From NCBI RefSeq assembly GCF_963921235.1, contig NC_086097.1, positions 96,536,001-96,600,000 of the forward strand: DNA of 64,000 bases, read 5' to 3'. Both the position numbers and the translations under genes were made by a program. Positions 1-64,000 of this stretch are shown here, one piece after another. The number at the start of each line of letters is the position of its first letter. Within the stretch, counting starts at the first letter, position 1. The notes beneath the pieces were generated by a model, which was not told where the DNA came from, ran no database searches, and worked only from the letters and a program-made list of their open reading frames with translations. The stretch comes from Mobula hypostoma (lineage: Eukaryota).

Positions 1-1428
1 TGGCATGATTTTTGCCACGCACCAACTTCAGGAGAAGTGTCAGGAGCAGAATTGCGAACTCTACACAACTTTTGTTGACCTCACGAAAGCCTTCGACACT
101 GTCTGCCAACAAGGCCTGTGAAGGATCATGTCAAAGTTCGGCTGCCCCGCCAAATTCATTCAGATGGTATGCCAGTTCCATGATGGCATGATGGCCAGAG
201 TGCTGGACGGCGGAGAATCCTCTAGGGCGTTCCTAGTCACCAATGGTGTCAAGCAGGGCTGTGTGCTCACACCCTCACTGTTCAGCATGATGTTTTCTGC
301 CATGCTGAATGATGTCTTCCAGGACAGTGATGCTGGAATCAGCCTCAAGTACAGAGTGGATGGGCTCTTCAACCTGAGGAGACTTCAAGCTATTACCAAA
401 GTGAAGGAGACTGTTCTCAGAGACTTCCTCTTTGCCGATGACTGCGCCCTGTATGCTGGCTCGGAGCCAGAGATGCAATATGGACAAATTCTCCATGGCT
501 TGTGACAACTTTGGACTTACCATCAACATCAAAAAGACTGAAGTCATGCACCAGCCTGCCGCTCATGCACCGTACACAGAACCAAAAATCACAATCAAAG
601 GACAAAAACTACAGGCAATTGACCAGTTTACTTACCTTGGCAGCACCCTCTCCCGAGCAGTGACTATTGATACAGAAGTTAATTGCAGAATAGCAAAAGC
701 AAGTTCTGCTTTCGGTTGACTGCGCTCCACTGTATGGGAATGCCAAGGAATCAGTCCAGCAGCAAAACCGAAGGTCTACAGAGCCATGGTACTCACTACC
801 CTCCTGTATGCCTGTGAAACGCGGACTGTGTATTGAAGGCATGCAGGACAGCTCAACCATTTCCACATGACGACTTCGCAGAATATTAGGCTTCAGATGG
901 CAAGATAAAGTACCAGACACTGAGGTTCTCTCTAGAGCAAGTCTACAATCAGTCCACACATTGCTGATGAGAGCACAGACCGGGTGGGCAGGTCATGTCA
1001 TCCGCATGCCAGACGAGCGCATATCCAAGCAGCTCCTTTTTGGGGAACTCTCTGCTGGAAGACGCTCGCATGGAGGGCAGAAGAAACGTTACAAAGACAC
1101 ACTAAAGGCCTCTCTGAAGTCGCTTTACATAGACACGACCACCTGGGAAACGCTGGCACAAAACCGCCCTACCTGGCGCAGCCTTATCCACAAGGGCTGT
1201 CAAGCTTACGAAGCAAGGCGCATTGCTGGAGCACAACATAAGCGCGAGCTGTGCAAGTCCAGAGCCACCAACACAACAACTGCAGTGCCTACACATGTCT
1301 GCCCAACACGTGCCAGGACATTTCATACCCGAATTGGCCTGACCAGTCATCTTCGGACACACCGCATCCAGTCTCAAAGTGACTAATGGTGTCAAGATCT
1401 TCATCGACGACGATGCACAAACAACAAC
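1..1428 (+). mobile_element. RTE-clade LINE (BovB-like) 3' portion: RT, C-terminal C2H2 finger and tail; frameshifted
   Basis: ORF pieces read QLQEKCQEQN, GVKQGCVLTP, DFLFADD, FTYLGS, WAGHVIRMPDER and CPT..RTF..RIGLTSHLRTH; ends in an (AAC)n-like tail near 1418-1428; has stops and frameshifts. Confidence 0.9.
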
Positions 1429-2490
1429 TTGTCTCATGCCAATCAGCCAATCTTCTATCCATGTCCATGTTCGTATCCTTCCTGTAATAGCATGGGCTCT
1501 TAACTTGTTAAGCAGCTTCACGTGTGGCACCTTGTCAAAGGCCTTCTGAAAATCCAAGTAATACTGACTCTCCTTTGTCTATCCTACCTGATATTTCCTT
1601 ATAGAATTCCAACAGATTTGTCAGACAAGATTTCCCCTTAAGGAAACAATGCTGACCTCAGCCAGTTTTATCAAGTGCCTCCAAGTACCCTGAAACCTTA
1701 TCCTTAATAATGGACTCCAACATCTTCACAACCACTGATGTCAGGCTAACTGGCCTATAATTTCTTTCTTCTGCCTTCTTCCCTCTTAAGGAGCAGAGTG
1801 ACATTTGCCATTTTCCAGTCCTCTGGAACCTAGTGATTCCTCCACAATCTCTTGAGCTATCTCTTTCAGAACCCTGGGATTCAGCCCAACTAGTTTAGGC
1901 AATTTATCTACCTTCAGCCCATTCAGCTCCCCAAGTACCTTCTACTTGGTAATAACAACTACACTCACTTCTGTTCCCTCAAACTCCTGAATTTGTGACA
2001 TACTGCTACTGTCATCCACAGTGACGACTCATGCAAAATACTTCTGCCATCTGCTATTTCTTTATCTACCATTACTATCTCTCCAGCATCACTTTCCAGT
2101 ACTCTCCCTTCCCTTTTACTGTTTAGACAGTGCATCTGAAAAAACACTTTTGGGATCCTCTTTTATATTATTGGCTAGCTTACCTTCATATTTCATCTTT
2201 TCTCTCCTTATGGCTTTTTAGTTGTCTTCTGTTGGTTTTTAAAAGCTTCTAAGTCCTCTAACTTCCCACTAATTTTTGTTATATTATATGTCCTTTCGTT
2301 TGCTTTTATGCTGCCTTTGACTTCCCTTGTCAGCCATGGTTACTTCATCGTCCCTTTAGAATGCCTTTTCATCTTTGGGATGTATCAATTCTGCACCTTC
2401 TGAACTGCCTCTAGAAATTCCAGCCATTGCTGTTCTGCCATCATCCCTGATTGTGTTCCCTTCCAATCAACTTTGGCCAGCTGCTCTTTC
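1429..2490 (-). mobile_element. CR1-clade LINE fragment
   Basis: Minus-strand DFQKAFDKVPH..LLNKLRAH..WIEDWL, plus upstream CR1 ORF2-like sequence (SDAGEIVM..KEIAD). Confidence 0.85.
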
Positions 2491-2554
2491 TGAGGATGAG
2501 GCAGGGGATGTACCTCTTGTAGCAGTTTGTAAAATTCCATATGCTCCAGAACAT

Positions 2555-2870
2555 AATGTACAGGTGCAATTCTACACTGTCATCATAGAGAGCATCTTAA
2601 CATCAGCCATGACCTTCTGGTTTGGTACAACATCCTCTCACAATATACAAAAACTACAGCGAAGTGTCAGGACAGCAGAAAAGGTCATTGGTTGTAATTG
2701 ATCATCACTGCAGGACTTGTGTGTCTAGGACAAATGAAGGCAGGAAAAATCAATGTATACATTACCCATCCAGCAAACTGACTTTTCCAAAAGCCCTTTT
2801 CTGGAAAGTGCTATGCGAAACAAAACACCATCTAAAAGTTACTTCTGGCAGGCAATTAATCTAATCACCT
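2555..2870 (+). mobile_element. Rex1/Babar-like LINE 3' fragment
   Basis: FYTVIIESILTSAMTFWFG...KLQRSVRTAEKVIG is typical of the Rex1/Babar C-terminus. Confidence 0.75.
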
Positions 2871-2981
2871 ATTCTAGTTAGCCAACCCCCACCATCCTCT
2901 ATCTATTGCCTCAGTCACTGCACTGCATTGTAAACAGTTTAAACCACTTTTTGCAATGCTGTTTATAATGTAAATATTACT

Positions 2982-4155
2982 TTTTTGGCTTAATTAAGCA
3001 CTGCCCCAATTAGCTGAAGTTTTATGGAAATAGTTAAAAAGGTATTAAAAAAAGACAAACTACCATATAACTGAGTAACAAATTATGTATTTAAATCAAA
3101 CACAGAACAAATTGGAACTCTGCCAATACTACTACAGTATTATAAAATTGTGCATTAGTTTGTGATGTTAAAGACAGAGGAGTTCATTCAATGTATGCTG
3201 CTGTGTTCTTTTGATTGACTGTAAATGAACAAAATCAGTGCAGACAACTAGGGCAATATTTTGACAAGTGCCAAATCTTTTTGTGCATCTTGGCAAGGGT
3301 CTGAATTCTTTTAAGTCGAAAATTATCAAAAATCCACTGCTTTTTGAATCACCATCCATCAGCCCAAATGGGTAACATAACACAAGCACACACAACTGAT
3401 GCTATTTAAAAACTGTCCCCTAAAACCCTCACTAATTTTTATAGATGCACCATAGGAAGCATTCTTCTAGGGTGCATCACAACCTGGTATGGAAGTTGTC
3501 CTGTCCAAGACCGAAAGAAGCTGCAGAAGATCATGAACACGGCGCAGCACATCACATAAACCAATCTTCCGTCCTTGGACTCACTTTACACTGCACGCTG
3601 TCGGAGCAGTGCTGCCAGGATAATCAAGGACATGACCCACCCAGCCAACACGCTTTTTGTCCCTCTTCCCTCCAGGAGAAGGCTCAGGAGCTTGAAGACT
3701 TGTACGGACAGATTTGGGAACAGCTTCTTTCCAACTATGATAAGACTGCTGAACGGATCCTGACCTGGATCTGGGCTGTACCCTCTGAATATCCAGAAAT
3801 GCCTCTCGGTTTTTTTGCACCACCTTACTTTTCCTTTTCTATTTTCTATTTATGATTTATAATATAAATTTTTAATATTTACTATCGATTTGTACTCCAG
3901 GAAGCACAAAGCGCAGAATCAAATATCACTGTGATGATTGTACGCTCTAGTATCAATTGTTTGGCGACAATAAAGTAGTGTCTAATGGCCACACAAGTGA
4001 ATGTGACTGTTCATCAACCAGTTAAATGGCATAGTGTCCTAAATAAACAAAATGAATCCTGGCCATATTTTCAATTTGTTTTTTGTTCATTATGAGTTGT
4101 TGCAAATAAGCTGCTGCCCCAATTAACCTTTGTCCTAATTAATTGGAATCCACTG
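2982..4155. mobile_element. Tigger/pogo-type non-autonomous DNA transposon, copy A (left end lost; interrupted by a LINE)
   Basis: Colinear with copy B (4170-4996); right TIR AATTAATTGGAATCCACTG ends at 4155. Confidence 0.7.
3423..3975 (+). mobile_element. Rex1/Babar-like LINE 3' fragment nested in the Tigger-like element
   Basis: SILLGCITTWYG-like sequence and HPANTLFVPLPSRRRLRSL..RFGNSFFPTMIRLLN; ends near CAATAAAGTA. Confidence 0.85.
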
Positions 4156-4169
4156 CACACACAAATGTA

Positions 4170-4996
4170 CAGTGGATTCTGGTTAATTAGGACACATCGG
4201 GACCAGCATATTTTGGCCCAATTAAGTGACTGTCCCAATTAACTGAAGTTTCATGGAAATAGTTAAAAAGTCATATTAAAAAAACAAACTGAGTAACAAA
4301 TGTGTTTAAATGAAATACAAAACAAATTAGAACAGTACCAATACTACTACAGTACTATAAAACTGTATTAGCTCCTACTATTTATTGACAGAGGAATTCA
4401 TTCATGTCTTGTTATTTTGACTGTAAATGAACAAAATCAGCAAAAATACTGGTGTAGCAAAAATGGACTGCCTTCACAGAATGCTGTTAATGATTGTATC
4501 CTCAAAGTCTTCATTTTCATTGTAATATTCAAGATTATTACCAATACCTTTAAATTCTTCATAACTTGGAAGTAGTGAAATCATTTCACTTTCATTCCTA
4601 ATATTTCTGTCATTTCCCAAACCTGAATTCTTGCTGAAACGACAACTGTACTTTCTTCACATAGATGCTGCTTGACTTGCTGAGTTCCTCCAGCATTTTG
4701 TGTGTGTTTCTTGAAACAGTGATGAGCAGAATAGTTTTGAATTTTCTTACTACTCATTTCTCACCAACTATCAGTGATAAAAGTCACTGCTTTTTGAACA
4801 CAGACACACAAAACTGACACTATTTAAAGACTGTTTGCTCGAAGCATGGTGTATGTCTAATGGCCATGCAAGTGCATGCGATTAATACTAACTAGAAACT
4901 GTTCGTCAATAGTCTCCTGTCCCAATTAAGCAGCACAGTATTCCAAATAAACAGCTACCCATATTAACGCATGGCCCAATTAACCTAAATTCACTG
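4170..4996. mobile_element. Tigger/pogo-type non-autonomous DNA transposon, copy B
   Basis: TA then left TIR CAGTGGATTCTGGTTAATT (4170); right TIR AATTAACCTAAATTCACTG (ends 4996); minus strand carries an acidic transposase C-terminus-like remnant (YEEFKGIGNNLEYYNENEDFEDTII). Confidence 0.72.
4632..4710 (+). mobile_element. Penelope-like terminal repeat fragment nested in Tigger copy B
   Basis: ATAGATGCTGCTTGACTTGCTGAGTTCCTCCAGCATTTTGTGTGTG matches the terminal repeat of the Penelope-like elements in this window. Confidence 0.75.
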
Positions 4997-6539
4997 TGTA
5001 CGGTGAATAAAATTGATTCTTGATATCTGTTAAGAAGCACAGCAAACTAATGATTTCACTCTAAGCACTGCAGGTACAAGGTATTAATTTTATTTATATT
5101 GAGTTGATCTAAAAATATTTAACTGTTAACAATTTGTTTACATTTAATGAACTGTAGATTTGTTTTTGAACACATGAATATTGGGACATTTTACTGTTGA
5201 GTGAAAGGTGGAATCCCGGGATCATGGCTTAATTTGTTCTCAAATCAATTTGAGAGTGGTCCTGTTAGTTTTGATAGGAAAATTCCTCTGCTGTACCTCG
5301 CCTTGTCTACCTGCTGGAAACTCAGCACGCCAGTTGAAAACACCATATTCAACAAATAGGCATCTATTTGCTGATCCGAATATCCCCATGCCTATTTTTT
5401 AACGGTGCAAGAAACAATCCACAAACTATAGTTCAAGGTTTTCTTTTAATACTTGTCCTTGCTCCTGTTTCCTGTCAATAAGTATCACCTTCTAGTCCAT
5501 TTCCATGTTGTTCACTTCAACATGGTAGGTTTCTCAGTTTCCCATTCTCTAATTTCTCCAAGCCACTTTAAGATATCTCTCATTCTGACACAAGGTATTC
5601 CATTATCATGAGACTCTCAATCCTTCTTACAAAGAATCACACTGCATAGCCTTCTGTTCCAAATGTATTAGCTGACCTTTTGACAGCCTTCATCCTATCA
5701 ACACATTGCGACTGATCAATTGTATCAGTTGCTTTGGATCCTTACCCTTAATTGCTGCATTTTCTTACTCTGTACAATATTGGTGAAACTATAAAACTGT
5801 TGTAAAAAACACCTGAATTTGGCCCAGAAAAGTCAATACTAGTGGAGATAACAGACAACGTAGCCCATCACAACAGAAACTTAATCAAAAAATAAGAAAA
5901 ATGCCTGGTAAAGGTTCTTATAATAATTCCAAGGGCCACAAACCTTGCTAGACTAAGTTAAGGGATGAGTTCAGAGAAAGAAACAATGAGTTTCTAAATT
6001 GTTTCTAAAACGAGGTCATAAAATCAACTGGGGCAGGCTAATCTTGGGTAATGATACAAAAATTAGTTAAAAATCTCATAATAATGGATCTTCTAAGTAA
6101 AAGTGCTAACTATCTGACAATTTGTTTTTACAAGAGATATTTAGTCTTGATATTAAATAAACCCAGTTGATCTGGGTGGATTGGGACATTAGATTAAAAG
6201 GTTTCCCAGTGGAAAAATGTTTGAAAATCTTTAACTACCATGCACATCACTATGAAATAAAAAAATCCATGAGTAAAGTGATCCAGCTGATCACAAATTT
6301 TCTAGCACCACTGCAGATATTTGGATATTAAAACTGCAAAGAATGTTGCAAATGTGGCGCGAGGAAGACCAAAGGCACCTCAAAGGGATTTAGCCAAATA
6401 AGATATTGAAGAAGAATATCATTTGTGAAAGCATGGAGACTTAATCCTCGGTTAAAGAATAGCAAAGCAATTTTATTTAAACATAGCAGGAAACTTGTAA
6501 ATAGTGTATAGCAAGCTCTTGGAGGGTTGTTTCAAGAGT

Positions 6540-7305
6540 GTTAGGTATTGGTCAGGCCACACTTGGAGTACTGAGAACAATTTTGGGCCCCTTCTCTAAG
6601 AAATGATGGAAAGGGTCCAAAGGAGTTTCACGAGAATGGTTCCAGGAATGAAAGGGTTAATGTACAAGAAGCATTTGATGGCCCTCAGCCTGGAGTTTAG
6701 AAGAATGAGATGAGATCTCATTGAAACCTATCAAATATTGAAAGGTTTGGATAGTGTGGATGGAGGTAGATGTTTCCTTGAGGATGAGTGTAGGACAAGA
6801 GGTCACAGCCTCAAACTACAGGGACATCCATTTGCTGAAAAACGGCTTCTTCCCTAGGGCAGTTGTGCAGCTGAATAATGATACACCCCAGCTTGCCAAT
6901 ACCCTTCAAGTATTATTGACTATCGAAGTCACTTGTTGCATGTAAAATGGGATTTTTTAAAAATATGCTGTACCACATGATTTGTAAATATCTGTTTTGC
7001 AGAGACTGGAGTAGCGCTGTAACCTCATTGTCTTATGCAATAACAATAAAATTCTATTCTATTCAAGAACAGAGATAAGAAGAACTTCCTTCAGCTAGAA
7101 GGTAGTGAAATATGTGGGACTCATTCCCACAGGTGGCTGTGGAGGCCAAGTTATTGAGTATATAGTTCTTGATTAGTCAGGGTGTCAAAGGCTGTTGGGA
7201 GAAGGCAGGAAAATGGGGTTGAAAAGAATAATAAATCAGCCATGATGGAATGGTGGACAGACTCAATGGGACGAATGGCTTAATTCTTCTCCTATGTCTT
7301 ATGGT
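6540..7305 (+). mobile_element. CR1 3' fragment, interrupted by a Rex/Babar 3' end (about 6835-7064)
   Basis: LVRPHLEY, DLIETYQILKGLD and (CTTATGG)-type tail near 7300; the insert reads KNGFFPRAVVQLN and ends in an (ATTCT)n tail. Confidence 0.8.
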
Positions 7306-7829
7306 CTGAGAGGGAATGTTGTCATACATCAAGCATGTAGGTAAAAGCAACTCCATGCAGTTGGTCAAAGTTCTGCTGTAATTGCATAGGGCTTTAGCAA
7401 GAGCATTATTTGAAATACTGAGCTAATTTTTGCTCCTCCTACCTAACTTAATATACACGTGCATTGCAATCAGTGTAATACAGATTCAATAGAATGATTC
7501 CTGTCCCAAGAGAAGTGAGCACTTAATCTTAATTAAATGTGAAAGAGTGATAAATGATACTGAGATGTAAAAGGATTCTAAGAGGTATTGACAAACAGAA
7601 GTCAAGAGACACTTTTCTACAGATGGCTAGTTCAGAACTATCCAGTTGTAGAAAATATTCTTAATTTTTACATCCTCTGATGATATAATATGGTTAGGCT
7701 TCGAAGAGTTATTTTTTGGAAACTAGGAGAATGAGGAAATAGGATCAAGGAGGAAAATGGAATAGCTACAGAATAAATCATCACCTTATTGAAAGGCAGA
7801 GCAGGCTCAAATAAACACATAACCTGCTC

Positions 7830-7958
7830 CTGACGAAGGGTCTCGGCCTGAAACGTCGACTGCACCTCTTCCTAGAGATGCTGCCTGGCCTGCTGCGTTC
7901 ACCAGCAACTTTTATGTGTGTTGCTTGAATTTCCAGCATCTGCAGAATTCCTGTTGTT
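7830..7958 (+). mobile_element. Solo Penelope terminal repeat starting at a hammerhead core
   Basis: CTGACGA-AGGGTCTCGGCCT-GAAA-CG-TC-GACTG at 7830-7862 followed by the terminal repeat and tail; TGCTCCTG repeated at 7825-7832 and 7959-7966. Confidence 0.85.
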
Positions 7959-8509
7959 TGCTCCTGCTTCTGTTTCTTTTGTTATACCCTTGTCTTTCAG
8001 AGAAGGAAATCTACCATCCTTATAGGTCTGGTTTATAATTGATTCCAGACACAGCGATGTGATTAACTTTTAACTCCCATCTAAGAGACCAAACTTCTAG
8101 TTTAGGACCAATGAAAGACTTACAATAAATGTTGTCTTGCCAAAAAGAATGTCATTTTGGAATACAGCTTGCTTATTGAGAGCAGGAAATCTGTATCAAA
8201 ACATGATTTTCAAAACCAAAAACCATGAATATTAGCAAAAATCAGGCTCATGAAAAACAGCATGAGAATCTGTCTTAAATATAAACACCTCAATTAATCA
8301 CTGCTGAAAAACTTTTAATTAATCTCTTTCTTGTGGAAAAATTGAACTTCAACACATTCATTTGCTCACTTTCACAGTGAGAAGCTAAGAAGGAATTTAA
8401 AATGTGTCTTTTGTTACTCTAAGGTTTTAACATATGAGGGAACAAAAACACGGCACTTCCCAATGGAAGTGACTAATATGTGCAGCTCAGGCACACATCT
8501 TTATTTTCT

Positions 8510-8865
8510 CACTACTGCCCATTACGCAGCTGGCACTTCGGGCAGCAACGAAGGTCCTCCATCTCTGGCAGTGTAAATTCCGGGTGGAAACTCAAAAATA
8601 ACATCATAGTCAGATGTAGAAGGATTCTTCATTGCTGTTTCTGTAACAATTTTGTTTTACCTGTCAGGGTTGTTAACCCTGAGCTGAACCCACCCTCCCC
8701 CCCAACCAAACCTGGAGGATCAGTGGACCACTCTTAGTCTGGCACTTACCCTTTGACCTGTTTGCCATGGGTGACCCTACAAAGAATCAAAACATTAAGT
8801 CCCGACTCCAGCCAACATAGCTCTCCAGGTCGCTGAGGCATAAAACCTCCAAACTACAACAAGAA
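8510..8865 (-). mobile_element. Bipartite non-autonomous RTE derivative (5' UTR fused to 3' end)
   Basis: Minus strand begins with RTE 5'-UTR-like sequence (GAGAGCTATGTTGGCTGGAGTC..GTAGGGTCACCCATGG..AGGTCAAAGGGTA) and ends with an RTE C-terminus (QRWRTFVAA) plus GGGCAGTAGT; no RT in between. Confidence 0.65.
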
Positions 8866-11574
8866 TGTAGTCCTCTTGAAGCACACATTGCACTATATCC
8901 ATATTTTTTTCTTATGAATCTGTTATTTTTTATTACTAATTTGCAAAAAATATACAGAACCATAGCACATAGAAATAGGCACTTTTAGTTCACTTCTTCC
9001 ATGCTGTGATGCACATCTATGCTAATCCCATTTGTCCAGTTAGGCTCATCTCCCTCCATGTCTTTACTGTCCAAGTCTTATAAACATTGTAATTGTATTG
9101 GTCTCCATCACCTCCTCCAGTTAACCACCATTGTGTATATGAAAAATATCCTTATATGTTCTTTTAAATTTCTCCCCCATCATCTTAAATTTGAGATTTT
9201 TTTAAATGCAAGACTTCATGAAAAATGATTTTATCTATGCTATCCATGTGCCTCATAATTTTATAAACCTCCTTAAGGTCACTCTTCAGCTTCCCACATT
9301 CCAGTGAGAATAAACCCAGCCTATCCAATCACTCCCTATAACTACAGCCCTCCATACTCTCCACTCTGCCCAACTTTCCATTGATCCATATCTTCTTGTA
9401 TCTTTAAGTAACCTTTGTTATCTATGACTCCACAATTATTTTCGTCTTGTCTGCAAACATACTAATCTCCTACATTCTTACTAATCTCCTACATTCTCAA
9501 CCTAATCAGGTTGAAACTCTCTAATCCAGCATTCCATAGTCCGGCAACTCCCATGATCTGACAGGTTTTGCATGGGGGTACACATCTCTTCAATTAATTA
9601 ATTTTAAGTAAAATCTAAATGTAATTAAAATCAATACTAATCTATGGCTATTTAATCTATCAATGTAACTTTTGCAATCTCAACTGACTATGATCTCAGC
9701 TGACAGCATTCCCAACTTCCTGGAATGTTTATGTGAATGACCCAGGGAATGTCAAAACTTTATAAGTATATTTATCCTGCTCAGAGCAAAATGACTGGGG
9801 CAATTTCTGTGGTCCAGAGATGCCAGACTTGAATGTTTCAGCAAACAAAGATACCACCACCAATCAATCCCTGTTGTTATGATCTTCCAGTCAGAAAAGC
9901 ACCCATCCATCACTATCCTGTCTCCCATGCCAAGCCAGTTTTGAATCTAGTTTGCCAAAATGCTTAAAATCCTTTATGCCTTAAGTCATTGGACGAAATC
10001 TTAAATACTTCCAATTTCAAATTGCATAAACCACAAGCACTGGAAATAACTGACAATTCCTTCCCACTCCACAAAGAATTCCCATTCTGGCCAAACTCTT
10101 CACTCAGACTATTTAAATACATTCCGTGCAACAGCAAAAACTGGTTTATGCATCTTTGTTGCCAGAAATGATATAGTTTTTGGCTTACAATGAAGACTCC
10201 CTCTTCAGAAAAACTCTGTTGTGCCTTTAAGAAGTAGTTTTAAGTTTGCTGAAATTAGTTTTTTCACAATTTTTTAAAATTCAAGTTCAATTCAAACTGT
10301 TAAACTCAGATCTATTATCCATGTATTAATTTCCACTCTGAACAGATTCTCAACTTAATACCAGTTAAGATAATTTATACTCTATAGTCAAGGATATGCA
10401 GAATCAAAGTTTATAGTAGGAAATCAGATGAATCTGGCCAACATTCACTTTCAGAACAAAGTCTCTTTCTGTAAATGAACAACGTTCTACTTCAAAGGTT
10501 TAACTATTCGGATTCTTTAAAAGATGCTTCAACTACGTCATGGTCACTAAGTTTCAGTGCAAAGAAATTCAATCTAACCTCTGTCTGACAATTTCGCTTA
10601 GTAGCCTGTAGTGACCAACACTACAGAGGAAGTGGTCTTTCCATAATTATTACAACAAAACCTCACAAATTTAAAAAAATATTTTTTTTGATTTCTCATG
10701 GTGAAAGAACAAATGAATGCATTATAGTTTAATGTTTCCACTATTAAAGAACATTTATTGATAGCATCCTGTAATGTTTTTCTGTAGTGATTTTATGAGA
10801 TATTTGATACACAGACACTAATTCACATCCTGTTTTCAAAGTTGAGCATAATATTTTCAATTCTTGGTTTTGAAAATTATGTTGTGAATACAGATTTCCT
10901 GCTTTCATAACCTCACAATAAGAAAATTATTATGCAAATAAAGAAATGATTAGAAATAGAAGACTGGGCTACATCAGCAGCTTACTATGGGTAATGGCAA
11001 GAAAATTCAATGATTCCCTCTTGTTCTCAATTTCCTACAAAGTGAACATTGAAACTTGCATAACAATTGCAAAAGTGGATGGATTACAATGGAAAGGTCA
11101 ATGGGATAATAAAATTACTGATGGAAGTCAGTTACCAATGCCAAATAAAAAAATGAAAACTCCCCCTATAGGTCATTTTATTTTGGTTTCTGATAAGCAG
11201 CACTGAACAACTATTACTGGTGTATGTATATATATATACACACACACATACATACACACATTTGACATTTCTCAGTCAACTGTAAAAATGAGAGTGAGAA
11301 TGAGAATGTTTTGCATTAATGCACATCAAAATCAAAGAGCTAAACACATGCAAAAATCAGTATCAGCATTGATATTAAGTGAAACTAAAATTATAGAGGG
11401 AAACTAATTGAACAGAATACCTCAATTTCTTGTATTCTGTCTAAATTCATTGATTATTTTGCCCGGTAATCAGCAATACTTTATCCAGTTAATGTTATTC
11501 TGTCAAATGCATTGCATCCATTAAGTCATTAATAGGATCCCATTCTTATCATCTGATTTTTCCCACTTTTGAAA

Positions 11575-12275
11575 GATCAGAATCAGAATCCTTTATTATT
11601 GCCAAGTACGTGGACACATACAGGGAATTTGATGCTGGTTTCCCTGAGCTCTCGCTGTACAGAATCAAAAAGCAAACAAAACAATCGTGCAAATAATCGT
11701 GAACTATATACAATAAGGTATACCTGTGTATGGACAGGTGGACTTGGTTTATAATAGACTAAAATTCAAGTGTTCATAAGACTGATGGCATACGGAAAGA
11801 AACTGTTCTTGTATCTATTTGTCCTGGCATACAGTGATCTAAAGCATCTACCAGAAGGAAGGAGTTGGAACAGGCGATGTCCAGGGTGTGATGGGTCTAC
11901 AATGATGCTGCTTGCTCGCTTCCTGACTCTAGATGCATATAAGTCCTGGATTGAGGGTAGCTTCACATCAATAATCCTTTCCGCAGCCCTGACAGTTCTT
12001 TGGAGTCTATTCTTGTCTTGTTTGGTAACTGATCCAAACTAGACAGTGATGGATGAACAGAGAACAGACTGGATCATTCCTGAATAGAATTGAATCAGCA
12101 GCTCCTGAGGCAGGTTGTACCTCCTGAGTTGACATAGGAAATACAATCTCTGCTGAGCCTTTTTGATCAGAGTGTCCACGTTGGGTGTCCACTTCAGGTC
12201 CTGGGAGATTGTGACACCCAGAAACCTGAAGGTCTCCACAGCAGACACAATACTATTGAGTATAATGAGTGAAAG
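11575..12275 (-). mobile_element. Rex1/Babar-like LINE 3' fragment
   Basis: FRFLGVTISQDLKW..KAQQRLYFL and HPGHRLFQLLPSGR..KNSFFPYAISLMN; (ATTCTG)n tail at 11575-11590. Confidence 0.9.
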
Positions 12276-13594
12276 ATGTACAAATCAGGAGTGGATCTTC
12301 AGTTCATTTACTTTCTATATGTAAGACTAGCACTGTGGACAGTCTGGCATATATTTAAAACAAAAATCATACATATAAAAAAAATTCAATTACATAATAT
12401 GCCCTGTGCACATATCCAAAGTCAATGTTATGCCTTGGTGGCAAACTGGAAACCTGTCCCTACATTTATCAAAGCAAGACTTTTAACTGTCTATATTTAT
12501 TGTGAATCACAGTTGACCTGGGTTCAAACATGAGTGTAAGAAATACTTTTCTACTTGTTATCTGTATTCCCTTCCTGCAGATATTGACACAATTGCTAGC
12601 ACAAATTTCCTAAGCACCTTGCCAAAACTGACACTGATCATATCAGCATTTGGTTCATCAAAAAGTCATTGGTCTGTGTTCCAAACTGAAACCAAAGCTA
12701 GATTTCTTCTGCTAATTGTTCTGTCCCTAACCTCTAAACTAACTGAGATTAATAACCACTACTCAGGCCAGATAGAGAACCTGGAACTTAAGTAATACTT
12801 ATGGCTTTAAACCAGGTTACATAATGATTTATGACTAATGATTTAGAGTCTGAGCTGACTGTAAGCTTTAAGACATTTCAGTAGCTCTTGCAGCACTGTG
12901 TTAATTCAATACGTTAAAACTACATCAGTAACAAAGTAATTTGATCAGATTTTAGCAATTAATGAACAGCAATCTAAACATTGTTTATCATTTAAATCAC
13001 TTCAGTATTAGCTAAGCTAAATGCTTCTATGTGGTAACCAACTTTAAAAAACATTTAAATCAGCGGTTAATCACTTTCATGATGTGAACAAAAGGCCAAG
13101 TATTAGTTCATCTTACTCACTGCATAACCCTTAAACGCAAACTCTCACAAGAATCTAATTCAGACAATAAGTAGTAAAACCATCACTCAGAAGACTGCAA
13201 ATTCAAAATAAGTAACAGGATGGCAGAGGGGTGCGAGTGGGGTTGTGGGTACATCTATCCATGTGCACTGCATGTTACTCTCATAAATAATGGAAATGTT
13301 CTGCCAATGTGAAAATAATTGACTCCATAATGAAAGACATCAGTAAAATCATAACTAGTTATTTGCACACTATTGATGGATTAATACCAGAAATATTGCT
13401 GCTGTGAGCTACAGGTAGTAATAGAAAAAGAACCAGAGAATGAAAGATATTGACACAATCCAGAGGGGTGTTAACAGCAAGGTATTGTTATGATGTAGTA
13501 GATGCCATTGCAGCCCATGAAGTTGATGTCAACTTGCAGAGCAATCACATCATCCTGCAACCTATTTTTACCAAGAGTCCCAGCAACTCCCTCC

Positions 13595-13805
13595 ACATCT
13601 CAGCAGCCACTTACACACTAGGGGCAATTTACCATGAGCAATTAACCTAACAACTTGCAAGCCTTTGGGATGTGGGAGGAAACCACAGGACCAAGTAGAA
13701 ATCCATAGTCAAAGGGAGCATGCGCAAATCCCACACATAATACTGAAGATCACGATTGAACCCCAGTCACTAAAGCTGTGTTGAAGCAAGTTGTACTGCT
13801 GTGTA
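13595..13805 (-). mobile_element. V-SINE (HE1-like), degenerate
   Basis: Reverse complement contains GGTTTCCTCCCACATCCCAAAG..GTTAGGTTAATTG, the V-SINE central domain. Confidence 0.65.
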
Positions 13806-14207
13806 ATCTTAAATGGGGGGGGGGGGTGGAGAGTGAAAAACAGAGGGGATAGGATCACAACTTTTTTTTAAATGTTGCCTGTTTAAAATGTAGAGGTGAC
13901 AGTTTGCAACTTATACCAGGTATTTATTTCCTTCTCACTCAAATGGTTAGACACTTTCTCAAAGGGCGGTAGAAGTGGTGTCATTGAATATACTTAGTAC
14001 AGGTTCAAATGGAAATTAAGCAAAGGGGGTGAACATTACCAGGGTAGGCAGTAATGTTCTTAAGTTACATCCATATCAGCCACGCCCTATTAAACATCAT
14101 GCAAGCAAAAGAGGCTGACATAATCTCTGAATTCAAATGTTCTGCTGCAGAACACTATAAAAAAAACTGCCTGGAATTTCACAGGAGCTTTCTCAAAATG
14201 ACCCAAA

Positions 14208-14595
14208 TAGATTAGATTTAGATTAGATTAGATTCAACTTTATTGTCATTGTGCCAAGTACAGATACAAAGCCAAAGAAATGCAATTAGCATCTAACCAG
14301 AAGTGCAAAAGAATAGTGTTATTTGCAAAATAACTGCGAATAAAAAATAAGTGCTACAGCATACAAATATAAAAGTACTGAGACAGTACAATATGGGTGC
14401 AGTACTGCTTAGCGCTGTGATGTGAGGTTCAGCAGGATCACAGCCTCAGGAAAGAAGCTCTTCCTGAGGCTGCTGGTGCAGGAGTGGAGGCTCCTGTAGC
14501 GCCTACCAGATGGGAGGAGAGTTAAAAAGTCCATAGTTAGGGTGAGATGCACCCTTGATAATGCTTTTCGCCCTGCCCAGCCAGCATTTATGGTA
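14208..14595 (-). mobile_element. Rex1/Babar-like LINE 3' end (continues at about 15600-15640)
   Basis: LLPSGRRYRSL..RLRKSFFPEAVILLN on the minus strand; (TAGAT)n tail at 14208-14234. Confidence 0.8.
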
Positions 14596-15590
14596 ACACA
14601 AGGAAATCTGCAGATGCTGGAAATTCAAGCAACACACAGAAAAACTGCTGGTGAAACGCAGCAGGCCAGGCAGCATCTATAGGAAGAGGTACAGTCGACA
14701 TTTTGGGCTGAGACCCTTCGTTAGGACTAACTGAAAGAAGAGATAGTAAGAGATTTGAAAGTGGGAGGGGCAGGGGGAGATCCGAAATGATAGGAGAAGA
14801 CAGGAGGGGGAAGGATGGAGCTAAGAGCTTAGGAAGTTGATTGGCAAAAGGGATACGAGGCTAGAGAAGGAAGAGGATCATGGGACGGGAGGCTGAGGGA
14901 GAAAGGCGGCGGGGGGGGCCTTCTATATATTGGTGAGACCCAACACAGGCTGGGAGACTGTTTCGCTGAACACCTACGCTCAGTCCGCCAGAGAAAGCAG
15001 GATTTCCCAGTGGCCACACATTTTAATTCCACATCCCATTCCCACTTTGATATGTCTATCCACGGCCTCCTCTACTGTCAAGATGAAGCCACACTCATGT
15101 TGGAGGAACAACACCTTATATTCCGTCTGGGTAGCCTCCAAACTGATGGCATGAACACTGACTTCTCTAACTTCTGTTAATGCCCCACCTCCCCTTCATA
15201 CCCCATCCCTTATTTATTTATTATTAATTTTTTTTCTTTCCCCCCTTTTTCCCTCTCTTTTTTCTCCCTCTGTCTCTCTCACTATAACTCCTTGCCCATC
15301 CTCTGGGTCTCCCCCCCTCCATTTCTTTCTCCCTAGGCCTCCCATCCTATGATCTTCTCCCTTCTCTAGCCTCGTATCCCTTTTGCCAATCAACTTTCCA
15401 GTTCTTAGCTCCATCCCTCCCCCTCCTGTCTTCTTCTATCATTTCGGATCTCCCCCTCCCCCTCTCAAATCTCTTACTATCTTTTCTTTCAGTTAGTCCT
15501 GACGAAGGGTCTCAGCCTGAAATGTCGATTGTACCTCTTCCTATAGATGCTGCCTGGCCTGCTGCGTTCCACCAGCACTTTTTGTGAGTG
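14596..15590. mobile_element. Neptune-like Penelope element in inverted (tail-to-tail) configuration
   Basis: Minus-strand terminal repeat (14596 to about 14915) joined to a plus-strand GIY-YIG C-terminus (LLYIGETQHRLGDCFAEHLRS..PVATHFN) and terminal repeat; TSD TTTATGGTA at 14587-14595 and 15591-15599. Confidence 0.88.
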
Positions 15591-15661
15591 TTTATGGTAG
15601 ATGTTCTCAATGGTGGGCAATTGGGTGCCGATAATCCGCTAGGAATACCCCTATATTCACT

Positions 15662-15862
15662 CACAACACGCTGGAGGAACTCAGCAGGTCGGGCAGCATC
15701 CATGGAAAAGATCGGTCGACGTTTCGGGCCGGAACCAAAGAGTTCCGGCCCGAAATGTCGACCGATCTTTTCCACGGATGCTGCCCGACCTGGTGAGTTC
15801 CTCCAGCATGTTGTGAGTGTTGCTTTGATCCCAGCATCTGCAGATTATTTTGTGTTTACAAT
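15662..15862. mobile_element. Fold-back (hairpin) Penelope mini-element
   Basis: Near-perfect inverted arms of about 75 nt around the loop CAAAGA, one-sided tail; 14-bp TSD CCCCTATATTCACT at 15648-15661 and 15863-15876. Confidence 0.9.
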
Positions 15863-16964
15863 CCCCTATATTCACTAGTGGAAAATTGTGGCATGTACAA
15901 TTTGAAGTCCATAACAATAGGCTCATCATAAACATTAAAATCAACCAAAGGGATAGCATAGCAGCAGTCCCTTCCCACCCCATTACCATCCCAGAGGCCC
16001 CAAAATGCATATATACATATCAAATGGTCAAAATCTAATACCTGCAATTATAGTGAGGAAGACTGTTTAAAAACCAAAATGGTGCACAGAGTATATGATA
16101 TTACAGTCTGGAATCTTGCCAAAAACAATCTAGAGCCTTGCATTGTTCCTATCAATGGAAAGATCTCTGACTTTGGTGGATGGACACAAGATGATTATTT
16201 TTGCCTTCTACCTTATTCAAGATCTTTCCTTAGTAGTTTCCCCATCTCTACCAACCATAACCTCCTCAACTGCCTGTACTCAAATACTTCCACCAACTCT
16301 ACTTAGTAGAAAATACTTAGCCTTCAAGTTAAAATTCTAATATTTTTGGATTCTGATGAAAAGTTATTGACCAGAATAATGCCTTACTCTCCCCAGAGTT
16401 TCCTAACCTTGGGTAGGGATACTTGTTAAGAGATCGAATCATCCAAACTTCTGACTTCATCACCTGACAAGGATTCCTGATGATGTCTTTGAAATAATGC
16501 TTAGTCTATTTCTTAAAATAAAGTCTAATTCTCTACCCTGATACCCACAAGTGCTGAAGAATCTACAGGTGAATCTCAATTCAAAGGCTGTCTATTTCTA
16601 CGTTTCCTTCCAATGCTCCTTGGAAGAAATAATCGCTTACTATTAAACTTGTGAATCATCTCATTTCATTCACCCTTTCCTCATTTCCATTCTTAGTGTT
16701 GCTCATTTACCTCAGCAAGACCTTCCTGTTCTAACTCCATATACCTCCATTCTCCTAATATCCAAAAACGCATCGATCTTATTTTGGACATATTTAACAA
16801 TTAACCTTACACAAATCATTTGGGTTGAAGAAGTTCCTTCTTAAGGTGTTTGTCATTTAACACAGAGTTATTTGAGTTTGTGACCCCTGTTTGATCCACT
16901 TCAGACAAGAGAAACATTATCCCTGCATCAATATTACTGGAAATACTCAGCAAGTCAGACATCA

Positions 16965-17580
16965 GTGTTGTGGACTTCAGAAAGGGTAAGATGAGGGAAG
17001 ACGAGGGAAGACATACCAGTCCTCAGAGGGGTCAGAAGTGGAGAAAGTGAGCAATTTCAAGTTCCTGGGTGTTAATATCTCTGAGGACCTTACCTGGTCC
17101 TAAAATATCAATGCAGCAATAAAGAAGGCAAAATAGCAGCTATATTGCAGTGGGAGCTTGAGGAGATTTGGTATTTCACCTAAGACATTTGCAAATTTCT
17201 GTCGATGTACTGTGGAAAGCATTCTAACTAGCTGCATCACCATTTGGTATGAAGAGGCTACTGCACAGGATCGAAGTAAGCTGCAGGAGTTGTAAAATTA
17301 GTCAGCTCCATCATGAACACTAGCCTCCATAATATCCAAGACATCTTCAAGGAGCGGTGCCTCAAAAAGGCGGCATCCATTATTACGGACCCCTCTGACC
17401 AGGACATGCCCTCTTCTCTTTGTTACCATCAGGAAGGAGGTACAGAAATCTGAAGGCACACACTCAACGATTCAGAAACAGTTTCTTCCCTTCTGACATC
17501 CAATTTCTGAATGGACATTGAACCCATGAACAGTACCCTCACTACTGTTTCTTTACTTCTGCTTTTGCACTACTTACTTT
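16965..17580 (+). mobile_element. Rex1/Babar-like LINE 3' fragment
   Basis: FKFLGVNISEDLTW, RCTVESILTSCITIWY and LPSGRRYRNLKAHTQRFRNSFFP. Confidence 0.85.
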
Positions 17581-17855
17581 AAAAAAAAGTCAATGGGTTC
17601 TAATGAAAGCTCATTGAACTGAAACATTTTTTTTTCCTTTCTTAACCAGCTAAATATTTTCACTCTCTTCTGCTTTTACAAATAGCCCACTAGTACTCAG
17701 GCTGAAAATAAAGCAGTGTAAACGTTATTATAATGGTCACATACACCTAACAGTATGAAATAATATTACTGAATAATTTTGTATTTCTCAGTCCATAAAC
17801 TTGAAATGCACATAGGCGCACATTTGATCACAATTCAGTGTAATACTTCACTCAC

Positions 17856-17999
17856 CCTTCTTCACTCTCTGTTTCAGCATTGCTCTTAGTCCTAGTGTTG
17901 GCTGTGAAATAGATGGAATTTGATTGAACAGAATTACTTCTTTCTCTGCTAGATCCTGTTTTCTTCGCTGGTACTTTATGGTATCGCTCTAAACTTGAC
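17856..17999 (-). CDS. RMDN3: RMDN3 (PTPIP51) coding exon 3, containing the FFAT-like motif
   Basis: 144 nt, acceptor ACAAAG| and donor |GTGAGT, phase 2 to phase 2; translates (R)SSLERYHKVPAKKTGSSRERSNSVQSNSIYFTANTRTKSNAETESEE(G), matching mammalian [30 protein letters not shown]. Confidence 0.93.
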
Positions 18000-18558
18000 C
18001 TTTGTTAAAAAGAACTTATCTTAGTGCATAATGTTCTTCTTACACACTATCTTACATAAGAGCCTGCATAGTACTAGAAAGGAAACTTCCTATCTTAGTC
18101 TGGAGAGTCTTAACTTCCTAATGAAGACAAGTTGCTCATTAGAACCTTGATAAAAGACTATGGAGACTTTGTTAGAAGTAGCTTTCATTTAATTAAGCCA
18201 TAGCAACTAAAATGTTGAATATTCTTCTTTAAAACTAACTTGTAGTTTTGGAAAAGGTAGTAAAGCAACATTAAACTGCATGACACCCATCAACCTGATT
18301 TTTTTTTAAATTGCCAGTTATTTAATATTTCATGTTGGAAATACTTGAGTGTTTAAATTCATAAGAATATTTCTGTCAAATGTTTTAAAAGGAACCTAAA
18401 ATACTATTCCTTCTTGCACTCTGAATTTATGAAACAGTGTGACACAGTGGCCAGGTTTGAAGCACTCTAAACAGTACACTTAATTTTGTTCTATGTTTGG
18501 ATATTGCCAACACCCATTGTGTTTGAAATGTAGAAGCAAACCATTGCAAAGATAGCTC

Positions 18559-18757
18559 AACACATTAAAAACTGGAGGAACTCAGCAGGTTAGGCAGCAT
18601 TTAATAAGGTAAGTGGACAGTCAACTGGTCCACGTGAAAGATCTTGACCTGAAATGTCGGTTTCCTATTTCACTCCATTGATGCTGCCTGACCTGCTGAG
18701 TTCCTCCAGCACTTTGAGCGTTGCTCCAGATCTCAGCATCTGCAAGTCTTGTGTCTC
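18559..18757. mobile_element. Older, diverged fold-back Penelope mini-element
   Basis: CTGGAGGAACTCAGCAGGTTAGGCAGCAT ... ATGCTGCCTGACCTGCTGAGTTCCTCCAG inverted arms plus a CAGCATCTGCA tail. Confidence 0.75.
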
Positions 18758-19579
18758 TTTTGCTAATTGCTGCCCATTTATAAAAACAACACAAAGAAAA
18801 TGGGCTAGATACAGGCAAGGCACAGAATTAACCTCAGCAACACAGCATAAAACATCAGGAGTAGGTTAAATGCATCATAAGCTTGAAACATAATCTGCAA
18901 TGAAACATTTAATTTTAAAATTACATTAGTTAGACAAATTAATCTAATAAAGATCTGAAAATGAGCAAAACACTGCATGTGAAGTTGGAAGAGGAAAAAG
19001 TAGTAGTGTTGGCAGAAAGATGTGGATAGCAGGCAGTTGAACTTTAAAATACAAACCTTATGTATTCATAACCAGTTTGCAGGACAAAATCTTGGAAATA
19101 CTTTTGACAGCAGTGGCTGATCTCAGCAATCAAATATCCACTTGGAAACTGATTTTTGGTTAGTGGAACTTATAATTTGTACATCAATGTCAGACAAGTG
19201 AAAGAAGCAATTGTTATCCCCAAGTTACAGAGAATGACCCTGCTTGGAACACTCTTCTCTTACCGATTCCAGACAGATCCCAAATTGCTTTCTCTTAATT
19301 TCCACAATCTGTATCCAATCTCTAGTTCAAAACACAAGGGAGCCTGTCACTGGCAATATGTGAAAATGCAGCTGTGCAAACCAGATGCCAGCAGAATCCT
19401 TCACCTGATTTAGTTATTGAAAGAAGGGATAATTCAAATGTGTTATTTAAACCATCTACTTAAAGATGCACCCCATCCCATTTTTTTTATTAAGATGCTG
19501 TGTTGATAAATGAATGTGGATGTTAAATGTACTTGCAAGAATGAGAAACCGAAAGGAATAAGTATTAGTCCAAAAAAAA

Positions 19580-20075
19580 ACTGTATTAAAGGAGTTGGTG
19601 AGCTTGAAAGCTGAAATGTTTGAAGAATCCAATCATTTTATTGAGGGTGTTAAAAAGAATGATTTTAGAGATAGTGGATGCGCTGGTTATCTGCAATTGT
19701 TCCTGTGGATTGGACAAGAGCAAATATGATCCTACTATTTAAGAAAGGAGGGAGGGAGGAAATAAGGACTTAGCAACCTGTCAGTTTACTGTTAGTAGTA
19801 GGGAAAATCCATTAATCTATAATGAAGGAAGGAATGATAGAACACTTTGAAAAGAATAACAGAATTGTGCAGAATCAACATGGACCTATAAAAGGAAAAT
19901 TGTGTCTGAGTAACCTACTAGAATAGATAAGAGGGAACCAATGGATGTCATGTATTTGGGTACTGGAGGGCTTTGTACAAGGTGTTACAGGGGAAATTAG
20001 TTCACAAGGTTAGAGCACATGAAAGATGGAGCAATGTACTGACACAGACTGAAAATTGGTCATCAGACAGAAAGC
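19580..20075 (+). mobile_element. Old CR1 RT fragment
   Basis: PIFKKGGR-like and QNQHG..KGKLCLSNLLE sequence; heavily degenerate. Confidence 0.65.
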
Positions 20076-20439
20076 CGGAAGTTTCTTTTGAGCAGCGGCC
20101 AATCGGAGATCTGAAGCATGAGAAGATGTAGCTCACTCAGGTTTGCCGAATGAGTACATAAGGCATAGACTCATAGTAGCTTGGCATTTTGAACAGTGGA
20201 CAATCAACAATTGGGATTAATTGGCAAGAACAAATTAAAATAAGGCAAGGGCAAGCAGAACAGCCATCTTTGGAGCGGACAGATTTAGAGTTGAGATTTT
20301 GAGGCTTTAGCTCTTCAAGGAGGAGGCTTGTATGAAAAAAAAAGTTGTAGGTAGATTCTTCCCAACCACCCCCCACCCCCACACACACACAGTTTATTTA
20401 TTGTTTTCCTTCTGCTACTCCCATACTATAAAAAGACTA

Positions 20440-22322
20440 GATGGGATTAACTTTGTCAAATGTGTTCAGGAAAGTTTCCCTCATCAGTACGTAGAAATCC
20501 TGACGGGAAAGTGGGCGATACTTAATCTCCTATTTGGGAATGAGAAAGGGCAGGTGACAGAAGTTTGTGTAGGGGAACACTTTATATCCAATGATCATAA
20601 TGCCATTGATTTTAAAGTAAATATGGAAAAAGGTAGGTCTGGTCCTTGGGTTGGGATTCCAAATTGGTCAATTTTGATGGTATCTGAAAGGATAGGCTGT
20701 TTTCTGGCAAAGTTATACATGATAAGTGGGAGGCCCTCAGAAGTGAAACTGAGAGTACAAAGGTTGTATGTGCCTGTCAGAATAAAACAAAGATAACAGG
20801 TTTAGGGAACCTTGGTTTTCAAGATATATTGAGCCCCCAGTTAAGAAAAAAAGAGGTGCATAGCAGGTATAGGCAGGTAGGAACAAATGAGGTACTTAAG
20901 GAGTATAAGAAATGCAAAAGAATACTTAAGAAATAAATCAGGAGGGCTAAAAGAAGGCACAAGGTTGCCTTAGCACATAAGGTGAAGGAGAATCCTATGG
21001 GATTCTATTGATATGTTAAGAGCAAAAAGATTGCAAGGGAGAAAATTGGTCCTCTGGAAGAGTAGAATGGTAATCTATGTGCTGAACCAAAAGAGATGGA
21101 GGAGATCTTGAATTGATTTTTCTCTATTTACACAGGAGAAAGACACAGAGTCTATAGAAATGAGGCAAAGCAGCATCAACTTCATCGACCTTATACAGAT
21201 TACAGAGGAGGAGGTGTTTACTGTCTTGTGGCAAGTATGGGTGGATAAATTCCCAGGGCCTGACAAAGTGTTCCCCTGAACCTTGTGGGAAGCAAGTGCA
21301 GAAATTGGAGGGAACCCAGCAGAGGCTAATGTTCTGCTGTTTAAGAAAGGGTCTAAAAATAAACCAGGAAATTATAGACTGGTGAACCTGACTTCAGTAG
21401 TGGGAAAGTTAATGGAAGGTATCCTAAGGGACCAGATTTATGAGTATTTCAATAGACATGGACTGATTAGGGATAGTCAGCATGACTTTGTGTGTGTAGG
21501 TCATGTCTAACCAATCTTATAGAGGTTTTTCAAGGAAATTACCAGAAAAGTGGATGAAAGTACGGCAGTGGATGTTGTCTATGCAGACTTTAGCAAGGTA
21601 TTTGACAAGGTTCACTCTGAGGAGTGCTGTAGAACAAAGGGATCTGGGAATATAGGTTCATAATTCATTGAAGTAGTGTCACAGGTAGATAGGATCATAA
21701 TTAAAGCTTTTGGCACATTGGCCTTCATAAATCAATGTATTGAGTACAGGAGATGGAATGCTATGTTGAAGTTGTATAGGATGTTGGTAAGGCCTAACTT
21801 GGAGTATTGTGTGCAGTTTTAGTTACCAACCGACAGGAAAGATTCAAATAAGGTTGAAAGATCACTGAGAAAATTTACTAGGTTGTTGCTGGGACTGGAG
21901 GATCTGAGTTATATGGAAAGATGGAATAGGTTAGGACTTTCTTGGAACATAGAAGATTAAGGGGAGATTTGATAAGGTATACAAAATGAGGGATAAAGAG
22001 AGGCAGGCTTTTTGCACTGAGGTTGGGTGGCACTACAACTAGAGATCATGGGTTAAGGGTGAAAGGTGGAATGTTTAAGCGGAATATGAGGGGAAGTCTT
22101 TTCACTCAGAGGCTCATGAGAGTGTGGAACCGAGCTACCGGCGCAAGTGGTGCATTCAACCTCAACTTCAATGTTTAAGAGAGATTGGATAGATACATTG
22201 ATAGTAGGGGTTTGGAGGAATATGGTCCCAATGCAGATCGATGGGAGTAGGCAGTTTAAATGGTTAGGCAAGGACTAGATTAGTCAAAGGGCCCGTTTCT
22301 GTGCTGTACTCTTCTATGACTC
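20440..22322 (+). mobile_element. CR1 LINE (late endonuclease, RT, 3' UTR) with an internal deletion near 21615
   Basis: FVKCVQESF..LLFGNEKGQV, FKKGSKNKPGNYRLVNLTSVVGK, DFSKVFDKV jumping to LRSAVEQRDLG, LVRPNLEYCVQF; CTATGACTCTA tail. Confidence 0.88.
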
Positions 22323-22569
22323 TAAGAGTGGGATTACACAGATATTTCTTAAGGTGGCAGGATTACTAACTAGTGGGATATGGTTAGTAATAACCATCAG
22401 TGTTTGGGCCCCAACCTTTCACAATCATAATCAATCATTTGGCTGAGGGGAAGAAACATCAGATTTCCAAGTACCCCAACAATAATAAACTAGATGGAAT
22501 GAAAGTATAGAGGAAGACGTAAAGGAGTTGTGGACGAACTAAGTGAGTGGACAAGGAGGAAATAAATTC

Positions 22570-23720
22570 TTACGTTCACCATCATGAAGTGCTTCAAGAG
22601 CTGGTCATGCCTAGACAACTTCAGCCCACTGCAATTTACATACCACCAAAACAGGTTATGGCAGATGCCTTGGCTTTACACCCATCTCGTGCATTTGGAT
22701 TGTAAAGACACTTAGGTTAGATTATTGTTTATTAAATACAGTTCTGCCTTTAATACTATAACACCAAACTCAGTTGTGTGAATCAACACCTCCCTCTGCA
22801 ACTGGATCCTTAACTTCCTGAGCATTAAGTAAGGATAGACAGCAACACCTTGGGCAATTATTATGAACACTGGCATTCCACAAGGTTATGTCCTCATCTC
22901 TTTACTTTACTCATTATACACTCACAATTGTGTGGCCATATTCTGTTCTAACTCCATTCACAAGTTTGCATATGATACCATCATAATGGACCACATCTCA
23001 GATACTGATAAGTCAGAGTACATGAAAGAGCTGAGAGCTTTGCAACATGATGGCATGACAGTTTCCTTCAGTGTCAGCAGAAAAAAAAGATGCTAATTAA
23101 CTTCAGAAAGGGGAGCATTGTGGATCTCCTGTCTATCTCAATGGTGTTGAGGTTGAGAGGGTCAAGAACTTCAAGAAATAGGAAAACTCGCAAATGCCTT
23201 TAATTTCTCAAAAGTTAAAAGAAATTTGGTACATCTCAGTTGACAATTACTAATTTTTATAGAAAACATTCTATCTGTTTGCATTATGGATTGGTATGGC
23301 AACTGTTCTGCACATGACTGCAAGAAACCATAGGGACTTACGGACACAGCTCAGTACATCGCAGAAACCAGCCTCCTTTCCATGGACTCTATTCTTCTTG
23401 CTGTCTCAGAAAAGCAGCCAGCATAATCAAAGATTTGACCCACACCGGACTTACTCTCTCTTCCACTCTTCCATCAGGTAGAAGATACAAAGACCTGAAA
23501 GCTCAAACCTCCAAGCTCAAGGACAGTGTCTCGCTCATTGTTAAAAGACTATTGAATACTTCCCAAGAATAACAAGATGGTCGCTTGACCTCACAACCTG
23601 CCTCATGGTCTTGCAGATAATTGTCTACCTGCACTGCAATTTCTCTGTATTTTGTTACACTTTATTTAGCATTCTATTATTATTTTACTTTATACTACCA
23701 TGATGCACTGTGCAATTCAA
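22570..23720 (+). mobile_element. Rex1/Babar-like LINE RT and 3' end, degenerate
   Basis: TGIPQGYVLISLLYSLYTH..KFAYDT and the LPSGRRY motif. Confidence 0.8.
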
Positions 23721-24675
23721 AGTACATTCATTATCAAAGTATGTATGCAGTTATACCACCCTGAGATGCATCTTGCCACAGACAGCCACAAAACAAATTG
23801 TGCAAATGGCAAAAAAATGAGCGAAAAACACATAATATAAAACATCTCAGTCATTAAAACAGTCTAGGAATGTTCAGTTTAGTTCAATTCACTTCAATTC
23901 AATTCAGTGCTGTGTCGCCTATTGATTGCAGCCCACAGAGCCAGTCTGCCCAACAATATCGTAATAAAAAAGGAGTAACCAGAAACCAGAAAAATCATAA
24001 CATAAGGTCAATTAAAACTTGCCCAAGACTCCAGCACCATTGAGCAAAAGGGAGATAGGGGCCAGTCAAATGCAGACACCTTCCTCTGGGAGCAGCAAAC
24101 AAACCTGGTCAAACACCAGTAGACAGCGCTGAACACCCACTTGCTTTCCGCTCTCGTCCTTATTGATTTCAATCTTGCTCGACACTTTAATCAGCTAGAT
24201 CAGTAAAAAATTAGTCGATCATGGTCTCGCATCGCATCTCCAGGCTTCTTTGCCTCCAGGCCACATACTCTGCTTGAAACCTCACCAACCTCCATCGGAC
24301 ACAGCAAAGCACTAGATTGCTCAATTGGCCCAAAAACACTCCATCAAAATGTAAAGCACAGGTTCCAATAGTAGCAGAATCATATTTTAAAGAAATAGTA
24401 GTAAAAGCACTAGTTTCGTGATCTGTCTGAAGGATGTCACCTTCGGTCACGTTGTGCTATCTTCTTCCAACCTGTATAATTAATTGATCAGTATGAACGA
24501 TATGTAAGACAAGCTTTTCACTGTACATGTGACAGTAATAAACTAATTCCAAACAATTCTAATATGGCTACAATGAAGAACAATTTGAGGTTATCCACTT
24601 TGGTGCATTTAACCGAAAAGCAGATATTTATTATAACACGGGGTTGGATGGTGTTGATATTAAAAGTTCCTCTAA

Positions 24676-24963
24676 GTCTTAGAATTAGAGGGTACCCATT
24701 TAAAACAGAGATGAGGAGAAATTTTTTTAGCCAGAGGGTCGTGGATTTATGGAATTCGTTGCCACATACAGCTGTGGAGGCCCGATCATTGAGGGTGTTT
24801 AAGGAGGAGATTGATAAGTATCTAATTAGTCAGGGTATCAAGGGATATGGGGAAAAAGCTGGAAATTGGAACTAGATGGGAGAATAGCTTAGCTCATGGT
24901 GGAGTGGCGGAGCAGACTCAATGGGCCGAATGGCCTACTTCTGCTCCTTTGTCTTGTGATCTT
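24676..24963 (+). mobile_element. Short, relatively young CR1 3' end
   Basis: LRIRGYPFKTEMRRNFFSQRVVDLWNSLP..KGYGEKAG; (TCTTGTGA)-type tail. Confidence 0.85.
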
Positions 24964-26051
24964 GGTTGATAGAATCCAAGACCTTGACATACAATTTAGC
25001 TTCCATTCCAGGAATATTTTAGGCCTGATAATTTTCTTCTCTATCAGCTGGTCATTCTCATCAATCTAATCTTGTCCTGTTTGATAGAAAAGCCAAGAGT
25101 CCCTTCATAAATTCCAGAACCCATCAAAACTGTTACGATGTATATGTTGCTGGCACCTTTGTAGTCGGTCATTCAGAAGATGTAATTTTATAGACATCAG
25201 ATGTTTGTAGCAGTTGTGTTACCATGTTAGCTTATGTTTGTTCCTTTGACAAACCAAGGCTGATCTCCAAGTATTTTGTAGATAGAGGACTGTGCTGATG
25301 TTAACCTTCTTGACCCTTTATTGCTGATCAATGGCCTCGCTTGCCACCATAGCTTTGAAGTTGCCCAGTTGGATTAATTTGTCTTCCTCTGGGATATGGA
25401 CCACTATCTTTCCAAAGATGAAGTTACTCCATATTGGAGTACCCTAATCCTACAATCATACAATGTTTACAAATTACACAGGGGATTGTTCAGATGTTGT
25501 GCAAACTTATTCTTGTTCAGATGCTATTCAAGTTTCACTCTGAAGACGGTGTTCCTGCTCCAAGTTGTCCTCCTAACGAGAGCATAACCTCTGATTAAAT
25601 TGGACATCTCCTCCTGTCATGTTTTGCTCAGTGTGCCAAAATTGAAGTGTCTGAATTTACAAATGATGATAGCAGAACATATTCAGATCTCTCACTGTTG
25701 GGACTGTGTCATAACATTTCAGGCCGCAAATTTCATTTTGTGGAGTTGAAGTTGCCTGGGCGTGATTTCTCTCAACAGGACCAGCTATTGTGAGACCAAA
25801 CATACACTAGGCAACCTTTTGGCAGAGCACTTGCTCTCAATAAACAACAGCAATCCTGAGCTTCTGGTAGTACATCACTTGACTTCCCTCCCTGTCTTCA
25901 GTTCTTCCACTACCATGGTAAGGCCAAACGTGAACTAGAAGAACATATTCTGCTGGGAAGCCTACAGCCCAACGGGATGAACACTGAATTTTCATGCTCT
26001 CAAGTCCATCCCTTCGTTCACCTTTTTCATTCAGTGAAATGTAAAGAGGAT

Positions 26052-26300
26052 GGCACGGAAGCCTGGCAGTTAAGGTAATGCTATTACAGTGTCAGTGTCC
26101 CTGATTCAGTTCTGTCACTGTCAGTAAGGAGCTTTTATATTCTCCCTATGACAGAGTGGGTTTCCTCTGGATGCATCAATTTCCTCCTGCATTCCAAAGA
26201 AGTCCAGGTTAGTAGGTTAATTGGTCACATGGTTGTAATTGGGCTGCATAAGTTCATTGGGCCAGAAGGTCCTGTTACCATGCTGTATTGCTAAATAAAA
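26052..26300 (+). mobile_element. V-SINE (HE1-like)
   Basis: tRNA-like head (GGCACGG..) and GGGTTTCCTCTGGATGC..TTTCCTCCTGCATTCCAAAGA..GGTTAGTAGGTTAATTGG; GGGCCAGAAGGTCCTGT 3' end with an A-rich tail. Confidence 0.7.
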
Positions 26301-26330
26301 ATAAAGAAATATAAAACTAAAAGATACAAA

Positions 26331-28328
26331 GACGAGAAAGGCAGCAGATGCTGAAAATCCAAAGCAACACACACAAAATGCTGGAAGAACTCAGCAGGTC
26401 AGGCAGCACCTGTAGAAATGAATAAATAATCAACATTTCAGGCTGAAACCCATCTTCAGAGCTAAGGAAGGGGGAATATGCCTGAATAAAAAGGTAGGGG
26501 GAGGGGAAAGGAGCTTCCAGGAAGGTGATGGTGAAGCCAGGTGGGTGAGAAAGCTCAAGGGCTGGAGAAGAAATAATCTGATAGGAGGGCGGGTACTGTA
26601 GTCAGAATGTGTGTGGCACAACTGGCAGGTGTTTACTGACATTTTTAATCTCTCCTTCTCCCAGTGTAGAGTGCCCTCCTGCTTCAAAACATCCACCATT
26701 GTCCCTGTACCTAAAAAGACCAACTGAACAACTGGTGTCCTGTCGCACTCACCTCAATAATTAGCAAATGCTTTGAGAGGCTGGTCAAGGACTACATCTG
26801 CAGTATGCTACCACCTGCACTGGACCCATTACAATTTGCCTACTGACACAACTGATCGACAGATGACACAGTAACCACAGCTCTACACAGTGTCCTTACA
26901 CATCTGAAGCATCCCTCTTCTCATGTGAGAATGCTGTTCTTGGGCTACAGTTCAGCTTTCAACACCATAATTCCCTCCAGGTTCAACAAGGTGGTCCAAG
27001 ACCTCAGCCCCATGCCTTGTGCAGCTGGATCCTGGACTTCCTGTCAGATCGCTGGCAGGTGGCAAGATGGGCTCCTTCACTTCTGCCCCTCAACACAGGA
27101 GTCCTCCAGGGCTATGTCCTAAGCCCCCTCCTTTACTCTCTGTACACTCATGACTGTCGCCACCCACAACTCCAATCAGCTAATTAAATTTTCTGATGAT
27201 ACTACATTGATTGGCCTTATCTCAAATAATAATGAGGCAGCCTACACAGAAGTCATCACCCTGACACATTGGTGTCATGAAAAGAACCTTTCCCTCAATG
27301 TCGCAAAAACAAAGGAGCTGGTTGTGGGCTACAGGAAGAACAGAGACAGGCTCACCCCTATTGACATCAATGGATCTGGGGTTGAGAGGGTGAACAGCTT
27401 CAAGTTCTTTGGTAACACATCACCGAGGATCTCACTTGGTCTGTACATACTGGCTGTGTGGTGAAAAAAAACAAAACAGCACCTCTTTCACCTCAGACGG
27501 CTGAAGAAGTTTGGTATGAGTCCCCAAATCCTAAGGACTTCCTACAGGGGCATAATTGAGAGCATCCTGACTGGCTGTATCACTATCTGGTATGGGAACT
27601 GTACTTCCCTCAATCGCAGAGAGTGGTGTGGACAACCAAGCGCCTCTGTAGATGTGAACTTCCCACTATTCAGGATATTTACAAGGACAGGTGAGTAAAA
27701 AGGGCCAGAAGGATCATTGGGGACCTGAGTAACCCCAACCACAAACTGTTCCAGCTGCTACCACCTGGGAAACGGTACAGCAGCATTAAAGCCAGTACCA
27801 ACAGGCTCCAGGACAGCTTCCTTCACCAGCCACCAGACTGATTAATTTACACTGACACAATTGCATTTCTAAGCTATATTGACTGTTCTGTTGTATATCT
27901 TACTGTACATACTATTTATTACAAATTACTATAATTTACACATTGCACATTCAGACAGAGATATAACGTAAAGATTTTTACTCCTTATCTATGTAAAGGA
28001 TGTAAGAAATAAAGTCAATTCAATAGGAGAAAAGGAAGGAGAAGGGGACCAGGGAAAGTAATGGGCAAGTGATAAGAAGAAAAAGGTCAGAATGAAGAAT
28101 CCTATTAGATTCTTTCTTCTTCAGCCCTTGACCTTTCCCACCTATCTGGCTTCACTTATCATCTTGCAGCTAGCCTCTTTCCCCTCTCCCCAACTTTCTA
28201 TTCAGGCATCTTGCCCCTTCCTGCTAGGTTCCAAAAAAGGGTCTCGGCCTGAAATGTTGACTGTTTACTCTTTTCCATAGATGCGACCTGACCTGCTGAG
28301 TTCCTCCAGCAACGTGTGTGTGTTGTAC
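26331..28328. mobile_element. Inverted Penelope terminal-repeat element interrupted by a Rex/Babar LINE
   Basis: Minus arm at 26331-26587 and about 28030-28090, plus arm at about 28097-28328; TSD AAGATACAAA at 26321-26330 and 28329-28338. Confidence 0.82.
26588..28022 (+). mobile_element. Rex1/Babar-like LINE (RT to 3' end)
   Basis: [68 protein letters not shown] at 26581-26587 and 28023-28029. Confidence 0.9.
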
Positions 28329-28381
28329 AAGATACAAATGTTATTGTGCATGGGAAATTTTTAAAACAAAAAAAAAATTAC

Positions 28382-28568
28382 CTGACATCGTCGACAATGT
28401 GATCTGTCATCCCATTCAGGCACTCGCGAAGTTCTATCACCTCTTCTTTTAGTTCTCTCACACATTGAAGTATTACATCTAACTGTTCCCATATTTCTAG
28501 CTGCTGTACTTTCAGTGTTTCATAGTTGCTGTAATTATCTGCCAATTTTGTTCGACTTTCCATCTTTA
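28382..28568 (-). CDS. RMDN3: RMDN3 coding exon 2 (coiled coil)
   Basis: 187 nt, T-rich acceptor TTTGTTTAG| and donor |GTAATT, phase 1 to phase 2; LDVILQCVRELKEEVIELRECLNGMTDHIVDDVR aligns with mammalian [34 protein letters not shown]. Confidence 0.93.
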
Positions 28569-30889
28569 CTAAACAAAAAAAAAGTAAATGGTTGAATAAC
28601 ATTAAATATGCTGTTAATCTTTTATTTAATGTGAAGTTACAAAAGAACTAAGATTTATATTCATTTAATGACACAATATTTGCATTGACTTACTGGCCCA
28701 TTAAGTTTGAGTGTTTTTCGCTATAAAAAAATTCTCAAATGTCACTGTTTTTACATACAAGAATAAATGGAAATTTCACAACAGCAATTCTCAGACCAAT
28801 GGGTGCAAATTTCAGCATGTTTTTTTAGCTTGAACTATCAGGGTCAAATGAGAGTGCACGACTTTAAGTTTAACAAGTCTGAAAGCCAAACTGTGCTTTC
28901 ACAGAGGGTAATGGTGGAATTATCCTATTTATTAACTAATAATTGCCTTGGGTTATTAGAGATATGAAACCTTCACTTTATACCAGTTTGGTACTTATTG
29001 TAATAATGGTGTGAGACAAGGTTTCCACGACATTGATGAAGGACATCAAAGGAAGAATGACAGCTGTCAAAGGCAAATAATTATGAATTGATGAAAAATT
29101 TTAGGTGACATCCACTTGATGTTAGTACACCTACCTTTTTGCTGAGTGTTTAATGACAATTTAAGAAAATAATCAAATGTTGTGTCACATATGATCCCTA
29201 GAATTTAAAGTGTCACAATTGTACTATTAGACTATACAAGCTGCATCAGTTTGAATCAGTGTCTTGGGATGAAGCTTAATATTACACAATAGTCACACAA
29301 TAGCACCTGATGTAATGGCAAACAAGTGATTGATACTGAAGGAGTTGGCAATGGTTGCACCAAAGGCACTTTCCTGAGGTACACCTGGTGAACTCATGAA
29401 CTACAATATTGATATCCTAATGCACATCAGTTTTTCTACAGCCTTCTTCCAATGTTATAAATTCCAAGTCCATTGCCTTCAGATTCCATATTTTTAAAAA
29501 AACTCAGTCACTAAACTCATCCTTCTCCCTGTATAACATTATTAGATTATTCACAATTGGTCACCTATCCAACTCAGAGAAAAGCTTCTCTTCTCACATC
29601 CTCCCCATTATTAAACCCATTAATTAACAATTTCATATAATGATCTCACATGCCATTAAAGCCGTCAATTCTGCCTTTGACAAAAATAGTTTAAGCTATT
29701 CCAGTTTTTCAAGTTAGCCTCTCATCCTTTGCCCTCTGGAAATCTGGGTTCATCCAAATCCGAAGAGCAGAGCTTAAACATAAGACAAAAAAATTCTGCC
29801 TTGTTTTAAGATCTCCAGAATGTTTTGTCAACATCTCCCTGAAATTTTGAGCTTTTGCGCATCAATTTCCTTTACAGCATCATTGGTGGCCTCTTCCAGC
29901 TGAGGCTTTGCACAAATCACTTTCATAATCACTGTACCATTCTTCCATTTATATGCTCCTGTGCTGTTTGCTATGCTAAAGGATATAAACATAAATATAA
30001 CCTGTTAGTGCAGGATGAGGCTGGTGCTCTGCTCAATTAGCTTTCAAATACACCATTGACAAAGACAAATTTGTTTCGGCTTTCCTCTGACATTCAGTTC
30101 AGATATTCATGTTTCTAGAAAAGTAGGGATAAAGTCTGGAGCCCAGTGGCTCAACAAAACATAAAACTGGAAGAATTCAGCAGCTCAATCAGCACCTGTG
30201 GAAGCAATAGATGTAAATTGGCATTTCAGGTTGGGATTCTGCATCAGGACGAAGAGTCCAACTGTTATTGTTATTTGGGTAAGTAGATTACAACCATTTT
30301 CATGGGAATTTTGAGGAACTCTGCCCCCACGCCCAGTCTAACGTTGATATTTGGGATGAGATAGTTGTAGCATCAATATATGTTCAAGATACATTGAGGC
30401 AACAGGCCTGAACCTGTCTTTGACATCACTGCTGAGTTCTTGATCATGATCTTATTTTGAAAGGAAGGGAGACCATTGAAGCCAAGCCTGATAGATGTCA
30501 ATACATTGGTTTATGCAGCTAAGTCATTTGGTTGCCAAGAAATTAAAAATCTGCAAAACATCAAACAGCAACAGGTCAAGGTCAGAGGAAGTAAACAAAA
30601 CTTCGTGGATGAATAAATGGAAGCCATTATTTTGTGAGATTGTTCCTGCATCACCATTTTGTGAACTGGTTCCTGCTCAGCAATGGCTAGAACAGGGTAA
30701 TGGAAAGTATATATAATCAAACCTCTACTGGTAACCTGCAGACTTGTGAAAGAGCAACCTGTGTCTGAACTGAAGTAATCTGAGCTCAGTGTCTGAGCTG
30801 ATCTAGCTGTGGTCTATGATGAACCAACTCAGGAAAAATCAAGGAATGTTAAAGGCAATACAAACCTAATCAGGCTAGGCCAATTGTCT

Positions 30890-32418
30890 CTGCCTGCTCC
30901 TGCCCCACCGAACGCATATCCTCATACCTCAACTCAGCCTCTCCCCAACTATATCTGTGACACATCACATACTCTCAATCTCTTCATTTAATTTCAGTTC
31001 CCTAGCTCTGGTCTCATTTTCTCCATGGATGTCCCTAAATGCTTCTATTATCCATCAAGAAGGTCTAAAGCTCTCTGCTTCTTTCTCAATGAAAGAACCA
31101 ACCAGTTTCCCTCCTCCCCCACCTCCCTCTTCCGTAAGGCAGAACTGGCCATCACCCTAAACAATTTCGCCTTTGGCTCCTCGTACTTATTCCAGACTCG
31201 AGGGACACCCACATGGGCCCCAGCTATGCCTGCCTATTCATTGGCTATGTAAAGCAGTTCATATTCCAAGCCATATTCTAGTAGTGCTCCCAAGTTTTTC
31301 CTGCTCTATATTGATGACTGCATCGGTGTTGCTTCATGCTGAGCTTGCCAGTTTCATTCACTTCGCCTCCAACTTCCACCTACCCTTAAATTCACTCCTT
31401 CCGTTTCTGATACCTTCCTCCCCTTTCTCAATCTCTGTCTTCAACTCTGGAGACAAGGTGCTGACCAACATCTTTTTATAGGCGTACTGATTCTCACAGC
31501 TATCTTTGACTATACCTCTTCCCACCATGTATCCTGTAAAAATACTATTCCCTTTTCTCAGTTCCTTCGTCTCCACTACAGCTGTCCCCAGAATGAGGCT
31601 TTCTTTCCCCAGACATCCACACTCACCCCATCTTCCTACCATCTTAATCGTCCTAACCTACAATGAGCCTCCACTTCCAACACATCATTCTTTGCAAATC
31701 CGCCATCTCCAAAAGGATCCTACCACTAAACACATCTTTACCTCCCCCACCCCCACTTTCTGCAGGATCACTCCCTCCATGATTTCCTTGTCTAGTCATC
31801 CCTCCCCACTAATTTTCCTCCCGGCACTTATCCTTACAAGCCCAAAGTACTACACCTCCCTCACCTCAATTCAGGGGCCCAATCAGTCCTTCCAGGTGAG
31901 GGAACACTTCACCTGCAAATCTGCTGAGGTCATCTATTGTATCTGATGAGGCCTCTTCTACATCAGTGAGACCTTCATAAATTGAGGAAATCACTTCATT
32001 GAGCACCTCCACTCCATCAAAAGTGGTACTTCCCAGTGGCCCAACATTGGAATTCTGATTCCCATTCCGACGTGTCAGTCCATGGTCTCCTCTTGTGCCA
32101 CAATGAGGCCACCCTCATTGTGGGTAACCTCCAACCCAATGGCATGAATATCGATTTCTCCTTCTGGTAAAAAAAACTCCACCCCCCGCCCCACCCCTCC
32201 TCTTCTATTCCCCACTCTGGCCTCTTACTTCTTCTAACTTGCCTATCAGCTCCCTCTGGTGCCACTCCCACCCTCCCTCTCCAGTCCTGAAGAAGGGTCT
32301 CAGCCTTAAATTACAACTGTTTGTCCATTTCCATAGAGGCTGTTTGACCTGCTGAATTCCTTCGCATTTTGTGCAAGTTGCTTTGGAATTCCAACATCTG
32401 CAGAATTTCTTATGTTTA
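30890..32418 (+). mobile_element. Neptune-like Penelope element (RT, GIY-YIG, terminal repeat), degenerate
   Basis: HQEGLKAL, TLNNFAFG, MGPSYACLF, YIDDC, IQGPNQSFQVREHFTC; terminal repeat with decayed hammerhead CCAGTCCTGAAGAAGGGTCTCAGCC at about 32281-32305. Confidence 0.85.
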
Positions 32419-32842
32419 ACAAAGGCAAATCCTTATTAGTGAGAAGAGCAATGAAGCAATCTGTAGCCTTGGGCCAGGGTGAATGAAAGTGAACGTAGGC
32501 TCACTAGATAAACTAGAATCAAGAGAATTGAAGTATAACCATGCAGAGCTAATAAAAGAGAAAAGAGATGAAGGATTTCAGATGTAGATCAGTGAAAGCT
32601 CCAGAGCTAACCTATTGCAAGGAATACCCTCATGCCTTGGACAGGAAGAAGAAAGATTCAATAGGAAATTCCTATTTTGGTGTTATAAATTGGAGAGGAG
32701 GGGAGTGGTCTGGGTAAGTATTAGTACAAAAGAAAGGATAGTATTCAGGAACCCAAATCACTGGCCGAGAGTCAACATAATTTATGTGGATATTTGCCTT
32801 AATACAATAAATTGTGAGTTTTGAATTAACTAAAATTTGTGT

Positions 32843-33240
32843 GTTAGGACTTTATTCCTTGAAACGTAGAAGACTGAGGGGAGGATTGATAGAGGTACAC
32901 AAAATTATGAGTATAGATAGGGTAAATTCAAGCAGGCACTTTCCACTGAGGTGGAGTGAGACTCCAACTCGAGATCATGGTTTAAGGGCAAAAGGTGAAA
33001 TGTTTAAGGGGAACACAAGGGAAAGCCTCTTCACTCAGAGGGTCATGAGATTGTGGAATGAGCTGCCAGTGTAACTGGTGCATGCAAGCTCGATTTCAAT
33101 GTTTAGGAGAAGTTTGAATAGCTACGTGGATAGGAGGGACATGGGCCAGTCATAGGTACAGTAGATGGGACTAAGCAGTTTAAATGATTCAGCATGGACT
33201 AGACGGGCCAATGGGCTGTATATTTTTATAACTCTATGAC
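32843..33240 (+). mobile_element. CR1 3' end
   Basis: LGLYSLKRRRLRGGLIEVHKIM..FTQRVMRLWNELP; CTCTATGAC tail. Confidence 0.85.
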
Positions 33241-33412
33241 ACCAGTACTATATGCATGAGACACTGCTTCAAAAAGGCAACATCTATCAAAGATCCTAGC
33301 TATCTGGGCCATGCCACCTTCTCTCTGCTACTGTTGGATAGGAGGTACAGGAGGCACGGAAGGCTGAAGCCCCCTGATCACCAGCTTCAAGAGTAGCAAC
33401 TTCCCTTCAAGT

Positions 33413-34840
33413 GAAAGAGATAAAGGGCTGGAGAAGAGGGAATCTGATAGGAGAGGACAGAAGACCAGGAAACAAAGGGAAGGGGGAGGAGCATTGGGGG
33501 GGGTGATGGGCAGGTAAGGAGATAAGGTGAGAGAGGGAAATGGGAATGGAGAATGGTGGGGGGAGGGGAGCAATACTGGAAGTTCTGTAAATGTACGTTC
33601 ATGCCATCAGTTTGGAGACTACCCAGATGGAACACAAGGTGTTGCTCCTCCAGCCTAACCGTGGCCTCATTGCAGCAGTAGAGGCTATTTACTGGCATGT
33701 CGGAATGGGAAGGAGAATTAAAATGGGTGGCCACAGGGAGATCCAGAACCAAGATGTCCTCCTGCTTCAAAGAAAAGGGCTTCCCTTCCTCCACCATCAA
33801 CGCTACCCTCAACCGCATCTCTTCCACTTTCTGCACGTCTGCCTTCACCCCATTCTCCTGCCACCCCACCATGGATAGATTTCCTCTTGTCCTCACCTAC
33901 CACCCCACCAGCCTCCAAGTTCAACACAAAATTCTCCATAACATCCGCCAACTCCAACAGGATCCCACCACCAAGCACATCTTTCCCTCCCCCCACTTTC
34001 TGCTTTCCGCAGGGATTGCTCCCTACGTGTCTCCCTTGTCTATTCGTCCCTCCCCACTGATCTCCCTCCTGGCACCTATCCTTGCAAGCAGAACGAGTGT
34101 TACACCTCCTCCCTTAATACCATTCAGGGCCATAAACAGTCCTTCCGGGTGAGGTGACATTTCACCTGAGTCTATTGGGGTCCTCTACTGTATCCGGTGC
34201 TCTCACTGTGGCCTCTTGTATATTGGTGAGACTGACATAGATTGGGAGACCACTTCGCTGAGCACCTACACTCTGCCCGTCAAAAAAAGCAGGATCTCCC
34301 AGTGGCCACCCATCTGAATTGCATTTCCCATTCCGACGTGTCAGTCCATGGCCTCTTCTACTGCCACAATGAGCCCACTCTCAGGTTGGAGGAGCAATAC
34401 CTTATATTCCGGCTGCACAGCCTCCAACCTGATGGTATGAACATCGATTTCTCGAACTTCCGATAATGCCCCCCCCCAACTATTCCCCGTTTTCCTCTCT
34501 CACCTTATCTCTTTACCTACCCATCACCTCCCTCTGGTGCTCCTTCCCCTTCCCTTTCTTCCATGACCTTCTGTCCCCTCCTATCAGATTCCCTCTTCTC
34601 CAATCCTTTATCTTTTTCACTAATCAACTTCGTAGCTCTTTACTTCACCCCTCCCAGTTTCACCTATCACCTACTACCTTGCATTTCTTCCACCCCTCCC
34701 TCAACCTTCTTACTCTGACTTCTTGTCTTTTTCTCCAGTCCTGATGAAGGGTCTTGGGCCAAAGCGTTGACTGATACTCTTTTTCATAGATGCTGCCTGG
34801 CCTGCTGAGTTCCTCCAGCATTTTGTGGGCAGTGCTTTGT
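33413..34840. mobile_element. Neptune-like Penelope element with a 5' inversion
   Basis: Minus segment to about 33738 (PVATHFNS..LEEQHLVFHLGSLQ) abuts a plus segment (FKEKGFP..PLVLTYHP..IRCSHCGLLYIGET..EEQYLIFRL); terminal repeat with CAGTCCTGATGAAGGG at 34736. Confidence 0.87.
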
Positions 34841-35934
34841 TTTTATTTGTTCTAATTGTGTTTTCTTGTAAAATCTGTATTTTTCTTGTGAATGCTGCTT
34901 TATTATGCTATGTGCCTGAGCTGTTGTCACAAGTAGGAATTTCATTGCACCTGTAAACAATGAAAACTTGACTCTGACTTTGAACTTGACTGCATATCTG
35001 CATACAGTACATTCCAGATTCTCACCGCACAGTGTATAAAAAAAAGTTATTCCATTAAGTTTTTCTTTTCCCCTTTATACCCATGACCACAGTCCCCAAC
35101 TCTCCTCTGGCCACTCAGTGTTCACTTGTCCAGACCTCACATATCATTTTATATACTTTGATCAAATTTCTCCTCAGCCTTCACTTCTTTAAGGAAAACA
35201 AGCTTAGCCTCTAATTAATACTTGCGACTATAGCCCTTCATTGCAGGAACGATTCTTGCAATTCTTTCTGGCTCCTTGCCAATGCCCTCATATCGTTTCT
35301 ATAATGAGGTAACCAAAATTGAATGGAATTGACCAAAATTGTTCCAGTTGCAGCCAGATGTGTGTTCTATAAAGGTTTGGCATGATCTCCTTGCTTTTAT
35401 ACTCTCTGCTTCTATTGATAAGCTCCAGTGTATGCCTGATAAACAGCTTTCTCAATTTATCCTACCTCTTTCGCTAACTGTGAACCCAATAGCCCCGATC
35501 TCTCTGCCCCAAACCCCTTTTAGAATAGTATTCTTTAGCACACATTAGTTCTTACATCTGTTTCTGAGGATCCATCCACTTTTTAAATTGCTCTAGTTCA
35601 AAAATGAAACATTCATAATATCCATTGCCCACAGTTCAGCCAACTTTCTATTCATGCTATCAATATCCCTTTCATCTAAATGCTTCAATTTTGCTGATGT
35701 GACAACATAACAAAAACTCTTTCAAAGACCGTGAACATCACATCAACTAAGTTACCCTTATCAGCTTATCAAAAATTCTAACAAATTGTGTTTAATTATT
35801 TTTTTCCTTAAAACTGAAACAGCTTGCTTTAATTAATTCTTTTTCCTTCCCAATCATGTCCTGAATTTTGAATGTCTTCAGAAAGTTTTGCCATCTATAA
35901 ATTTGCCAGTCACACAATTGTTGTTGACAGAATC

Positions 35935-36720
35935 TCAGATGGTAATGAGGAGGCATACAGAAGTGAGATAGATTGGTTGGTTTAGTGATGTCACACAACA
36001 AACTTGCACTCAACATCAGTAAGACCAAGGAATTGATTGTGGACTTCAGGAAAGGGAAGCTGAGGGAAACACACCGGTACTCTAAGCTACCACTAGCGGA
36101 AGGATGAGCAGTTTCAAGTTCCTGGGAGTCAACATCTCTGAAGATCTATCCTGGGCCCAACATATTGATGCATTGTGAAGAGAGCACACCAGAGACTATA
36201 TTTCATTAGGAGTTTAAGGAGATTTGGTATGTCACCAATGACACTATCAAATTTCTACAGATGTACCGTGGAGAGCATTCTAACTGGTTGCTTCACCGTC
36301 TGGTATGGAGGGGCCACTGGACAGGGTCAGAAAACACTGCGCAAAGCTGTAAACTCAGTCGGCTCTGTCATGGGTACTACGAGGACATCTTCAAAAGACA
36401 ACACCTTTAAAAGGTAGTATCCATCGTTAAGGACCCCCACCACCGAGAACATGTTTTTCTCTTATTACTACCCTCAGAGGTGGTACAGGAACATGTAGAC
36501 ACACTTAAAAGTTTTAGGAACAGCTTCTTTCCCTCCACTATCAGATTTTTGAACACAAAGAACACATGAATACTAACTCACTATTTATGTGTGTGTGTAT
36601 ACATACACATATACAATCTTATCTTGATTTATAGTGTATTTTAAGTATTACACTATACTGCTGCAGCAAAACAGATTTTATAACATATGTCAGTGATAAT
36701 ACATCTGATTTTGATTCTGA
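35935..36720 (+). mobile_element. Rex1/Babar-like LINE 3' fragment
   Basis: KTKELIVDFRK, RAHQRLYFIRSLRRFGMS..ESILTGCFTVWYG; GATTCTGA tail. Confidence 0.85.
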
Positions 36721-37699
36721 AACTAAATGGCCTAAAGTCGTTGTGCTTCTCTTTAGTCTCTTTTCCCATAAACCAAGAGAGTAGTACTTACTACCAATCC
36801 TTATCTACCTCCTAGCACCAGCACCTTATCTAACAAGCATTAAAAGATTATGGTCAGTGTACTCTGAATTTTCTTTTGCAGCCAAGGTTAAGATGCACTT
36901 TTGCTTTTCTTCCCCCACTTCCTTTAAGCTCACTCCAGTAACTGTAATATACAATATAACTTAGGCCACGCTGTCAGTGGAATACCTCTGATAATGTAGC
37001 AAAATTAATGAAGGCCTTTTTGATGTATGTACCTAAAAGAACCCATGACACACCAAATCCAAATATATTTCTCATTCCGCACCTTCAAGTAGATTGAGTA
37101 TCCTGTCATTATTAAATTGACATTTGAAGAGTTTTCCCAAAGCTGCTTGCAGACCAAGAGCATATTTCAAATTATTCACACTTTTGCTTTAGAACACATA
37201 AGGTAGTGTTAAATGTAAGCTCAGGTTTACTTTTTTGTATCCCGAATTGAATATATCCCTACAAATATTAAGTGACAATATCACTAGCTCTTCAACTTGC
37301 TGACTAGATTTTGTTTATATGATTCATAATAGAATCTTTCAAGTAATTGTTGTAAGTTAAAAGGAAATCAATTGAAGTTTGAACATTGGGTTGCCTACTT
37401 TATTAATATTCTATCACGATCAATGACATAGCTGACTGATTACATCACACATATGAAGAGAATAAATTAGAAATTTTTCAAGCGCTATTTTAAAAAAAAG
37501 TCATGTTTTTGTAAAATAATGCTGCAGAATCAGTTATCAGGTTGCCATTGATATAGTCCAGAGTGAGAAGTGAGATGGTGAGTTAATATGGGAGATTTAT
37601 ATTTATTCATAGAATTATGCACAAGCCTGTACTGTATGGAACATTAAAGTATATTATGTGTAGAGATACAGGGAGAAACTGTATGCATCGATCCACCTA

Positions 37700-38060
37700 G
37701 ATCATGCCATACATCACTGAGGCAGTAAAGAAATAGAATGCAGAACATATATTGCACTTACAAAGAAAAAAAAAGTACACATAAACAAATAAAGTGCAAG
37801 AGCCACAATGGGTAGATTGTGAGAGCAAGTACATGACAGGCAAGTTCTAGAGGCTGATAACAGCAGGTTAAGTGTCCTAAAGTCTCTTCTATATGCTTTC
37901 AGACTTTTATATCTTCTGCCTGACAATGAAGGAAGTGGTAAGAATGACTGGAGTGGGATCCTTGATAATGTTTGCTGCTCTCCCAAAGCAGCAGGAAGTA
38001 CAGATGGAGTCAACGCAAGGGGAGCTGCTTTAAGTGATGGATTGGGCTGCATTCATTACT
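37700..38060 (-). mobile_element. Rex1/Babar-like 3' fragment, old
   Basis: Minus-strand LPSLSGRRYKSLKA motif. Confidence 0.55.
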
Positions 38061-38069
38061 TTAATTATC

Positions 38070-39960
38070 TCAACTTCATTTTGTCCTCCTTGATTCAGTC
38101 ACCTCCCACCTACATCTATGACACTTTGTGTGGTCTCCACCATTTCAATAACATTCAGTTCCCCACCCCTGACCACCTCACCTTCACCACAGACACCTAG
38201 CTCCTGCATCTTCAATGCCCCATCAGGAAGGGCTCAAGGTTCTCCACTTCTTTCATGACAACACACCAAACCAGCTCCCCTCCACCCCCACCCTCCTCTT
38301 TCTGGCAGAACTGCTACACACCCTTGCAGCTTTTCTTTTGGCTCCTCCTACTTTTTCCAAACCAAAAAGTTATCCATGGGCCCCATGTATGCATGCCCTT
38401 TTGTCAGTTACGTGGAACAATCCATGTTCCAAGCCTACACTGGTAATGCTTCCCCAACTCTTTCTCTACTAGTGAAGATTACATTGGTGCTGCTTTCTGC
38501 ACTCATGTGGAGCTCATCAATTTCATCAACTTCACCACCAACTTCCACCCTGCCCTCAAATTTACTTGGTCTATCTTCAACAACTCTCTCCCCCATCTTT
38601 ATTTGTCTCCATCTCCAAAGACAGATTATCTACCCACATATTTTACAAACCCATTGACTCAGTTATCTTCACTGTACTTCTTCCTACCCTGTCTCTTGCA
38701 ATGGTAGTAAAAGGAGAGTCAGTGTATGCTGTTTACTTGGATTTTCAGAAGGCCTTTGACAAGATGCCAACATGAAACTGCTAAGCAAGATAAGGGCCTA
38801 TGGTATTACAGGAAAGATACTAGCATGGACATCAGATTGGCTGAGAGTGGGAATAAAGTGGTGCTTTTCTGGTTGGCTATCGCTAACCAGTGATGTTGAA
38901 CAAAAGTCTACTATTTTTCATATTACATACTTATGATATGGCTCTGCATTAAACCTGTTTCTGCACCTCTTCCCTTACCACCATTCAGAGCCCTAAACAA
39001 TTATTCATTATTTTAGCTAAGGCACCACTTCATATGTGAATCCAGAGTCATTTACTGCATGTGTTCCAGGTGCAACCTCCACTACACTGCCAACACAGAG
39101 TGAGAGAAAGCATCATGTGAGTGCACCATCAAATACCTTCCCTCTGTCCAATGTAACAGCCAGAACCTCTTGAAAGCCTGCTATTTGAATTCCTCTTCAC
39201 ATTCCCATAAATGCATGTCTGCCTATGGCCTTTTCTACTGCTATGTTGACACCAGTTCAAATTGGAGGAGTAACACCTCATATTCCATCTTGGTAATTGC
39301 CAATCCTACAGCAACATCAATTTCTCCAACTTCTGGCAACCATTCCCCTCTGTTCCCATCCCCTACTTTACTTTCCTTCATCGCTTTTACCCCTTTATCT
39401 CTTCTCTTTACCCTCCCCTACCCATGTCTTGCCTGTCAACTACTTCTTCCTCCCTCTGCTTCCAGACCCCCTTCCTTTTATTCCACAGGATACTAAAAGT
39501 CAAAGTAAATTTATTATCAAAGTACATACATTTCACCATATACAATTCTGAGATTTACTTCCTTGTGGGCATACTCAGTAAATTCAATAGCCATTATAGT
39601 CAATGAAAAACTGCACATATCCTCACTCCTTGACTACACTTCTTCCTACCCTATCTCTTGCAAGGATAGTCAGAGCATCAGTATAAAGTGCAAAGTCCAT
39701 ACCAATCCTGTTACTGCCTGTCCTACTAGCCTCTCCTATCATCTGCCTTCTTCAGCCTTTGCCTCTTCCACCTGTCACTTCTCAACTTTTCACATCATTC
39801 CCTTCACACCTTCCTTCTCTTACTTGAATTCATATATCACCGGCCAGCTTATGCACTTTTCCCTCCCTCACCTTTTCATTCTGGCTTCTGTTCTTTCTTT
39901 CTTTCTAGTCCTGATGAAGAGTCTCAGCCTGAAGTGTCAACTGTTCATATCGCTCCATGC
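38070..39960 (+). mobile_element. Fragmented Neptune-like Penelope element with a CR1 piece inserted at about 38701-38900
   Basis: HQEGLKVL, MGPMYACPFVSYVEQ, NFHPALKFTW; insert VYLDFQKAFDKMP; decayed hammerhead AGTCCTGATGAAGAGTCTCAGCCTGAAG at about 39907. Confidence 0.78.
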
Positions 39961-40652
39961 TACAACCATAGACTGCAAGATACAGGAACAGAATTAGGCC
40001 ATTTAGCCCATGGATTCTACTTCCCCAGTTCAACCATGGCTGCTTTATTTTCCCTCTCAACCCAATGCTCCCATCTTCTCCCTATACCCTTCACCTTACT
40101 AATCAATAATCAACCTCCTTTTTAAATATACCTCCACATCCATTTGTGGCAATGAATTCCACAGATTCACCACTCTCTGCTAAAGAAATTCCGCCTCATG
40201 TTGCTGCCTGTTTTGCTCAGTTCCTCCGGTATTTTGTGTGTTATTCCAGATTTCCAGCATCTGTAGTCTCTCATAAGATTCTCTGCAATTTGTTTCTGAT
40301 CTTGGGCACTGTATACAGTACTGGGAATTCTAATTACCTTTTGTAGGTGAAACATATGCACTAGATCAGTTCCCCATATTCCCTTCCGATCATATTTTAA
40401 ATGGACTACAAAACAATTGAAGCATGTTTGTAGAGTTGAAAATGCCCTATTTGAAGAGAAATTGTTGAATATTTTGTTGAGAGAAACTCCCAATATTAAC
40501 AACTACAATAATTTGAAATGGGGAAGAGAGTGCATGGGTTAACAATACAGAATGCAAACAAAGCGGATACTATTTGCGGGAAGGGACGCTTATTTATACA
40601 ACAGGATGAATATAGCCACACCAACAATGACCCACTCAGCTTTATCGCTCAC

Positions 40653-40839
40653 CTTCTTGGCCCCGTACTGCCGACCGTCTATGTTTCAGTTCACTCCAGG
40701 AAAACTCCCGTTTTTTCTGGAAGTGCCTCCTTCCCCATCCCTTAGTATAAGCCAGGTACACGAGACCGAAGCCGGCCATTGCCCCTATTCCCAACCCGAG
40801 ACTAATGCGGGGCCTACAGACGATTAGCTCCTCACTCAT
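40653..40839 (-). CDS. RMDN3: RMDN3 first coding exon (mitochondrial outer-membrane anchor)
   Basis: MSEELIVCRPRISLGLGIGAMAGFGLVYLAYTKGW aligns without gaps to mammalian [35 protein letters not shown]; donor GAAG|GTGAGC, phase 1, joins exon 2 in frame; an in-frame upstream ATG lies at 40869. Confidence 0.88.
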
Positions 40840-41340
40840 TCCACTGCTGGCGCTCCCTATGATTCTCATGGTCAGGAGCGGCAGGTGGAACAGGGATGAA
40901 GATGCTAGCCTAGCCCTACACCTGTCCTTGCCCGGGAAGCCCCGCCCCCTCCCTCCTCACGTGACCGGCCCGCACTCCCGCGCCAAGGTGCGAACACCGC
41001 TCGAGTTAACGGTTGCGCTCGCGCCGGCAAGCAACAACCGTTAGCGCCTTCATCACCCGGACATCCCCTGACAAGAACCGGTGGCTCAGGTCCCTACAGG
41101 TCACTGTGGTATTTCTGCCGCCCGCCTCGCCCTTTCCCCCGGTCGTGTCATCGCTGCAGTACTACTGCACGCTACAGCTCACGCGCGGCGGTTGGGAAAA
41201 CGGAACGGCCTCCTTTGTACTGCCGAATAAAGAGTCCTCCCGCGCCCCCCACCCCCCGGAACCGCTGGAGCTCCAACATAAGTTCCGCACCGCCCTGCTC
41301 CTGGCTCTGTTGTCAAGTGTCACAGCAGGGAGCCGGTGTC
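40660..41340. promoter_or_regulatory. CpG-island promoter of RMDN3 with GC box and E-box
   Basis: Sharp rise in GC and CpG against a CpG-poor background; GCCCCGCCCC at 40939-40948 and TCACGTGAC at 40957-40965. Confidence 0.8.
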
Positions 41341-41599
41341 TTTCAGGCACTACTAGAACATCGATGGTTTACCCATTTCACATTCCTAAACACATTTGCC
41401 GTGCTGGTTTACCAACATGAAAACAGAAGTCTTGAAAATCTGACTCCTGCTATCACCTACCATCCCCAGTCTCAACCCTCCCTTGTCTGTTTCTACCCAT
41501 CACCCTCTGCCTCAACACTTCCCAATACCTCGGGTCCTTTTTATACTTTTCCTCTCTCACCCTTGTGCCCACTCTCTCTCTCCACTTTATCCATGCTTT

Positions 41600-42295
41600 C
41601 ATAATTTTAAACATTTCTGTAAGGTTTTCCCTTATTGTCCAATGTTCCAAGAAATGAAGACCTAGCCCTGCCCTTTCCTTATCATTTAGACCAGGGGTTC
41701 TCGACCTTTTTTACGCCATGGAGCCCTACCATTAACTGAGGGGTACGTGGGCCTTAGGTTGGGAACTCCTGATTTAGACCTTGTAGTCCTGGCAACATCC
41801 TCAAAAATCTTCTCCACATTCTTGCCAGTTTAATTGTGTCCTATCTATAATGGAGCGACCAGACTGTACACTGTACTTCAACTGTGGACTCATCAATGAC
41901 TTATACAGCTGCAATATAATGTCCCAGCACCGATACTCATCACCCTGACTAATGAAAGCCAGCATGCTAGGCACCTTTTTCACCAAGCTGTCTACCTGTG
42001 TTGCCGCTTTCACTGATCTATGCACTTGTACTCCTGGGTATTTCAGTTCCATTACTCTCCTTAGAGTCCTACCATTCTTAGTCCTAGGATAAGTCCTAGT
42101 CTTGTGAGCATTTGTAAGACCCTGTAGGAGTTGCATGTTTTTTTGAAGTTGTTCTATACTCATTCAGATAAGCATGTACTCTTCTCATTAATTAAAATAA
42201 AATTCCTATTATTTCCACCAAAGTGGATGATCTCACATTTTTCCACATTATATTCCATCTGCCATGTTTTTGCCCATTCACCAAACCCATCTATA
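41600..42295 (-). mobile_element. Old CR1 fragments
   Basis: WAKTWQMEYNVEKCEIIHFG and LLQLYKSL-like motifs. Confidence 0.7.
41692..41771. mobile_element. 80-bp hAT (Charlie-type) MITE
   Basis: TIRs CAGGGGTTCTCGACCT / AGGTTGGGAACTCCTG; exact 8-bp TSD ATTTAGAC at 41684-41691 and 41772-41779. Confidence 0.88.
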
Positions 42296-42364
42296 GTATA
42301 TCCCCTGATTTCTTCCTGCCTCCCCTTCAGAGCCAACATTATCTTCTGTAATATCACACCATGT

Positions 42365-42975
42365 GAAAAAGATTGGAAACAGCTTCTCCAAGCACCTTCA
42401 TTCCATCTACCACAAAAAGCGGGATCTCCCAGTGGCTGCCAATTTCAATTCTACTTCCCATTCCCATTCCAGCATGTCAGTCCATGACCTCCTCGACTGT
42501 CAGGATGAGGCCACACCTCATATACTGTTGGGGTAGCCTCTAACCTGATGGCATAAACATCGATTTCTCGAACTTCTTGTAATTGCGCCCTCCCCCCCCA
42601 CCTTCCATTCCTCATGCTGGTTCGCTGTCTCACCTTATCTTCTTACCTGACCATCACCTTCCTCTGGTGCTCCTGCCCTTCGCTTTCTTCCATGGTCTTC
42701 TGTCCTCTCCTTTCAGATTTCCCCTTTCTCCAGCCCTTTATCTCTTTCAGCAATCAACTTCCCAGCTCTTCACTTAAACCCCCTTCCCTCTCCCAGTTTC
42801 ATCTATCACCTGCCATCTTGTACTTTTTCCTCCCCTCCCCCCACCTTCTTACTCTGACTTCTCCCCTTCCTTTCCAGTCCTGATGAAGGGTCTCGGCCCA
42901 AAACATTAACTGTTTACTCTTTTCCATAGATATTGCCTGGCCTTCTGATTTCCTCCAGTATTTTGTGTGTGTTGC
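42365..42975 (+). mobile_element. Neptune-like Penelope 3' fragment
   Basis: KRDLPVAANFNS, pyrimidine-rich UTR, terminal repeat with CAGTCCTGATGAAGGGTCTCGGCCCAAAAC (GAAA mutated). Confidence 0.82.
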
Positions 42976-45889
42976 ATATGAAAAAGAATTTTTCCAGGTA
43001 TCTTGTCTAATGTTTTCCCCTTATTAACAGCTGGTATTTTATTTAGCAAATTTATTTTTATCAAGATGCTACCAAGCAAAACTTGACATTCAGTCACATG
43101 TGTATGTATTTGTGTACAATTGGCCAGAAACTTGGGAGACTGAGACAGACTTTTACTCAGGAATTCCAGATCTTGAGACCAAGGCAGCTAAAAACCTGAA
43201 CAGCAACCAAAATATAATTATAAAATTGTTACAGCACAGACGAAGACCATTTGGTCCATCAAGCAGTACCCATTTAGTAGTCACGTTCTAATTCTGAAGT
43301 ATTGCAATATTTTTACTTAATGAAGTTATTTATTGAAATCCATAATTAAAACCTTACCTGTCATCTATTCAAGCAGTGAATATAGCTGTCCACTATACTT
43401 GGATGGGGGTAGGGATTGGAGTCAGAGTCATCATTGTGTCTTTTGGATATTTTACCAATCCTTGCAAGCCTGTATCCTCTGCTTTTTGACAGTTTTGCTA
43501 AAGGTGGCAGTTTATACTGCCTGGATTCTACATGATTTTGAACAGTTTTATCAAGCCTCAGTGTAATCTTCACTCCAGGAAGTGGTATCAACCTCATCTT
43601 CTCAGTGTATTAGCATAACCGAGATACTTTTTTTCACAATTTAAGGTTTCTTTGTCCCTCTCTTAGATCTTCATATTTTTTCTAAATTGTAATGCCCAGA
43701 ATTGGGTGCAATAGTGCACTTGAAACCAAATATGTTTTATAAAGGGTAAACAGCTTTCTTTTATACTCTCGGCTTCTATTTGTAAAACAACACCTATATG
43801 CTATTTGAATTACTTACTCAATTTGTTCTGCCATCCTCAAAGACTTGTGCACATATATTTCTTCAGTTCTTTTAATTCATGCATAATTTAAAAAATTATT
43901 TACTTTAGATTATATTGCCTCCCCCACCTGGTTACATCTAATTTACCTACTACTGGTCTTCCCCTTCCCCTCATCTGGTTCCATCGATCACCTACCATAC
44001 TCTGACTCACCCCACCTTCTGACTCATAGAAATGGACTTTCTCACTCTCTCTCACCCTCGACTTTTATGCGGGGTCTCAGCCCAAAATGTCTGCTGCAAT
44101 ACCCTTGCCTGCACAAATGCTGCTTGACCCACTCCAACAGTTTTTATTTGCTTCAGAAGACATTAATGTGGCTCCAGAGTTGCATATTCATAAGAATAAC
44201 AAGTTTCCTTTCTTGAACTAACTCTGTTTTATCACATCACTGTAATTCTGTGGTTGTCATTACTAATCTCAGCTTTTTATTAAGAACCTGCATAATTTAT
44301 TTATTTAGCTGAAATTCAATTCACTAGCTGCCAGCAGCTGTGAAAAACTACATTATGTCATTACTTTTTACCCGCTTGAAGGGGCAATCATGTGGCTGCA
44401 GTGTTGCATATTAACAAGAATGGCAAATTTCCTTTCCCGATCTAGTTGTATTTTAACGGTTTTGTATCTAAGCTGCCAAGGCCCTTTTGATTTAAAGTGG
44501 TTCAATTTTGCTTATGTATATTTTATGTAGAGTTTACCAAAGACCTTTAGAATGGCCATTTACCAATCAACACACACTATTCCCTCATAAAAAAATAAAT
44601 TGGGTTGATCAAATTTGCCGCCTTTCTTTTACTTTTTCAAACTTGTTCAATTGTGTTATTAATGTTATTTTGCTTTATGTTTCTACTTTTCCTTTCAATG
44701 AGATCAATCAATCTCCTCAGTGATTGCTTCTTTCCCTTCAGTGAAATGCAATGTATTCTTTTAAACAAGTGTGCAATATTTGCACTCCAGTCCTCTATCA
44801 CCATCTTCACATCTAAGAAGCTTCATAAAATTATGATCAGTATCTCTGCAATATTCATCTCAACAAATTGCAAATGCATTCTGGACACTTGGGTACTTCA
44901 TCCTGCTGTGCAACCAATCTTTCTAATTACTTACCCTTTAAAAAAATTTGCCTTTCAACCAATTTATTTTCCACTTAAAATGTGACATTGACAACATTGA
45001 TAACCTTGTAAATACAAATGCAAAGTAAAAAAAGTTTGCCATATCTCCTTTTGCTTTGTACAATATCTGTACTGGGTTCTTGATCAGCTACATGTGTCTT
45101 CATACCATTTACTATATATATACCGATATGAAAGACTAATATTTTGTGATTTACTGCTGCATTGTATCTTTGGACTTCTTTTCCTTGCTCACTTCCTTCC
45201 CATGGCTACCACTATTTATTCTCAGTAAGAGGGTCAGTACTGTATTCCTTCATTACCATATACAGAAACAAAGGCCAGTATTAGTCTGGAAGTACTAAAG
45301 TGCCCTTACAGATCCAAGGCCTTTGCCACCTGCTACTCCACACTCCAGCCAGCCAGGCTTGTTGCTAAGGGAAAACCACACAGACAGGTGTTGAGTGGGT
45401 GAAGTCTGGTTTGTGATCTTATGGCTAGAGAATCCTGAAGGCTGATCAGAGTCCTCATTCATCATCATCGGTGAGTCCTGGGGTTGATACCAAATATTGA
45501 AGACCAAAGATCAGTCAGAAGTATGGAGGTTGAGGCTTGATGACTGGAGTCCTGTGTCTGCAAGTCCATTGGGGAAGTTGGAGGCCCAACGTCTGCAAAT
45601 CTGAAAGTCCACTGGAGCATGGAAGTCAAAGACGGCCTATTCTGGGGTTGAAGTACTGTGCATGTGTGTGGGTGGTGGGAGAAACAGGGCTTGTTTTGCT
45701 GTTGTTGTTTTGTTGCTTATGTGTTCTGTGTTGTTCTGCCAAGTGTTGTAGGATGCTACATTGGCACTAGAATATTGGCACTTGTGGGCTGTGTTTAGCA
45801 TGCCCTTTACTTGTGTTTATTGTTAATGCAAATATCTCATTTCACTATATGTTTTAATGTACATGTCATCAGTAAAGGAATCTGAATCT

Positions 45890-46570
45890 GGTGAATTGTA
45901 ATTCAGAACATTATGACATGATTCATTTTTCTATGAAAAATGAGTGACAAATATAAATGAAACAGTTTAAAGAACATGTAGAAACAGAGATAGGAAGATG
46001 TTTATACGATATTATTTAGAAATGAAAGGGCAAGTTGAGAACAGTAATTAAAATGGATATGGGATCTTTGATTTTGTAAATTGAAGGATAAAAGCAAAAA
46101 CAAGGACGAATCCTACATATTTAAGAGACTGTTTAAGCCAGTTGCAAATTTGGTTATCCATTTTGTGCACCACATTTTAGGAGAGATGATAAGAGAAATT
46201 ACATTGGATGATGCAGTAGAATTCTACTGGAAGAGCAGGACAGTTATTTGGAGAGATTCGAGGAACTGGGATTACTTTTCCTGAAATCAGACTTGGGAAA
46301 TTTGACAGAGATCTTCAAAATTGTGAATAGTTTTGGCAGAGTAAATGAGATAAAACTGTTTCTAATGGTGGAATATTGGTAACAACAAGTAACAGATTTA
46401 AAGTAATTCAGAAAAAACATGAATGATTGTGGAGGAAAATATGGTGGTATTATCTAAACTACATGCCTGAAATAGAAGGAAATACAACAACAGTATGAAA
46501 ATTAGATAAATACTTGAAGAAGACATTTTAAAAGTGTTATTAGAAAAGGCAGGTGAGAAGAATTAATGAA
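45890..46570 (+). mobile_element. Very old CR1 3' fragment
   Basis: Degenerate but colinear with the CR1 3' half seen at 48900-49550. Confidence 0.6.
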
Positions 46571-47693
46571 CTAGCTCTTCCTAAGTTTTGCACAAACAAT
46601 ACAAAGAAAAAATTATCTGTTTCCTTAAGCTCATTGCAGGCGGCAGACAGACATGGGATTTCCATGATTTGCTGTCTACCTCAGAGTGTAGACGTTCATG
46701 CACTGCAGTCATCTAAGCTTGGTCTTTACAGAGATCTCCCTAGCAACTTCACGGTGGGTCTCCATGGCTCCCTCCCTTGCCTAAAGACCATGCCTCCTTC
46801 AAGTACTTCATTAGCAGCAAGTCTAGATTCCTCTAACCACCAGGGAGCACTCTTCCACAGCCCTTGTATTATTGTTACATTTATTCACAGGTATCGTCTA
46901 CAACTGGAAGTTTGTGGCTTGTACTACAGTATGTCCTTTGAGAGCTGGCTGCGGGGAGAGAACCATAGAACTATAGAACACTACAGCACAGAAAACAGGC
47001 CATTCAGCCCTTCTAGTCTGTGCCAAAACTTTATTCTGCTAGTCCCATTGACCTACACCCAGTCCATAACCCTCCAGACCTCTCCCATCCATGTATCTAT
47101 CCAATTTATTCTTAAAACTTAAGAGTGAGCCCGCATTTACCACATCAGATGGCAGCTTGTTCCACACACCCACCATTCCCTCAGTGAAGAAGTTCCCCCT
47201 AATGTTCCCCCTAAACCTTTCCCCTTTCACCCTAAAGCCATGCATCTTTCCTAATCTAAGTGGAAAGAGCCTATTCACATTTACTCTGCCTATACTTATA
47301 ATTTTGTAAACCTCTATGAAATCCCCCCTCATTCTTCTATGCTCCAAGGAATAAAGTCCTAACCTGTTTAATCTTTCCCTGTAACTCAACTCCTGAAGAT
47401 CCAGCAACATGCTAGTAATTCTTCTCTGCACTCTTTCAATCTTACTGATATCCTTCCTATAGTTAGGTGACCAGAACTGCACACAATACAAAGACAGTTG
47501 CAACTGGCTTAAACAGTCTCTTAAATATGTAGGATTGCTCCTTGTTTTGTTTTTATCCTTCAATTTACAAAATCAAAGATCCCATATCCATTTTAACTGC
47601 ACACAAAGACAAATGTAGGTCCCTTACAGTCAGAAACAGGTGAATTGATCATGGGGAACAAGGACATGGCAGACCAATTGAATAACTACTTTG

Positions 47694-47967
47694 AGCAACA
47701 CACATAAAAGTTGCTGGTGAACGCAGCAGGCCAGGCAGCATCGCTAGGAAGAGGTGCAGTCGACGTTTCAGGCCAAGACCCTTCGTCAGTCCTGACGAAG
47801 GGTCTCAGTCTGAAACGTCGACTGCAGTCCTGACGAAGGATCTTGGCCTGAAACGTCGACTGCACCTCTTCCTAGAGATGCGGCCTGGCCTGTTGCATTC
47901 ACCAGCAACTTTTATGTGTGTTGCTTGAATTTCCAGCATCTGCAGAATTCCTGTTGTTTGCGTTTTA
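47694..47967. mobile_element. Fold-back Penelope mini-element with three hammerhead cores
   Basis: Inverted arms of about 95 nt, an extra central 38-nt unit and a 42-nt one-sided tail; 14-bp TSD GAATAACTACTTTG at 47680-47693 and 47968-47981. Confidence 0.92.
47787..47862 (+). ncRNA. Tandem pair of minimal type I hammerhead ribozymes (predicted double hammerhead)
   Basis: Two 38-nt units CAGTC-CTGACGA-(13-nt stem-loop II)-GAAA-CG-TC-GACTG; stem I CAGTC/GACTG is perfect; helix III is reduced to palindromic ACGU; predicted cleavage after 47819 and 47857. Activity not shown. Confidence 0.75.
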
Positions 47968-50844
47968 GAATAACTACTTTGGTTCTGTCTTCACTAAGGA
48001 GGACATAAATAATCTTCCAGAAATAGTAGGGGACGGAGGGTCTAGTGAGATGGAGGAACTGAAGGAAATAGGGAAGTGGTGTTAGGTAAATTGAAGGGAT
48101 TGAAGGCAGATTAGTCCCCAGGGCCAGATGGTCTGCATCCCAGAGTGCTTAAGGAAGTAGCCCAAGAAATAGTGGACGCATTAGTGATGATTTTTCAAAA
48201 CTCTTTAGATTCTGGATTAGTTCCTGAGGATTGGAAGGTGGTTAATGTAACCCCGCTTTTTAAAAAAGGAGGGAGAGAGAAACCGGGGAATTATAGACCG
48301 GTAAGCCTGACATCGGTGATGGGGAAAATGCTAGAGTCAGTTATCAAAGATGTGATAACAGCACATTTGGAAAGCTGTGAATTCATCGGACAAAGTCAGC
48401 ATGGATTTGTGAAAGGAAAATCATGTCTGACGAATCTCATAGAATTTTTTGAGGATGTAACTGGTAGAGTGGTTAGGGGAGAACCAGTGGATGTGGTTAA
48501 TTTGGATTTTCAAAAGGCTTTTGACAAGGTCCCACACAGGAGATTAGTGTGCATACTTAAAGCACACGGTATTGGGGGTATGGTATTGATGTGGATAGAG
48601 AATTGATTGGCAGACAGAAAGCAAAGAGTGGGAATAAATGGGACCTTTTGAGAATGGCAGGCAGTGACTAGTGGGGTACCGCAAGGCTCAGTGCTGGGAC
48701 CCCAGTTATTTACAATATATATTAATGACTTAGACGAGGGAATTAAATGCAGTATCTCCAAGTTTGTAGATGGGTGGCAGTGTTAGCTGTGAGGAGGATG
48801 CAGGGTGACCTGGATAGGTTAGGTGAGTGGGCAAATTCATGGCAGATGCAATTTAATGTGGATAAATGTGAGGTTATCCACTTTGGTGGTAAGAACAGGA
48901 AAACAGATTATTATCTGAATGGTGGCCGATTAGGAAAAGTGGAGGTGCAACGAGACCTGGGTGTCATTGTACACCAGTCATTGAAAGTGGGCATGCAGGT
49001 ACAGCAGGTGGTGAAAAAGGTGCATGGTATGCTGGCGTTCATAGCAAGAGGATTCAAGTACAGGAGCAGGGAGGTACTACTGCAGCTGTACAAGGCCTTG
49101 GTGAGACCACACCTAGAGTATTGTGTGCAGTTTTGGTGCCCTAATCTGAGGAAAGACATTCTTGCCATAGAGGGGGTACAAAGCAGGTTCACCAGATTGA
49201 TTCCTGGGATGGCAGGACTTTCATATGATGAAAGACTGGATCGACTAGGCTTATACTCTCTGGAATTTAGAAGATTGAGGGGGGATCTGATTGAAACGTA
49301 TAAAATTCTAAAGGGATTAGACAGGCTAGATGCAGGAAGATTGTTCCCGATGTTGGGGAAGTCCAGAATGAGGGGTCACAGTTTGAGGATAAAGGGAAAG
49401 CCTTTTAGGACTGAGATGAGGAAAAACTACTTCACACAGAGAGTGGTGAATCTGTGGAATTCTCTACCACAGGAAACAGTTGAGGCCAGTTCATTGGCTA
49501 TATTTAAGAGGGAGTTAGATAAGGCCCTTGTGGCTAAAGGGATTGGGGGTATGGAGAGAAGACAGGTTCTGAGTTGGATGATCAGCCATGATCGTACTGA
49601 ATGGCAGTGCAGGCTCGAAGGGCTGAATGGCCTACTCCTGCACCTATTTTCTATGTTTCTATGTAATACTCCAAATCTGGCCTCACCAATGTCTTATACA
49701 ACCTCACTATAACATCCCAACTCCTACACTCAATACTTTGATTTATGAATGCTAGGATGCCAAAAGCCTTCTTTACAACCCTGTCTACCTGTGACACCAC
49801 TTTCAGGGAATTATGTATCTGAACTCCCAGATCCCTTTGTTCCTCCGCACTCCTCAGTGCCCTACCATCTACTGTGTATTTCCTACCTTGGGATGTCCTT
49901 CCAAAATGCAACACCTCACACTTGTCTGCATTAAATTCAATCTGCCATTTTCTGGCCCATTTTTCCAGTTGGTCCAGATCCCTCTGCAAGCTTTGAAAGC
50001 CTTCCTCGCTGTCCAAAATGCCTCCAATCTTAATGTCATCAGCAAACTTGCTGATCCAATTTACTACATTATTATCCAATGAGGTTGAATGCTTGCAACT
50101 ACATAAATTTCAACAGAGCAAGAAAATATATCATATAAACTGACAATAACTCTTCTATGAACCTTATAATTGAATATCTTTGTGGGATTTTCACGAACTG
50201 TGCTAGGTTCAACTCATCCTCTATGCTAACACCATGAAAAAGACTTAAGCACTTTCTTCCTTTTCCACACTATCACATTTATACTTTTATATTCATCTTT
50301 CAATCTCCCTTATGTTTATTATTCATTTTTTGCCATCTTGTCCTCCCATTCATAACTTATCTCTCCAACACCCAATGGTGACCATTAATTGTGCATGATA
50401 CCACACCTTTTCATTTTGTAAATTTAAGTGTTATTGTAGTAACATTTTTAATCCCATTTGCTCCTCAATCAGTTTACTTAAATACCAAGTTTGCTTGTTA
50501 GATTCCACTGTCTGATGTGGAGGAAAACTTGCAATAAAGACCAGTTGATACTGTGGCTTGATTTACTTGAACCAATATAGAAAATTGACTCTTCATTTTC
50601 TGTAACTTTCACAGTCTAGATGGATGGCACACAGATCAGTGTTCGACCTGTATTTAGATACAACTCAAAAAGAACCTGAATATTGCTCACTAACTTAAGT
50701 GGCGTTGAGGTTCATTTTTAAGGATACATATCGGTTCTGTAGAATCAATGTTCATAACTACGTATTGCTCCCACCTTTTCTAGTAAAAAATTAAATCAGT
50801 CAGAGCTATCTCCCTTGTCTACCTGGTATGCTGTAAAAGACCTA

Positions 50845-51180
50845 ACACCATCGGATATAGGATCAGAATTAGGCTGTTTGGCCCAACAAGTCTGTTCCAC
50901 TATTTGATGTGGCTGATTTATTTTCCTTCTCAACCCCATTCTCCTGCCTTCTCTCTGTAATCTTTGACAGCCTTACTAGTAAAAAACCTCTACAATTTCT
51001 CCACTTTAAATATACCTGATGAATTGGCCTTCTTAGCCATTTGTGGCAATGAATTCCACAGATTCACCACCCTCTGGCTAAAGAAATTCCACTCATTTCT
51101 GTCCTAAAGAGAGCCTTTTAGTCGAAGGTAATGCCCCTTGGTCCTAGGTTCTCTCAGTATTGGAAATATGTTCTCAATAT
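50845..51180 (-). mobile_element. CR1 3' end (host of the solo LTR)
   Basis: Reverse complement of TTTAGCCAGAGGGTGGTGAATCTGTGGAATTC and of the CR1 3' UTR. Confidence 0.75.
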
Positions 51181-52040
51181 TGTTACGTACCTCGTAACTG
51201 GGTTGCCAAACCAGCAGAAATGGATCACTCAGTTGGAGTCTGGAGTACTAGAACTAAGAAAGTTTTATTAAAGAAACAAGCAACACAGTAATCGAAAGGA
51301 TAATAAATGCAACAGTTCAGCGATGATAAACACACATGTGCACAGAATTAAGATAACAGCATCAATCAAGCTCTATCGTTGTCTAGGGGTAAATGACCAA
51401 ATTTCAAAATGACTCAAAGTTCAGTCCAGTTCAGTTCGCAGTCATCGTTGCCATGGCGATGGACAACGTGGGGGAAGAGAGATAGAGAGAACAGGAACAA
51501 CTGATCATTCAGAACACTGCTTCACTCACAGACCGGCGAGATTGCTCACAAGCAACTTTTTGGGCGGGTCCTTGGTGATGTCACCTGAGGTCACCGACTG
51601 TGACCCCTCCTCCAGATGCGGTCGATCCTCTGCAGTGAACCCGGCACCCAGGCAAGGGCGGACACACACCGGGTTCCCGCTGATCGTACCTTTCCACCCT
51701 GGTCATTGTCTGATACTTCTCACCCACTCGTGAGAGGCGCACCGCTTCCAGGGTCTCGTTACCTCGGGTGGCGTGTGTGTCTGTCTTAGCGAACCTGTCC
51801 CTTTTTATCCCCCTGCTGGGGTATCGCCTGTCCATCACTTCAAACAGTTCAGGGTTCAAAGGGGGGAGCCGCTCCAGACAGCTCTCTCTCTCCCACGTTC
51901 CTTCATTACACATCACCAGACGCTGCTCCATTGTTCCTTATCTCTCCTTCCCCTGAGGGCAGGTGGCAGACCAACTGCTGATGTCACTGATGCTAACCCA
52001 GGCCAGCAAACATCTTAATTTTATGTGTATTCTCGTAACA
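51181..52040 (-). mobile_element. Solo LTR, 860 bp (Gypsy- or ERV-type)
   Basis: TGTTACG...CGTAACA termini; 4-bp TSD ATAT at 51177-51180 and 52041-52044; on the minus strand a TATA-like GATAAAAAG (51809-51801) and AATAAA (about 51269-51264); CpG-rich. Confidence 0.88.
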
Positions 52041-52051
52041 ATATCCACTAG

Positions 52052-52515
52052 GGACATTGCTAGGGAGAAGCTGCTTGGGAAGCTGAAAGGTCTGAAAGTA
52101 GATAAGTCACCTGGAGCAGGCGGACTACAACCCAGGGTTCTGAAAGAGCTACCTGAAGAGATTGTGGAGGCATTACTAATGATCTTTCAAGAATCTCTAG
52201 ATTCTGGCATGATTCCAGAGGTCTTGAAAATTGCAAATATCATTCCATTCTTCAAAAAGGGAGGGAGGCAGAAGAAAGGAAATTACAGGCCAGTTATTGA
52301 AACCTATTGAATGTTGAAAGGCCTAGATAAGTGGATGTGAAGAGGATGTTTCCTGTAGTGGTTTAGCCTAGGACCAAAGGGTATATCCTCAGAATAGTAG
52401 GACGTCCATTTTGAACAGAGACAAAGAAATTTATTTAGTCAGAGAGTGGTGAATTTGTGGAATTCCTTGCCATATGTGGCTGTGGAGACCTGGTCATTGG
52501 GTGTAGTTAAGGCAG
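52052..52515 (+). mobile_element. Internally deleted CR1 fragment
   Basis: KSPGAGGLQPRVLKE..KKGNYRPV fused directly to IETY..KGLD and the 3' end. Confidence 0.8.
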
Positions 52516-52848
52516 AGAACTTCTGCAGATAAAACAGATGACACTTCACCACCAAATGTTGCAGGTCAGAGGAGCAGGGCTGAGACAGAGCCACTGTGTC
52601 TGTGCAGCAGGATGAGTTCATAGTGAAGCAAACGTTGCCTCCTCTATCTTTCAGTGATACTACAGTCCTGTCTATATGGTGGAAGGTGAAGCCTTCAGAA
52701 TGCAATGCTGTGTCCAGAGTACTGGGGTGTGTCAAGTCTCTGAAGCACAGTACAGAGCAGTCCTTGATATCCCTCTGGTACTGCAATCTTGCTCTGAAGT
52801 CTTAAGTCTTATTTTCCAGAGATAGTACATTAGCCCACTGGATGGTAT

Positions 52849-54942
52849 TGCGAACAAAATACTCTCAGGCTTCCAGACGAGTATCTATTTTAAATGATGT
52901 TTTGATGACAAACTCTGCCATCTTCATCAGGGATGATGCCTAGGCATGTCTAGTCTGATGGTGTGTGTGTATATATATATCCCTTGACATCTATCCCTCC
53001 TGATTGGTTAGTCCTCATCCAGTCGGACTTCCACTGTCCCACCTTGTTTACAATCGAATTACAGTTCTTACTTAGAACAAGACCTTTGTCTTTGTTAAAA
53101 TTCTTTTTATCCAGTTTTATTTTAATGCCTTCCTTCACCAAGCGGTCCAAAAGCCATTGGGGTAGCACAGTAGTTTTGTGCCGTTGAAGTCAATCCTATG
53201 GCCATTGCGAATGCAATGTTCTGCTACTGCCAATTTCTCTGGGTAATTTTTGCTGCTGCCAATTTCTCCCAAATGGATACACCTCCTGTGCTCCTTGATG
53301 CGAGTTTCCACCATGCGCTCTATCTGGCTGATATAGGCTGCTCCACATTCACAGGGAATGCTGTAAATACTAGCCATCCTGACTTCCAGGTCATCTTTGA
53401 CCTGCATAAGCTGTGCTTCCTTACAGGTTTGTGGATGTATTAATCTGGTATTTTTTCAAGATCCTAGCAATCTTTCCAGAAACTGTGGTATTATAGGGAA
53501 GTTAGGCAGTAGTGACGGGTTCCTCCTCATTGTTAGATTTCCCAGTTTTTCTGTTAGCTCTTTTAAGGGCCTGATTGATTTCTTTCACCTTGTAGCCATT
53601 CTGTAGAAAAGTTGTATGTAATCATCTTATTTTCTCATGGAGTCTCTCCAGGTCTGAAATAATTTTTGCACAGTTAGTCAATGTAGAAAGAACCACTCTA
53701 CATTGGGAGGCATGATGTTGGCTGTTATTGTTGAGGTATAAATCACTGTGAGTGGATTTCCAATAAATGCCATACCTAAGGCTACCATCTGGTTTCCGTG
53801 GTATTAGAACGTCCAGAAATGGCAGCCAACCATTTTTCTCCATCTCCATCATAAACTGAATGTTTGGATGTATACTCTTCAGATGGTCTGTTGGGGTGCC
53901 TAGGGTCCATGCGGCCACACTGCAAAGGTATCATCGACATATCTGAAGAAGCATTTGGAGTGTAAAGGCAATGAACTCAGAGCCCTCTTCTCAAAGTCCC
54001 CCATGTAGAAATCAGCAATAGCCAGCGACAAGGGTGACCCCATGTCCACTCCATCCATTTGTTCATAGCAGTTCCTCTTATAGAGGAAGTATGTTGATGT
54101 AAGGGTGTGTCAAAAAGGTCAATGATACCCTTATGTGAACAGGGACATTACGTCGAAACTGACCATTATGTCCTCCAGAGTCAGCTGGATTCAAGTTATC
54201 GTTTTAACAAAGTCGATCAAATTCATGATGTGATGATCACAATCCCCAACAAAGGGAGGCAGCATGGTCATTAAATACTTATCAAGGTAGTAAGTTGGAG
54301 AATCTATCACACTGACGATAGGCCTCAGGATGTACCCTTGTTGCGTATCTTAGGGAGCCCATAAAATCTTGGTGGTACCAAAGCCCGAGGTAAGTGTGTC
54401 TTGCATATGTCTGCTGGCAGTCCGGATTTCTTCAATAAAGAGGAGGTCATCCTCAACAATCAAATCTGTGGGATCCCACTGTAGGACTCTGTAGGTGGGA
54501 TCGTCCAGAATCTGTTGGACTTTCTTGTGGTATTCCTCTGAGGACATCAGGACTGTGACATGTCCTTTGTCCACTGGTAAAATCATAATGGCTGGGTTTC
54601 GCTGTAGTGCCCGGAAGGCCAGTTGTTCTCCTTCTGTACTGTTTGCTTTCGGCAAAACGGCCATGCAGACCTCTATCCTCACCTCCTCAGCAGTATCCAG
54701 TGGTAGCTTTTGGATTGCTTGCTCTACTCTGCCAATGTAGTCCCGATAAGGTATAGCTCTGGGGTCAGAGTGAAGTTTAACCCCTTGGTGAGGACCGATC
54801 TAGTTGCCGCATCGATACTTTTTCTAGTTTGATTGATGACAATCCTTTCTGTGCCCAATATGGGATGGCTTTACTCTGTTGAGATGGTTTGTTGTATTTC
54901 CTGACCTGCCTCACAGAGTTCCTTTGTGAAACTCATTCACCT
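52849..54942 (-). mobile_element. Poseidon-like Penelope element (RT plus GIY-YIG), degenerate
   Basis: ILPVDKGHVTVLM, MGSPLS, HPNIQFMME..LPFLDV and IYSIPCECGAAYISQ..RIKEH; 10-bp TSD TGGATGGTAT at 52839-52848 and 54943-54952. Confidence 0.88.
52896..52930 (-). ncRNA. Decayed hammerhead ribozyme in the terminal repeat of the Poseidon-like element
   Basis: Minus strand CTGATGA-A-GATGGCA-GAGTT-TGTCATC-AAAA-CATC; 7-bp stem II; two G-to-A changes at CpG sites separate it from GAAACGTC. Confidence 0.6.
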
Positions 54943-55083
54943 TGGATGGTATAGATAGGGACCTCAGGGGCCTACGTTTCAAACTTACTTGCAGCTCCTC
55001 ACACTTTCCATGTTTCCATTTTCATCTGCAGTTGGGAATCTGCCGATTTTGAGGACTGATAGATTTTTAAGCATCTTAAAACA

Positions 55084-58000
55084 ATGAAGATGCTTCGCTC
55101 CGTAGGGTTGATTCTGGTCAGAAGGGGATCCCTGACCGTCATCAAGTTACTGCTCATAAAATTCAAGTAACACAAAAGAAAATTATTGCCACTTGGAATG
55201 TAAGAACCCTATATCAAGCAGGAAGATTGGACAATGTGATAAATGAAATGGAAAGACTAAAGATTAACATCATGGGAATTAGCGAAGTTCATTGGATAAG
55301 TGCTGGAACATACCAGAATAGAAATAAAACACTAATTTATTCTTGTGGAATATCCCATACTAATGGAGTAGGAATTCTTATGGATGACAACATGCAAAAA
55401 GTGTTTGAGGACATTGGGCAATATCAGAAAGAGTGCTCCTTGTTAGATTCAGAGGACAACCATTTGATTCAGCAATTATACAGGTATAAGCACCAACAAC
55501 AGATGGAACAAATGAAGATATAGATAAATTCTATGAAGAGCTTGAACAAGTAAAGAATGGATGCAAATCTCAAGATATTGTTATTGTCATGGGAGATCTA
55601 AATGTTAAAGTAGGACAAGTTGTTGACGGAAACACCATAGGAAAATTTGGACTGGGAGAAAGAAATGAAAGAGGTGAGAAATGGGTAGAATGGTGCAAGA
55701 TGAATAATCAGGACATTATGAATACCTACTTTAAAAACCATCCAAGACGCTTGTGGACCTGGAAAAGTCCAGGTGATAACACCAGAAATCAAATTGACTT
55801 TATTACTATAAACCAAAGATTTAGAAACTCAATGACTCAATGCAAAACATATACAGGTGCAGACTGTAATAGTGACCATAACTCGGTAGTGTGTCATGTA
55901 AAATTAAAACTTAAAAAACTAAAGCAGCAAAAACCTGAACAATCCCTTGACTACTTGCAATTAATTAAAGAAGAAAATTTAAGACAAAAATTTACAATTG
56001 AAGTAAGGAATAGATTTCAAAGTCTAGAAATAGAATCTGTTGAAGATGATAGCAATCATGTAGAAATCAAATTTAACTCTCTAAAGGATGCCTTGGTAGA
56101 ATCAGCAAAGTCAGTGATTCATAAAAAAGGAAAAAGCACAAAGAATAAATGGATGACAGATGAAATCAAAAATCTGATGGAAGAAAGGAGACAGAAGAAA
56201 GCAAATCCTATAGAATATAAGTCCTTAGATAAAAAAGTTAAAAGCTTATGTCAAAAAGCCAAAGAAGAATAGATAAATCAGGAATGTGAACAAGCAGAAA
56301 GAATCCCTATTACAAAAAGGTTACATCAACAAATCAAGAATATCACAGGTAGAAAGCTCCTCTGTTCTTCAGGTGGATATTTGAAAGCAAAGGACGGTAC
56401 CATTATCATGGAAAAAGATGAGATTATAAACAGATGGACTGAGTATATTGAGAAACTGTTTGAAGACGATCGAGGTGAAAAACCAGAAATTAAGAAAAAC
56501 ATTGAAGGTCCAAGTATTTTAAAATCTGAAGTTCGTTATGCAATAAATAAGATGAAGAAAGGAAAGACAGCAGGTCCTGATGAATTAGTAATAGAACAAA
56601 TTATCACCCTTGAAGATTATGTAATTGAAAAACTTACTGATTTAATCAATGACATTTATGAGACTGGAATAATACCAGGAGAGATGAAAAAATCGGTATT
56701 TATCACTCTTCCTAAGAAACCTGGAGCAATAGAATGTGAATTACACAGGACCATAAGTTTAATGAGTCAAATCAACAAGATACTTCTAAGAATTTTGATG
56801 ACAAGAGGTAAAGTAGGATACAAGCTGAAATAGGTAAAGAACAATGTGGTTTTGTGAAAGACAAAGGTACAAGAAATGCAATATTAATGTTAAGGATACT
56901 ATTAGAATGAACTATTCAAGTGCAAAAAGATTTGTTTGTTTTATTGACTACACAAAAGCATTTGATAAAGTGAAGCACAATAAGTTATTTGAAATATTAC
57001 AGAAAACTCTAGATCTGGATTCAAAAGACCTCCGCCTAATGAGAAATCTGTACTGGGAACAAACTGCCACTGTAAGAATAGATGGAGAAGTGAGTCAGTT
57101 TACGAAAATCAAGAGAGGCGTTAGACAAGGGTGTGTTTTCTCCCCTGATATATTTAATATGTACAGTGAAACAGTATTACAAAAAATAAGAGACATCCTG
57201 GGAATCAAATTTGGCAGTGAAAACATCAATAATTTCAGATACGCAGATTACACTGTGTTAATTGCAAGTACGGAGGAAGAACTACAAAACTTAATTGATA
57301 TAGTTGTTGAAGAAAGTGCAAAAATGGGTCCATCTATCAATTGGAAAAAGGTAGAATGTATGGTGATATCCAAAAAGAAGGAGAATCCTATCTGCAGGCT
57401 AAGAATAAACGGGGAAGACACAACAAGTACAGAACTTTTGCTACTTAGGAAGCTGGGTGAGATCAGATGGCGGGTACGACATGGACATCAAAAGAAGAAT
57501 AGGGATGGCAAAACACATAAAAATTGCTGGTGAACGCAGCAGACTAGGTAGCATCTATAGGAAGAGGTACAGTTGACGTTTCGGGGCGAGACCTTTCATC
57601 CTGACGATGGGTCTTGGCCTGAAACGTCGACTGTCCCTCTTCCTATAGATGCTGCCTGGCATGCTGCTGCATTCACCAGCAATTTTTATGTGTGTTGCCT
57701 GAAATTACAACATCTGCAGATTTCCTCGTGTTTAGGGATGGCAAAAGACACCTTTACGAGAATGAACAGTATACTAACCAATACTAAACTAGGCATGACA
57801 ACCCGCCTTAGAGTACTGAAATGTTACGTTTATCCAGTTATGTTATATGGCTCAGAATGTTGGACAATATCTTGTAACATGAGGAAATGAATTGAAGTAG
57901 CAGAGATGTGGTTTTTGAGGAGAATGCAAAGAATATCATGGATGAAACAAATATCTAACGAGGATGTCATGAACAGAGCAAGCACAAAAAGAGAAATAAT

Positions 58001-58256
58001 GTATGAGATCATGAAAAGGCAACGTAACTTCATTGGACATGTGATTAGGAAAGAGTAGTTCGAATGCATCGTAATTATGGGAAAGATTGAAGGGAAGAAA
58101 GCAAGAGGAAGACAAAGACAAATGATGATGGAGGCAGCAGCTAGAGAACTGGAAATGAATACCAATGAATTGACCCACTTGACCCGAAACAGGAGTGTGT
58201 GGGCCATGGCAGTCAAAGCTCAAACTGGGCACGGCACCTGATGATGATGATGATGA
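55084..58256 (+). mobile_element. Near full-length RTE-clade LINE (APE plus RT), disrupted
   Basis: ATWNVRTL..GISEV, MGDLNVKVG, NQIDFI..SDH, FIDYTKAFDKV, GVRQGCVFSP, RYADY and YGSECWT; (TGA)6 tail at 58239-58256; possible TSD AAAACA(A/G)TG. Confidence 0.92.
57514..57732. mobile_element. Fold-back Penelope mini-element nested in the RTE
   Basis: Inverted arms of about 87 nt meeting at CTGACGATGGGTCTTGGCCTGAAACGTC; 14-bp TSD TAGGGATGGCAAAA at 57500-57513 and 57733-57746. Confidence 0.92.
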
Positions 58257-58399
58257 AAACAGTGTTGCTTCCTGAAGTACCCATGGCTGTGACTGAATTT
58301 CCACTGCAGTGGTCATAAATGGGAATAAAGAGCTGTCACCTTCTGGTGCATCCTTTAAAAAGATAGATTTTTGGATACTATAAAGATAGATTTTTGGAG

Positions 58400-58870
58400 T
58401 ATGGAATGGAAAAATCTACAGAAGGTGGTGGGCACAGCCCAGTTCATCAAAGGCAAAGCCCTCCTCACCATGGAGTACATATATTGGGAGAACTGCCACA
58501 AGAGAGAAGCAACTGTCATCAAGGAACCTGACTATCCAGGCCATGTTCTTTTCTCATTACTACCATCAAGCAGGAGATACAGTCTCACACCACCAAGTTC
58601 AAAACAGTCATTAGCCTACAGCCATCAGACTCCTGAACCAGCATGGATAGCTACAAGTACCACAACTCTGAACTGAGGCTCACTTTCAATTCTTTTTACA
58701 ACTCATGTTCTCGGTATTATTTTTTTTGTTTGCACAGTTTGTGTTTTGTTGTACATTGGTTGCTTGTCAGTCTTTGTTTATGCTTCTTTATTTTCCTGTA
58801 AATGCCTGGAAGAAAATTAATCTCAAGATAGTACAATAAATGATACAATGAATGTACTTCACAATTAAAT
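58400..58870 (+). mobile_element. Rex1/Babar-like 3' fragment
   Basis: LQKVVGTAQFI..PGHVLFSLLPSSRRY. Confidence 0.75.
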
Positions 58871-59099
58871 TTTACTTTGACATTGACACAAGCTACCCTA
58901 AAAAGCCATCTCAAGGACATTCCACGAATTCCTTCAGGTGGGATCCAGCACCAACCTGATTTTCCCAAACTACTTGTGTATAGAAATCTCCATGACTATC
59001 ATAATATTGACCTTTTTTACATGCCTTTTCTATCTTCTGTTGTGATTTGTACCACACACCCTGACTACTATTTAGAGGCCTGTATGTAGCTCCTGGGTG

Positions 59100-59450
59100 G
59101 TGGGGTGGCAATCTCTACCAAGGAAGTTTCAGGGGCTCCTTGCCTCTGCTAGCCTGCGGTCAGCCTTGGGCAAGGTGTAGCACCTGCTTAGCCCCCTAAT
59201 CCAGGGTCACTGAGCCATGGGAGCAAGTGATGGATGGTTATTTGAGTAGCTGGTGTATATCACAAATCTTGGTTATGTGACCACTGACACCAGGCAGTCA
59301 ATGAAGACTGGGGTCGCCCATCTTGTAAAAACACTGCCCAGAAGAAGCCAATGGCAAACCACTTCTGTAGAAAAATTTGCCAGGTACAATCATGGTCATG
59401 AGACCATGTCTGCCAACGTCATACAACACAGCATGTAATGATGATGAGGA
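59100..59450 (+). mobile_element. RTE-dependent non-autonomous/SINE-like element
   Basis: Contains GAAGCCAATGGCAAACCAC (Bov-A/RTE-type motif) and ends ACACAGCATGTAATGATGATGA, resembling the tail of the RTE at 58230-58256. Confidence 0.55.
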
Positions 59451-60269
59451 TGAAAGACTCCTATCAAGGTCTTTTTACTCTTGCAATTTTTTAATTCAGC
59501 TCACAAGGATTCTAAGTCTTCTGATCCTATACCACTCCTTTCTAAGGATTTGATTTCAATTTTTACCAACAGAGCCATCCTATAAGTAAAAGATTACTGC
59601 CTCTTCTGTGTCCCATGATTCAAACAACATTCCTCTCTTCAGCACATCACTGCTCTTCCACAATTTGATGATAAATCACTGGTGCACTGCAGGGAGAGCT
59701 GCAGGAGCTTTTGACATAAAACTTGTTTGCAGACTAGGCATTTCTGAAAGTCTGAATTATGCTAAGGCCCAAACAGTAGATAGCGAATTTCTGACTATCA
59801 GTCAATTCAACTTGACCAAAGTACCCTTAAAATAAGTCATTTCCTTCTCCTTCTAGCACATAACCATCATCACCACACCCATTTTTCACACTTCCAAACT
59901 ACTACCAGATCCAATGATACTGACTTTCGTGCAGATGTTGGAACAATAGAGAATTCATGAACTATTCTCCAGCAGACTTCTTGAATGTTCAATTCTTTCA
60001 TAGACACACAAAATCTGACCATTACACTGAGATTCTGACTAAGTAGCTTAAGGAGCCAATCAAAAACCTAGCTCTAAAAATCTACAGCGGGTCGGAGAAG
60101 GTGAAATGGAGATGCAAAACAAGAAAAAGAGACTTCACACTACCTGGACTGCAAAAATATGGTCTTTCAGTCATTCATCAACATTTGGTCAAAATACTGG
60201 TGTACCTTCACTATCAAAATCACAGTGGCACTGAAGTTAGCTCCAGTGAGCTAGTTTCAGTTTTGATCT

Positions 60270-60545
60270 TAACACAAGAGGTTCTGCAGATGCTAGAAAT
60301 CCAGAGCAACACACATTAAATGCTAGAGGAATTCAGCAGGTCAGGCCACATCAGGCCTAGACGGCCCCAACCGATTTGCAGATGAAGTGTTGCCACACCT
60401 GGAAGGACTGTTTGGGACCTTTAATGGAAGTGAGGGAGGAGGTGAATGGGCAGGTGTAGCACTTCTGCAACTACAGGGACATGTTCCAGGAGGTACATTA
60501 GTGAGGAGGGACAAATCGACAAGGAAATCTCTGCAGAAAGTGGAG
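60270..60545 (-). mobile_element. Neptune-like Penelope fragment
   Basis: Terminal-repeat tail (AACACAAGAGGTTCTGCAGATGCT..) fused to PGTCPCSCRS linker-like sequence. Confidence 0.7.
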
Positions 60546-60841
60546 AATGGGGTAACTAACGGTGTGTTTGGTGGTAGGATCCCTCTACGTGGCATAAGAT
60601 GGCCTATTTTTCTAAAAATTACTTTGTTTCCCTGGATTTCAACCATAGAAGCTTTCTTTTTCAGAATTTCTTGTAGACATTGTTTTTCTGACTTACTGTT
60701 CTTTCACTTTAGTGAGTGGCTGAGTCAGGTATCTACTTTTAATAACATGATTCAGCAAGCTTCATCTAATTCTTTCATCCCTTCTGCATATTTCCACCAG
60801 TTATAATATTTTAGGAATATAGATCTTCCAATTAAGATCAT

Positions 60842-61124
60842 TGATAGCCCACTATACCCTTTGAGATTACAGATCGTACAGATTTATAATGATAATCCAC
60901 TATACCGTTTGAGATTACAGATTGTACAGATTTATGATAGCCCACTATATCTCTTTGAGATTACAGGTTGTACAGATTTATAATGATAGCCCACTATATC
61001 CCTTTGAGATAACAGATTGTACAGGTTTATGATAGCCCATATATCCCTTGAGATTACAGATTGTACAGATTCATAATGATAACCCACTATATCCCTTTGA
61101 GATTACAGATTGTACAGATTTATA
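60842..61124. repeat. Minisatellite, six units of 45-49 bp
   Basis: Consensus TGATAGCCCACTATATCCCTTTGAGATTACAGATTGTACAGATTTA(TAA); units start at 60842, 60890, 60935, 60984, 61030 and 61077. Confidence 0.95.
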
Positions 61125-62289
61125 CTTCTACTTTCCAGATGTTGTGGATGCCAAAATTTGTACTGCCAGATCTGCTCAATCTATCCATTCTAACGAAAAT
61201 GTAATGCACACAAAGCAATGCAGACTATTGTTTGGGTGAAGACAGGACTTTGTCTCCATGAAGACCATACGGTTGTCACCTTCAACCAATGTTTTCATGG
61301 ACAGGTGCATTTTCCACTAGTACATTGCCGAGGATGAGGTCAGGTAAGTTTGTTCCCTGCTTCAGTTCAGTCAGTAGTGGCATATTCTGTGGCCTTGCTA
61401 TTTTTCATGCTTTTTTTCTAAGTGTTTTTCCAAGAGGAACCCAGCTGAGAGAGGATGGTGGGTGGTAATCAGAATGAGGTTTCCTTGCCCACTTTTGAAC
61501 TGATGACATGGGGTCTGGAATCAAAGGTAAAGACTCCCAGGTGTATTCCCTTCCAGCTGTACAGTATATTATTCATCTGGTTGTTCTATTGCATTCATAG
61601 GACAAGGCATAGCCAGGGATTATACATGGAGGAATCTGGCACGTTGTCTGTAAGTGTGATTTTATGATGAATACTATGTCAGACAAGTGCTAACTAGTAG
61701 GTAGAACTACTCCCCAAATGTAGACATCTGCTTGTCACAAGAACTTAGGGAGAGACTGTGACTGAATGTGGTGTGTAGGTAGATGCACAATGGTCCATTC
61801 AATCTTATTCTTTTTCTATTTCATTCAAGTGTTAAAGGTACAATTGAGTGGCTCATTTAGTAATTTCAAGGAATACTTGAGATTTGTTAAATGAACTAGG
61901 CGTAAAACAGGACTGTTAAAATTGTTGAGAGAAACAATCTATTCAAAAATGTGTTAGCCTAGTAGATAGTAAGTTGAAAGCAAATACCGTATATAGATAG
62001 AGGGTCTGGAGATTGGGAAGGGGTCTGGTATGAGACATGCAGGAAAGATTAGATTAGGAAAGATGTTTATTTGAATTAGGAAAATAATCCTGTAATACAA
62101 TAATAAATAAGCAGAATATTGTGGAAATTAACACCTGAAACAAAAGCAGAAAACACCATGTAGTTATAAATTGTTCATCAATATAGCATAAAGTACAGTG
62201 AATGACAGAATAATATTATAGTAAACAATTCTAACACTTTTTACCTGAATAGTATTTCAGGTGTGTTATGTAAGCATTGAAATTTAATA

Positions 62290-62812
62290 TTAGAATCATC
62301 GAATAATACAGCACAGAAACAGGCCTTTTGGTCCAACTCGTCCGTGCCAACTAAGAAGCACAGCAAATGGTCCCATTTAACCTATGTCCCTCTAAGTCCT
62401 TCCTAGCCATGTGCCTGCAAGTTTCTTTTAAGTGTCCTAAAGAAGGGTCTCAGCCCAGAATATCGACCATTTACTCATTGCCATAAATGTTGCCTGATCT
62501 GCTAAGTTCCTCCAGTATTTTGTGCCTCAACCACTTCTTTAGCAGCTCGTTCCATGTATATACCACCCTCTGCATGATGAAATTGCCACTTAGGTTCCTT
62601 TCAAACCTTTGCCTTCTAAACATATGCCTGTTAGTTTTTGATACCTTTTCTCTAGGGAAAAAACTGTTGTTTCTCTCTATGTCCCTCATATTTTTATATA
62701 CAGTACCTCTGTAAAGTCAACCCTTAGTCTCTTATGCTCCTAGGAATAATGACCTAGCCTGCCTAAACTCTTCCTTGAACTCAGACTCTTATGTCCTGGT
62801 AAAATTCTTGTA
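62290..62812 (-). mobile_element. CR1 3' end with a nested Penelope terminal-repeat fragment (about 62432-62525)
   Basis: FIMQRVVYTWNEL on the minus strand; insert GTCCTAAAGAAGGGTCTCAGCCC..GCTAAGTTCCTCCAGTATTTTGTG. Confidence 0.7.
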
Positions 62813-64000
62813 AAGTTCAGTTGATTTATTTCTCGCCTTTACCCTACCTCACTGTGCCAAAATTCCCCCATTCTAGCTTGAAATTGACACTTCCTCTAAT
62901 TCTTCCACTCATGCCTTCTCCAAGCTCAGTTTTGCCTTGGTATGTCCATCCCATTCCCAGAAAAATATTAACAATCCTGCTTTTCTTTTTGTTTCTCATT
63001 CCTAAGGCACCATAATCTTTCCCCTCAAGTCTGCTGACATTCCCATCTTCTAAGATATAGAACCTGAACCTCTCTTGCCAAATTCCATTCTGTCATAAAC
63101 CTCCACTTCCTCCCTAAAGTCAACTCCATTTTGAATTGGTGAGAACTGCTCTTATTAACTCTAAGTTGTGCTCTCTATGTCTGTGATAAAGGTAAACTAT
63201 CACTCCTCAACCCGTTTTCAGTCTTTTAATATTAACCACACCATCCTCCTTCTGACTATATTCAGCTTTTCAGAAAGACTCTTTTCTTCCTCACAGCATC
63301 AATTAAGTCTGCTTTAGCCTCTGCTTACTCCTACTGAAACTTTCATCTCTGTTACCTCTGGACTTGACTCTTCTAATGCACTCCTACCTTATTGCCTATT
63401 ATCTGTAACATGGGACCATCAAGGACTGTAGTTTTGTTCTAATTCATGAAAAGTCTTACTTATGCGTCATTCCTGTGTTTGTTGACTTATTATTTTTCCC
63501 ACCGAAGCAATTCCTTGATTTTTGTAGTCTATCCTTTTGATTTAAAGGCTTGTAGGGTTTCTTCCCTCCCTATCTGTATAAGTATTACCAACCGACAACC
63601 TGCTGAAATATCGGCACTCTTGCGGTTCTGACTTCTGCTTCATACCCAATTTGATTTCTGCCCCATTAGTGGCAAGCCATTGCTGCCAATGCACAGAGTT
63701 TCAAACTGCCTTACTCAACCATCTACTTCTCGACTTCACTTTGAAATCAAATCAAATCAAGTTTAATTATCATTCAACCATACATGCATACGGCTGAATG
63801 AGACAACATGCCTCTGTGGCCAAGGTGAAAAACATACACATGCATCCAAAATAGTTATAAAGAAGAAAACAACAATGTCACGCAAGAAAACACATTTTTA
63901 GTCCAAGACCGTGAGTGACAAGTCCTGCAAATTGATGGTTCCTGGCAATCTACCCTGTCATCCTACCCATCCTACTCACTGACGTGAGAGGCCAGCCCCC

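Follow-up and report, generated by a model that had tools for sequence, protein, structure and literature searches.

Insertions in which a 5′-truncated copy of an element is inverted and a tail of 30–40 bp is present on one side only are a general trait of Penelope-like elements (PLEs) (PMC8557442, PMC8969392, PMC2377424). In the layout described so far, nicks are placed in both target strands, and two RT start sites serve for extension of the nicked ends (PMC8557442, PMC3846280, PMC11167929). In a rotifer, inverted pLTRs are flanked by target site duplications (TSDs) of 8–10 bp (Arkhipova et al. 2013, PMC3846280). For the anole Poseidon element PAc, it was described in vitro that the protein cuts and extends both strands and that two RT start sites bracket the tail (Frangieh et al. 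2024, PMC11167929). The hammerhead of PAc is located just upstream, its cleavage is dispensable for insertion, and no RNA ends were found at the cut. Pairs of hammerheads on opposite strands, 100–700 bp apart, have been described in Schistosoma (Cervera and De la Pena 2014, PMC4209133). Also, non-LTR retrozymes, which are non-coding, derived from PLE terminal repeats and hammerhead-bearing, have been found in one chondrichthyan genome (bioRxiv 10.64898/2026.07.22.740005).

In this study, a stretch of 64,000 nucleotides from Mobula hypostoma, here called the window, was analyzed for short hairpin-like insertions (minis) made of a PLE terminal repeat. The minis are real insertions and a new host example of a layout that is already known. 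A profile of the terminal repeat gave 24 matches in the window, corresponding to 23 arms after merging of one split copy. Six head-to-head pairs were recognized, namely the minis E1–E4 and two longer siblings, L14 and L26 (Table 1), forming a size series of 199 (E4), 201 (E1), 219 (E3), 274 (E2), about 560 and about 1000 bp. All six are inverted pairs with a tail of 33–43 nt on one end, and in 6/6 one arm includes the tail to its end, whereas its partner goes no farther than the tail start; solo copies also stop at the tail start. In five of the six pairs the entire unit is flanked by a TSD, with exact lengths of 14, 14, 14, 9 and 10 bp, while E4 has none.

Table 1. Positions of the insertions and their parts in the window (strand given where assigned; end positions relative to the predicted hammerhead cut)
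Feature	Position	Strand	Remarks
Solo copy 7828	7828..7961	+	start −30; 8-bp exact flanking repeat overlaps element ends
L14, longer sibling, about 1 kb	14587..15599		head-to-head; subfamily of E2 and E3
L14 TSD, 9 bp	14587–14595 / 15591–15599		exact repeat
L14 tailed arm	14596–14917	−	arm of L14
L14 ORF-bearing arm	14920–15592	+	GIY-YIG end, 3′ UTR, hammerhead
E1 left TSD	15648..15661		14 bp; 4 terminal nt also match arm end (microhomology)
E1 short arm	15662..15735	−	terminal repeat, from helix II interior (−19..−18) to tail start
E1 long arm	15736..15862	+	start −24 or −18; tail 15820–15862; without CUGANGA box
E1 right TSD	15863..15876		14-bp word
E4, older head-to-head pair	18559..18757		without TSD above chance
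E4 short arm	about 18559–18625	−	end at −3
E4 long arm	about 18628–18757	+	start at −31; tail present
L26, longer sibling, about 0.56-kb pair	26321..28338		head-to-head; split by later LINE 26589–28031
E2 left TSD	47680..47693		within CR1-type LINE reading frame
E2 short arm	47694..47789	−	end = CUGA box (−28)
E2 tandem extra hammerhead copy, about 36 nt	47790..47825	+	predicted cut before 47820
E2 long arm	47826..47967	+	complete minimal hammerhead; tail 47926–47967
E2 right TSD	47968..47981		14-bp word
E3 left TSD	57500..57513		within LINE RT reading frame; last 7 nt match arm 6/7
E3 short arm	57514..57598	−	end about −26
E3 long arm	57599..57732	+	start −30; hammerhead core kept; tail 57700–57732
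E3 right TSD	57733..57746		14-bp word

The TSD words of E1–E3 occur twice each in the window, at the positions listed, and among 3000 random pairs of 30-nt windows placed 250 bp apart none shared a word of at least 13 nt (maximum 12). After removal of E2 together with one TSD, the flanks read through as a CR1-type LINE frame, and the same operation on E3 gave a continuous LINE RT frame in which the motif is preserved. Because the host LINE frames of E2 and E3 are restored on excision, the words are true duplications, and the three independent insertions with exact 14-bp TSDs claimed in the original prediction, which measure 201–274 bp, were thereby confirmed. The two arms of each insertion are inverted and identical in 74/78 (E1), 91/96 (E2) and 78/87 (E3) positions, with hairpin z-scores of −21.6 for E1 and −24.7 for E2. 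The accompanying claim, that two inverted repeat copies meet at or near the hammerhead, stood with regard to these arms and had to be corrected in three points: the arms of E1–E4 are unequal, the tail of 33–43 nt being present on one of them only; E2 carries an additional tandem hammerhead; and the junctions of E1–E4 lie 18–32 nt upstream of the predicted cut, with one E4 arm as the exception. All four central junctions differ from each other.

The minis had also been called hammerhead-bearing. The hammerhead core and helices I and II, read from the sequence and partly recovered by folding, are complete only in E2 among E1–E4, where helix I of the long arm is formed by 47826–47829 paired with 47858–47861 and the predicted cut is located before 47858. 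E1 has no complete hammerhead, as both arms begin inside helix II, past the CUGANGA box; E3 has kept the core on one of its arms, where helix I is damaged, and in E4 the core is decayed. For E4, proposed as an older copy, the head-to-head structure was found, with arms 64% alike over the core; its best shared flanking word of 7 nt is within the level of random window pairs. An Rfam search returned five weak matches with no hammerhead among them, and Pfam searches on nine window fragments gave two LINE RT matches and nothing else. E2 produced a sub-threshold Rfam match to a microRNA, and annotation may mistake hairpins of this kind for MITEs or microRNA precursors.

One copy of the terminal repeat, the ORF-bearing arm of L14, extends upstream via a pyrimidine-rich 3′ UTR into the end of an ORF (14920–15180). 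This ORF end is 58–85% identical to 12 proteins, of which the named ones come from rays. The matched proteins contain RT motifs, followed by a CxxxxCxxC linker (in P0001–P0006, P0008 and P0012) and GIY-YIG; a Pfam GIY-YIG match was obtained for 6/9 scanned proteins, one of them above the curated cut-off. A cysteine linker of the form CX2-5CxxC between RT and EN is diagnostic of the Neptune type (PMC8557442), and by this linker the parent is assigned as an endonuclease-bearing Neptune-type PLE. It is abundantly represented in two runs, presumed to be RNA, in each of which about 100,000 contigs match a 1.2-kb stretch of the element.

The longer siblings are built in the same way as the minis. 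The arms of L14 are 92% alike, and in L26 the tailed arm is located at the left and reaches about 75 nt farther upstream than the right arm; the offset of the arm ends is thus 75 nt in L26, and it is about 390 nt in L14. In a tree of the shared core region, L14 and solo copy 7828 cluster with E2 and E3 (support 98/96, with the bootstrap not quite settled), while E1 is separate from this group and E4 separate again. Core identities of E2 and E3 are 83–90% to L14 and 64–71% to E1. The short arm of E2 is 95% identical to its own partner arm and 99% to the core of solo copy 7828. On this core comparison, E1–E4 are polyphyletic, belong to three or more subfamilies and do not group as one family. 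The proposal of a distinct non-autonomous family was therefore not upheld, as the minis are apparently polyphyletic and grade into the inverted insertions of about 0.56 kb and 1 kb in the window.

A staggered cut of about 14 nt had been put forward, but as a hallmark it is not supported in view of the exact TSDs of 9 and 10 bp in the siblings L14 and L26; solo copy 7828 has 8 bp. TSD lengths of the element in general may plausibly have a mode near 14–15 bp, with no support for a cut peculiar to the minis. If one mismatch is allowed, the repeats extend to 13 (L26), 16 (E2) and 18 bp (E3). The actual stagger can be stated only to within a few bases, because the TSD ends match the arms in E1 (4 nt) and E3 (6/7 nt) and the one-mismatch extensions lengthen the repeats.

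A pattern scan for further copies gave no hit in metagenome and viral contigs. The 19 and 11 matches obtained with a shorter pattern were taken as chance, because a profile search of loci found none. No paralogous empty LINE site spanning an insertion junction was present in the window, and no empty insertion site was seen in the contig comparison. In organism B, a contig with its start at 15840 points to an occupied E1 site; it contains only 23 nt of the element, less than the bridging threshold of 31 nt.

The positions at which the arms end were read by eye, relative to the predicted hammerhead cut. Nine of the 23 arms extend more than 150 nt upstream, among them the copy at 44069, which was classed as long by eye due to its upstream pyrimidine tract and was excluded from the short ends. 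The remaining 14 short arms end at −19, −24, −28, −32, −32, −26, −30, −3, −31, −30, −44, −31, −15 and +21, three of these values, from old copies, being uncertain. Nine of them fall within 10 nt, in the interval from −32 to −24 where helix I has its 5′ edge, and none ends at the cut itself. Counting one end per insertion, 6/9 are in this cluster (p = 2.5e-4 for the range −150..+21 and 6e-3 for −60..+21), as are 5/5 of the clear cases (p = 5e-5 and 9e-4), in a post hoc test against a uniform null that includes four insertions preselected in the original prediction. The two arm ends are 2–6 nt apart in E1–E3 and 28 nt apart in E4, and both passes of the tandem duplication in E2 end in the cluster at −32..−24.

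Inverted microhomologies of at least 3 nt numbered 83 in 16 bins from −40 to +39 versus 21 in 16 bins from −120 to −41, so that the hammerhead zone has four times the density of short inverted matches found over the 80 nt of upstream pyrimidine tract. Since two purine-rich cDNA ends pair poorly, trimming back to the hammerhead edge would be a simple cause of the cluster. Microhomology alone does not explain it, because solo copy 7828 starts at −30 without a partner and L14 and L26 were joined inside the tract. The pile-up of arm ends at helix I is the residual oddity of this locus and the part that deserves follow-up.

The route we favor, with moderate confidence, is that two independent cDNAs are made on long, ordinary element RNA and joined by microhomology. 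Each mini would then be a one-off insertion, for which an abundant Neptune-type PLE would supply the RT/GIY-YIG protein. This protein would nick both target strands about 9–16 nt apart, a distance taken from the TSDs, in the manner of the anole PLE in vitro. Each 3′ end would prime RT at one of two fixed sites, the tail end or the tail start, as suggested by the asymmetry found in 6/6 pairs, and the second priming may often be aided by microhomology of 4–7 nt as present in E1 and E3. Both cDNAs would stop early, close to the hammerhead's 5′ boundary; this is the place of the observed arm ends, and mixed sequence changes there into the long pyrimidine tract. Repair would presumably join the 3′ ends of the two cDNAs over 1–3 nt of inverted microhomology; such matches are available in the hammerhead and largely missing from the pyrimidine tract. 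Fill-in would then create the TSD. The products would be dead on arrival, and the hammerhead would act as a landmark, not by cleaving, in their formation. Unequal arm ends as in L14 and L26 are expected under this route because the two cDNAs are independent. The two-sided priming put forward in the original prediction is supported by the different stops at tail start and tail end and has a precedent in vitro (PMC11167929). Against two independent cDNAs it can be held that, in a small sample, the ends are clustered more tightly than random truncation predicts, and that the near-symmetric turns of E1–E3 are predicted directly by a cDNA snapping back on itself.

The tight clustering could also come from a short template, a modified form of the idea in the original prediction: a discrete non-coding RNA starting at the 5′ edge of helix I, whose run-off cDNAs give minis and solo copies, or, as a variant, a hard RT block at the acceptor on a long RNA. 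Such an RNA might arise if an exonuclease is halted by the ribozyme in its folded or protein-bound state, from an internal start, or if the RNA is processed at a 3′ splice site. This explanation, which we consider doubtful, would cover the ends at −32..−24 including solo copy 7828 and both passes in E2. It also fits the splice-acceptor-like pyrimidine tract plus YAG that marks the cluster edge in seven long copies, and the Penelope element of D. virilis, in which an intron ends where helix I begins (PMC4209133). However, the resemblance to an acceptor does not count as separate evidence, because the AG belongs to helix I and pyrimidines are abundant throughout the UTR, and a spliced template was not seen, because no shared upstream-exon sequence precedes the arms. 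Among the joints listed (15 of 523 and 12 of 397), at least five contig joints fall at 15484–15500 (−43..−27), one of them exactly after the first AG, but at least four others fall at +11..+29; together they point weakly to the helix I edge. Furthermore, the summed contig depth of the terminal repeat is of the same order as that of the ORF end, depth not being a copy number here. Joints between opposite strands near the cut (15525–15528 to 15706–15711) were rejected as fold-backs; each is a single collinear arm in which the two halves have their best matches in different copies of the reference. As a tentative generalization, a fixed RT stop or a fixed RNA 5′ end could exist at the 5′ edge of helix I, doubling as a conserved 3′ splice site, and the uncut ribozyme, possibly dimerising two RNAs in a dimeric RNP, could set where the cDNAs end and meet. 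If this were true, PLE hammerheads would gain a cleavage-free role in vivo, and hairpin inserts would be mass-produced.

Somewhat less likely is a snap-back, in which synthesis of one cDNA, primed at the tail end, comes to a halt; this cDNA then folds via the short inverted repeats of the hammerhead and copies itself back, and its end is captured by the second overhang through microhomology. The near-symmetric turns of E1–E3, the turn of E2 with its perfect 9-bp stem and 2-nt loop, and the junction of the E2 duplication, a 10-nt palindrome of helix I strands, are in line with this, and self-priming was inferred from palindromic junctions elsewhere (PMC3846280). Against it, in 6/6 pairs the second arm does not go past the tail start, which is a known RT start site used by solo copies too, the long siblings are asymmetric, and the ends of E4 are far apart.

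Long palindromes are unstable, and with long head-to-head copies present in the window, the minis might be long inverted insertions that later lost their center by palindrome-driven deletion. We consider this quite improbable, since solo copies share the start position with the minis, and L14 has remained long with arms 92% alike, whereas E1 and E2, which are young (95%), are short. A template consisting of the 3′ fragment released by hammerhead self-cleavage fits the one E4 arm ending at −3 but is very improbable, as 12/14 short arms reach at least 15 nt upstream of the cut, which contradicts it for E1–E3, and as cleavage is dispensable and RNA ends at the cut are absent in the anole system (PMC11167929). 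A MITE lineage moved by a DNA transposase, to which hairpin shape and TSDs might point, has next to no probability, being refuted for E1–E4 by subfamily grouping and junction comparison: the four junctions differ, at least three subfamilies are represented, and the unequal arms leave an unpaired tail on one end, so that the ends are not mutual inverted repeats.

We thus conclude that E1–E4 are, with high probability, de novo PLE insertions, for which neither the shared internal structure nor the common descent of MITEs was found and which, being apparently polyphyletic, do not propagate as a unit. Two further statements of the original prediction are in agreement with this: the minis are retroelement sequence despite their MITE look, as indicated by the PLE ORF of the parent and the differing junctions, and each hairpin was formed anew at its integration, as indicated by polyphyly and distinct junctions.

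In the literature searched, with subscription papers, the PLE reviews of 2005/2006, figures, supplements, Repbase and Dfam outside its scope, no publication on these minis in rays was found. In twin priming of L1, the second target end primes on the RNA by microhomology, resulting in an inversion inside one TSD, which often measures around 15 bp; the position of the second primer is internal and varies, and the 3′ end is not present twice in the product. The minis resemble L1 twin priming in the proposed microhomology priming and the single TSD and differ from it in their fixed second site and duplicated 3′ end.

The insertions can no longer be called poorly described, since their layout is given in PMC8557442, PMC3846280 and PMC2377424, and close pairs of opposite-strand hammerheads in PMC4209133; the accessible text of PMC12910113 added nothing on these insertions. 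With the metazoan PLE minimal hammerheads (PMC4209133) they share the type I motif, the short helix I, the lack of helix III and palindromic closing bases; cartilaginous fishes are not named in the accessible part of that paper, and the minis mostly carry incomplete motifs. In non-LTR retrozymes, the units are arranged head-to-tail in tandem, whereas the minis are head-to-head one-offs (bioRxiv 10.64898/2026.07.22.740005); head-to-tail units with complete type I hammerheads were not found here, the only tandem being the 36 nt inside E2. The ray element would resemble anole PAc in the cutting and extension of both target strands from start sites bracketing the tail, and it has its hammerhead in the same adjacent place. 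Unlike Poseidon PAc, the ray element has a Neptune-type cysteine linker, and a joined two-armed product or a TSD length is not part of the accessible text of PMC11167929. The closest match is provided by the inverted-repeat insertions of PLEs (Craig et al. 2021, PMC8557442; PMC3846280; Schostak et al. 2008, PMC2377424), with the same head-to-head truncated copy, a tail of 30–40 bp on one end, a short TSD and a palindromic or microhomology junction. Compared to these, both copies in the minis are cut to 75–140 nt with no ORF left, the exact TSD is 14 bp instead of the 8–10 bp of rotifer PLEs (PMC3846280), and a pile-up of arm ends at helix I is without mention in the accessible parts of the three papers. 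The minis of M. hypostoma thus show a known PLE insertion pattern in a neat and minimal form.

Within E2, one of the short head-to-head insertions of the Penelope-like element (PLE), a tandem duplication in the hammerhead zone has produced two complete minimal hammerheads that adjoin each other. Thereby, helix I was extended to 7 bp, and the two helix I strands brought together form a 10-nt palindrome. If transcribed, the paired hammerheads could adopt a dimeric active fold in cis.

Inferred tail-side nick zones of the short insertions and the duplicated zone of E2 (window positions)
Feature	Position
E1, tail-side nick zone	15640-15650
E2, tail-side nick zone	47672-47682
E3, tail-side nick zone	57492-57503
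E2, tandem duplication, hammerhead zone	47780-47865

A further inverted PLE insertion in the window (33410-34840) has a left arm beginning within the 3′ UTR, without terminal repeat, and no TSD was found by visual inspection. The PLE copy at 60271-60628 (-) consists of the tail and ~45 nt followed directly by an internal ORF segment, a jump reflecting either a template switch or a deletion. In a long PLE copy (39856-40272), the terminal repeat is interrupted by ~255 bp of other sequence. Degraded ORF fragments at 53135-54799 (-), in which DKG-like and GIY-YIG-like motifs were recognized by eye, look like a second, distinct PLE lineage; Pfam returned no match for them.

The left arm of L26, a longer head-to-head sibling, is interrupted by a LINE (26589-28031), accompanied by a 7-bp duplication. 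Of the LINE sequence left of E2, the window holds a 78-bp inverted copy with 95% identity (46048-46125 and 47520-47596). Also present are a near-perfect 62-bp hairpin (4132-4193), unrelated to the PLE repeat and with only weak Rfam matches, and a tandem array of ~45-49 bp units (60861-61123).

Directly after the inferred tail-side nick, the nicked strand reads WATT in E1 and E2, while E3 shares this motif only if its TSD is taken 2 nt shorter. No WATT stands at this place in L26, in the other longer sibling L14 or in the solo copy at 7828-7961 (+). The WATT of E1 and E2, and conditionally, with the shorter TSD, of E3, resembles the ATT preference of the anole PLE enzyme.

Follow-up and report, generated by a model that had tools for sequence, protein, structure and literature searches.

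The reverse transcriptase of Penelope elements is the sister group of telomerase reverse transcriptase. The end repeats of metazoan Penelope-like elements (PLEs) contain minimal hammerhead ribozymes (min-HHRs), which combine the conserved core with a helix I of 4–5 bp and an extra unpaired base before helix II (PMC4209133, Cervera and De la Pena 2014), as well as a palindromic 15.2–16.2 stem that has no loop 3; they are mostly single and dispersed, with some pairs on opposite strands (PMC4209133). Dimers and trimers of these motifs cleaved weakly and the monomer did not (PMC4209133), while the hammerhead of a lizard PLE is described as cleaving only with protein, as being dispensable for insertion, and as having no RNA-seq reads with a start or an end at its cut site (PMC11167929). 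What the hammerhead does in PLEs has been called unclear (PMC8557442), and how PLE tandems arose was left open (PMC2377424). The canonical insertion of an endonuclease-bearing (EN+) PLE is a 5'-truncated copy with an adjacent inverted copy, a tail of 30–40 bp at one end, a target duplication, and microhomology at the inversion (PMC8557442, PMC3846280, PMC11167929).

Two further groups of systems come close to what is described here. Non-LTR retrozymes consist of head-to-tail type I hammerheads derived from PLE end repeats, in which dimers could supply helix III (PMC7229834, bioRxiv 10.64898/2026.07.22.740005); their monomers measure 150–450 bp (PMC7229834) or 51–972 bp (bioRxiv 10.64898/2026.07.22.740005), and they are propagating families with circular RNAs where tested (PMC7229834). 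In the end-to-end jumping of R2-type reverse transcriptases, in DRT2, and in telomerase, the enzyme reaches the 5' boundary of its template and resumes at a fixed point, giving head-to-tail cDNA repeats (PMC11371274, PMC12039810).

Here we analyze a 64,000-nt stretch of the genome of Mobula hypostoma (GCF_963921235.1, NC_086097.1, 96,536,001–96,600,000, forward strand; hereafter the window), in which two hammerhead motifs abut within a hairpin-forming insertion. The insertion has the EN+ PLE layout, namely an end repeat with a hammerhead, an inverted 5'-truncated partner, a one-sided tail, and a target duplication, and its inversion likewise involves microhomology; unlike the units described in those papers, it adds a ribozyme-sized unit at its 5' junction, in a register that recurs elsewhere in the genome. 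Its family resembles the min-HHRs in core, helix I, unpaired base, palindromic stem, location, and mostly single, dispersed occurrence with some opposite-strand pairs, whereas the min-HHR tandems described in PMC4209133 lie about 3 kb apart, or 100–700 bp apart on opposite strands, and ours abut at 38 nt; the young subfamily also has G-U at 10.1–11.1, where the motif of that study has G-C. In contrast to the retrozymes, the present unit is 38 nt long, is almost only ribozyme, occurs in two copies, and does not belong to a propagating family. It does fall within the loose two-unit definition of a retrozyme (bioRxiv 10.64898/2026.07.22.740005), with full cores and a damaged helix II; under the definition as a propagating 150–450-bp family it does not, since its 13 exact junctions lie in varied haplotypes and flanks. 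The events also differ from R2, DRT2, and telomerase in being rare, imprecise by 1–2 nt, lacking an alignment region, and being read from genomic junctions alone.

We consider the locus a target-duplicated insertion of a PLE end repeat, whose hammerhead was likely doubled by a template jump of the reverse transcriptase at insertion and is predicted to be inactive here (probability about 0.7). The ribozyme motif and the PLE insertion layout are already known, and the 38-nt junction register is the new part: our literature search, outside which most subscription literature fell, found no paper on registered ribozyme-sized duplications at PLE 5' junctions.

The Insertion and Its Family

The insertion comprises 274 bp (47694–47967) between two copies of a 14-bp target duplication, and represents the end repeat of a Penelope-like retrotransposon that has been amplified enormously (Table 1). 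It lies in a broken LINE, presumably a CR1, and contigs of the uninterrupted LINE repeat, from other copies, lack the 288 bases. An inverted arm without a tail is followed by the extra unit and then by the main arm with its tail of about 40 nt; the arms 47694–47794 and 47825–47925, 93% complementary, bear out the hairpin setting described in the sequence-only reading. The extra unit overlaps the end of the inverted arm by its first three bases.

Table 1. Coordinates of the insertion at the present locus and of its host (positions in the window)
Feature	Position	Strand	Basis or remark
Target-site duplication, left copy, 14 bp	47680..47693	+	sequence repeat
Inverted 5'-truncated arm of Penelope-like end repeat, without 3' tail	47694..47789	-	5 differences in 96 nt from right arm
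Third hammerhead core, without 5' strand for helix I	47757..47789 (core match 47766-47789)	-	preceded by CAGGA
Unit 1, extra hammerhead unit	47787..47824	+	predicted cut after 47819
Unit junction, palindromic; inner 3-bp helix I with UGCA loop if the double fold forms	47820..47829	+	same junction at 13 genomic places
Unit 2, hammerhead unit at 5' end of main arm	47825..47862	+	predicted cut after 47857
Remainder of end repeat, downstream of ribozyme motif	47863..47925	+	part of main arm
3' tail, about 40 nt, on one arm only	47926..47967	+	tail type as in PMC11167929, PMC8557442
Target-site duplication, right copy, 14 bp	47968..47981	+	sequence repeat
Host, broken LINE reverse-transcriptase region	47982..49709	+	RVT_1 PF00078, E 2.8e-14, at 48115-48603

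Long copies of the family (L023, L039, and others) encode a reverse transcriptase followed by a C-terminal GIY-YIG domain, with a CX2-5CxxC linker, these motifs being read from translations. The GIY-YIG domain scored just under the cut-off of PF01541, and the reverse-transcriptase piece had no match to a Pfam reverse transcriptase or in the PDB; in the Atlas, its neighbours at 0.97 belong to eukaryotic HTH_animal clusters, of which one has RVT_1 in 19%. The family is an EN+ PLE, putatively Neptune-like by its linker motif only. Of the other copies of the end repeat in the window (7828–7961, 14595–14728, 15495–15592, and 57508–57733), one is young and 5'-truncated, two form an older inverted pair with about 770 bp between them, and one is a hairpin copy; there are also more than 10 older relics. 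A sister Penelope-like family (15677–15844 in the window; L212, L222, and L228), also linked to a GIY-YIG frame, has the same core and helix II with another loop and downstream sequence. Separately, the window contains about six tandem copies of a 49-nt unit unrelated to the insertion (60842–61124).

The Two Hammerhead Units

The two abutting 38-nt units are present as first read, each with the layout CAGTC-CTGACGA-13 nt-GAAA-CG-TC-GACTG. Both contain the core CUGANGA...GAAA...UH with every single-stranded core base intact, both have the palindromic ACGU that would require a partner for helix III, which supports their assignment to the Penelope-type minimal type I hammerheads, and the predicted cuts are correctly placed from the core bases and ACGU. 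The duplication is not exact, contrary to what had been stated: the units agree at 34 of 38 positions, and each of the four differing sites falls within helix II or its loop. When every column of 63 family arms is represented by its most frequent letter, the departures are at 47807 and 47809 in unit 1 and at 47840 and 47844 in unit 2, and each of them is a transition. One G-C pair of helix II has become G-U in unit 1 and an A-C mismatch (47840) in unit 2, the mismatch being unique to the present locus among the 13 loci with the same junction; the third pair is weakened in unit 1 and broken in unit 2, and helix II of unit 1 has one Watson-Crick and three G-U pairs. The extra unpaired A before helix II is present, its closing pair is G-U, and the C-variant of that pair occurs in 13 of the 63 family arms.

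Stem I, said to be perfect, does form 5 bp in each unit taken as a monomer, although the read-through form of the family has TAGTC, the C being derived from junctions. In a double-hammerhead fold the claim is not confirmed, since the two strands of the swapped inner helix I abut and limit it to 3 bp with a UGCA loop. A pattern for helix I covariation (a forced change at the first pair) gave 34 matches, of which the 20 inspected were mostly decayed copies of the sister family, and the T-A cases are explained by common transitions. The third core claimed on the opposite strand is likewise there, though without its helix I: CAGGA stands before it on the minus strand and is unable to pair with GACUG. 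An Rfam scan of the whole window returned no match at the gathering score, and one of 47600–48050 returned no hammerhead family at E<=10, only sub-threshold microRNA-hairpin matches.

Folding and Predicted Activity

A double fold can be drawn in cis, with a 4-bp helix III (ACGU with ACGU) and helices I of 5 bp (outer) and 3 bp (inner). The isolated 76-mer favours a different fold; the double fold, when imposed, is worse by 19 kcal/mol in the 76-mer alone and by about 65–66 kcal/mol in context. The whole element folds at -198 kcal/mol (z -23.6), and in all eight transcript models that contain both units (of 12 prefixes) the pair probability of helix III is 0.000. The inverted arm, which precedes the units in transcription order, is predicted to bury the cores in a duplex of about 100 bp. 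Intact tandems of the family that lack an arm also cost 15–22 kcal/mol for the double fold, which means that the energy model cannot rank catalytic activity and only the penalty of the arm is telling. As nearest-neighbour folding under-rates hammerhead junctions, the excised 76-mer may keep weak cleavage in vitro. Among genomic copies, core CpG bases decay like loop CpG bases, and this comparison revealed no selection on the core in inserted copies.

Tandem Hammerheads across the Genome

In the 3.48-Gb genome, 53,222 sites match a degenerate 33-nt core pattern and none matches the reversed control, so that hammerhead cores occur far above chance; a downstream 26-mer of the end repeat has 85,845 matches. 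The genome-wide count of tandem units proposed in the sequence-only reading gave 113 junctions with gaps of 0–30 nt, about 0.2% of cores, and the exact junction of the present locus occurs at 13 places. These tandem counts come from exact patterns and are lower bounds, and arrays enter more than once in the sets of 113 junctions and of 112 matches (below).

Periods range from 13 to more than 80 nt, and many of them break a ribozyme. Of the 113 junctions, 100 are listed, and 46 of these have periods of 37–40 nt. A pattern allowing a partial first unit gave 112 matches, to which 87 with longer gaps can be added; among the 100 listed of the 112, period 13 was found 17 times, 14–34 40 times, 35–36 seven times, 37–40 30 times, and 41–43 six times, and in the 57 with periods of 13–34 the first unit is nearly always cut short. 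The spread of periods, including those that destroy a unit, shows that duplication does not respect the integrity of the ribozyme. The peak at 37–40 nt is real by binomial tests in which array junctions are counted repeatedly. Each tandem locus has separate flanks, and most have their own target duplication; a script found one of 10–16 bp at 44 of 53 loci. The 13-nt duplications at the core start (the 17 above, among 100 of 112 matches) use GTC microhomology. Eight occurrences of the same hammerhead tandem lie inside one region of about 104 kb (G000:C90:4119649-4223765), often at spacings of about 3.5 kb; a larger amplified repeat probably carries them.

The Junction Register

Junctions were compared at 52 short-period loci, made up of the 13 with the exact junction and 40 more tandem loci, chosen by eye mostly at periods of 35–40, leaving out a 62-nt array (L232); the register counts are hence not an unbiased sample. 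At 39 of the 52 loci of this hand-picked set, the end of the first unit falls 4 nt past GAC, which is 7 nt past the cut site and 2–3 nt past helix I, and this end recurs across three subfamily sequences. The next unit begins 3–4 nt before the core, i.e., at helix I, in 51 of these 52. Ten of the junctions in this set are blunt, 15 have an overlap of 1–2 nt (the present locus has one of 1 nt), and 27 have inserted bases, single inserted bases being G in 15 of 21. No first unit reaches more than 10 nt upstream (0/52), whereas among 85 unbiased arms reaching the core 56 do. A few junction types recur, in 14, eight, and six of the 52 loci; the commonest is found on at least five downstream haplotypes and the second commonest on three. 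The missing upstream extension, together with an exact junction on several downstream haplotypes, indicates that the doubling was made at insertion, and the register and the missing upstream sequence point to a registered jump of the reverse transcriptase from the RNA's 5' end. In three loci (L052, L240, and L251) a base of another subfamily stands in the linker; this weakly hints at a jump between molecules, if the same linkers are not parsed as 2-nt inserts.

Fold-back through the palindromic TGCA was considered as a general cause and rejected, because the TGCG and TGTA subfamilies share the same register and, among their loci, only one (L063) has a palindromic linker. Longer arrays also occur. 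L232 (G000:C50:67865900-67867000), with eight head-to-tail 62-nt hammerhead units, one junction, and one 14-bp target duplication, is a retrozyme-like array born in one insertion, and L053, L058, L062, L063, L007, and L246 are arrays of 3–5 units with periods of 35–40 nt. Linkers differ within L062 and L007, and are identical within L053, L063, and L232.

The 5' Ends of Family Insertions

Among 100 downstream-anchored arms, 13 have their break within a stretch of 5 nt at the start of helix I, and three start near the cut site (+26..+30). Genome-wide, two patterns for 5' ends at helix I have 4,469 and 3,413 matches, and a pattern for starts at the cut site has 1,124, versus 642 for a control position. 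By eye, true truncations make up about a third (cut site) and a quarter (control) of the 100 matches listed, which puts insertions that start at the cut site at about twice the control and about 10 times rarer than those at helix I. Ends defined by the cut site were rejected as the source of the units, given that so few arms start there and that the tandem junction does not lie at the cut site. An extra G was not evident by eye at plain target-to-element junctions of 60 loci, so the excess of G is claimed for tandem junctions only. In family copies such as L037, a pyrimidine tract ending in two AG directly before helix I resembles a 3' splice site, and the end of the intron of D. virilis Penelope maps to the 5' end of helix I (PMC4209133); the tract is an alternative cause of the pile-up of 5' ends.

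A Proposed Route to the Doubled Unit

Template jumping with 'extra template' junctions is described for R2 proteins (PMC11371274), non-templated bases for R1 and R2 junctions (PMC2718515), an extra G derived from the cap for L1 5' junctions (PMC11702581), and an inverted 5'-truncated copy with a tail for PLEs (PMC8557442). On this background, the doubling probably proceeded as follows. Many element RNAs would start, probably with a cap, on the first helix I bases (AGUC or GUC). The reverse transcriptase would prime at the nicked target, copy about 100–140 nt, and run off the RNA's 5' end, often adding one C, read as the extra G. It would then resume 6–7 nt 3' of the cut site, which is just past helix I, either on the RNA it has left or on a partner RNA, and copy the motif again, sometimes several times; the strand of re-entry would be the one that pairs with the RNA's 5' end in a folded monomer or a swapped dimer. 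A second cDNA, primed from the other target strand and joined via 2–3-nt microhomology, would give the inverted arm. The copy would thereafter decay neutrally, and the arm would bury the cores in any read-through transcript. A loop variant at a single CpG site, common to the inverted arm and unit 2 and missing from unit 1, fits this re-copying account. A more specific version, which we regard as rather unlikely, is that the 37–40-nt tandems are the fossil of structure-guided repeat synthesis, in which the Penelope reverse transcriptase runs off the capped end of helix I and lands on the strand paired with it, in the same RNA or in a swapped dimer, so that the ribozyme is copied anew one or more times.

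Alternative Explanations

The main rival to a jump on RNA is a DNA-level origin, in which slippage or microhomology-mediated templated repair doubled the unit while the 5' junction was being closed. The position of the units exactly at that junction and the 1-nt overlap at the present locus agree with it, and the arrays with identical linkers fit later slippage; moreover, the period-13 tandems and many of 45–60 nt use plain microhomology and could be products of such repair. At the short periods, however, 37 of the 52 junctions are blunt or have inserted bases, mostly G, the end at +4 is fixed in three subfamily sequences, and three linkers, unless parsed as 2-nt inserts, carry a base of another subfamily, so that we hold a DNA-level origin of the extra unit to be unlikely. 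Descent of the tandems from one or a few non-autonomous, retrozyme-like elements that already had two units would account for the recurrence of a few junction types, and non-LTR retrozymes with consensus units from 51 bp have been proposed to derive from PLE end repeats (bioRxiv 10.64898/2026.07.22.740005). Yet the commonest junctions lie on several downstream haplotypes, periods and linkers number in the dozens, and total numbers are tiny, which leaves such inheritance very unlikely. Least credible of all is an error of assembly. Contigs of four public runs do not span the junction with 31 letters to either side, a test made uninformative by the repeat context, and the lack of contig cover of the unique flank 47522–47593 in two runs guessed to be RNA is uninformative too. 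The units differ at four sites, and 12 other places, whose flanks are unrelated, have the identical junction.

The sequence-only reading had proposed that the tandem works as a cis double hammerhead, in which cuts after 47819 and 47857 release a 38-nt unit that might then circularise. Both units do have all core bases, the double fold can be drawn, and dimeric and trimeric min-HHRs have shown the weak cleavage that the monomer lacks (PMC4209133). Set against this are a helix II that has decayed in both units, an arm duplex that is predicted to lock the cores away and leaves helix III a pair probability of zero, and the precedent of a PLE hammerhead that needs protein, is dispensable, and leaves no reads at its cut site (PMC11167929). 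Tandems are also a small share of cores, mostly at other periods, some of which destroy a unit. A functional cis double hammerhead at 47787–47862 is thus very unlikely, because tandems break ribozymes at many periods and the arm is predicted to bury the cores, and the release of a 38-nt circle is not supported; the motif at the present locus is real but ordinary and probably dead. The reading as a PLE end-repeat insertion doubled by a template jump is the one that we retain.

Implications for Penelope-like Elements

As a ribozyme, the present locus is an ordinary and damaged member of a known motif class with more than 50,000 copies, and intact natural tandems without an arm (e.g., L012) are better suited to tests of dimer cleavage in cis. 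Its use lies in the population of junctions to which it belongs, which is a modest new clue to PLE reverse transcription: junctions at nearly the same bases may record how the PLE reverse transcriptase jumps. A jump fixed between the beginning of helix I and the bases just past its other strand makes a concrete prediction, testable in vitro with a PLE system of the kind in PMC11167929, and suggests a way in which PLE end repeats could give rise to retrozyme-like arrays. If the structure-guided version were true, the junctions would be in vivo evidence for the formation of helix I, and perhaps of the dimer, within the retrotransposition complex, and the arrays would mark the step at which minimal retrozymes are born.
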